DNA of 64,000 bases. Source: Eledone cirrhosa. Lineage: Eukaryota. The stretch is from NCBI GenBank assembly GCA_964016885.1, contig OZ024757.1, positions 11,346,001-11,410,000 on the forward strand. Reading direction: 5' to 3'. Below are positions 1 to 64,000 of the stretch, piece after piece (the first letter of the stretch is position 1; each line of letters starts with the position of its first letter). The position numbers were made by a program, and so were the translations under genes. A model generated the notes under the pieces. The model made no database searches, was not told where the DNA came from, and worked only from the letters and a program-made list of their open reading frames with translations.

Positions 1-2465
1 GAAGGCTCTGAACAAGGATATCCAAAGCTACACTCAGTACACAGTAATGTTAGGTAGGCCCTGAACAAGGATATCCAAATCTAAACTCAGTACACAGTAA
101 TGATAGGAAGGCCCTGAACTAGGATATCCAAATCTACACTTAGTACACAGTTATGTTAAGAAGGCCCTGAACAAGGATATAAAAGGCTACACTCTGTACA
201 CAGTGGTGTTAGGAAGGCCGTGAACATGGATTTGCAAATCTACACTTAGTAAACAGTAATGTTAGGAAGGCACTAAACAAGGATATAACATTTTACACTT
301 AGTACACAGTATTGTTAGGAAGGCCCTGAACAAGGATATCCAAATCTACACTTACAACACAGTGGTGTTAGGAACGCCCAGAACAAGGATGTTAAAATGT
401 ACACTTAGTACACAGTAATGTCAGGAAAGCCCTGAACAAGGATATCCAAATCTACACTCAGTACACAGTAATGTTAGGAAGGCCCTGTGTACAACACTTA
501 GTAAACAGCAATTTTAGGAAGGCCCTGAACAAGGATATAAAATGCTACACATAGTACAACGTGGTGTTATGAAGGCCCTCAACAAGGATATAAAATGCTA
601 CACTTACAACGCAGTGGTTTTTGGTTAGGCCCTGAACAAGGATATCCAAATCTACACTTAGTACACAGTAATGATAGGAAGGCCCTGAACAAGGATATAA
701 AATGCTACACTCAGTACACAGTGGTGTAAGGAAGGCCCTGAACAAGGATTTCCAAATCTACACTTAGTAGACAGTAATGTTAAGAAGGCGCTGAACAAGG
801 ATATAAAATGTTACACTTACAACACAGTAATGGTAGGAAGGCCCTGAACAAGGATATCAAAATCTACACTTCCAACACAGTGGTGTTAGGAAGGCCCAGA
901 ACAAGGATGTTAAAATGTACACTCAGTACACACTAATGTTAGGCAGGCCCTGATCAAGGATATCCAAGTCTACACTCAGTACACAGTAAAGTTAGGAAGG
1001 CCCTGAACAAGGATATCCAAATCTAAACTCATTATACAGTAATGATAGGAAGGACCTGAACAAGCATATCCAAATCTGTACTTAGTACACAGTTATGTTA
1101 AGAAGGCCCTGAACAAGGATATAACATTTTAGACTTAGTACACAGTAATGTTTAGGAAGGCCCTGAACAAGGATATCAAAATCTACACTTACAACACAGT
1201 AATGGTAGGAAGGCTCTGAACAAGTATATCAAAATCTACACTTACAACACAGTAACGTTAGGAAAGCCCTGAACAAGGATATCCCAATCTACACTCAGTT
1301 CACAGTAATGTCAGGAAGGCCCTGAACAAGGACATAATATGCTACACTTAGTACACAGCAATGTTAGGAAGGCCCTGAACAAGGATATAAAATGCTACAC
1401 ATAGTACAACGTGGTCTTAGGAAGGCCCTCACACAAGGATATGAAATGCTACACTTACAACGTAGTGGTGTTAGGAAGCCCCTGAACAAGGATATCCAAA
1501 TCTACACTCAGTACACAGTTATGTTAGGAGGCGCTGAAAAGGATATAAAATGCTACACTCAGTACACAATGGTGTTAGCAAGGCCACGAGCAAGGATTTC
1601 CAAATCTACTCTTAGTAAACAGTAATGTTAGGAAGGCCCTGAACAAGGATATCAAATTCTACACTTACAATACAGTGGTGTTAAGAAGGCCCAGAACAAG
1701 GATGTTAAAATGTACACTCAGTACACAGTAATGTCATGAAGGCCCTGAACAAGGATATAAAATGCTACACATAGTACAACATGGTGTTAGGAAGGCCCTC
1801 AACAAGGATATAAAATGCTACACTTACAACGCAGTGGTGTTAGGAAGCCCCTGAACAAGGATATTCAAACCTACACTTAGTACACAGTAATGTTAGGAAG
1901 GCCCTGAACAAGGATATAAAATGCTACACTCAGTACACAGTGGTGTTAGGAAGGCCCTGAACAAGGATTTCCAAATCTACACTTAGTAAACAGTAATGTT
2001 AGGAAGGCTCTGAACAAGGATATAAAATGTTACACTTAGTACACAGTAATGGTAGGAAGGCCCTGAACAAGGATATTAAAATCTACACTTATAACACAGT
2101 GGTGTTAGGAAGGCCCTGAACAAGGATTTCCAAATCTACACTTAGTAAACAGTAATGTTAGGAAGGCCTCTTAACAAGGATATAAAATTTTACACTTAGT
2201 ACACAGTAATGGTAGGAAGGCCCTGAACAAGGATATTAAAATCTACACTTACAACACAGTGGTGTTTGGAAGGCCCAGAACAAGGATGTTAAAATCTACA
2301 CTTAGTAAACAGTAATGTTAGGAAGGCCCTGAACAAGGATATAACATGTTACACTTAGTACACAGTAATGGTAGGAAGGCCCAGAACAAGGATGTTAAAA
2401 TCTACATTCAGTACACAGTAACGTTAGGAAGGCACAGAAGAAGTATATATAATGCCACACTTAAA
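1..2465. repeat. 53-bp tandem satellite/minisatellite, ~46 units, runs off the left edge
   Basis: Unit ~GAAGGCCCTGAACAAGGATATCCAAATCTACACTTAGTACACAGTAATGTTAG recurs at a 53-bp period (starts at 1, 54, 107...). Variants include CAAATCTACAC/AAAATGCTACAC and GTAATGTT/GTGGTGTT. It degenerates at ~2430-2470. Confidence 0.97.
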
Positions 2466-2764
2466 ACATTACTGGTACTTTATTTTACTGAACCTCTAAG
2501 GAAGAAGATTAAAGATAACCTCAGCAGGATTTTACTACAGAACGTAAAGGGATGTAACTATATGACACAAAGCATATCGTCTGACACTCTACTGATTCTG
2601 CCAATCCACCACCCTCACCAATAAAATAAGATTGTGTATGTATAAGAAACCTTAATGACAAATATGAAGTGGAACTTCCTCGAGAGTGTATTTGTGGATT
2701 ACAATACAAAACCTCTGAGAATGGTTTCTAACATATTTCACCATAATAAATGTTCATTAATATA

Positions 2765-2985
2765 TATTATAATTATTATTATTTATTAGGTCAGGTGGAT
2801 TGGCCAGAACAATTGAACAGTTCTTTTTTAGATGTCATGATCTTCCATGGCATTCCTGAGATCATTAATCTCCAGCTGGACATGCTGAGACATCTGATCT
2901 ATGTAGGTCAATCTCGGTCATCCCACTAGGGTCTTACAATGTTTAGGTATCCACCACAGGAGCCAGCTCATCAGGTCATACTACC
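2765..2985 (-). mobile_element. Decayed 3' end of an RTE-type non-LTR retrotransposon (LINE)
   Basis: Hand translation of the minus strand 2980->2786 gives YDLMSWLLWWIPKHCKTLVG*PRLTYIDQMSQHVQLEINDLRNAMEDHDI*KRTVQLFWPIHLT*. This resembles the RTE-type ORF C-terminus (LLW.PKHG....GRP..TYIDQL......L...M.DR..W). It has two internal stops and is followed by a (TAA)-like tail. Family assigned by motif recall. Confidence 0.65.
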
Positions 2986-3079
2986 CTCAGTAGCAATATA
3001 TATATATATACACACAGACAGACACACATATATATATTTATTTTCTTCTTTCCAGAGTGTGTCTGTATATTTGTGTGTT

Positions 3080-3357
3080 TCACATTTCACAGTGATGGGG
3101 TTTATCACTAGTGTTGACTACATTTGTGGACAACCAGCGAAGTAATCCATGGGAAAGATTTCTCATATTTCACAATGGAAGGGTTTTTCTCCAGTGTGAC
3201 TCCGTATGTGGATGACAAGATTAGAATTATAAGTGAAAGATTTCCCACATATTTCACAGTGGAAGGGTTTTTCTCCAGTGTGTATTTTCCCATGTGAAGA
3301 TAGTTTCAGTTTTGAAGAGAAAGTTTTCCTGCAAATCTCACAGCTATATTCAGACAT
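3080..3357 (-). pseudogene. C2H2 zinc-finger array remnant (2 intact fingers, degraded 3rd and 4th)
   Basis: ORF 3163-3357 reads [61 protein letters not shown], with two TGEKPF linkers. The finger pattern continues in shifted frames (EKSFPWITSLVVHKCS; TSDKPHHCEM*), i.e. frameshifts and stops. Confidence 0.85.
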
Positions 3358-3417
3358 ATTTCTAGCTAGAGATCTTTACATAAAGGATTATCACCACTTC
3401 TACTCATACATTAAGAT

Positions 3418-3600
3418 ATGTAGGTATGGTTAATAGATGCTATGTAGTCTAATATACAAAGGGTCCATAAAAGACTGCAGAACTCCGCTTTCTTCTTCTA
3501 CAAAGTTGTAATGTAGACATCAGTTGGTACAAGTAATAAGACATATGACATCGTAAGACTGATCTTGGGTGAAGAAAAAGCAAGTGCTTATATATGTATA
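3418..3600 (+). repeat. ~180-bp dispersed segment, copy 1 (direct repeat of 15402-15588)
   Basis: Shared blocks include TTAATAGATGC, CCATAAAAGACTGCAGAACT, GCTTTCTTCTTCTACAAAG, GACATATGACA and AAGACTGAT; roughly 75-80% identity by eye. Confidence 0.85.
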
Positions 3601-3792
3601 TCATCATCATCATCATCACCGTTTTACGTCTGTTCTTCCACACTAACATGGGTTGAACGGGTTGTCCTGTTGTGGGCAGTGTCCAGTCAGCTGACCTTGT
3701 CTTGCACATACGGGAACTGATTCTGGCTTGATTTCTACAGCTGGATGCCCTTCCTAACACCAACCTCATTTACATTGAGTGATGTGTGCTTT
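3600..3792 (-). mobile_element. 5'-truncated SINE (3' half) with (ATG)n tail
   Basis: Reverse complement contains GGTGTTAGGAAGGGCATCCAGCTGTAGAAATCAAG and ends ...GACGTAAAACGGTGATGATGATG. It shares 57 bp (2 mismatches) and the tail motif with the SINE at 3811-4110. Confidence 0.8.
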
Positions 3793-3810
3793 ATATATAT
3801 ATATAGATGA

Positions 3811-4110
3811 AGGCACATGGCTTAGTGGTTAGAGCATTGGCCTTGCAATCGAAAGGTTGTGAGTTCAATTCTCAGACCGGGTAAAGTGTCTTGCTCAAGG
3901 GAGCAAGACACTTTATTTCACATTGCTCCAGTTTACTCAGCTGTAGAAATGAGATGATAGGGACTGCCACGGCAAAAAGCACCAAACACTCACTGTACAG
4001 CAGGTTAGTGTTAGGAAGGGCATCCAGCTGTAGAAATCAAGTCAGAATCAGTTCCCGTCCCAGCCTTGCAAGCAGGGTAAAGTGGACGTAAAATGAAATG
4101 AATGAATGAT
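3811..4110 (+). mobile_element. tRNA-derived SINE, near full length
   Basis: Pol III A box TGGCTTAGTGG (3818-3828) and B box GAGTTCAATTC (3861-3871). The central GAGCAAGACACTTTATTTCACATTGCTCCAGTTTACTCAGCTG resembles conserved invertebrate SINE core domains. The tail is GGACGTAAAATGAAATGAATGAATGAT. Confidence 0.85.
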
Positions 4111-4124
4111 CTTTATATTTAGTT

Positions 4125-4212
<88 letters not shown>
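4109..4212 (+). repeat. Left flank unit: ATCTTTATATTTAGTTGTTAT + (CT)n + (TA)n; PLE insertion site
   Basis: The same unit occurs twice in direct orientation on the right flank (14902-15010). Confidence 0.85.
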
Positions 4213-4216
<4 letters not shown>

Positions 4217-4410
4217 GATAAATCTACCAAGAGTTTACGGTAGTGTCCAATCCGTATGAAGAACTCAATGTAATCCGGATATCATGGAAAGAAGAGATGC
4301 AATGAAAAATCACTTTCGGTGAAAGATAAACGGAATACAGAGTCAAGATAAAATATTAAAAAAATAATGAATAAAACAATGAAACAGTTCCTTATATTAA
4401 ACAAAAAAAG

Positions 4411-4564
4411 TTCATTATTTAACGATCGTTTCTAGGATATATATGTGTTAGAATTGGCATGCATATTCAACAGATCTATGTACAAAATTATACAAAATTA
4501 TACAAACTATCAAAATTAAATATACATACCAACACATATATATGCCGTCTTCAGAAATAATGAA
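4411..4564 (-). ncRNA. Type I minimal hammerhead ribozyme with long stem II
   Basis: Minus strand reads TTCATTATTT-CTGAAGA-[115 nt including ATATATATGTGTTGG/CTAACACATATATAT stem]-GAAA-C-GATC-G-TT-AAATAATGAA. This gives a 10-bp stem I, both core boxes, a palindromic GAUC stem III loop and a GUU cleavage triplet (predicted cut between 4421 and 4420). Confidence 0.8.
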
Positions 4565-5149
4565 ATATATTTATTGATAATAACAACAATTCAAAATTAC
4601 AGGTCTGTTTGGGAACAGAGTTCAAATTGACCAATGAAAACACAAAAAGTTTATACAGTTAGGTGTGTGTATATATGTAAGTAACTTCGTTCACAGATAT
4701 GCATAAAAATATATGTTCACATGCATACGCATGCCGAAAAGATGTATGTAAATACAAAAATTCAAGGCTAATGTCTCTGTATGTTTATAATCTACAGCTA
4801 AAATACGTATACGCATATAAATATAAAAATAAACATATACACACATTCATATACTCACACATATACGTACATTCACACACACACGCGCGTATACGCATAA
4901 ACATACACACAACCACGAACATACATTCACACACACACCCCCACACACATATATGTGTATATATTATTATCATAAGCATATGGAGATTAATGCGCGCACA
5001 TAAACACTGCCACACATATTTAGATCTAGATACAGAAAGTAGGTGGGTGGGGGGGGGGGGGGGGGGGGGAGGTCAGTATTTAGCGGTGTCAGCAAGCTGC
5101 CTATTTATAAATGTATCTATAAATTTAGAAATAAAAAGAAAAAGAAAAA

Positions 5150-5268
5150 AGAAATATATTAAGAAAATACATATATATATATATATACATATATATATAC
5201 ACACACACATACATACATATATATATATACAAACAAGTAAAATATAAAATATACATCAATATACATAC

Positions 5269-5326
<58 letters not shown>

Positions 5327-5553
5327 ACGTATATATACATACATATACATACACATATACATAAACACACACATACACATACATATACATACACACACCA
5401 TATAAATACACATACACACATATAGAGACACATACATATACACATATAAATACATAGACATATACACATATACACACATATATATATATAAACATACACA
5501 CATACATATATATATATCCATTCACAACACACATATATATATATATATATATT

Positions 5554-5597
<44 letters not shown>

Positions 5598-5683
5598 CAC
5601 ATATCTACACACATATAAAACACACTCATGTATATACACACACACACATACATACCCACACATATATATATATATATACACAT

Positions 5684-5733
<50 letters not shown>

Positions 5734-5830
5734 ATATACATATATATATATACATATATATACACACATACATACACTCACATACACATACACATATACA
5801 AAGATATATATACATACACACACACATATA

Positions 5831-5877
<47 letters not shown>

Positions 5878-6262
5878 TATATACATACATACACACACAT
5901 ACATACACATACATATACGCATATATACACATACATACACATCCATGTATGCGTATATACATACAAACACCACCACACGCTCACACAACTCAGACATACA
6001 TAAATAAAGGGATATACATACACATATATACATATATAAATAGAGATACATATACAGATATAAATATATACACACATACACACATACATACACATACATA
6101 TGCACACGCTCACACAACTCAGACATACATAAATAAAGGGATATACATACACATATATACATATATAAATAGAGATACATATACACATATAAATATATAC
6201 ACTCATACACACACATACACACATACACACACATACATACACACATACACATATATACACAC

Positions 6263-6357
<95 letters not shown>

Positions 6358-6457
6358 CATATATACATATATATAAAAAAATAAAGAAATAAAAGAAAGA
6401 AATAAATTAATACACACAGTCAGACAAATATGCACACACATACATATACATATATAT

Positions 6458-6494
<37 letters not shown>

Positions 6495-6531
6495 CATACA
6501 TATATATATACACATACACACATCAACTACA

Positions 6532-6567
<36 letters not shown>

Positions 6568-6850
6568 CAAACACTCACATATACATGCGCACACACGTAC
6601 ATATATACACATACACACATATACACATAGACGTATACATGTGCATACATATACATACACACATATACCCACATAAATACATAGATACATATATATATAT
6701 ATACACATACATATATATATATATATACACATATATATATATATATATACACAATCATACATCCTTATTTACATGCGCACATATGTATTTTTATACTCAC
6801 ATACAAACACCCAAACATACATACCTACCTACATATACATACATACATCC
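5150..6850. repeat. Compound (TA)n/(CA)n/(TACA)n microsatellite field in left PLE 3' region
   Basis: Directly visible. It generates the spurious Y/I/C/V/M/H/T ORFs and is mirrored at ~12210-14100. Confidence 0.95.
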
Positions 6851-7967
6851 ACGCTTACAAATACAAATAATAATAGGGGGGAAAAGGGGGGGGGGATTAT
6901 AGTAAATATAGGTTTCAAGAAACATAGAATATTAATCTGTATTTAGATCATAATATGCGTTTACATAGTAGTTTCAGTATTAGGAAATGTAAGAAAGAAG
7001 GCAAAATTATGCATTTTAATAGTAGACTATTAATTATAGGTTAACTAAAATAAAGATAGTTAATATATTGATTTCTAAGGTGTATACTACTTAGGTTTAT
7101 AATATTTGAAGCGGAATTTTGAAGTTAAATAGTAGTAGAGTATTAATTATAGTATAACTAAATTAAAATTATTAACGTTATGGTATCAATATTAGGAAAT
7201 GAATTTAGTAATAGGGAAAAAAACAAATAAAGTATTACATCGGTAGTAGAATATAAATTATAGGTTAACTAAATTAAAAATTATATATTAATTTCTATAG
7301 TATATGTTAATTTGGTTTATAATAATTAAAACAGATATTGTATTTTATCTATAGTAGAATATAATTATAGGTAAACAGAAATGAAAATTAATACATACAC
7401 ATATATATATACATATACATATATATATATACATACATATACATATATATACATACACATACATATATATACATACATATACATATATATACATACACAT
7501 ACATATTTTTTCAAAAATTGCAAAGAATATATTAACTAGGTATACATCCAAAACCTATCTCAGTCTATGATCACATGACACTCTGCAATCCATCTGTATT
7601 AGGATATTAATTTTAAGCCAATTAAATTAAATTTTTAGGTTAAACAAATTTAAAACCAAATTATAAATATATTTCTAAAATGTACATTAATTAGGTCTAT
7701 AATATTAAAAATTATTTCTCTGTCATTGAATACACGATATTTTGTTATATTTTATCTGTAAAGGAATTTTAATAAAAGGTTAAATAAATTAAAATTAATC
7801 TATAAATTAATTTACGAAGTATATATTAGTAATATTTAAAAATTTTTCACAATTTATGATTACACAATATTTTATAATCTCATCTGTAGTAGAATTTTAA
7901 TTAAATTAAATTTATAGGTTAACTAACATTTAAATTAAATTATATATTAATTTCTAAAATAATGTTA

Positions 7968-8900
7968 TTAATTAGGTTTATAATATTTAAATGTTTTTCT
8001 TAGTTTATGATTACACGATATAATTAATTCCTGTCGTTTATTTAATAGGATATCCTTAGATTTCATTATTTCAAATAGTTCTTGGGAACATAATCTACAT
8101 TCATTTCTATTATTTTGATAAGGGGTGGCTCTTTTGAGCACACTCCAGGTCATATCATATTCTATATTCTTATTTTTATAACTATTGATTTTTTCTGCTA
8201 GAGATGTTGTATTAGCCAGTGCGGCATTTTTAAAACTATGTTTGTGGGTATTAAACCTTACCTTAAAATTGTTATATGAGCAAATAGAATCTTTAGTTTT
8301 AACATTACATTTATAAACTATGTTGTTAACAAGACAATTTCCTTTTAATGGGCAGTTTGCTTTGTTTCTACAGTTACAACCTTTCGTTAATTCTGTATTT
8401 GAGGAGATATTATGGTTAGTTTGATGTATTGGTGGTATACTTATGGTATTCTTACATTTATATGCATTATAGGCACTTATATTTTGTTTTATGTTATTTG
8501 TTGTTGAGTATGAGAATTTAACTGTAGACCTATTTAAGATTTGATGGTATTTGTGGTTTGGCGGGAAATTTTTCTCTAGGATATAAAAATTTTTTTTAGC
8601 AATATTATCCTTAATTTGTAAATTAAATGGAGCATTATACCAAGTAACTCGTCTATTACGGTTTCTATGTTGTTTATTATTTTTATAGGTTGTATCGTGA
8701 TGTTTACTAGGAGGATTAATGTTAATGATCCCACCACGCACATTTTTAGTTAGATTTGTAGATTTAGGTGTTTTATCTTGTTTATTAGGAGTTTTATTAT
8801 TAACATTTATTAGAGTTGTATGATGAGTAGTTTTTTGAGAGTTACTATACTTTATATTAGAAGAGTTGTTGGTATTTTGGGGGTATAGTGTGGGTGGCAT
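7968..8900 (-). pseudogene. PLE linker + GIY-YIG endonuclease, left copy, YIG motif disrupted
   Basis: Reads CNCRNKANCPLKGNCLVNNIVYKC...ICSY-NNFKVRFNTHKHSF...ECRLCSQE. It matches the right copy except for an in-frame 15-bp deletion of IGATS near 8275. Confidence 0.88.
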
Positions 8901-9804
8901 TTAGGTGTGTACTTTTCATTTGGCGTTTGTTGGTAATATTAGGTTGTATGTTTATAGTATTTTTAGTAGAAGGTATATATTCTAATCTATTTTTGTGGCC
9001 ACTTCTATCTAGAGCTTCGTTATAGAAAGTCGCATTTTTATCAAATGCATCTTGGTTAGAAGAAAGGTTAGAAATTCTAAGTGATATATTATATGCAAGG
9101 TTTTTAAGGATAGATTTAGGGTGATTAGATTGTGAGTGTATGTAGTGTAAGTTTTGGTTGGGTTTATGGTAAGGTTGGTAGATACCCGTAGCTAAGTCTA
9201 AAGTTATATCTAGGAAATTTACTACTTTACTTGTTTTTTCAAAAGTAATATGAAGACTATAATAGTCTTTAAGGAAAGTTCTAATATGCTTTTTGTTTTT
9301 TTCTATTTCTGAAAGGCTAAGGTTGTTGGAAAGAAGAAGACAGTCATCACGATATAAACCACCTTTAAGGTGGGGAAAGGAGGCATTTATGTTGAAAAGG
9401 AGAAAGAGGCCCACAAGATCAGTAATTTGGGCGGAATCGCTTGAACCCATAGTAATATCAAATAGATTACTATATGTGTTTCTGGTCCAGTATTCATTCT
9501 GAAATTCAATAAGTGTTAGTCTAGCATGTGTAATAATATTAATGTCATCCAAAGTTAAGTTAGATCTATTTTTAGCAAATATCAATGCTTTGTTCAGGAG
9601 TATAGGTGATATAGAAGAATAGTAATTATCTATATCAAATTGTAGAAATGAAGCAGAAGATTTACATCTAATATTTTTAAACCAGTTAATTACCTGGGAA
9701 GTGTTTTCCCAGAGTGGTAAAATAACGTGTTTTCTTATTTGTGGGATGACTCTATCCAAAGTTTTTTTGCTAATTATTCCAATATCAGATTTGGAGGGAC
9801 ATAT
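8857..9804 (-). pseudogene. PLE reverse transcriptase, 5'-truncated, frameshifted from the endonuclease
   Basis: Motifs FLQFDIDNYYSSI, FDITMGSSDSAQITDLVG, GGLYRDDCLL (catalytic YxDD), VNFLDITLDL and YIHSQSNHP. The frame extends upstream of 9759 as ICPSKSDIGIISKKTL up to the inversion junction. Confidence 0.92.
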
Positions 9805-9826
9805 ATTGGAATAATTAGCAAAAAAA
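9762..9826. repeat. 24-bp perfect fold-back hairpin at the palindrome centre
   Basis: TTTTTTTGCTAATTATTCCAATAT (9762-9785) pairs with ATATTGGAATAATTAGCAAAAAAA (9803-9826) around a 17-nt loop. Confidence 0.92.
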
Positions 9827-10182
9827 TTTTCATATTACTTTTGAAAAAACAAGTAAAGTAGTAAATTTCCTAGATATAACTTTAGACTTAGCTACGGGTA
9901 TCTACCAACCTTACCATAAACCCAACCAAAACTTACACTACATACACTCACAATCTAATCACCCTAAATCTATCCTTAAAAACCTTGCATATAATATATC
10001 ACTTAGAATTTCTAACCTTTCTTCTAACCAAGATGCATTTGATAAAAATGCGACTTTCTATAACGAAGCTCTAGATAGAAGTGGCCACAAAAATAGATTA
10101 GAATATATACCTTCTACTAAAAATACTATAAACATACAACCTAATATTACCAACAAACGCCAAATGAAAAGTACACACCTAA

Positions 10183-11130
10183 ATGCCACCCACACTATAC
10201 CCCCAAAATACCAACAACTCTTCTAATATAAAGTATAGTAACTCTCAAAAAACTACTCATCATACAACTCTAATAAATGTTAATAATAAAACTCCTAATA
10301 AACAAGATAAAACACCTAAATCTACAAATCTAACTAAAAATGTGCGTGGTGGGATCATTAACATTAATCCTCCTAGTAAACATCACGATACAACCTATAA
10401 AAATAATAAACAACATAGAAACCGTAATAGACGAGTTACTTGGTATAATGCTCCATTTAATTTACAAATTAAGGATAATATTGCTAAAAAAAATTTTTAT
10501 ATCCTAGAGAAAAATTTCCCGCCAAACCACAAATACCATCAAATCTTAAATAGGTCTACAGTTAAATTCTCATACTCAACAACAAATAACATAAAACAAA
10601 ATATAAGTGCCTATAATGCATATAAATGTAAGAATACCATAAGTATACCACCAATACATCAAACTAACCATAATATCTCCTCAAATACAGAATTAACGAA
10701 AGGTTGTAACTGTAGAAACAAAGCAAACTGCCCATTAAAAGGAAATTGTCTTGTTAACAACATAGTTTATAAATGTAATGTTAAAACTAAAGATTCTATT
10801 TGCTCATATATAGGAGCTACTTCTAACAATTTTAAGGTAAGGTTTAATACCCACAAACATAGTTTTAAAAATGCCGCACTGGCTAATACAACATCTCTAG
10901 CAGAAAAAATCAATAGTTATAAAAATAAGAATATAGAATATGATATGACCTGGAGTGTGCTCAAAAGAGCCACCCCTTATCAAAATAATAGAAATGAATG
11001 TAGATTATGTTCCCAAGAACTATTTGAAATAATGAAATCTAAGGATATCCTATTAAATAAACGACAGGAATTAATTATATCGTGTAATCATAAACTAAGA
11101 AAAACATTTAAATATTATAAACCTAATTAA
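10183..11130 (+). CDS. PLE linker + GIY-YIG endonuclease ORF (motifs intact; part of a frameshifted, truncated pol)
   Basis: Motifs VTWYNAPF, CNCRNKANC (CxCx5C), NIVY...YIGATSNNFKVRFNTHKHSF, and C-terminal CRLC..E and LLNKRQE. Independent expression is unproven. Confidence 0.8.
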   Translation: MPPTLYPQNTNNSSNIKYSNSQKTTHHTTLINVNNKTPNKQDKTPKSTNLTKNVRGGIININPPSKHHDTTYKNNKQHRNRNRRVTWYNAPFNLQIKDNIAKKNFYILEKNFPPNHKYHQILNRSTVKFSYSTTNNIKQNISAYNAYKCKNTISIPPIHQTNHNISSNTELTKGCNCRNKANCPLKGNCLVNNIVYKCNVKTKDSICSYIGATSNNFKVRFNTHKHSFKNAALANTTSLAEKINSYKNKNIEYDMTWSVLKRATPYQNNRNECRLCSQELFEIMKSKDILLNKRQELIISCNHKLRKTFKYYKPN

Positions 11131-12209
11131 TAACATTATTTTAGAAATTAATATATAATTTAATTTAAATGTTAGTTAACCTATAAATTTAATTTAATTA
11201 AAATTCTACTACAGATGAGATTATAAAATATTGTGTAATCATAAATTGTGAAAATTTTTTAAATATTACTAATATATACTTCGTAAATTAATTTATAGAT
11301 TAATTTTAATTTATTTAACCTTTTATTAAAATTCCTTTACAGATAAAATATAACAAAATATCGTGTATTCAATGACAGAGAAATAATTTTTAATATTATA
11401 GACCTAATTAATGTACATTTTAGAAATATATTTATAATTTGGTTTTAAATTTGTTTAACCTAAAAATTTAATTTAATTGGCTTAAAATTAATATCCTAAT
11501 ACAGATGGATTGCAGAGTGTCATGTGATCATAGACTGAGATAGGTTTTGGATGTATACCTAGTTAATATATTCTTTGCAATTTTTGAAAAAATATGTATG
11601 TGTATGTATATATATGTATATGTATGTATATATATATATGTATATGTATATATATATGTGTATGTATTAATTTTCATTTCTGTTTACCTATAATTATATC
11701 CTACTATAGATAAAATACAATATCTGTTTTAATTATTATAAACCAAATTAACATATACTATAGAAATTAATATATAATTTTTAATTTAGTTAACCTATAA
11801 TTTATATTCTACTACCGATGTAATACTTTATTTGTTTTTTTCCCTATTACTAAATTCATTTCCTAATATTGATACCATAACGTTAATAATTTTAATTTAG
11901 TTATACTATAATTAATACTCTACTACTATTTAACTTCAAAATTCCGCTTCAAATATTATAAACCTAAGTAGTATACACCTTAGAAATCAATATATTAACT
12001 ATCTTTATTTTAGTTAACCTATAATTAATAGTCTACTATTAAAATGCATAATTTTGCCTTCTTTCTTACATTTCCTAATACTGAAACTACTATGTAAACG
12101 CATATTATGATCTAAATACAGATTAATATTCTATGTTTCTTGAAACCTATATTTACTATAATCCCCCCCCCCTTTTCCCCCCTATTATTATTCGTATTTG
12201 TAAGCGTGG

Positions 12210-12490
12210 ATGTATGTATGTATATGTAGGTAGGTATGTATGTTTGGGTGTTTGTATGTGAGTATAAAAATACATATGTGCGCATGTAAATAAGGATGTA
12301 TGATTGTGTATATATATATATATATATGTGTATATATATATATATATGTATGTGTATATATATATATATGTATCTATGTATTTATGTGGGTATATGTGTG
12401 TATGTATATGTATGCACATGTATACGTCTATGTGTATATGTGTGTATGTGTATATATGTACGTGTGTGCGCATGTATATGTGAGTGTTTG

Positions 12491-12525
<35 letters not shown>

Positions 12526-12577
12526 ATATATATTTGTAGTTGATGTGTGTATGTGTATATATATATGTATGTATATG

Positions 12578-12620
<43 letters not shown>

Positions 12621-12736
12621 ATATATATGTATATGTATGTGTGTGCATATTTGTCTGACAGTGTGTATTAATTTATTTATTTATTTATTTATTTTATTTA
12701 TTTATTTTTTTATATATATGTATATATGTATATATG

Positions 12737-12807
<71 letters not shown>

Positions 12808-13244
12808 ATATATGTGTATGTGTGTATGTATGTGTGTGTATGTGTGTATGTGTGTGTATGAGTGTATATATTTATATGTGTATATGTATCTCTATTTATA
12901 TATGTATATATGTGTATGTATATCCCTTTATTTATGTATGTCTGAGTTGTGTGAGCGTGTGCATATGTATGTGTATGTATGTGTGTGTGTGTGTGTGTGT
13001 ATGTGTGTATATATTTATATCTGTATATGTATCTCTATTTATATATGTATATATGTGTATGTATATCCCTTTATTTATGTATGTCTGAGTTGTGTGAGCG
13101 TGTGGTGGTGTTTGTATGTATATACGCATACATGGATGTGTATGTATGTGTATATATGCGTATATGTATGTGTATGTATGTGTGTATATATGTATGTCTA
13201 TGTATGAGTATGTATGTGTGTGTATGTATGTATATATATATGTG

Positions 13245-13295
<51 letters not shown>

Positions 13296-13377
13296 TATAT
13301 GTGTGTGTGTATGTGTATATATATCTTTGTATATGTGTATGTGTATGTGAGTGTATGTATGTATATATATATATGTG

Positions 13378-13424
<47 letters not shown>

Positions 13425-13525
13425 TATATGTGTGTGTGTATGTGTATATATATCTTTGTATATGTGTATGTGTATGTGAGTGTATGTATGTGTGTATATA
13501 TATGTATATATATATATGTATATAT

Positions 13526-13571
<46 letters not shown>

Positions 13572-13576
13572 ACGTG

Positions 13577-13610
<34 letters not shown>

Positions 13611-13682
13611 GGTATGTATGTGTGTGTGTGTATATACATGAGTGTGTTTTATATGTGTGTAGATATGTGTATGTATATATAT

Positions 13683-13738
<56 letters not shown>

Positions 13739-13948
13739 TGTGAATGGATATATATATATGTATGTGTGTATGTTTATATATATATGTGTGTATATGTGTA
13801 TATGTCTATGTATTTATATGTGTATATGTATGTGTCTCTATATGTATGCATGTGTGTATGTGTATGTGTATTTATATGGTGTGTGTATGTATATGTATGT
13901 GTATGTGTGTGTTTATGTATATGTGTATGTATATGTATGTATATATAC

Positions 13949-13988
<40 letters not shown>

Positions 13989-14063
13989 GTATGTATATTG
14001 ATGTATATTTTATATTTTACTTGTTTGTATATATATATATGTATGTATGTGTGTGTGTATATA

Positions 14064-14094
<31 letters not shown>

Positions 14095-14100
14095 GTATTT
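12210..14100. repeat. Compound (TA)n/(TG)n/(TATG)n microsatellite field in right PLE 3' region
   Basis: Mirror image of 5150-6850 with different tract lengths and an extra local duplication around 13214-13470. Confidence 0.95.
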
Positions 14101-14688
14101 TCTTAATATATTTCTTTTTTCTTTTTCTTTTTATTTCTAAATTTATAGATACATTTATAAATAGGCAGCTTGCTGACACCGCTAAATACTGACCTCTCCC
14201 CCCCACCCACCTACTTTCTGTATCTGGATCTAAATATGTGTGGCAGTGTTTATGTGCGCGCATTAATGTCCATATGCTTATGATAATAATATATACACAT
14301 ATATGTGTGTGGGGGTGTGTGTGTGAATGTATGTTCGTGGTTGTGTGTATGTTTATGCGTATACGCGCGTGTGTGTGTGAATGTACGTATATGTGTGAGT
14401 ATATGAATGTGTGTATATGTTTATTTTTATATTTATATGCGTATACGTATTTTAGCTGTAGATTATAAACATACAGAGACATTAGCCTTGAATTTTTGTA
14501 TTTACATACATCTTTTCGGCATGCGTATGCATGTGAACATATATTTTTATGCATATCTGTGAACGAAGTTACTTACATATATACACACACCTAACTGTAT
14601 AAACTTTTTGTGTTTTCATTGGTCAATTTGAACTCTGTTCCCAAACAGACCTGTAATTTTGAATTGTTGTTATTATCAATAAATATAT

Positions 14689-14826
14689 TTCATTATTTCT
14701 GAAGACGGCATATATATGTGTTGGTATGTATATTTAATTTTGATAGTTTGTATAATTTTGTATAATTTTGTACATAGATCTGTTGAATATGCATGCCAAT
14801 CCTAGAAACGATCGTTAAATAATGAA
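14689..14826 (+). ncRNA. Hammerhead ribozyme, right copy, 16-bp deletion in stem II
   Basis: TTCATTATTT, CTGAAGA (14699-14705), GAAA (14805-14808), CGATCG, TT, AAATAATGAA. It lacks TCTAACACATATATAT, which is present in the left copy. Confidence 0.72.
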
Positions 14827-14889
14827 CTTTTTTTGTTTAATATAAGGAACTGTTTCATTGTTTTATTCATTATTTTTTTAATATTTTAT

Positions 14890-14923
14890 ATATATATATA
14901 TATCTTTAAATTTGGTTGTTATG

Positions 14924-14962
<39 letters not shown>

Positions 14963-15044
14963 CTTTATATTTGGTTGTTATGTCTCTCTCTCTCTCTATA
15001 TATATATATAGAGGAAAAAGCGGACGTAAAATGATGATGATGAT
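14890..15044 (+). repeat. Right flank: (TA)n, two ATCTTTAWATTTGGTTGTTATG(TC)n(TA)n units and a SINE tail remnant
   Basis: Units start at 14902 and 14961. GCGGACGTAAAATGATGATGATGAT at ~15020-15044 matches the SINE tails at 3600-3630 and 4083-4110. Confidence 0.8.
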
Positions 15045-15401
15045 ATATAGGTGATTATTGTGGAGTATTCAACTATTATTTTGTTAAGGTGAAAGAAACT
15101 CTATTCACAATAAAATCCTCTGCTCATAAAACAGACGAATAAGACTTCTATAGTTAAGGTTCTTGTTATTGAGGACAGTTCAGGTGACAAGAGAATTAAT
15201 ATACATAATTTCAAAAGAGGAAGTTAAATATATATATACATATATATATATATACAGACATAAAGTGTGTACGTATGAGAGAGAGAAATAGACGTGTGTG
15301 TGTGCAGAAATATCTGTGTACGTGTTGTAATAAGTGAAGATATTTCACTTTAGATACTAGAAAAGTTCACAATGTTTGTGCCGTGGTGGAAAACGAAGGA
15401 A

Positions 15402-15588
15402 ATGTAGATATCGTTAATAGATGCCATGTAGTCAATATACAAAGGCTCCATAAAAGACTGCAGAACTTGGCTTTCTTCTTCTACAAAGCTGTATTGTAGC
15501 ATTTAGTTGGTAGAAGTAATGAGACATATGACAGCCCAAGACTGATTTTCGACAAAGAAAATTCAAGTGCATATTATATATATGTATA
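15402..15588 (+). repeat. ~180-bp dispersed segment, copy 2
   Basis: Aligns in direct orientation with 3418-3600 and ends ~10 bp before the 69-bp array. Confidence 0.85.
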
Positions 15589-15598
15589 ATTCAATCAG

Positions 15599-18500
15599 AG
15601 AAGAAATAACATGAATCCAGAGGAGAGAGAAGTTTATCTACAGAATAGAAGAAGTCGAGATCATGGTAGAAGAAATAACATGAATCCAGAGGAGAGAAGC
15701 TTATCTACAGAATAGAAGTGGAGATCATGACAGAAGAAATAACATGAATCCAGAGGATAGAGAAGTTTATCTACAGAATAGAAGTGGAGATCATGACAGA
15801 AGAAATAACTTGAATCCAGAGGAGAGAGAAGTTTATCTGCAGAATCGCAGTGGAGATCATGGTAGAAGAAATAACATGAATCCAGAGGAGAGAGAAGTTT
15901 ATCTACAAAATCGAAGTGGAGATCATGGTAGAAGAAATAACATGAATCCAGAGGTGAGAGAAGTTTATCTACAGAATAGAATTGGAGATCATGGTAGAAG
16001 AAATAACATCAATCCAGAGGTGAGAGAAGCTTATCTACAGAATAGAAGATGTGGAGATCATGGTAGAAGAAATAACATGAATCCAGATGTGAGAGAAGCT
16101 TATCTACAGAATAGAAGAAGTGGAGATCATGGTAGAAGAAATAACATGAATCCAGAGGTGAGAGAATTTTATCTACAGAATAGAAGAAGTGGAGATCATG
16201 ACAGAAGAATAACATGAATCCAGAGGAGAGAGTAGCTTATCTACAGAATAGAAGTGGAGATCTTTACAGAAGAAATAACATGAATCCAGAGGATAGAGAA
16301 GTTTATCTACAGAATAGAAGAAGTGGAGATCATGACAAGAAATAACATAAATCCAGAGGAGAAAGAAGATTCTCTACAGAATAGAAGAAGTGAAGATCAC
16401 GACAGAAGAAATAACATGAATCCATAGGAGAGAGAAGTTTATCTACAGAATAGAAGAAGTGGAGATCATGACAGAAGAATAACATGAATCCAGAGGAGAG
16501 AGAAGTTTATCTACAGAATAGAAGAAGTGGAGATCATGGTAGAAGAAATAACATGAATCCAGAGGTGAGTGAAGTTTATCTATAGAATAGAAGTGGAGAT
16601 CATGGTAGAAGAAATAACATGAATCCAGCGGTGAGAGAAGTTTATCTATAGAATAGAAGTGGTGTAGATCATGGTAGAAGAAATAACATGAAACCAGAGG
16701 AGAGAGAAGCTTATCTACAGAATAGAAGAAGTGGAGATCATGACTGAAGAAATAACATGAATCCAGAGGAGAGAGAAGTTTATCTACAGAATAGAAGTGG
16801 AGATCATGGTAGAAGAAATAACATGAATCCAGAGGTGAGAGAAGATTATCTACAGAATAGAAGTGGAGATCATGGTAGAAGAAATAACATGAATCCAGAG
16901 GTGAGAGAAGATTATCTGCAGAATAGAGGAAGTGGAGATCATGGTAGAAGAAATAACATGAATCCAGGGGTGAGAGAAGTTTATCTACAGAATAGAAGAA
17001 GTGGAGATCATGACAGAAGAAATAACTTGAATCTAGAGGTGAGAGAATTTTATCTACAGAATACAAGAAGCGGAGGTCAGACAGAAGAAATAACAGGAAT
17101 CCACAGGAGAGAGAAGTTTATCTACAGAATAGAAGTGGAGATCATGGTAGAAGAAATAACATGAATCCAGAGGTGAGAGAAGATTATCTACAGAATAGAA
17201 GTGGAGATCATGGTAGAAGAAATAACATGAATCCAGAGGTGAGAGAAGATTATCTACAGAATAGAGGAAGTGGAGATCATGGTAGAAGAAATAACATGAG
17301 TCCAGAGGAGAGAGAAGTTTATCTACAGAATAGAAGAAGTGAAGATCAAGGTAGAAGAAATAACATGAATCCAGATGTGAGAGAAGCTTATCTACAGAAT
17401 AGAAGTGGAGATCATGACTGAAGAAATAACATGAATCTAGAGGTGAGAGAAGTTTAACTACAGAATAGAAGAAGGTGAGATCATGACCGAAGAAATAACA
17501 TAAATCCAGAGGAGAGAGAAGTTTATCTACAGAATAGAAGAAGTGGAGGTCATGACAGAAGAAATAACATGAATCCAGAGGAGAGACAAGCTTATCTACA
17601 GAATAGAAGAAGTGGAGATCATGACAAAAGAAATAACATGAATCCAGAGGAGAGAGAAGCTTATCTACAGAATAGAAGTGGAGATCATGGTAGAAGAAAT
17701 AACATGAATCCAGAGGTGAAAGGATTTTATCTACAGAATAGAAGAAGTGGAGATCATGGTAGAAGAAATAACATGAATCCAGAGGAGAGAGAATTTTATC
17801 TACCGAATAGAAAAAGTGGAGATCAAGGTAGAAGAAATAACATGAATCCAGAGGAGAGAGAATTTTATCTACAGAATAGAAGAAGTGGAGATCATGGTAG
17901 AAGAAATAACATGAATCCAGAGGTGAGAGAAGTTTATCTACAGAATAGAAGAAGTGGAGATCATGACAGAAGAAATAACTTGAATCTAGAGTTGAGAGAA
18001 GTTTATCTACAGAATAGAAGAAGCGGAGGTCAGACAGAAGAAATAACAGGAATCCACAGGAGAGAGAAGTTTATCTACAGAGTAGAAGTGGAGATCATGG
18101 TAGAAGAAATAACATGAATCCAGAGGTGAGAGAAGATTATCTACAGAATAGAGGAAGTGGATATCATGGTAGAAGAAATAACATGAGTCCAGAGGAGAGA
18201 GAAGTTTATCTACAGAATAGAAGAAGTGAAGATCATGGTAGAAGAAATAACATGAATCCAGAGGTGAGAGAAGTTTAACTACAGAATAGAAGAAGTGGAG
18301 ATCATGACAGAAGAAATAGCATAAATCCAGAGGAGAGAGAAGTTTATCTACAGAATAGAAGAAGTGGAGGTCATGACAGAAGAAACAACAGGAATCCAGA
18401 GGTGAGAGAAGTGTATCTACAGAATAGAAGAAGTGGAGATCATGACAGAAGAAATAACATGAATCTAGAGGTGAGAGAAGTTTATCTACAGAATAGAAGA

Positions 18501-21500
18501 AGTGGAGATCATGACAGAAGAAATAACATGAATCCAGAGGAGAGAGAAGCTTATCTACAGAATAGAAGTGGAGATCATGGTAGAAGAAATAACATGAATC
18601 CAGAGGTGAAAGGATTTTATCTACAGAATAGAAGAAGTGGAGATCATGGTAGAAGAAATAACATGAATCCAGAGGAGAGAGAATTTTATCTACCGAATAG
18701 AAAATGTGGAGATCATGGTAGAAGAAATAACATGAATCCAGAGGAGAGAGAAGTTTATCTACAGAATAGAAGAAGTGGAGATCATGACAGAAGAAATAAC
18801 TTGAATCTAGAGTTGAGAGAAGTTTATCTACAGAATAGAAGAAGCGGAGGTCAGACAGAAGAAATAACAGGAATCCACAGGAGAGAGAAGTTTATCTACA
18901 GAGTAGAAGTGGAGATCATGGTAGAAGAAATAACATGAATCCAGAGGTGAGAGAAGATTATCTACAGAATAGAGGAAGTGGAGATCATGGTAGAAGAAAT
19001 AACATAAGTCCAGAGGAGAGAGAAGTTTATCTACAGAATAGAAGAAGTGAAGATCATGGTAGAAGAAATAACATGAATCCAGAGGTGAGAGAAGTTTAAC
19101 TACAGAATAGAAGAAGTGGAGATCATGACAGAAGAAACAACAGGAATCCAGAGGTGAGAGAAGTGTATCTACAGAATAGAAGAAGTGGAGATCATGACAG
19201 AAGAAATAACATGAATTCAGAGGTGAGAGATTTTTATCTACAGAATAGAAGGAGTGGAGATCATGACAGAAGAAATAACAGGAATCCACAGGAGAGAGAA
19301 GATTATCTACAGAATAGAAGTGGAGATCATGGTAGAAGAAATAACATGAATCCGGAGGTGAGAGAAGATTATCTACAGAATAGAAGTGGAGATCATGGTA
19401 GAAGAAATAACATGAATCCAGAGGTGAGAGAAGATTATCTACAGAATACAGGAAGTGGAGATCATGGTAGAAGAAATAACATGAGTCCAGAGGAGAGAGA
19501 AGATTATCTACAGAATAGAAGAAGTGGAGATCATGGTAGAAGAAATAACATGAATCCAGATGTGAGAGAAGCTTATCTACAGAATAGAAGTGGAGATCAT
19601 GACTGAAGAAATAACATGAATCCAGAGGTGAGAGAAGTTTAACTACAGAATAGAAGAAGTGGAGTTCATGACAGAAGAAATAACATAAATCCAGAGGAGA
19701 GAGAAGTTTATCTACAGAATAGAAGAAGTGGAGGTCATGACAGAAGAAACAACAGGAATCCAGAGGTGAGAGAAGTGTATCTACAGAATAGAAGAAGTGG
19801 AGATCATGACAGAAGAAATAACATGAATGCAGAGGTGAGAGAAGTTTATCTACAGAATAGAAGAAATGGAGATCATGACAGAAGAAATAACATGAATCCA
19901 GAGGTGAGAGAAGATTATCTACAGAATAGAAGTGGAGATCATGGTAGAAGAAATAACATGAATCCAGAGGTGAGAGAAGATTATCAACAGAATAGAGGAA
20001 GTGGAGATCATGACAGAAGAAATAACATGAATCCAGAGGTGAGAGAAGTTTAACTACAGAATAGAAGAAGTGGAGATCATGGTAGAAGAAATAACATGAA
20101 TCCAGAGGTGAGAGAAGATTATCTACAGAATAGAGGAAGTGGAGATCATGGTAGAAGAAATAACATGAGTCCAGAGGAGAGAGAAGATTATCTACAGAAT
20201 AGAAGAAGTGGAGATCATGGTAGAAGAAATAACATGAGTCCAGAGGAGAGAGAAGTTTATCTACAGAATAGAAGAAGTGAAGATCAAGGTAGAAGAAATA
20301 ACATGAATCCAGATGTGAGAGAAGCTTATCTACAGAATAGAAGTGGAGATCATGACTGAAGAAATAACATGAATCCAGAGGTGAGAGAATTTTAACTACA
20401 GAATAGAAGAAGGTGAGATCATGACCGAAGAAATAACATAAATCCAGAGGAGAGAGAAGTTTATCTACAGAATAGAAGAAGTGGAGGTCATGACAGAAGA
20501 AATAACATGATTCCAGAGAAGAGACAAGCTTATCTACAGAATAGAAGAAGTGGAGATCATGACAAAAGAAATAACATGAATCCAGAGGAGAGAGAAGCTT
20601 ATCTACAGAATAGAAGTGGAGATCATGGTAGAAGAAATAACATGAATCCAGAGGTGAAAGGATTTTATCTACAGAATAGAAGAAGTGGAGATCATGGTAG
20701 AAGAAATAACATGAATCCAGAGGAGAGAGAATTTTATCTACCGAATAGAAAAAGTGGAGATCATGGTAGAAGAAATAACATGAATCCAGAGGAGAGAGAA
20801 TTTTATCTACAGAATAGAAGAAGTGGAGATCATGGTAGAAGAAATAACATGAATCCAGAGGTGAGAGAAGTTTATCTACAGAATAGAAGAAGTGGAGATC
20901 ATGACAGAAGAAATAACTTGAATCTAGAGTTGAGAGAAGTTTATCTACAGAATAGAAGAAGCGGAGGTCAGACAGAAGAAATAACAGGAATCCACAGGAG
21001 AGAGAAGTTTATCTACAGAGTAGAAGTGGAGATCATGGTAGAAGAATTAACATGAATCCAGAGGTGAGAGAAGATTATCTACAGAATAGAGGAAGTGGAT
21101 ATCATGGTAGAAGAAATAACATGAGTCCAGAGGAGAGAGAAGTTTATCTACAGAATAGAAGAAGTGAAGATCATGGTAGAAGAAATAACATGAATCCAGA
21201 GGTGAGAGAAGTTTAACTACAGAATAGAAGAAGTGGAGATCATGACAGAAGAAATAGCATAAATCCAGAGGAGAGAGAAGTTTATCTACAGAATAGAAGA
21301 AGTGGAGGTCATGACAGAAGAAACAACAGGAATCCAGAGGTGAGAGAAGTGTATCTACAGAATAGAAGAAGTGGAGATCATGACAGAAGAAATAACATGA
21401 ATCTAGAGGTGAGAGAAGTTTATCTACAGAATAGAAGAAGTGGAGATCATGACAGAAGAAATAACATGAATCCAGAGGAGAGAGAAGCTTATCTACAGAA

Positions 21501-24500
21501 TAGAAGTGGAGATCATGGTAGAAGAAATAACATGAATCCAGAGGTGAAAGGATTTTATCTACAGAATAGAAGAAGTGGAGATCATGGTAGAAGAAATAAC
21601 ATGAATCCAGAGGAGAGAGAATTTTATCTACCGAATAGAAAATGTGGAGATCATGGTAGAAGAAATAACATGAATCCAGAGGAGAGAGAAGTTTATCTAC
21701 AGAATAGAAGAAGTGGAGATCATGACAGAAGAAATAACTTGAATCTAGAGTTGAGAGAAGTTTATCTACAGAATAGAAGAAGCGGAGGTCAGACAGAAGA
21801 AATAACAGGAATCCACAGGAGAGAGAAGTTTATCTACAGAGTAGAAGTGGAGATCATGGTAGAAGAAATAACATGAATCCAGAGGTGAGAGAAGATTATC
21901 TACAGAATAGAGGAAGTGGAGATCATGGTAGAAGAAATAACATAAGTCCAGAGGAGAGAGAAGTTTATCTACAGAATAGAAGAAGTGAAGATCATGGTAG
22001 AAGAAATAACATGAATCCAGAGGTGAGAGAAGTTTAACTACAGAATAGAAGAAGTGGAGATCATGACAGAAGAAACAACAGGAATCCAGAGGTGAGAGAA
22101 GTGTATCTACAGAATAGAAGAAGTGGAGATCATGACAGAAGAAATAACATGAATCCAGAGGTGAGAGATTTTTATCTACAGAATAGAAGGAGTGGAGATC
22201 ATGACAGAAGAAATAACAGGAATCCACAGGAGAGAGAAGATTATCTACAGAATAGAAGTGGAGATCATGGTAGAAGAAATAACATGAATCCAGAGGTGAG
22301 AGAAGATTATCTACAGAATACAGGAAGTGGAGATCATGGTAGAAGAAATAACATGTGTCCAGAGGAGAGAGAAGATTATCTACAGAATAGAAGAAGTGGA
22401 GATCATGGTAGAAGAAATAACATGAGTCCAGAGGAGAGAGACGTTTATCTACAGAATAGAAGAAGTGAAGATCAAGGTAGAAGAAATAACATGAATCCAG
22501 ATGTGAGAGAAGCTTATCTACAGAATAGAAGTGGAGATCATGACTGAAGAAATAACATGAATCCAGAGGTGAGAGAAGTTTAACTACAGAATAGAAGAAG
22601 TGGAGTTCATGACAGAAGAAATAACATAAATCCAGAGGAGAGAGAAGTTTATCTACAGAATAGAAGAAGTGGAGGTCATGACAGAAGAAACAACAGGAAT
22701 CCAGAGGTGAGAGAAGTGTATCTACAGAATAGAAGAAGTGGAGATCATGACAGAAGAAATAACATGAATGCAGAGGTGAGAGAAGTTTATCCACAGAATA
22801 GAAGAAATGGAGATCATGACAGAAGAAATAACATGAATCCAGAGGTGAGAGAAGATTATCTACAGAATAGAAGTGGAGATCATGGTAGAAGAAATAACAT
22901 GAATCCAGAGGTGAGAGAAGATTATCAACAGAATAGAGGAAGTGGAGATCATGACAGAAGAAATAACATGAATCCAGAGGTGAGAGAAGTTTAACTACAG
23001 AATAGAAGAAGTGGAGATCATGACAGAAGAAATAACATAAATCCAGAGGAGAGAGAAGTTTATCTACAGAATAGAAGAAGTGGAGGTCATGACAGAAGAA
23101 ACAACAGGAATCCAGAGGTGAGAGAAGTGTATCTACAGAATAGAAGAAGTGGAGATCATGACAGAAGAAATAACATGAATCTAGAGGTGAGAGAAGTTTA
23201 TCTACAGAATAGAAGAAGTGGAGATCATGGTAGAAGAAATAACATGAATCCAGAGGTGAGAGAAGTTTATCTACAGAATAGAAGAAGTGGAGATCATGAC
23301 AGAAGAAATAACATGAATCCAGAGGAGAGAGAAGTTTATCTACAGAATAGAAGAAGTGGAGATCATGACAGAAGAAATAACATGAATCCAGAGGTTAGAG
23401 AAGTTTATCTGCAGAATAGAAGAAGTGGAGATCATGACAGAAGAAATAACACGAATCCAGAGGAGAGAGAAGCTTATCTACACAATAGAAGTGGAGATCA
23501 GACAGAAGAAATAACATGAATCCAGAGGAGAGAGAAGTTTATCTACAGAATAGAAGAAGTGGAGATCATGACAGAAGAAATAACTTGAATCTAGAGGTGA
23601 GAGAAGTTTATCTACAGAATAGAAGAGGCGGAGATCAGACAGAAGAAATAACAGGAATCCAGAGGAGAGAAGCTTATCTACAGAATAGAAGTGTAGATCA
23701 TGACAGAAGAAATAACATGAGTCCAGAGGAGAGAGAAGTTTATCTACAGAATAGAAGAAGTGGAGATCATAACAGAAGAAATAACATGAATCCAGAGGAG
23801 AGACAAGCTTATCTACAGAATAGAAGAAGTGGAGATCATGACAAAAGAAATAACATGAATCCAGAGGAGAGAGAAGCTTATCTACAGAATAGAAGTGGAG
23901 ATCATGGTAGAAGAAATAACATGAATCCAGAGGAGAGAGAATTTTATCTACCGAATAGAAAATGTGGAGATCATGGTAGAAGAAATAACATGAATCCAGA
24001 GGAGAGAGAATTTTATCTACAGAATAGAAGAAGTGGAGATCATGGTAGAAGAAATAACATGAATCCAGAGGAGAGAGAAGTTTATCTACAGAATAGAAGA
24101 AGTGAAGATCATGGTAGAAGAAATAACATGAATCCAGAGGTGAGAGAAGTTTAACTACAGAATAGAAGAAGTGGAGATCATGACAGAAGAAATAGCATAA
24201 ATCCAGAGGAGAGAGAAGTTTATCTACAGAATAGAAGAAGTGGAGGTCATGACAGAAGAAACAACAGGAATCCAGAGGTGAGAGAAGTGTATCTACAGAA
24301 TAGAAGAAGTGGAGATCATGACAGAAGAAATAACATGAATCTAGAGGTGAGAGAAGTTTATCTACAGAATAGAAGAAGTGGAGATCATGACAGAAGAAAT
24401 AACATGAATCCAGAGGAGAGAGAAGCTTATCTACAGAATAGAAGAAGTGAAGATCATGGTAGAAGAAATAACATGAATCCAGAGGTGAGAGAAGTTTAAC

Positions 24501-27500
24501 TACAGAATAGAAGAAGTGGAGATCATGACAGAAGAAATAGCATAAATCCAGAGGAGAGAGAAGTTTATCTACAGAATAGAAGAAGTGGAGGTCATGACAG
24601 AAGAAACAACAGGAATCCAGAGGTGAGAGAAGTGTATCTACAGAATAGAAGAAGTGGAGATCATGACAGAAGAAATAACATGAATCTAGAGGTGAGAGAA
24701 GTTTATCTACAGAATAGAAGAAGTGGAGATCATGACAGAAGAAATAACATGAATCCAGAGGAGAGAGAAGCTTATCTACAGAATAGAAGTGGAGATCATG
24801 GTAGAAGAAATAACATGAATCCAGAGGTGAAAGGATTTTATCTACAGAATAGAAGAAGTGGAGATCATGGTAGAAGAAATAACATGAATCCAGAGGAGAG
24901 AGAATTTTATCTACCGAATAGAAAATGTGGAGATCATGGTAGAAGAAATAACATGAATCCAGAGGAGAGAGAAGTTTATCTACAGAATAGAAGAAGTGGA
25001 GATCATGACAGAAGAAATAACTTGAATCTAGAGTTGAGAGAAGTTTATCTACAGAATAGAAGAAGCGGAGGTCAGACAGAAGAAATAACAGGAATCCACA
25101 GGAGAGAGAAGTTTATCTACAGAGTAGAAGTGGAGATCATGGTAGAAGAAATAACATGAATCCAGAGGTGAGAGAAGATTATCTACAGAATAGAGGAAGT
25201 GGAGATCATGGTAGAAGAAATAACATAAGTCCAGAGGAGAGAGAAGTTTATCTACAGAATAGAAGAAGTGAAGATCATGGTAGAAGAAATAACATGAATC
25301 CAGAGGTGAGAGAAGTTTAACTACAGAATAGAAGAAGTGGAGATCATGACAGAAGAAACAACAGGAATCCAGAGGTGAGAGAAGTGTATCTACAGAATAG
25401 AAGAAGTGGAGATCATGACAGAAGAAATAACATGAATCCAGAGGTGAGAGATTTTTATCTACAGAATAGAAGGAGTGGAGATCATGACAGAAGAAATAAC
25501 AGGAATCCACAGGAGAGAGAAGATCATCTACAGAATAGAAGTGGAGATCATGGTAGAAGAAATAACATGAATCCAGAGGTGAGAGAAGATTATCTACAGA
25601 ATACAGGAAGTGGAGATCATGGTAGAAGAAATAACATGAGTCCAGAGGAGAGAGAAGATTATCTACAGAATAGAAGAAGTGGAGATCATGGTAGAAGAAA
25701 TAACATGAGTCCAGAGGAGAGAGACGTTTATCTACAGAATAGAAGAAGTGAAGATCAAGGTAGAAGAAATAACATGAATCCAGATGTGAGAGAAGCTTAT
25801 CTACAGAATAGAAGTGGAGATCATGACTGAAGAAATAACATGAATCCAGAGGTGAGAGAAGTTTAACTACAGAATAGAAGAAGTGGAGTTCATGACAGAA
25901 GAAATAACATAAATCCAGAGGAGAGAGAAGTTTATCTACAGAATAGAAGAAGTGGAGGTCATGACAGAAGAAACAACAGGAATCCAGAGGTGAGAGAAGT
26001 ATATCTACAGAATAGAAGAAGTGGAGATCATGACAGAAGAAATAACATGAATGCAGAGGTGAGAGAAGTTTATCCACAGAATAGAAGAAATGGAGATCAT
26101 GACAGAAGAAATAACATGAATCCAGAGGTGAGAGAAGATTATCTACAGAATAGAAGTGGAGATCATGGTAGAAGAAATAACATGAATCCAGAGGTGAGAG
26201 AAGATTATCAACAGAATAGAGGAAGTGGAGATCATGACAGAAGAAATAACATGAATCCAGAGGTGAGAGAAGTTTAACTACAGAATAGAAGAAGTGGAGA
26301 TCATGACAGAAGAAATAACATAAATCCAGAGGAGAGAGAAGTTTATCTACAGAATAGAAGAAGTGGAGGTCATGACAGAAGAAACAACAGGAATCCAGAG
26401 GTGAGAGAAGTGTATCTACAGAATAGAAGAAGTGGAGATCATGACAGAAGAAATAACATGAATCTAGAGGTGAGAGAAGTTTATCTACAGAATAGAAGAA
26501 GTGGAGATCATGGTAGAAGAAATAACATGAATCCAGAGGTGAGAGAAGTTTATCTACAGAATAGAAGAAGTGGAGATCATGACAGAAGAAATAACATGAA
26601 TCCAGAGGAGAGAGAAGTTTATCTACAGAATAGAAGAAGTGGAGATCATGACAGAAGAAATAACATGAATCCAGAGGTTAGAGAAGTTTATCTGCAGAAT
26701 AGAAGAAGTGAAGATCATGACAGAAGAAATAACACGAATCCAGAGGAGAGAGAAGCTTATCTACACAATAGAAGTGGAGATCAGACAGAAGAAATAACAT
26801 GAATCCAGAGGAGAGAGAAGTTTATCTACAGAATAGAAGAAGTGGAGATCATGACAGAAGAAATAACTTGAATCTAGAGGTGAGAGAAGTTTATCTACAG
26901 AATAGAAGAGGCGGAGATCAGACAGAAGAAATAACAGGAATCCAGAGGAGAGAAGCTTATCTACAGAATAGAAGTGTAGATCATGACAGAAGAAATAACA
27001 TGAGTCCAGAGGAGAGAGAAGTTTATCTACAGAATAGAAGAAGTGGAGATCATAACAGAAGAAATAACATGAATCCAGAGGAGAGACAAGCTTATCTACA
27101 GAATAGAAGAAGTGGAGATCATGACAAAAGAAATAACATGAATCCAGAGGAGAGAGAAGCTTATCTACAGAATAGAAGAAGTGGAGATCATGACAGAAGA
27201 AACAACAGGAATCCAGAGGTGAGAGAAGTGTATCTACAGAATAGAAGAAGTGGAGATCATGACAGAAGAAATAACTTGAATCTAGAGTTGAGAGAAGTTT
27301 ATCTACAGAATAGAAGAAGCGGAGGTCAGACAGAAGAAATAACAGGAATCCACAGGAGAGAGAAGTTTATCTACAGAGTAGAAGTGGAGATCATGGTAGA
27401 AGAAATAACATGAATCCAGAGGTGAGAGAAGATTATCTACAGAATAGAGGAAGTGGAGATCATGGTAGAAGAAATAACATGAGTCCAGAGGAGAGAGAAG

Positions 27501-30500
27501 TTTATCTACAGAATAGAAGAAGTGAAGATCATGGTAGAAGAAATAACATGAATCCAGAGGTGAGAGAAGTTTAACTACAGAATAGAAGAAGTGGAGATCA
27601 TGACAGAAGAAACAACAGGAATCCAGAGGTGAGAGAAGTGTATCTACAGAATAGAAGAAGTGGAGATCATGACAGAAGAAACAACAGGAATCCAGAGGTG
27701 AGAGAAGTGTATCTACAGAATAGAAGAAGTGGAGATCATGACAGAAGAAATAACATGAATCCAGAGGTGAGAGATTTTTATCTACAGAATAGAAGGAGTG
27801 GAGATCATGACAGAAGAAATAACAGGAATCCACAGGAGAGAGAAGATTATCTACAGAATAGAAGTGGAGATCATGGTAGAAGAAATAACATGAATCCAGA
27901 GGTGAGAGAAGATTATCTACAGAATACAGGAAGTGGAGATCATGGTAGAAGAAATAACATGAGTCCAGAGGAGAGAGAAGATTATCTACAGAATAGAAGA
28001 AGTGGAGATCATGGTAGAAGAAATAACATGAGTCCAGAGGAGAGAGACGTTTATCTACAGAATAGAAGAAGTGAAGATCAAGGTAGAAGAAATAACATGA
28101 ATCCAGATGTGAGAGAAGCTTATCTACAGAATAGAAGTGGAGATCATGACTGAAGAAATAACATGAATCCAGAGGAGAGAGAAGTTTATCTACAGAATAG
28201 AAGAAGTGGAGGTCATGACAGAAGAAACAACAGGAATCCAGAGGTGAGAGAAGTGTATCTACAGAATAGAAGAAGTGGAGATCATGACAGAAGAAATAAC
28301 ATGAATCTAGAGGTGAGAGAAGTTTATCTACAGAATAGAAGAAGTGGAGATCATGACAGAAGAAATAACATGAATCCAGAGGAGAGAGAAGCTTATCTAC
28401 AGAATAGAAGTGGAGATCATGGTAGAAGAAATAACATGAATCCAGAGGTGAAAGGATTTTATCTACAGAATAGAAGAAGTGGAGATCATGGTAGAAGAAA
28501 TAACATGAATCCAGAGGAGAGAGAATTTTATCTACCGAATAGAAAATGTGGAGATCATGGTAGAAGAAATAACATGAATCCAGAGGAGAGAGAAGTTTAT
28601 CTACAGAATAGAAGAAGTGGAGATCATGACAGAAGAAATAACTTGAATCTAGAGTTGAGAGAAGTTTATCTACAGAATAGAAGAAGCGGAGGTCAGACAG
28701 AAGAAATAACAGGAATCCACAGGAGAGAGAAGTTTATCTACAGAGTAGAAGTGGAGATCATGGTAGAAGAAATAACATGAATCCAGAGGTGAGAGAAGAT
28801 TATCTACAGAATAGAGGAAGTGGAGATCATGGTAGAAGAAATAACATAAGTCCAGAGGAGAGAGAAGTTTATCTACAGAATAGAAGAAGTGAAGATCATG
28901 GTAGAAGAAATAACATGAATCCAGAGGTGAGAGAAGTTTAACTACAGAATAGAAGAAGTGGAGATCATGACAGAAGAAACAACAGGAATCCAGAGGTGAG
29001 AGAAGTGTATCTACAGAATAGAAGAAGTGGAGATCATGACAGAAGAAATAACATGAATCCAGAGGTGAGAGATTTTTATCTACAGAATAGAAGGAGTGGA
29101 GATCATGACAGAAGAAATAACAGGAATCCACAGGAGAGAGAAGATCATCTACAGAATAGAAGTGGAGATCATGGTAGAAGAAATAACATGAATCCAGAGG
29201 TGAGAGAAGATTATCTACAGAATACAGGAAGTGGAGATCATGGTAGAAGAAATAACATGAGTCCAGAGGAGAGAGAAGATTATCTACAGAATAGAAGAAG
29301 TGGAGATCATGGTAGAAGAAATAACATGAGTCCAGAGGAGAGAGACGTTTATCTACAGAATAGAAGAAGTGAAGATCAAGGTAGAAGAAATAACATGAAT
29401 CCAGATGTGAGAGAAGCTTATCTACAGAATAGAAGTGGAGATCATGACTGAAGAAATAACATGAATCCAGAGGTGAGAGAAGTTTAACTACAGAATAGAA
29501 GAAGTGGAGTTCATGACAGAAGAAATAACATAAATCCAGAGGAGAGAGAAGTTTATCTACAGAATAGAAGAAGTGGAGGTCATGACAGAAGAAACAACAG
29601 GAATCCAGAGGTGAGAGAAGTATATCTACAGAATAGAAGAAGTGGAGATCATGACAGAAGAAATAACATGAATGCAGAGGTGAGAGAAGTTTATCCACAG
29701 AATAGAAGAAATGGAGATCATGACAGAAGAAATAACATGAATCCAGAGGTGAGAGAAGATTATCTACAGAATAGAAGTGGAGATCATGGTAGAAGAAATA
29801 ACATGAATCCAGAGGTGAGAGAAGATTATCAACAGAATAGAGGAAGTGGAGATCATGACAGAAGAAATAACATGAATCCAGAGGTGAGAGAAGTTTAACT
29901 ACAGAATAGAAGAAGTGGAGATCATGACAGAAGAAATAACATAAATCCAGAGGAGAGAGAAGTTTATCTACAGAATAGAAGAAGTGGAGGTCATGACAGA
30001 AGAAACAACAGGAATCCAGAGGTGAGAGAAGTGTATCTACAGAATAGAAGAAGTGGAGATCATGACAGAAGAAATAACATGAATCTAGAGGTGAGAGAAG
30101 TTTATCTACAGAATAGAAGAAGTGGAGATCATGGTAGAAGAAATAACATGAATCCAGAGGTGAGAGAAGTTTATCTACAGAATAGAAGAAGTGGAGATCA
30201 TGACAGAAGAAATAACATGAATCCAGAGGAGAGAGAAGTTTATCTACAGAATAGAAGAAGTGGAGATCATGACAGAAGAAATAACATGAATCCAGAGGTT
30301 AGAGAAGTTTATCTGCAGAATAGAAGAAGTGAAGATCATGACAGAAGAAATAACACGAATCCAGAGGAGAGAGAAGCTTATCTACACAATAGAAGTGGAG
30401 ATCAGACAGAAGAAATAACATGAATCCAGAGGAGAGAGAAGTTTATCTACAGAATAGAAGAAGTGGAGATCATGACAGAAGAAATAACTTGAATCTAGAG

Positions 30501-33500
30501 GTGAGAGAAGTTTATCTACAGAATAGAAGAGGCGGAGATCAGACAGAAGAAATAACAGGAATCCAGAGGAGAGAAGCTTATCTACAGAATAGAAGTGTAG
30601 ATCATGACAGAAGAAATAACATGAGTCCAGAGGAGAGAGAAGTTTATCTACAGAATAGAAGAAGTGGAGATCATAACAGAAGAAATAACATGAATCCAGA
30701 GGAGAGACAAGCTTATCTACAGAATAGAAGAAGTGGAGATCATGACAAAAGAAATAACATGAATCCAGAGGAGAGAGAAGCTTATCTACAGAATAGAAGA
30801 AGTGGAGATCATGACAGAAGAAACAACAGGAATCCAGAGGTGAGAGAAGTGTATCTACAGAATAGAAGAAGTGGAGATCATGACAGAAGAAATAACTTGA
30901 ATCTAGAGTTGAGAGAAGTTTATCTACAGAATAGAAGAAGCGGAGGTCAGACAGAAGAAATAACAGGAATCCACAGGAGAGAGAAGTTTATCTACAGAGT
31001 AGAAGTGGAGATCATGGTAGAAGAAATAACATGAATCCAGAGGTGAGAGAAGATTATCTACAGAATAGAGGAAGTGGAGATCATGGTAGAAGAAATAACA
31101 TGAGTCCAGAGGAGAGAGAAGTTTATCTACAGAATAGAAGAAGTGAAGATCATGGTAGAAGAAATAACATGAATCCAGAGGTGAGAGAAGTTTAACTACA
31201 GAATAGAAGAAGTGGAGATCATGACAGAAGAAACAACAGGAATCCAGAGGTGAGAGAAGTGTATCTACAGAATAGAAGAAGTGGAGATCATGACAGAAGA
31301 AACAACAGGAATCCAGAGGTGAGAGAAGTGTATCTACAGAATAGAAGAAGTGGAGATCATGACAGAAGAAATAACATGAATCCAGAGGTGAGAGATTTTT
31401 ATCTACAGAATAGAAGGAGTGGAGATCATGACAGAAGAAATAACAGGAATCCACAGGAGAGAGAAGATTATCTACAGAATAGAAGTGGAGATCATGGTAG
31501 AAGAAATAACATGAATCCAGAGGTGAGAGAAGATTATCTACAGAATACAGGAAGTGGAGATCATGGTAGAAGAAATAACATGAGTCCAGAGGAGAGAGAA
31601 GATTATCTACAGAATAGAAGAAGTGGAGATCATGGTAGAAGAAATAACATGAGTCCAGAGGAGAGAGACGTTTATCTACAGAATAGAAGAAGTGAAGATC
31701 AAGGTAGAAGAAATAACATGAATCCAGATGTGAGAGAAGCTTATCTACAGAATAGAAGTGGAGATCATGACTGAAGAAATAACATGAATCCAGAGGTGAG
31801 AGAAGTTTAACTACAGAATAGAAGAAGTGGAGTTCATGACAGAAGAAATAACATAAATCCAGAGGAGAGAGAAGTTTATCTACAGAATAGAAGAAGTGGA
31901 GGTCATGACAGAAGAAACAACAGGAATCCAGAGGTGAGAGAAGTGTATCTACAGAATAGAAGAAGTGGAGATCATGACAGAAGAAATAACATGAATGCAG
32001 AGGTGAGAGAAGTTTATCTACAGAATAGAAGAAATGGAGATCATGACAGAAGAAATAACATGAATCCAGAGGTGAGAGAAGATTATCTACAGAATAGAAG
32101 TGGAGATCATGGTAGAAGAAATAACATGAATCCAGAGGTGAGAGAAGTTTAACTACAGAATAGAAGAAGTGGAGATCATGACAGAAGAAACAACAGGAAT
32201 CCAGAGGTGAGAGAAGTGTATCTACAGAATAGAAGAAATGGAGATCATGACAGAAGAAATAACATGAATCCAGATGTGAGAGAAGCTTATCTACAGAATA
32301 GAAGTGGAGATCATGACTGAAGAAATAACATGAATCCAGAGGTGAGAGAAGTTTAACTACAGAATAGAAGAAGTGGAGTTCATGACAGAAGAAATAACAT
32401 AAATCCAGAGGAGAGAGAAGTTTATCTACAGAATAGAAGAAGTGGAGGTCATGACAGAAGAAACAACAGGAATCCAGAGGTGAGAGAAGTGTATCTACAG
32501 AATAGAAGAAGTGGAGATCATGACAGAAGAAATAACATGAATGCAGAGGTGAGAGAAGTTTATCAACAGAATAGAGGAAGTGGAGATCATGACAGAAGAA
32601 ATAACATGAATCCAGAGGTGAGAGAAGTTTAACTACAGAATAGAAGAAGTGGAGATCATGACAGAAGAAATAACATAAATCCAGAGGAGAGAGAAGTTTA
32701 TCTACAGAATAGAAGAAGTGGAGGTCATGACAGAAGAAACAACAGGAATCCAGAGGTGAGAGAAGTGTATCTACAGAATAGAAGAAGTGGAGATCATGAC
32801 AGAAGAAATAACATGAATCTAGAGGTGAGAGAAGTTTATCTACAGAATAGAAGAAGTGGAGATCATGGTAGAAGAAATAACATGAATCCAGAGGTGAGAG
32901 AAGTTTATCTACAGAATAGAAGAAGTGGAGATCATGACAGAAGAAATAACATGAATCCAGAGGAGAGAGAAGTTTATCTACAGAATAGAAGAAGTGGAGA
33001 TCATGACAGAAGAAATAACATGAATCCAGAGGTTAGAGAAGTTTATCTGCAGAATAGAAGAACTGGAGATCATGACAGAAGAAATAACACGAATCCAGAG
33101 GAGAGAGAAGCTTATCTACACAATAGAAGTGGAGATCAGACAGAAGAAATAACATGAATCCAGAGGAGAGAGAAGTTTATCTACAGAATAGAAGAAGTGG
33201 AGATCATGACAGAAGAAATAACTTGAATCTAGAGGTGAGAGAAGTTTATCTACAGAATAGAAGAGGCGGAGATCAGACAGAAGAAATAACAGGAATCCAG
33301 AGGAGAGAAGCTTATCTACAGAATAGAAGTGTAGATCATGACAGAAGAAATAACATGAGTCCAGAGGAGAGAGAAGTTTATCTACAGAATAGAAGAAGTG
33401 GAGATCATAACAGAAGAAATAACATGAATCCAGAGGAGAGACAAGCTTATCTACAGAATAGAAGAAGTGGAGATCATGACAGAAGAAATAACATGAATGC

Positions 33501-36500
33501 AGAGGTGAGAGAAGTTTATCTACAGAATAGAAGAAATGGAGATCATGACAGAAGAAATAACATGAATCCAGAGGTGAGAGAAGATTATCTACAGAATAGA
33601 AGTGGAGATCATGGTAGAAGAAATAACATGAATCCAGAGGTGAGAGAAGATTATCAACAGAATAGAGGAAGTGGAGATCATGACAGAAGAAATAACATGA
33701 ATCCAGAGGTGAGAGAAGTTTAACTACAGAATAGAACAAGTGGAGATCATGACAGAAGAAATAACATAAATCCAGAGGAGAGAGAAGTTTATCTACAGAA
33801 TAGAAGAAGTGGAGGTCATGACAGAAGAAACAACAGGAATCCAGAGGTGAGAGAAGTGTATCTACAGAATAGAAGAAGTGGAGATCATGACAGAAGAAAT
33901 AACATGAATCTAGAGGTGAGAGAAGTTTATCTACAGAATAGAAGAAGTGGAGATCATGGTAGAAGAAATAACATGAATCCAGAGGTGAGAGAAGTTTATC
34001 TACAGAATAGAAGAAGTGGAGATCATGACAGAAGAAATAACATGAATCCAGAGGAGAGAGAAGTTTATCTACAGAATAGAAGAAGTGGAGATCATGACAG
34101 AAGAAATAACATGAATCCAGAGGTTAGAGAAGTTTATCTGCAGAATAGAAGAAGTGGAGATCATGACAGAAGAAATAACACGAATCCAGAGGAGAGAGAA
34201 GCTTATCTACACAATAGAAGTGGAGATCAGACAGAAGAAATAACATGAATCCAGAGGAGAGAGAAGTTTATCTACAGAATAGAAGAAGTGGAGATCATGA
34301 CAGAAGAAATAACTTGAATCTAGAGGTGAGAGAAGTTTATCTACAGAATAGAAGAGGCGGAGATCAGACAGAAGAAATAACAGGAATCCAGAGGAGAGAA
34401 GCTTATCTACAGAATAGAAGTGTAGATCATGACAGAAGAAATAACATGAGTCCAGAGGAGAGAGAAGTTTATCTACAGAATAGAAGAAGTGGAGATCATA
34501 ACAGAAGAAATAACATGAATCCAGAGGAGAGACAAGCTTATCTACAGAATAGAAGAAGTGGAGATCATGACAGAAGAAATAACATGAATGCAGAGGTGAG
34601 AGAAGTTTATCTACAGAATAGAAGAAATGGAGATCATGACAGAAGAAATAACATGAATCCAGAGGTGAGAGAAGATTATCTACAGAATAGAAGTGGAGAT
34701 CATGGTAGAAGAAATAACATGAATCCAGAGGTGAGAGAAGATTATCAACAGAATAGAGGAAGTGGAGATCATGACAGAAGAAATAACATGAATCCAGAGG
34801 TGAGAGAAGTTTAACTACAGAATAGAACAAGTGGAGATCATGACAGAAGAAATAACATAAATCCAGAGGAGAGAGAAGTTTATCTACAGAATAGAAGAAG
34901 TGGAGGTCATGACAGAAGAAACAACAGGAATCCAGAGGTGAGAGAAGTGTATCTACAGAATAGAAGAAGTGGAGATCATGACAGAAGAAATAACATGAAT
35001 CTAGAGGTGAGAGAAGTTTATCTACAGAATAGAAGAAGTGGAGATCATGGTAGAAGAAATAACATGAATCCAGAGGTGAGAGAAGTTTATCTACAGAATA
35101 GAAGAAGTGGAGATCATGACAGAAGAAATAACATGAATCCAGAGGAGAGAGAAGTTTATCTACAGAATAGAAGAAGTGGAGATCATGACAGAAGAAATAA
35201 CATGAATCCAGAGGTTAGAGAAGTTTATCTGCAGAATAGAAGAAGTGGAGATCATGACAGAAGAAATAACACGAATCCAGAGGAGAGAGAAGCTTATCTA
35301 CACAATAGAAGTGGAGATCAGACAGAAGAAATAACATGAATCCAGAGAAGAGAGAAGTTTATCTACAGAATAGAAGAAGTGGAGATCATGACAGAAGAAA
35401 TAACTTGAATCTAGAGGTGAGAGAAGTTTATCTACAGAATAGAAGAGGCGGAGATCAGACAGAAGAAATAACAGGAATCCAGAGGAGAGAAGCTTATCTA
35501 CAGAATAGAAGTGTAGATCATGACAGAAGAAATAACATGAGTCCAGAGGAGAGAGAAGTTTATCTACAGAATAGAAGAAGTGGAGATCATAACAGAAGAA
35601 ATAACATGAATCCAGAGGAGAGACAAGCTTATCTACAGAATAGAAGAAGTGGAGATCATGACAAAAGAAATAACATGAATCCAGAGGAGAGAGAAGCTTA
35701 TCTACAGAATAGAAGTGGAGATCATGGTAGAAGAAATAACATGAATCCAGAGGAGAGAGAATTTTATCTACCGAATAGAAAATGTGGAGATCATGGTAGA
35801 AGAAATAACATGAATCCAGAGGAGAGAGAATTTTATCTACAGAATAGAAGAAGTGGAGATCATGGTAGAAGAAATAACATGAATCCAGAGGTGAGAGAAG
35901 TTTATCTACAGAATAGAAGAAGTGGAGATCATGACAGAAGAAATAACTTGAATCTAGAGTTGAGAGAAATTTATCTACAGAATAGAAGAAGCGGAGGTCA
36001 GACAGAAGAAATAACAGGAATCCACAGGAGAGAGAAGTTTATCTACAGAGTAGAAGTGGAGATCATGGTAGAAGAAATAACATGAATCCAGAGGTGAGAG
36101 AAGATTATCTACAGAATAGAGGAAGTGGAGATCATGGTAGAAGAAATAACATGAGTCCAGAGGAGAGAGAAGTTTATCTACAGAATAGAAGAAGTGAAGA
36201 TCATGGTAGAAGAAATAACATGAATCCAGAGGTGAGAGAAGTTTAACTACAGAATAGAAGAAGTGGAGATCATGACAGAAGAAACAACAGGAATCCAGAG
36301 GTGAGAGAAGTGTATCTACAGAATAGAAGAAGTGGAGATCATGACAGAAGAAACAACAGGAATCCAGAGGTGAGAGAAGTGTATCTACAGAATAGAAGAA
36401 GTGGAGATCATGACAGAAGAAATAACATGAATCCAGAGGTTAGAGAAGTTTATCTGCAGAATAGAAGAACTGGAGATCATGACAGAAGAAATAACACGAA

Positions 36501-39500
36501 TCCAGAGGAGAGAGAAGCTTATCTACACAATAGAAGTGGAGATCAGACAGAAGAAATAACATGAATCCAGAGGAGAGAGAAGTTTATCTACAGAATAGAA
36601 GAAGTGGAGATCATGACAGAAGAAATAACTTGAATCTAGAGGTGAGAGAAGTTTATCTACAGAATAGAAGAGGCGGAGATCAGACAGAAGAAATAACAGG
36701 AATCCAGAGGAGAGAAGCTTATCTACAGAATAGAAGTGTAGATCATGACAGAAGAAATAACATGAGTCCAGAGGAGAGAGAAGTTTATCTACAGAATAGA
36801 AGAAGTGGAGATCATAACAGAAGAAATAACATGAATCCAGAGGAGAGACAAGCTTATCTACAGAATAGAAGAAGTGGAGATCATGACAGAAGAAATAACA
36901 TGAATGCAGAGGTGAGAGAAGTTTATCTACAGAATAGAAGAAATGGAGATCATGACAGAAGAAATAACATGAATCCAGAGGTGAGAGAAGATTATCTACA
37001 GAATAGAAGTGGAGATCATGGTAGAAGAAATAACATGAATCCAGAGGTGAGAGAAGATTATCAACAGAATAGAGGAAGTGGAGATCATGACAGAAGAAAT
37101 AACATGAATCCAGAGGTGAGAGAAGTTTAACTACAGAATAGAAGAAGTGGAGATCATGACAGAAGAAATAACATAAATCCAGAGGAGAGAGAAGTTTATC
37201 TACAGAATAGAAGAAGTGGAGGTCATGACAGAAGAAACAACAGGAATCCAGAGGTGAGAGAAGTGTATCTACAGAATAGAAGAAGTGGAGATCATGACAG
37301 AAGAAATAACATGAATCTAGAGGTGAGAGAAGTTTATCTACAGAATAGAAGAAGTGGAGATCATGGTAGAAGAAATAACATGAATCCAGAGGTGAGAGAA
37401 GTTTATCTACAGAATAGAAGAAGTGGAGATCATGACAGAAGAAATAACATGAATCCAGAGGAGAGAGAAGTTTATCTACAGAATAGAAGAAGTGGAGATC
37501 ATGACAGAAGAAATAACATGAATCCAGAGGTTAGAGAAGTTTATCTGCAGAATAGAAGAAGTGGAGATCATGACAGAAGAAATAACACGAATCCAGAGGA
37601 GAGAGAAGCTTATCTACACAATAGAAGTGGAGATCAGACAGAAGAAATAACATGAATCCAGAGGAGAGAGAAGTTTATCTACAGAATAGAAGAAGTGGAG
37701 ATCATGACAGAAGAAATAACTTGAATCTAGAGGTGAGAGAAGTTTATCTACAGAATAGAAGAGGCGGAGATCAGACAGAAGAAATAACAGGAATCCAGAG
37801 GAGAGAAGCTTATCTACAGAATAGAAGTGTAGATCATGACAGAAGAAATAACATGAGTCCAGAGGAGAGAGAAGTTTATCTACAGAATAGAAGAAGTGGA
37901 GATCATAACAGAAGAAATAACATGAATCCAGAGGAGAGACAAGCTTATCTACAGAATAGAAGAAGTGGAGATCATGACAAAAGAAATAACATGAATCCAG
38001 AGGAGAGAGAAGCTTATCTACAGAATAGAAGTGGAGATCATGGTAGAAGAAATAACATGAATCCAGAGGAGAGAGAATTTTATCTACCGAATAGAAAATG
38101 TGGAGATCATGGTAGAAGAAATAACATGAATCCAGAGGAGAGAGAATTTTATCTACAGAATAGAAGAAGTGGAGATCATGGTAGAAGAAATAACATGAAT
38201 CCAGAGGTGAGAGAAGTTTATCTACAGAATAGAAGAAGTGGAGATCATGACAGAAGAAATAACTTGAATCTAGAGTTGAGAGAAGTTTATCTACAGAATA
38301 GAAGAAGCGGAGGTCAGACAGAAGAAATAACAGGAATCCACAGGAGAGAGAAGTTTATCTACAGAGTAGAAGTGAAGATCATGGTAGAAGAAATAACATG
38401 AATCCAGAGGTGAGAGAAGATTATCTACAGAATAGAGGAAGTGGAGATCATGGTAGAAGAAATAACATGAGTCCAGAGGAGAGAGAAGTTTATCTACAGA
38501 ATAGAAGAAGTGGAGATCATGACAGAAGAAACAACAGGAATCCAGAGGTGAGAGAAGTGTATCTACAGAATAGAAGAAGTGGAGATCATGACAGAAGAAA
38601 CAACAGGAATCCAGAGGTGAGAGAAGTGTATCTACAGAATAGAAGAAGTGGAGATCATGACAGAAGAAATAACATGAATCCAGAGGTGAGAGATTTTTAT
38701 CTACAGAATAGAAGGAGTGGAGATCATGACAGAAGAAATAACAGGAATCCACAGGAGAGAGAAGATTATCTACAGAATAGAAGTGGAGATCATGGTAGAA
38801 GAAATAACATGAATCCAGAGGTGAGAGAAGATTATCTACAGAATACAGGAAGTGGAGATCATGGTAGAAGAAATAACATGAGTCCAGAGGAGAGAGAAGA
38901 TTATCTACAGAATAGAAGAAGTGGAGATCATGGTAGAAGAAATAACATGAGTCCAGAGGAGAGAGACGTTTATCTACAGAATAGAAGAAGTGAAGATCAA
39001 GGTAGAAGAAATAACATGGATCCAGATGTGAGAGAAGCTTATCTACAGAATAGAAGTGGAGATCATGACTGAAGAAATAACATGAATCCAGAGGTGAGAG
39101 AAGTTTAACTACAGAATAGAAGAAGTGGAGTTCATGACAGAAGAAATAACATAAATCCAGAGGAGAGAGAAGTTTATCTACAGAATAGAAGAAGTGGAGG
39201 TCATGACAGAAGAAACAACAGGAATCCAGAGGTGAGAGAAGTGTATCTACAGAATAGAAGAAGTGGAGATCATGACAGAAGAAATAACATGAATGCAGAG
39301 GTGAGAGAAGTTTATCTACAGAATAGAAGAAATGGAGATCATGACAGAAGAAATAACATGAATCCAGAGGTGAGAGAAGATTATCTACAGAATAGAAGTG
39401 GAGATCATGGTAGAAGAAATAACATGAATCCAGAGGTGAGAGAAGATTATCTACAGAATAGAAGAAGTGGAGATCATGACAGAAGAAATAACTTGAATCT

Positions 39501-42500
39501 AGAGGTGAGAGAAGTTTATCTACAGAATAGAAGTGGAGATCATGGTAGAAGAAATAACATGAATCCGGAGGTGAGAGAAGATTATCTACAGAATAGAAGT
39601 GGAGATCATGGTAGAAGAAATAACATGAATCCAGAGGTGAGAGAAGATTATCTACAGAATAGAAGAAGTGGAGATCATGGTAGAAGAAATAACATGAGTC
39701 CAGAGGAGAGAGAAGATTATCTACAGAATAGAAGAAGTGGAGATCATGGTAGAAGAAATAACATGAGTCCAGAGGAGAGAGACGTTTATCTACAGAATAG
39801 AAGAAGTGAAGATCAAGGTAGAAGAAATAACATGAATCCAGATGTGAGAGAAGCTTATCTACAGAATAGAAGTGGAGATCATGACTGAAGAAATAACATG
39901 AATCCAGAGGTGAGAGAAGTTTAACTACAGAATAGAAGAAGTGGAGTTCATGACAGAAGAAATAACATAAATCCAGAGGAGAGAGAAGTTTATCTGCAGA
40001 ATAGAAGTGGAGATCATGGTAGAAGAAATAACATGAATCCAGAGGTGAGAGAAGATTATCAACAGAATAGAGGAAGTGGAGATCATGACAGAAGAAATAA
40101 CATGAATCCAGAGGTGAGAGAAGTTTATCTACAGAATAGAAGAAGTGGAGATCATGACAGAAGAAATAACATGAATCCAGAGGTGAGAGAAGTTTATCTA
40201 CAGAATAGAAGAAGTGGAGATCATGGTAGAAGAAATAACATGAATCAGGAGGTGAGAGAAGTTTATCTACAGAATAGAAGAAGTGGAGATCATGACAGAA
40301 GAAATAACATCAATCCAGAGGTTAGAGAAGTTTATCTGCAGAATAGAAGAAGTGGAGATCATGACAGAAGAAATAACACGAATCCAGAGGAGAGAGAAGC
40401 TTATCTACAGAATAGAAGAAGTGGAGATCATGACAGAAGAAATAACTTGAATCTAGAGGTGAGAGAATTTTATCTACAGAATAGAAGAAGCGGAGATCAG
40501 ACAGAAGAAATAACAGGAATCCAGAGGAGAGAAACTTATCTACAGAATAGAAGTGTAGATCATGACAGAAGAAATAACATGAGTCCAGAGGAGAGAGAAG
40601 TTTATCTACAGAATAGAAGAAGTGGAGATCATAACAGAAGAAATAACATGAATCCAGAGGAGAGAGAAGTTTATGTACAGAATAGAAGAAGTGAAGATCA
40701 TGGTAGAAGAAATAACATGAATCCAGATGTGAGAGAAGCTTATCTACAGAATAGAAGTGGAGATCATGACTGAAGAAATAACATGAATCCAGAGGTGAGA
40801 GAAGTTTAACTACAGAATGGAAGAAGTGGAGATCATGACCGAAGAAATAACATAAATCCAGAGGAGAGAGAAGTTTATCTACAGAATAGAAGAAGTGGAG
40901 ATCATGATAGAAGAAATAACATGAATCCAGAGGTGAGAGAAGTTTATCTACAGAATAGAAGAAGTGGAGGTCATGACAGAAGAAATAACATGAATCCAGA
41001 GGAGAGACAAGCTTATCTACAGAATAGAAGAAGTGGAGATCATGACAAAAGAAATAACATGAATCCAGAGGAGAGAGAAGCTTATCTACAGAATAGAAGT
41101 GGAGATCATGGTAGAAGAAATAACATGAATCCAGAGGTGAAAGGATTTTATCTACAGAATAGAAGAAGTGGAGATCATGGTAGAAGAAATAACATGAATC
41201 CAGAGGAGAGAGAATTTTATCTACCGAATAGAAAAAGTGGAGATCATGGTAGAAGAAATAACATGAATCCAGAGGAGAGAGAATTTTATCTACAGAATAG
41301 AAGAAGTGGAGATCATGGTAGAAGAAATAACATGAATCCAGAGGTGAGAGAAGTTTATCTACAGAATAGAAGAAGTGAAGATCATGGTAGAAGAAATAAC
41401 ATGAATCCAGATGTGAGAGAAGCTTATCTACAGAATAGAAGTGGAGATCATGACTGAAGAAATAACATGAATCCAGAGGTGAGAGAAGTTTAACTACAGA
41501 ATAGAAGAAGTGGAGATCATGACAGAAGAAATAGCATAAATCCAGAGGAGAGAGAAGTTTATCTACAGAATAGAAGAAGTGGAGGTCATGACAGAAGAAA
41601 CAACAGGAATCCAGAGGTGAGAGAAGTGTATCTACAGAATAGAAGAAGTGGAGATCATGACAGAAGAAATAACATGAATCCAGAGGTGAGAGAAGTTTAT
41701 CTACAGAATAGAAGGAGTGGAGATCATGACAGAAGAAATAACATGAATCCAGAGGTGAGAGAAGTTTATCTACAGAATAGAAGAAGTGGAGATCATGGTA
41801 GAAGAAATAACATGAATCCAGAGGTGAGATAAGTTTATCTACAGAATAGAAGAAGTGGAGATCATGATAGAAGAAATAACATGAATCCAGAGGTGAGAGA
41901 AGTTTATCTGCAGAATAGAAGAAGTGGAGATCATGACAGAAGAAATAACACGAATCCAGAGGAGAGAGAAGCTTATCTACACAATAGAAGTGGAGATCAG
42001 ACAGAAGAAATAACATGAATCCAGAGGAGAGAGAAGTTTATCTACAGAATAGAAGAAGTGGAGATCATGACAGAAGAAATAACTTGAATCTAGAGGTGAG
42101 AGAAGTTTATCTACAGAATAGAAGCAGCGGAGATCAGACAGAAGAAATAACAGGAATCCAGAGGAGAGAAGCTTATCTACAGAATAGAAGTGTAGATCAT
42201 GACAGAAGAAATAACATGAGTCCAGAGGAGAGAGAAGTTTATCTACAGAATAGAAGAAGTGGAGATCATGACAGAAGAAATAACATGAATCCAGAGGAGA
42301 GAGAAGTTTATCTACAGAATAGAAGAAGTGAAGATCATGGTAGAAGAAATAACATGAATCCAGATGTGAGAGAAGCTTATCTACAGAATAGAAGTGGAGA
42401 TCATGACTGAAGAAATAACATGAATCCAGAGGTGAGAGAAGTTTAACTACAGAATAGAAGAAGTGGAGATCATGACCGAAGAAATAACATAAATCCAGAG

Positions 42501-45500
42501 GAGAGAGAAGTTTATCTACAGAATAGAAGAAGTGGAGATCATGACAGAAGAAATAACATGAATCCAGAGGTGAGAGAAGTTTATCTACAGAATAGAAGAA
42601 GTGGAGATCATGACAGAAGAAATAACATGAATCCAGAGGTGAGAGAAGTTTATCTGCAGAATAGAAGAAGTGGAGATCATGACAGAAGAAATAACATGAA
42701 TCCAGAGGTGAGAGAAGTTTATCTACAGAATAGAAGAAGTGGAGATCATGACAGAAGAAATAACATGAATCCAGAGGAGAGAGGAGTTTATCTACAGAAT
42801 AGAAGAAGTGGAGATCATGACAGAAGAAATAACATGAATCCAGAGGAGAGAGAAGTTTATCTACAGAATAGAAGAAGTGGAGATCATGACAGAAGAAATA
42901 ACATGAATCCAGAGGAGAGAGGAGTTTATCTACAGAATAGAAGAAGTGGAGATCATGACAGAAGAAATAACATGAATCCAGAGGTGAGAGAAGTTTATCT
43001 ACAGAATAGAAGAAGTGGAGGTCATGACAGAAGAAACAACAGGAATCCAGAGGTGACAGAAGTTTAACTACAGAATAGAAGAAGTGGAGATCATGACCGA
43101 AGAAATAACATAAATCCAGAGGTGAGAGAAGTTTATCTACAGAATAGAAGAAGTGGAGATCATTACAGAAGAAATAACATGAATCCAGAGGTGAGAGAAG
43201 TTTATCTACAGAATAGAAGAAGTGGAGGTCATGACAGAAGAAACAACAGGAATCCAGAGGTGACAGAAGTTTATCTACAGAATAGAAGAAGTGGAGATCA
43301 TGACAGAAGAAATAACATGAATCCAGAGGTGAGAGAAGTTTATCTACAGAATAGAAGAAGTGGAGATCATGACAGAAGAAATAACATGAATCCAGAGGTG
43401 AGAGAAGTTTATCTGCAGAATAGAAGAAGTGGAGATCATGACAGAAGAAATAACATGAATCCAGAGGAGAGACAAGCTTATCTACAGAATAGAAGAAGTG
43501 GAGATCATGACAAAAGAAATAACATGAATCCAGAGGAGGGAGAAGCTTATCTACAGAATAGAAGTGGAGATCATGGTAGAAGAAATAACATGAATCCAGA
43601 GGTGAAAGGATTTTATCTACAGAATAGAAGAAGTGGAGATCATGGTAGAAGAAATAACATGAATCCAGAGGAGAGAGAATTTTATCTACCGAATAGAAAA
43701 AGTGGAGATCATGGTAGAAGAAATAACATGAATCCAGAGGAGAGAGAATTTTATCTACAGAATAGAAGAAGTGGAGATCATGGTAGAAGAAATAACATGA
43801 ATCAGGAGGTGAGAGAAGTTTATCTACAGAATAGAAGAAGTGGAGATCATGACAGAAGAAATAACATCAATCCAGAGGTTAGAGAAGTTTATCTGCAGAA
43901 TAGAAGAAGTGGAGATCATGACAGAAGAAATAACACGAATCCAGAGGAGAGAGAAGCTTATCTACAGAATAGAAGTGGAGATCAGACAGAAGAAATAACA
44001 TGAATCCAGAGGAGAGAGAAGTTTATCTACAGAATAGAAGAAGTGGAGATCATAACAGAAGAAATAACTTGAATCTAGAGGTGAGAGAATTTTATCTACA
44101 GAATAGAAGAAGCGGAGATCAGACAGAAGAAATAACAGGAATCCAGAGGAGAGAAGCTTATCTACAGAATAGAAGTGTAGATCATGACAGAAGAAGTAAC
44201 ATGAGTGCAGAGGAGAGAGAAGTTTATCTACAGAATAGAAGAAGTGGAGATCATAACAGAAGAAATAACATGAATCCAGAGGAGAGAGAAGTTTATCTAC
44301 AGAATAGAAGAAGTGAAGATCATGGTAGAAGAAATAACATGAATCCAGATGTGAGAGAAGCTTATCTACAGAATAGAAGTGGAGATCATGACTGAAGAAA
44401 TAACATGAATCCAGAGGTGAGAGAAGTTTAACTACAGAATGGAAGAAGTGGAGATCATGACCGAAGAAATAACATAAATCCAGAGGAGAGAGAAGTTTAT
44501 CTACAGAATAGAAGAAGTGGAGATCATGACAGAAGAAATAACATGAATCCAGAGGAGAGAGGAGTTTATCTACAGAATAGAAGAAGTGGAGATCATGACA
44601 GAAGAAATAACATGAATCCAGAGGTGAGAGAAGTTTATCTACAGAATAGAAGAAGTGGAGGTCATGACAGAAGAAACAACAGGAATCCAGAGGTGACAGA
44701 AGTTTAACTACAGAATAGAAGAAGTGGAGATCATGACCGAAGAAATAACATAAATCCAGAGGTGAGAGAAGTTTATCTACAGAATAGAAGAAGTGGAGAT
44801 CATTACAGAAGAAATAACATGAATCCAGAGGTGAGAGAAGTTTATCTACAGAATAGAAGAAGTGGAGGTCATGACAGAAGAAACAACAGGAATCCAGAGG
44901 TGACAGAAGTTTATCTACAGAATAGAAGAAGTGGAGATCATGACAGAAGAAATAACATGAATCCAGAGGTGAGAGAAGTTTATCTACAGAATAGAAGAAG
45001 TGGAGATCATGACAGAAGAAATAACATGAATCCAGAGGTGAGAGAAGTTTATCTGCAGAATAGAAGAAGTGGAGATCATGACAGAAGAAATAACATGAAT
45101 CCAGAGGAGAGACAAGCTTATCTACAGAATAGAAGAAGTGGAGATCATGACAAAAGAAATAACATGAATCCAGAGGAGGGAGAAGCTTATCTACAGAATA
45201 GAAGTGGAGATCATGGTAGAAGAAATAACATGAATCCAGAGGTGAAAGGATTTTATCTACAGAATAGAAGAAGTGGAGATCATGGTAGAAGAAATAACAT
45301 GAATCCAGAGGAGAGAGAATTTTATCTACCGAATAGAAAAAGTGGAGATCATGGTAGAAGAAATAACATGAATCCAGAGGAGAGAGAATTTTATCTACAG
45401 AATAGAAGAAGTGGAGATCATGGTAGAAGAAATAACATGAATCAGGAGGTGAGAGAAGTTTATCTACAGAATAGAAGAAGTGGAGATCATGACAGAAGAA

Positions 45501-48500
45501 ATAACATCAATCCAGAGGTTAGAGAAGTTTATCTGCAGAATAGAAGAAGTGGAGATCATGACTGAAGAAATAACACGAATCCAGAGGAGAGAGAAGCTTA
45601 TCTACAGAATAGAAGTGGAGATCAGACAGAAGAAATAACATGAATCCAGAGGAGAGAGAAGTTTATCTACAGAATAGAAGAAGTGGAGATCATAACAGAA
45701 GAAATAACTTGAATCTAGAGGTGAGAGAATTTTATCTACAGAATAGAAGAAGCGGAGATCAGACAGAAGAAATAACAGGAATCCAGAGGAGAGAAGCTTA
45801 TCTACAGAATAGAAGTGTAGATCATGACAGAAGAAGTAACATGAGTGCAGAGGAGAGAGAAGTTTATCTACAGAATAGAAGAAGTGGAGATCATAACAGA
45901 AGAAATAACATGAATCCAGAGGAGAGAGAAGTTTATCTACAGAATAGAAGAAGTGAAGATCATGGTAGAAGAAATAACATGAATCCAGATGTGAGAGAAG
46001 CTTATCTACAGAATAGAAGTGGAGATCATGACTGAAGAAATAACATGAATCCAGAGGTGAGAGAAGTTTAACTACAGAATGGAAGAAGTGGAGATCATGA
46101 CCGAAGAAATAACATAAATCCAGAGGAGAGAGAAGTTTATCTACAGAATAGAAGAAGTGGAGATCATGATAGAAGAAATAACATGAATCCAGAGGTGAGA
46201 GAAGTTTATCTACAGAATAGAAGAAGTGGAGGTCATGACAGAAGAAATAACATGAATCCAGAGGAGAGACAAGCTTATCTACAGAATAGAAGAAGTGGAG
46301 ATCATGACAAAAGAAATAACATGAATCCAGAGGAGAGAGAAGCTTATCTACAGAATAGAAGTGGAGATCATGGTAGAAGAAATAACATGAATCCAGAGGT
46401 GAAAGGATTTTATCTACAGAATAGAAGAAGTGGAGATCATGGTAGAAGAAATAACATGAATCCAGAGGTGAGATAAGTTTATCTACAGAATAGAAGAAGT
46501 GGAGATCATGATAGAAGAAATAACATGAATCCAGAGGTGAGAGAAGTTTATCTGCAGAATAGAAGAAGTGGAGATCATGACAGAAGAAATAACACGAATC
46601 CAGAGGAGAGAGAAGCTTATCTACACAATAGAAGTGGAGATCAGACAGAAGAAATAACATGAATCCAGAGGAGAGAGAAGTTTATCTACAGAATAGAAGA
46701 AGTGGAGATCATGACAGAAGAAATAACTTGAATCTAGAGGTGAGAGAAGTTTATCTACAGAATAGAAGCAGCGGAGATCAGACAGAAGAAATAACAGGAA
46801 TCCAGAGGAGAGAAGCTTATCTACAGAATAGAAGTGTAGATCATGACAGAAGAAATAACATGAGTCCAGAGGAGAGAGAAGTTTATCTACAGAATAGAAG
46901 AAGTGGAGATCATGACAGAAGAAATAACATGAATCCAGAGGAGAGAGAAGTTTATCTACAGAATAGAAGAAGTGAAGATCATGGTAGAAGAAATAACATG
47001 AATCCAGATGTGAGAGAAGCTTATCTACAGAATAGAAGTGGAGATCATGACTGAAGAAATAACATGAATCCAGAGGTGAGAGAAGTTTAACTACAGAATA
47101 GAAGAAGTGGAGATCATGACCGAAGAAATAACATAAATCCAGAGGAGAGAGAAGTTTATCTACAGAATAGAAGAAGTGGAGATCATGACAGAAGAAATAA
47201 CATGAATCCAGAGGTGAGAGAAGTTTATCTACAGAATAGAAGAAGTGGAGATCATGACAGAAGAAATAACATGAATCCAGAGGTGAGAGAAGTTTATCTG
47301 CAGAATAGAAGAAGTGGAGATCATGACAGAAGAAATAACATGAATCCAGAGGTGAGAGAAGTTTATCTACAGAATAGAAGAAGTGGAGATCATGACAGAA
47401 GAAATAACATGAATCCAGAGGAGAGAGGAGTTTATCTACAGAATAGAAGAAGTGGAGATCATGACAGAAGAAATAACATGAATCCAGAGGAGAGAGAAGT
47501 TTATCTACAGAATAGAAGAAGTGGAGATCATGACAGAAGAAATAACATGAATCCAGAGGAGAGAGGAGTTTATCTACAGAATAGAAGAAGTGGAGATCAT
47601 GACAGAAGAAATAACATGAATCCAGAGGTGAGAGAAGTTTATCTACAGAATAGAAGAAGTGGAGGTCATGACAGAAGAAACAACAGGAATCCAGAGGTGA
47701 CAGAAGTTTAACTACAGAATAGAAGAAGTGGAGATCATGACCGAAGAAATAACATAAATCCAGAGGTGAGAGAAGTTTATCTACAGAATAGAAGAAGTGG
47801 AGATCATTACAGAAGAAATAACATGAATCCAGAGGTGAGAGAAGTTTATCTACAGAATAGAAGAAGTGGAGGTCATGACAGAAGAAACAACAGGAATCCA
47901 GAGGTGACAGAAGTTTATCTACAGAATAGAAGAAGTGGAGATCATGACAGAAGAAATAACATGAATCCAGAGGTGAGAGAAGTTTATCTACAGAATAGAA
48001 GAAGTGGAGATCATGACAGAAGAAATAACATGAATCCAGAGGTGAGAGAAGTTTATCTGCAGAATAGAAGAAGTGGAGATCATGACAGAAGAAATAACAG
48101 GAATCCAGAGGTGACAGAAGTTTATCTACAGAATAGAAGAAGTGGAGATCATGACAGAAGAAATAACATGAATCCAGAGGAGAGAGGAGTTTATCTACAG
48201 AATAGAAGAAGTGGAGATCATGACAGAAGAAATAACATGAATCCAGAGGTGAGAGAAGTTTATCTGCAGAATAGAAGAAGTGGAGATCATGACAGAAGAA
48301 ATAACATGAATCCAGAGGAGAGACAAGCTTATCTACAGAATAGAAGAAGTGGAGATCATGACAAAAGAAATAACATGAATCCAGAGGAGGGAGAAGCTTA
48401 TCTACAGAATAGAAGTGGAGATCATGGTAGAAGAAATAACATGAATCCAGAGGTGAAAGGATTTTATCTACAGAATAGAAGAAGTGGAGATCATGGTAGA

Positions 48501-51500
48501 AGAAATAACATGAATCCAGAGGAGAGAGAATTTTATCTACCGAATAGAAAAAGTGGAGATCATGGTAGAAGAAATAACATGAATCCAGAGGAGAGAGAAT
48601 TTTATCTACAGAATAGAAGAAGTGGAGATCATGACAGAAGAAATAACATGAATCCAGAGGTGAGAGAAGTTTATCTACAGAATAGAAGAAGTGGAGATCA
48701 TGGTAGAAGAAATAACATGAATCAGGAGGTGAGAGAAGTTTATCTACAGAATAGAAGAAGTGGAGATCATGACAGAAGAAATAACATCAATCCAGAGGTT
48801 AGAGAAGTTTATCTGCAGAATAGAAGAAGTGGAGATCATGACAGAAGAAATAACACGAATCCAGAGGAGAGAGAAGCTTATCTACAGAATAGAAGTGGAG
48901 ATCAGACAGAAGAAATAACATGAATCCAGAGGAGAGAGAAGTTTATCTACAGAATAGAAGAAGTGGAGATCATAACAGAAGAAATAACTTGAATCTAGAG
49001 GTGAGAGAATTTTATCTACAGAATAGAAGAAGCGGAGATCAGACAGAAGAAATAACAGGAATCCAGAGGAGAGAAGCTTATCTACAGAATAGAAGTGTAG
49101 ATCATGACAGAAGAAGTAACATGAGTGCAGAGGAGAGAGAAGTTTATCTACAGAATAGAAGAAGTGGAGATCATAACAGAAGAAATAACATGAATCCAGA
49201 GGAGAGAGAAGTTTATCTACAGAATAGAAGAAGTGAAGATCATGGTAGAAGAAATAACATGAATCCAGATGTGAGAGAAGCTTATCTACAGAATAGAAGT
49301 GGAGATCATGACTGAAGAAATAACATGAATCCAGAGGTGAGAGAAGTTTAACTACAGAATGGAAGAAGTGGAGATCATGACCGAAGAAATAACATAAATC
49401 CAGAGGAGAGAGAAGTTTATCTACAGAATAGAAGAAGTGGAGATCATGATAGAAGAAATAACATGAATCCAGAGGTGAGAGAATTTTATCTACAGAATAG
49501 AAGAAGCGGAGATCAGACAGAAGAAATAACTTGAATCCAGAGGAGAGAAGCTTATCTACAGAATAGAAGTGTAGATCATGACAGAAGAAATAACATGAGT
49601 CCAGAGGAGAGAGAAGTTTATCTACAGAATAGAAGAAGTGGAGATCATGATAGAAGAAATAACATGAATCCAGAGGTGAGAGAAGTTTATCTACAGAATA
49701 GAAGAAGTGGAGGTCATGACAGAAGAAATAACATGAATCCAGAGGAGAGACAAGCTTATCTACAGAATAGAAGAAGTGGAGATCATGACAAAAGAAATAA
49801 CATGAATCCAGATGTGAGAGAAGCTTATCTACAGAATAGAAGTGGAGATCATGGTAGAAGAAATAACATGAATCCAGAGGTGAAAGGATTTTATCTACAG
49901 AATAGAAGAAGTGGAGATCATGGTAGAAGAAATAACATGAATCCAGAGGAGAGAGAATTTTATCTACCGAATAGAAAAAGTGGAGATCATGGTAGAAGAA
50001 ATAACATGAATCCAGAGGAGAGAGAATTTTATCTACAGAATAGAAGAAGTGGAGATCATGGTAGAAGAAATAACATGAATCCAGAGGTGAGAGAAGTTTA
50101 TCTACAGAATAGAAGAAGTGAAGATCATGGTAGAAGAAATAACATGAATCCAGATGTGAGAGAAGCTTATCTACAGAATAGAAGTGGAGATCATGACTGA
50201 AGAAATAACATGAATCCAGAGGTGAGAGAAGTTTAACTACAGAATAGAAGAAGTGGAGATCATGACAGAAGAAATAGCATAAATCCAGAGGAGAGAGAAG
50301 TTTATCTACAGAATAGAAGAAGTGGAGGTCATGACAGAAGAAACAACAGGAATCCAGAGGTGAGAGAAGTGTATCTACAGAATAGAAGAAGTGGAGATCA
50401 TGACAGAAGAAATAACATGAATCCAGAGGAGAGACAAGCTTATCTACAGAATAGAAGAAGTGGAGATCATGACAAAAGAAATAACATGAATCCAGAGGAG
50501 GGAGAAGCTTATCTACAGAATAGAAGTGGAGATCATGGTAGAAGAAATAACATGAATCCAGAGGTGAAAGGATTTTATCTACAGAATAGAAGAAGTGGAG
50601 ATCATGGTAGAAGAAATAACATGAATCCAGAGGAGAGAGAATTTTATCTACCGAATAGAAAAAGTGGAGATCATGGTAGAAGAAATAACATGAATCCAGA
50701 GGAGAGAGAATTTTATCTACAGAATAGAAGAAGTGGAGATCATGGTAGAAGAAATAACATGAATCAGGAGGTGAGAGAAGTTTATCTACAGAATAGAAGA
50801 AGTGGAGATCATGACAGAAGAAATAACATCAATCCAGAGGTTAGAGAAGTTTATCTGCAGAATAGAAGAAGTGGAGATCATGACTGAAGAAATAACACGA
50901 ATCCAGAGGAGAGAGAAGCTTATCTACAGAATAGAAGTGGAGATCAGACAGAAGAAATAACATGAATCCAGAGGAGAGAGAAGTTTATCTACAGAATAGA
51001 AGAAGTGGAGATCATAACAGAAGAAATAACTTGAATCTAGAGGTGAGAGAATTTTATCTACAGAATAGAAGAAGCGGAGATCAGACAGAAGAAATAACAG
51101 GAATCCAGAGGAGAGAAGCTTATCTACAGAATAGAAGTGTAGATCATGACAGAAGAAGTAACATGAGTGCAGAGGAGAGAGAAGTTTATCTACAGAATAG
51201 AAGAAGTGGAGATCATAACAGAAGAAATAACATGAATCCAGAGGAGAGAGAAGTTTATCTACAGAATAGAAGAAGTGAAGATCATGGTAGAAGAAATAAC
51301 ATGAATCCAGATGTGAGAGAAGCTTATCTACAGAATAGAAGTGGAGATCATGACTGAAGAAATAACATGAATCCAGAGGTGAGAGAAGTTTAACTACAGA
51401 ATGGAAGAAGTGGAGATCATGACCGAAGAAATAACATAAATCCAGAGGAGAGAGAAGTTTATCTACAGAATAGAAGAAGTGGAGATCATGATAGAAGAAA

Positions 51501-54500
51501 TAACATGAATCCAGAGGTGAGAGAAGTTTATCTACAGAATAGAAGAAGTGGAGGTCATGACAGAAGAAATAACATGAATCCAGAGGAGAGACAAGCTTAT
51601 CTACAGAATAGAAGAAGTGGAGATCATGACAAAAGAAATAACATGAATCCAGAGGAGAGAGAAGCTTATCTACAGAATAGAAGTGGAGATCATGGTAGAA
51701 GAAATAACATGAATCCAGAGGTGAAAGGATTTTATCTACAGAATAGAAGAAGTGGAGATCATGGTAGAAGAAATAACATGAATCCAGAGGTGAGATAAGT
51801 TTATCTACAGAATAGAAGAAGTGGAGATCATGATAGAAGAAATAACATGAATCCAGAGGTGAGAGAAGTTTATCTGCAGAATAGAAGAAGTGGAGATCAT
51901 GACAGAAGAAATAACACGAATCCAGAGGAGAGAGAAGCTTATCTACACAATAGAAGTGGAGATCAGACAGAAGAAATAACATGAATCCAGAGGAGAGAGA
52001 AGTTTATCTACAGAATAGAAGAAGTGGAGATCATGACAGAAGAAATAACTTGAATCTAGAGGTGAGAGAAGTTTATCTACAGAATAGAAGCAGCGGAGAT
52101 CAGACAGAAGAAATAACAGGAATCCAGAGGAGAGAAGCTTATCTACAGAATAGAAGTGTAGATCATGACAGAAGAAATAACATGAGTCCAGAGGAGAGAG
52201 AAGTTTATCTACAGAATAGAAGAAGTGGAGATCATGACAGAAGAAATAACATGAATCCAGAGGAGAGAGAAGTTTATCTACAGAATAGAAGAAGTGAAGA
52301 TCATGGTAGAAGAAATAACATGAATCCAGATGTGAGAGAAGCTTATCTACAGAATAGAAGTGGAGATCATGACTGAAGAAATAACATGAATCCAGAGGTG
52401 AGAGAAGTTTAACTACAGAATAGAAGAAGTGGAGATCATGACCGAAGAAATAACATAAATCCAGAGGAGAGAGAAGTTTATCTACAGAATAGAAGAAGTG
52501 GAGATCATGACAGAAGAAATAACATGAATCCAGAGGTGAGAGAAGTTTATCTACAGAATAGAAGAAGTGGAGATCATGACAGAAGAAATAACATGAATCC
52601 AGAGGTGAGAGAAGTTTATCTGCAGAATAGAAGAAGTGGAGATCATGACAGAAGAAATAACATGAATCCAGAGGTGAGAGAAGTTTATCTACAGAATAGA
52701 AGAAGTGGAGATCATGACAGAAGAAATAACATGAATCCAGAGGAGAGAGGAGTTTATCTACAGAATAGAAGAAGTGGAGATCATGACAGAAGAAATAACA
52801 TGAATCCAGAGGAGAGAGAAGTTTATCTACAGAATAGAAGAAGTGGAGATCATGACAGAAGAAATAACATGAATCCAGAGGAGAGAGGAGTTTATCTACA
52901 GAATAGAAGAAGTGGAGATCATGACAGAAGAAATAACATGAATCCAGAGGTGAGAGAAGTTTATCTACAGAATAGAAGAAGTGGAGGTCATGACAGAAGA
53001 AACAACAGGAATCCAGAGGTGACAGAAGTTTAACTACAGAATAGAAGAAGTGGAGATCATGACCGAAGAAATAACATAAATCCAGAGGTGAGAGAAGTTT
53101 ATCTACAGAATAGAAGAAGTGGAGATCATTACAGAAGAAATAACATGAATCCAGAGGTGAGAGAAGTTTATCTACAGAATAGAAGAAGTGGAGGTCATGA
53201 CAGAAGAAACAACAGGAATCCAGAGGTGACAGAAGTTTATCTACAGAATAGAAGAAGTGGAGATCATGACAGAAGAAATAACATGAATCCAGAGGTGAGA
53301 GAAGTTTATCTACAGAATAGAAGAAGTGGAGATCATGACAGAAGAAATAACATGAATCCAGAGGTGAGAGAAGTTTATCTGCAGAATAGAAGAAGTGGAG
53401 ATCATGACAGAAGAAATAACAGGAATCCAGAGGTGACAGAAGTTTATCTACAGAATAGAAGAAGTGGAGATCATGACAGAAGAAATAACATGAATCCAGA
53501 GGAGAGAGGAGTTTATCTACAGAATAGAAGAAGTGGAGATCATGACAGAAGAAATAACATGAATCCAGAGGTGAGAGAAGTTTATCTGCAGAATAGAAGA
53601 AGTGGAGATCATGACAGAAGAAATAACATGAATCCAGAGGAGAGACAAGCTTATCTACAGAATAGAAGAAGTGGAGATCATGACAAAAGAAATAACATGA
53701 ATCCAGAGGAGGGAGAAGCTTATCTACAGAATAGAAGTGGAGATCATGGTAGAAGAAATAACATGAATCCAGAGGTGAAAGGATTTTATCTACAGAATAG
53801 AAGAAGTGGAGATCATGGTAGAAGAAATAACATGAATCCAGAGGAGAGAGAATTTTATCTACCGAATAGAAAAAGTGGAGATCATGGTAGAAGAAATAAC
53901 ATGAATCCAGAGGAGAGAGAATTTTATCTACAGAATAGAAGAAGTGGAGATCATGACAGAAGAAATAACATGAATCCAGAGGTGAGAGAAGTTTATCTAC
54001 AGAATAGAAGAAGTGGAGATCATGGTAGAAGAAATAACATGAATCAGGAGGTGAGAGAAGTTTATCTACAGAATAGAAGAAGTGGAGATCATGACAGAAG
54101 AAATAACATCAATCCAGAGGTTAGAGAAGTTTATCTGCAGAATAGAAGAAGTGGAGATCATGACAGAAGAAATAACACGAATCCAGAGGAGAGAGAAGCT
54201 TATCTACAGAATAGAAGTGGAGATCAGACAGAAGAAATAACATGAATCCAGAGGAGAGAGAAGTTTATCTACAGAATAGAAGAAGTGGAGATCATAACAG
54301 AAGAAATAACTTGAATCTAGAGGTGAGAGAATTTTATCTACAGAATAGAAGAAGCGGAGATCAGACAGAAGAAATAACAGGAATCCAGAGGAGAGAAGCT
54401 TATCTACAGAATAGAAGTGTAGATCATGACAGAAGAAGTAACATGAGTGCAGAGGAGAGAGAAGTTTATCTACAGAATAGAAGAAGTGGAGATCATAACA

Positions 54501-57500
54501 GAAGAAATAACATGAATCCAGAGGAGAGAGAAGTTTATCTACAGAATAGAAGAAGTGAAGATCATGGTAGAAGAAATAACATGAATCCAGATGTGAGAGA
54601 AGCTTATCTACAGAATAGAAGTGGAGATCATGACTGAAGAAATAACATGAATCCAGAGGTGAGAGAAGTTTAACTACAGAATGGAAGAAGTGGAGATCAT
54701 GACCGAAGAAATAACATAAATCCAGAGGAGAGAGAAGTTTATCTACAGAATAGAAGAAGTGGAGATCATGATAGAAGAAATAACATGAATCCAGAGGTGA
54801 GAGAATTTTATCTACAGAATAGAAGAAGCGGAGATCAGACAGAAGAAATAACTTGAATCCAGAGGAGAGAAGCTTATCTACAGAATAGAAGTGTAGATCA
54901 TGACAGAAGAAATAACATGAGTCCAGAGGAGAGAGAAGTTTATCTACAGAATAGAAGAAGTGGAGATCATGATAGAAGAAATAACATGAATCCAGAGGTG
55001 AGAGAAGTTTATCTACAGAATAGAAGAAGTGGAGGTCATGACAGAAGAAATAACATGAATCCAGAGGAGAGACAAGCTTATCTACAGAATAGAAGAAGTG
55101 GAGATCATGACAAAAGAAATAACATGAATCCAGATGTGAGAGAAGCTTATCTACAGAATAGAAGTGGAGATCATGGTAGAAGAAATAACATGAATCCAGA
55201 GGTGAAAGGATTTTATCTACAGAATAGAAGAAGTGGAGATCATGGTAGAAGAAATAACATGAATCCAGAGGAGAGAGAATTTTATCTACCGAATAGAAAA
55301 AGTGGAGATCATGGTAGAAGAAATAACATGAATCCAGAGGAGAGAGAATTTTATCTACAGAATAGAAGAAGTGGAGATCATGGTAGAAGAAATAACATGA
55401 ATCCAGAGGTGAGAGAAGTTTATCTACAGAATAGAAGAAGTGAAGATCATGGTAGAAGAAATAACATGAATCCAGATGTGAGAGAAGCTTATCTACAGAA
55501 TAGAAGTGGAGATCATGACTGAAGAAATAACATGAATCCAGAGGTGAGAGAAGTTTAACTACAGAATAGAAGAAGTGGAGATCATGACAGAAGAAATAGC
55601 ATAAATCCAGAGGAGAGAGAAGTTTATCTACAGAATAGAAGAAGTGGAGGTCATGACAGAAGAAACAACAGGAATCCAGAGGTGAGAGAAGTGTATCTAC
55701 AGAATAGAAGAAGTGGAGATCATGACAGAAGAAATAACATGAATCCAGAGGTGAGAGAAGTTTATCTACAGAATAGAAGGAGTGGAGATCATGACAGAAG
55801 AAATAACATGAATCCAGAGGTGAGAGAAGTTTATCTACAGAATAGAAGAAGTGGAGATCATGGTAGAAGAAATAACATGAATCCAGAGGTGAGATAAGTT
55901 TATCTACAGAATAGAAGAAGTGGAGATCATGATAGAAGAAATAACATGAATCCAGAGGTGAGAGAAGTTTATCTGCAGAATAGAAGAAGTGGAGATCATG
56001 ACAGAAGAAATAACACGAATCCAGAGGAGAGAGAAGCTTATCTACACAATAGAAGTGGAGATCAGACAGAAGAAATAAGATGAATCCAGAGGAGAGAGAA
56101 GTTTATCTACAGAATAGAAGAAGTGGAGATCATGACAGAAGAAATAACTTGAATCTAGAGGTGAGAGAAGTTTATCTACAGAATAGAAGCAGCGGAGATC
56201 AGACAGAAGAAATAACAGGAATCCAGAGGAGAGAAGCTTATCTACAGAATAGAAGTGTAGATCATGACAGAAGAAATAACATGAGTCCAGAGGAGAGAGA
56301 AGTTTATCTACAGAATAGAAGAAGTGGAGATCATGACAGAAGAAATAACATGAATCCAGAGGAGAGAGAAGTTTATCTACAGAATAGAAGAAGTGAAGAT
56401 CATGGTAGAAGAAATAACATGAATCCAGATGTGAGAGAAGCTTATCTACAGAATAGAAGTGGAGATCATGACTGAAGAAATAACATGAATCCAGAGGTGA
56501 GAGAAGTTTAACTACAGAATAGAAGAAGTGGAGATCATGACCGAAGAAATAACATAAATCCAGAGGAGAGAGAAGTTTATCTACAGAATAGAAGAAGTGG
56601 AGATCATGACAGAAGAAATAACATGAATCCAGAGGTGAGAGAAGTTTATCTACAGAATAGAAGAAGTGGAGGTCATGACAGAAGAAACAACAGGAATCCA
56701 GAGGTGACAGAAGTTTATCTACAGAATAGAAGAAGTGGAGATCATGACAGAAGAAATAACATGAATCCAGAGGTGAGAGAAGTTTATCTACAGAATAGAA
56801 GAAGTGGAGATCATGACAGAAGAAATAACATGAATCCAGAGGTGAGAGAAGTTTATCTGCAGAATAGAAGAAGTGGAGATCATGACAGAAGAAATAACAT
56901 GAATCCAGATGTGAGAGAAGCTTATCTACAGAATAGAAGAAGTGGAGATCATGACTGAAGAAATAACATGAATCCAGAGGTGAGAGAAGTTTAACTACAG
57001 AATGGAAGAAGTGGAGATCATGACCGAAGAAATAACATAAATCCAGAGGAGAGAGAAGTTTATCTACAGAATAGAAGAAGTGGAGATCATGATAGAAGAA
57101 ATAACATGAATCCAGAGGTGAGAGAAGTTTATCTACAGAATAGAAGAAGTGGAGGTCATGACAGAAGAAATAACATGAATCCAGAGGAGAGACAAGCTTA
57201 TCTACAGAATAGAAGAAGTGGAGATCATGACAAAAGAAATAACATGAATCCAGAGGAGAGAGAAGCTTATCTACAGAATAGAAGTGGAGATCATGGTAGA
57301 AGAAATAACATGAATCCAGAGGTGAAAGGATTTTATCTACAGAATAGAAGAAGTGGAGATCATGGTAGAAGAAATAACATGAATCCAGAGGAGAGAGAAT
57401 TTTATCTACCGAATAGAAAAAGTGGAGATCATGGTAGAAGAAATAACATGAATCCAGAGGAGAGAGAATTTTATCTACAGAATAGAAGAAGTGGAGATCA

Positions 57501-60500
57501 TGACAGAAGAAATAACATGAATCCAGAGGTGAGAGAAGTTTATCTACAGAATAGAAGAAGTGGAGATCATGGTAGAAGAAATAACATGAATCAGGAGGTG
57601 AGAGAAGTTTATCTACAGAATAGAAGAAGTGGAGATCATGACAGAAGAAATAACATCAATCCAGAGGTTAGAGAAGTTTATCTGCAGAATAGAAGAAGTG
57701 GAGATCATGACAGAAGAAATAACACGAATCCAGAGGAGAGAGAAGCTTATCTACAGAATAGAAGTGGAGATCAGACAGAAGAAATAACATGAATCCAGAG
57801 GAGAGAGAAGTTTATCTACAGAATAGAAGAAGTGGGGATCATGACAGAAGAAATAACTTGAATCTAGAGGTGAGAGAATTTTATCTACAGAATAGAAGAA
57901 GCGGAGATCAGACAGAAGAAATAACTTGAATCCAGAGGAGAGAAGCTTATCTACAGAATAGAAGTGTAGATCATGACAGAAGAAATAACATGAGTCCAGA
58001 GAAGAGAGAAGTTTATCTACAGAATAGAAGAAGTGGAGATCATAACAGAAGAAATAACATGAATCCAGAGGAGAGAGAAGTTTATCTACAGAATAGAAGA
58101 AGTGAAGATCATGGTAGAAGAAATAACATGAATCCAGATGTGAGAGAAGCTTATCTACAGAATAGAAATGGAGATCATGACTGAAGAAATAACATGAATC
58201 CAGAGGTGAGAGAAGTTTAACTACAGAATGGAAGAAGTGGAGATCATGACCGAAGAAATAACATAAATCCAGAGGAGAGAGAAGTTTATCTACAGAATAG
58301 AAGAAGTGGAGATCATGATAGAAGAAATAACATGAATCCAGAGGTGAGAGAAGTTTATCTACAGAATAGAAGAAGTGGAGGTCATGACAGAAGAAATAAC
58401 ATGAATCCAGAGGAGAGACAAGCTTATCTACAGAATAGAAGAAGTGGAGATCATGACAAAAGAAATAACATGAATCCAGATGTGAGAGAAGCTTATCTAC
58501 AGAATAGAAGTGGAGATCATGGTAGAAGAAATAACATGAATCCAGAGGTGAAAGGATTTTATCTACAGAATAGAAGAAGTGGAGATCATGGTAGAAGAAA
58601 TAACATGAATCCAGAGGAGAGAGAATTTTATCTACCGAATAGAAAAAGTGGAGATCATGGTAGAAGAAATAACATGAATCCAGAGGAGAGAGAATTTTAT
58701 CTACAGAATAGAAGAAGTGGAGATCATGGTAGAAGAAATAACATGAATCCAGAGGTGAGAGAAGTTTATCTACAGAATAGAAGAAGTGAAGATCATGGTA
58801 GAAGAAATAACATGAATCCAGATGTGAGAGAAGCTTATCTACAGAATAGAAGTGGAGATCATGACTGAAGAAATAACATGAATCCAGAGGTGAGAGAAGT
58901 TTAACTACAGAATAGAAGAAGTGGAGATCATGACAGAAGAAATAGCATAAATCCAGAGGAGAGAGAAGTTTATCTACAGAATAGAAGAAGTGGAGGTCAT
59001 GACAGAAGAAACAACAGGAATCCAGAGGTGAGAGAAGTGTATCTACAGAATAGAAGAAGTGGAGATCATGACAGAAGAAATAACATGAATCCAGAGGTGA
59101 GAGAAGTTTATCTACAGAATAGAAGGAGTGGAGATCATGACAGAAGAAATAACATGAATCCAGAGGTGAGAGAAGTTTATCTACAGAATAGAAGAAGTGG
59201 AGATCATGGTAGAAGAAATAACATGAATCCAGAGGTGAGATAAGTTTATCTACAGAATAGAAGAAGTGGAGATCATGATAGAAGAAATAACATGAATCCA
59301 GAGGTGAGAGAAGTTTATCTGCAGAATAGAAGAAGTGGAGATCATGACAGAAGAAATAACACGAATCCAGAGGAGAGAGAAGCTTATCTACACAATAGAA
59401 GTGGAGATCAGACAGAAGAAATAAGATGAATCCAGAGGAGAGAGAAGTTTATCTACAGAATAGAAGAAGTGGAGATCATGACAGAAGAAATAACTTGAAT
59501 CTAGAGGTGAGAGAAGTTTATCTACAGAATAGAAGCAGCGGAGATCAGACAGAAGAAATAACAGGAATCCAGAGGAGAGAAGCTTATCTACAGAATAGAA
59601 GTGTAGATCATGACAGAAGAAATAACATGAGTCCAGAGGAGAGAGAAGTTTATCTACAGAATAGAAGAAGTGGAGATCATGACAGAAGAAATAACATGAA
59701 TCCAGAGGAGAGAGAAGTTTATCTACAGAATAGAAGAAGTGAAGATCATGGTAGAAGAAATAACATGAATCCAGATGTGAGAGAAGCTTATCTACAGAAT
59801 AGAAGTGGAGATCATGACTGAAGAAATAACATGAATCCAGAGGTGAGAGAAGTTTAACTACAGAATAGAAGAAGTGGAGATCATGACCGAAGAAATAACA
59901 TAAATCCAGAGGAGAGAGAAGTTTATCTACAGAATAGAAGAAGTGGAGATCATGACAGAAGAAATAACATGAATCCAGAGGTGAGAGAAGTTTATCTACA
60001 GAATAGAAGAAGTGGAGATCATGACAGAAGAAATAACATGAATCCAGAGGTGAGAGAAGTTTATCTGCAGAATAGAAGAAGTGGAGATCATGACAGAAGA
60101 AATAACATGAATCCAGAGGTGAGAGAAGTTTATCTACAGAATAGAAGAAGTGGAGATCATGACAGAAGAAATAACATGAATCCAGAGGAGAGAGGAGTTT
60201 ATCTACAGAAAAGAAGAAGTGGAGATCATGACAGAAGAAATAACATGAATCCAGAGGAGAGAGAAGTTTATCTACAGAATAGAAGAAGTGGAGATCATGA
60301 CAGAAGAAATAACATGAATCCAGAGGAGAGAGGAGTTTATCTACAGAATAGAAGAAGTGGAGATCATGACAGAAGAAATAACATGAATCCAGAGGTGAGA
60401 GAAGTTTATCTACAGAATAGAAGAAGTGGAGGTCATGACAGAAGAAACAACAGGAATCCAGAGGTGACAGAAGTTTAACTACAGAATAGAAGAAGTGGAG

Positions 60501-63500
60501 ATCATGACCGAAGAAATAACATAAATCCAGAGGTGAGAGAAGTTTATCTACAGAATAGAAGAAGTGGAGATCATTACAGAAGAAATAACATGAATCCAGA
60601 GGTGAGAGAAGTTTATCTACAGAATAGAAGAAGTGGAGGTCATGACAGAAGAAACAACAGGAATCCAGAGGTGACAGAAGTTTATCTACAGAATAGAAGA
60701 AGTGGAGATCATGACAGAAGAAATAACATGAATCCAGAGGTGAGAGAAGTTTATCTACAGAATAGAAGAAGTGGAGATCATGACAGAAGAAATAACATGA
60801 ATCCAGAGGTGAGAGAAGTTTATCTGCAGAATAGAAGAAGTGGAGATCATGACAGAAGAAATAACAGGAATCCAGAGGTGACAGAAGTTTATCTACAGAA
60901 TAGAAGAAGTGGAGATCATGACAGAAGAAATAACATGAATCCAGAGGAGAGAGGAGTTTATCTACAGAATAGAAGAAGTGGAGATCATGACAGAAGAAAT
61001 AACATGAATCCAGAGGTGAGAGAAGTTTATCTGCAGAATAGAAGAAGTGGAGATCATGACAGAAGAAATAACATGAATCCAGAGGAGAGACAAGCTTATC
61101 TACAGAATAGAAGAAGTGGAGATCATGACAAAAGAAATAACATGAATCCAGAGGAGAGAGAAGCTTATCTACAGAATAGAAGTGGAGATCATGGTAGAAG
61201 AAATAACATGAATCCAGAGGTGAAAGGATTTTATCTACAGAATAGAAGAAGTGGAGATCATGGTAGAAGAAATAACATGAATCCAGAGGAGAGAGAATTT
61301 CATCTACCGAATAGAAAAAGTGGAGATCATGGTAGAAGAAATAACATGAATCCAGAGGAGAGAGAATTTTATCTACAGAATAGAAGAAGTGGAGATCATG
61401 ACAGAAGAAATAACATGAATCCAGAGGTGAGAGAAGTTTATCTACAGAATAGAAGAAGTGGAGATCATGACAGAAGAAATAACATGAATCCAGAGGTGAG
61501 AGAAGTTTATCTACAGAATAGAAGAAGTGGAGATCATGGTAGAAGAAATAACATGAATCAGGAGGTGAGAGAAGTTTATCTACAGAATAGAAGAAGTGGA
61601 GATCATGACAGAAGAAATAACATCAATCCAGAGGTTAGAGAAGTTTATCTGCAGAATAGAAGAAGTGGAGATCATGACAGAAGAAATAACACGAATCCAG
61701 AGGAGAGAGAAGCTTATCTACAGAATAGAAGTGGAGATCAGACAGAAGAAATAACATGAATCCAGAGGAGAGAGAAGTTTATCTACAGAATAGAAGAAGT
61801 GGAGATGATGACAGAAGAAATAACTTGAATCTAGAGGTGAGAGAATTTTATCTACAGAATAGAAGAAGCGGAGATCAGACAGAAGAAATAACAGGAATCC
61901 AGAGGAGAGAAGCTTATCTACAGAATAGAAGTGTAGATCATGACAGAAGAAGTAACATGAGTGCAGAGGAGAGAGAAGTTTATCTACAGAATAGAAGAAG
62001 TGGAGATCATAACAGAAGAAATAACATGAATCCAGAGGAGAGAGAAGTTTATCTACAGAATAGAAGAAGTGAAGATCATGGTAGAAGAAATAACATGAAT
62101 CCAGATGTGAGAGAAGCTTATCTACAGAATAGAAGTGGAGATCATGACTGAAGAAATAACATGAATCCAGAGGTGAGAGAAGTTTAACTACAGAATGGAA
62201 GAAGTGGAGATCATGACCGAAGAAATAACATAAATCCAGAGGAGAGAGAAGTTTATCTACAGAATAGAAGAAGTGGAGATCATGATAGAAGAAATAACAT
62301 GAATCCAGAGGTGAGAGAAGTTTATCTACAGAATAGAAGAAGTGGAGGTCATGACAGAAGAAATAACATGAATCCAGAGGAGAGACAAGCTTATCTACAG
62401 AATAGAAGAAGTGGAGATCATGACAAAAGAAATAACATGAATCCAGAGGAGAGAGAAGCTTATCTACAGAATAGAAGTGGAGATCATGGTAGAAGAAATA
62501 ACATGAATCCAGAGGTGAAAGGATTTTATCTACAGAATAGAAGAAGTGGAGATCATGGTAGAAGAAATAACATGAATCCAGAGGAGAGAGAATTTTATCT
62601 ACCGAATAGAAAAAGTGGAGATCATGGTAGAAGAAATAACATGAATCCAGAGGAGAGAGAATTTTATCTACAGAATAGAAGAAGTGGAGATCATGGTAGA
62701 AGAAATAACATGAATCCAGAGGTGAGAGAAGTTTATCTACAGAATAGAAGAAGTGAAGATCATGGTAGAAGAAATAACATGAATCCAGATGTGAGAGAAG
62801 CTTATCTACAGAATAGAAGTGGAGATCATGACTGAAGAAATAACATGAATCCAGAGATGAGAGAAGTTTAACTACAGAATAGAAGAAGTGGAGATCATGA
62901 CAGAAGAAATAGCATAAATCCAGAGGAGAGAGAAGTTTATCTACAGAATAGAAGAAGTGGAGGTCATGACAGAAGAAACAACAGGAATCCAGAGGTGAGA
63001 GAAGTGTATCTACAGAATAGAAGAAGTGGAGATCATGACAGAAGAAATAACATGAATCCAGAGGTGAGAGAAGTTTATCTACAGAATAGAAGGAGTGGAG
63101 ATCATGACAGAAGAAATAACATGAATCCAGAGGTGAGAGAAGTTTATCTACAGAATAGAAGAAGTGGAGATCATGGTAGAAGAAATAACATGAATCCAGA
63201 GGTGAGATAAGTTTATCTACAGAATAGAAGAAGTGGAGATCATGATAGAAGAAATAACATGAATCCAGAGGTGAGAGAAGTTTATCTGCAGAATAGAAGA
63301 AGTGGAGATCATGACAGAAGAAATAACACGAATCCAGAGGAGAGAGAAACTTATCTACACAATAGAAGTGGAGATCAGACAGAAGAAATAACATGAATCC
63401 AGAGGTGAGAGAAGTTTATCTACAGAATAGAAGAAGTGGAGATCATGACAGAAGAAATAACTTGAATCTAGAGGTGAGAGAAATTTATCTACAGAATAGA

Positions 63501-64000
63501 AGCAGCGGAGATCAGACAGAAGAAATAACAGGAATCCAGAGGAGAGAAGCTTATCTACAGAATAGAAGTGTAGATCATGACAGAAGAAATAACATGAGTC
63601 CAGAGGAGAGAGAAGTTTATCTACAGAATAGAAGAAGTGGAGATCATGACAGAAGAAATAACATGAATCCAGAGGAGAGAGAAGTTTATCTACAGAATAG
63701 AAGAAGTGAAGATCATGGTAGAAGAAATAACATGAATCCAGATGTGAGAGAAGCTTATCTACAGAATAGAAGTGGAGATCATGACTGAAGAAATAACATG
63801 AATCCAGAGGTGAGAGAAGTTTAACTACAGAATAGAAGAAGTGGAGATCATGACCGAAGAAATAACATAAATCCAGAGGAGAGAGAAGTTTATCTACAGA
63901 ATAGAAGAAGTGGAGATCATGACAGAAGAAATAACATGAATCCAGAGGTGAGAGAAGTTTATCTACAGAATAGAAGAAGTGGAGGTCATGACAGAAGAAA
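15599..64000. repeat. 69/66-bp tandem satellite with higher-order repeats, ~700 units, runs off the right edge
   Basis: Consensus AGAAGAAATAACATGAATCCAGAGGTGAGAGAAGTTTATCTACAGAATAGAAGAAGTGGAGATCATGAC (69 bp; 49 of 69 purines on +). The 66-bp variant lacks one AGA. One open 23-codon frame exists on each strand, broken by recurrent stop and frameshift variants. Confidence 0.98.

Follow-up and report, generated by a model that had tools for sequence, protein, structure and literature searches.

An N-terminal repeat of a Helitron transposase gene as the probable source of giant satellite arrays in Eledone cirrhosa

The stretch of DNA analyzed here (the window: 64,000 nucleotides, C18:11346001-11410000, within an assembly of 3.0 Gb) carries a tandem array that runs off its right end, and raises the question of where a satellite unit that translates into a protein repeat came from and whether the array still codes for a protein. 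The initial annotation had read the 69-bp unit on the plus strand as a 23-residue repeat related to the DNA-binding STPR repeats, and had proposed that a few-copy coding repeat from a gene or transposon was amplified to some 700 or more copies. The features of concern are the following.

15599..64000, and on to L011:1519, plus strand: tandem array of the 69-bp Helitron coding unit (from repeat analysis and flank comparison)
60479..61759, plus strand: longest open run of the window in the ancestral frame (426 aa from stop to stop, 17 clean units)
59388..61622, minus strand: longest open run of the window on the opposite strand (744 aa; without a Pfam family)
15010..15598, no strand: left flank, unrelated DNA adjoining the first unit of the array; Helitron 5' part absent

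Repeat analysis of the window recovers the array with a period of 69 bp, 709 copies and 90% matches, and it overruns the window end to stop about 1.5 kb beyond, with 732 units in total; the proposed scale of amplification is thereby borne out, and the unit translates as the annotation had it. The annotation had also suggested inspecting the far end, where the array is followed by two terminal units of the parent type (L011:1520-1657), distinct from the satellite unit, and then by the 3' end of a Helitron, namely a hairpin remnant (decayed, as read by eye) and CTAG, followed by T, at L011:1754, 1.75 kb beyond the window. In sister copies, the 5' part of the Helitron measures about 550 bp; it was found neither at this copy nor in the 65.8 kb upstream that were compared, the search covering window positions 1-15800, L020 and L090-L093; hence, the boundary of the C18 copy is established on one side only. 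Elsewhere in the window, positions 4348-14890 form a large inverted duplication with arms of about 5 kb, 96-100% complementary in their unique parts and 574 bp apart. Within it lies a split frame (8857-9834 and 7968-8900 on the minus strand, 10183-11130 on the plus strand) whose motifs resemble those of reverse transcriptase and GIY-YIG; this frame gave no significant match in Pfam or PDB and, from its motifs, we take it to be Penelope-like. An unrelated 53-bp tandem repeat (1-2463, 46.7 copies) runs off the left end of the window.

Two features of the array might be read as signs of coding, and we rejected both. The open run of 408 aa reported at 60533-61759 is real, but from stop to stop the frame starts at 60479 and spans 426 aa, and the longer runs on the minus strand had been missed; the 744-aa run there is a by-product of low divergence. 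Among shuffled 69-bp units (n = 20,000), 91% had at least one of the six frames open and 56% had two, and an open frame in such a unit is no more than chance. Similarly, of the 708 units delimited in the window, 531 measure 69 bp and 93 measure 66 bp. The 3-bp loss is thus the commonest single length change, as the annotation had claimed, but the frameshifting units combined are nearly as numerous (84: 25 of 64 bp, 21 of 65 bp, one of 67 bp and 37 of 68 bp), and the loss is located in an AGA-AGA-AG run, so that it is no evidence of selection on the frame. As the minus frame is open too and shuffled units are mostly open, neither the open frame nor the 3-bp indel proves anything alone; the coding origin of the unit rests on its parent element. 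In the STPR profile search that the annotation had recommended for multi-unit peptides, none of four array peptides matched the Pfam STPR family at E<=10. Their sole Pfam match above cut-off was BCA_ABC_TP_C, a bacterial transporter motif (44.9 bits over seven 9-residue stretches), and a PDB sequence search with an array peptide returned engineered protein A repeats (E 1e-6); we regard both as repeat artefacts. An ESM Atlas search (best score 0.77) gave no lead.

The parent is a dispersed Helitron family, whose Rep-helicase gene starts with some seven diverged repeats of 23 codons, the array unit among them. The flanks of this array and of a second large one on C28 recur genome-wide (at least 50 and at least 43 matches, with the 40 best candidates scored per flank), being about 81-95% identical in the best matches to dispersed copies. 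A 5' TC start is seen in 21 of the 29 dispersed copies inspected, as well as in the C28 array copy, and a 3' CTAG in 17 of the 29, six ends being not located and six having one change; T directly follows the element at 22 of 23 located ends. Dispersed copies with both ends located span 0.45-7.1 kb. The number of units per dispersed copy ranges from 2 to 16, with local expansions in some, and these copies provide the low-copy homologue for which the annotation had advised a search. In the long copies, which are decayed, a Met is followed in frame by the repeats, a Cys/His region, Helitron_like_N and PIF1. Pfam recognizes Helitron_like_N (E 9.7e-54) and PIF1 (E 6.4e-36) in L096 and Pif1_2B in L112, and a profile of family members, two relatives included, matches the bat Helraiser transposase (PDB 7lcc, E 9e-40). 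No intact transposase was found among the ten long loci translated, which were best-scoring candidates of the genome searches; all ten are broken. Judged by its termini, as these are described in the accessible text of PMC13404089, the family is an HLE1 Helitron. Hence, amplification of a coding repeat that a transposon carried in few copies is upheld, with the N-terminal repeat of the Rep-helicase gene as the source.

Relatives of the element occur in an amphipod (P0035) and in other assemblies (P0002, P0027, P0033), and this occurrence suggests horizontal transfer, possibly among marine invertebrates. Related Helitron pieces also lie within the gene models P0015, P0021 and P0035 (amphipod Trinorchestia longiramus), at 76-84% identity over short stretches. 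In this genome, L101 and L102 (C9:17.35 and 17.39 Mb) are a duplicated locus in which a truncated 5' part of the family with a few satellite-type units precedes a decayed gene that belongs to another Helitron. In the short copy L063, a 5' TC lies right behind a CTAG-like end, which suggests head-to-tail copies as from rolling-circle copying.

Comparison with the parent unit classes identifies the unit that grew: the satellite consensus has a mean identity of 90% to class 1 (a set that includes small expansions in L045, L101 and L102) and 88% to class 2, against 76-83% to classes 3-6 and 45% to the lead-in unit. The second array (C28:136040947-136201554; L022, L074-L089, L024) comprises 2,375 units over 160 kb, as against 50 kb for the C18 array, and lies about 0.3 Mb from the contig end. 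Its copy retains both Helitron ends, with a 3' end as in C18 and a TC-start 5' part, and has a decayed gene start upstream. A genome-wide search with an exact unit-junction pattern gave 2,241 matches on the forward strand and 7 on the reverse, and every forward match falls in one of the two arrays (278 and 1,963). With the expanded part of L045 as query, no long array of another unit class emerged among the best 150 of 206 matches, which comprised small copies on C13, C3 and C2 and the C28 array. The two arrays have 143 and 157 exact monomer types, of which only four are common; none of the 2,375 C28 units has a variant that occurs in 53-59% of C18 units; and each array retains 3' pieces missing from the other. 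Hence, the arrays likely grew separately, in two deletion derivatives. Their divergence differs (2.4% in C28 versus 4.4% in C18), and both contain block duplications with periods of 3-18 kb, which fit unequal exchange.

As a protein module, the parent repeat invites comparison with STPR, a repeat of strictly 23 residues made of a 2-residue linker and a 21-residue helix, with conserved Glu1, Thr/Ser2 and Arg9 (as described in the accessible part of PMC4856987). Against the Pfam family PF21107, with its cut-off of 27 bits, one of five parent pieces matched, at 12.2 bits, whereas positive controls from the same genome scored 60.2 and 99.3 bits, one of them matching silkworm FMBP-1 (PDB 5d23); the relatives P0002-P0004, P0027, P0028 and P0033-P0035 had no match to it. 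Pfam, PDB-sequence and Foldseek searches returned no FMBP-1 match for the family repeat, nor did Foldseek with the parent-repeat model give any match at E<=10. In the 65 distinct stop-free units of the window, Met1 occurs in 54, Asn2 in 54, Ser2 in nine and Tyr9 in 63. As for the residues with which STPR, a binder of the major groove of AT-rich DNA, contacts phosphates (Arg6, Arg9, Leu10, Tyr16 and Arg20), Arg6 is present in 62, Leu10 in 61 and Arg20 in 63, while Arg9 and Tyr16 are not kept. The annotation had rightly observed that Glu1 and Arg9 give way to Met and Tyr; they do so throughout the units and, the scores lying below the Pfam cut-off, the repeat is not an STPR member.

Other features bring the two repeats together. 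The strict 23-residue period holds in the 69-bp majority of window units and in most parent units. A profile comparison with 41 STPR-type units finds the best register at 0, with P 0.003 for 66 family units, picked by a pattern that fixes four columns, and P 0.022 for the 65 satellite units (5,000 column shuffles); a common helix-capping start could lie behind part of this similarity. The parent repeat is predicted as 21-22-residue helices joined by 2-residue linkers (helices 48-68, 71-91 and 94-115; pLDDT 78.6, pTM 0.32). Pfam STPR repeats lie ahead of the Rep domain in three of 25 relatives (P0014, P0022, P0025), and among 238 STPR matches in this genome at E<=1 several fall within other Helitron-like frames. 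It is fair to call the repeat STPR-like on account of its period, its register, its position ahead of the Rep domain and its predicted helix-linker pattern, and by inference it would work like STPR. Distant homology with STPR is rather probable, the rival being convergence on a helix-capping motif. The relation that the annotation had drawn therefore persists as a likeness whose register exceeds column-shuffled controls, but not as family membership. Separately, an open frame at L029 (C8:40.28 Mb) has canonical STPR repeats that match FMBP-1 (PDB 5d23, E 3.6e-12) and is likely a host STPR gene.

Annotated BTB proteins (P0003, P0004, P0028, P0029) from Octopus vulgaris, O. sinensis and O. bimaculoides also start with the Helitron N-terminal repeat module, at 69-70% identity. 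Between O. sinensis and O. bimaculoides, the module is 92% identical over 118 residues, the BTB domain 93% and the C-terminal part 85%, and in this genome the module stretch is open, by a crude test, in only five of 23 Helitron copies. In the mantis shrimp Oratosquilla oratoria, HMG-box proteins from two annotated loci start with the module as well (P0034, P0036, P0037), likely a second, independent capture; their HMG part presumably resembles BAF57/SMARCE1. Both fusions are known from annotated gene models, and module-less isoforms exist in each case. The module being as conserved as BTB in Octopus points to repeated domestication: as far as sequence comparison goes, the module of the Octopus BTB proteins is likely a domesticated exon, and a repeated domestication, in two phyla, of a Helitron module missed by Pfam appears reasonably probable. 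In this genome, BTB-gene exons are about 45-65% identical to the Octopus proteins, which suggests that the host, likely an octopod, falls outside the O. vulgaris group. For the likely BTB orthologue, on C4, a comparison of 120 kb with the Helitron gave no DNA match; instead of the module, another open Arg/Glu-rich repeat frame lies 4 kb upstream. A BTB gene cluster on C4 (about 297.95-297.96 Mb) has STPR-like upstream frames (L133:8849-9346 and 4827-5051). N-terminal repeat modules may be swapped within the BTB family.

Whether the arrays themselves are still used as protein was judged from their broken units and variant spectra. In C18, 182 of 732 units are broken (84 by a frameshift, 98 by a stop), and in C28, 63 of 2,375. 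We compared distinct single-base variant types with the expectation from the mutation spectrum, a test of limited power that ignores the order of duplications. Silent, replacement and stop types numbered 13, 71 and 5 in C18 (16.7, 66.9 and 5.4 expected; 646 of 730 units used) and 22, 68 and 4 in C28 (19.3, 70.1 and 4.6 expected; 2,326 of 2,371 units), so that the variant spectrum reveals no purifying selection on coding in either array. Taken with the long-open minus strand, this indicates that the arrays are now likely neutral, non-coding satellite DNA, and the annotation's statement that the unit encodes a protein repeat is true of the ancestor, but not of an array without selection on coding.

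We posit that, very probably, one 23-codon repeat from the beginning of a Helitron Rep-helicase gene, within a deleted copy, grew to about 730 units that are now likely a neutral, non-coding satellite. Growth from a few units would have proceeded by slippage and unequal exchange after the death of the gene, rolling-circle copying may have helped, and the two arrays would have grown separately; the parent repeat would be a helical DNA-binding arm distantly related to STPR.

It is improbable that the arrays, above all that on C28, are instead transcribed from the Helitron 5' region and translated from the first-unit ATG into a giant helical repeat protein binding DNA or chromatin, with the repeat separately adopted by the Octopus BTB and mantis shrimp HMG-box proteins. 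The C28 array does have 8,200 open codons from its first unit, comprising 364 clean units downstream of the retained 5' part, with all of its 63 broken units after unit 364; its silent changes are slightly above expectation (P 0.16), and host genes of other species appear to use the Helitron repeat as protein. However, the natural start of this frame is cut by three in-frame stops; in its first 364 units, 8 of the 36 silent changes that could occur are present and 39 of the 159 replacement changes, a neutral ratio; its minus strand is likewise open for 4,628 codons; and in the C18 array, breaks recur after every few units and the 5' part is missing. Moreover, the amplified unit has Ser-Gly-Asp at positions that are helical in later parent units, and its single-sequence model, made without an alignment, displays a broken helix at low confidence (pLDDT 58).

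A role for the arrays as non-coding functional satellite, for instance as a seed of heterochromatin or centromere or as the origin of small RNAs directed at the Helitron family, is quite improbable: large homogeneous arrays with higher-order blocks would suit it, and Helitron-borne repeats elsewhere have been tied to centromeres or piRNAs (PMC13404089, in its accessible text; a title cited in PMC9659126), but the 3.0-Gb assembly has just two such loci, of 50 and 160 kb, on two contigs. The reverse direction, whereby a satellite or host exon existed first and was then acquired by a Helitron, might appeal to the capture of host DNA by Helitrons (PMC11417382, in part) and to the Octopus BTB genes carrying the repeat, but it is already largely refuted and barely credible, for the repeat is in frame with the transposase, also in Helitrons of other organisms (P0002, P0027, P0033; P0035 from the amphipod), the satellite matches the first two of about seven diverged unit classes of the parent, and no such repeat is present in the likely BTB orthologue of this genome.

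Transposons are known to have given rise to satellites, chiefly through their non-coding parts; in the case favored here, growth from a Helitron coding repeat, a transposase supplied the monomer as a finished protein repeat. One genome preserves the series from parent gene through copies of 2-16 units to arrays of 732 and 2,375 units from one unit class, which renders the birth of the satellite datable and makes it testable which repeats expand. For annotation, the arrays are also a warning that an open frame of kilobases in a satellite can be a relic, inherited and under no selection. The adoption by host proteins may matter more, in that annotated host proteins of two phyla start with a Helitron repeat. 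In titles and opening abstracts of the open-access literature, we found neither a satellite from a Helitron transposase repeat nor the BTB and HMG fusions; Table S11 of HELIANO, Repbase and Dfam could bear on novelty.

Among known systems, the closest to the parent are the HLE1 elements with STPR of the HELIANO survey (PMC11417382), whose accessible text lists STPRs as a domain of HLE1 elements, in separate ORFs, and contains neither "tandem" nor "satellite". The likeness extends to the TC and CTAG termini, the 3' hairpin, the Rep and PIF1 gene and the N-terminal 23-residue repeat, whereas here the repeat is of a Met1/Asn2/Tyr9 type, below the Pfam cut-off and inside the transposase ORF. With the STPR of Bombyx FMBP-1 (PF21107, PDB 5d23; PMC4856987, in part) it has in common the 23-residue period, Arg6, Leu10, Arg20, basic content, register and predicted helix and linker, but Glu1, Thr/Ser2, Arg9 and Tyr16 are replaced. 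The fusions with host proteins recall SETMAR, the BTB-integrase and the F-box-HTH proteins (PMC12062965), in which an N-terminal transposase module is likewise joined to a host protein, as in the Octopus BTB and Oratosquilla HMG-box cases; our module differs as a Helitron repeat without a Pfam family and of putative host function, and neither "octopus" nor "STPR" occurs in the accessible text of that paper.

As a satellite, the array resembles those of Helentrons, such as oyster Cg_HINE (PMC7492417) and Drosophila DINE-TR1 (PMC9659126), where an internal repeat of a rolling-circle element likewise became an array between its ends. The accessible text of these papers describes central repeats of non-autonomous elements, with at most 29.3 monomers for Cg_HINE in the oyster assembly, and a report on Xenopus describes Helitron tandem arrays of 2-7 repeats (PMC12001565, in part). 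Monomers from coding parts of transposons are represented by PROsat (LINE-1 ORF2), HinfI (CR1 ORF2), the gag-related satellite of rye and CficCl-61-40 of Chenopodium (CACTA Tnp2), although non-coding parts prevail as sources (PMC9659126). As far as the accessible text of that review goes, none of these derives from a Helitron ORF or arose by in-frame amplification of a protein repeat that already existed, in contrast to the codon-length module of an HLE1 transposase that here reaches 732 and 2,375 copies.
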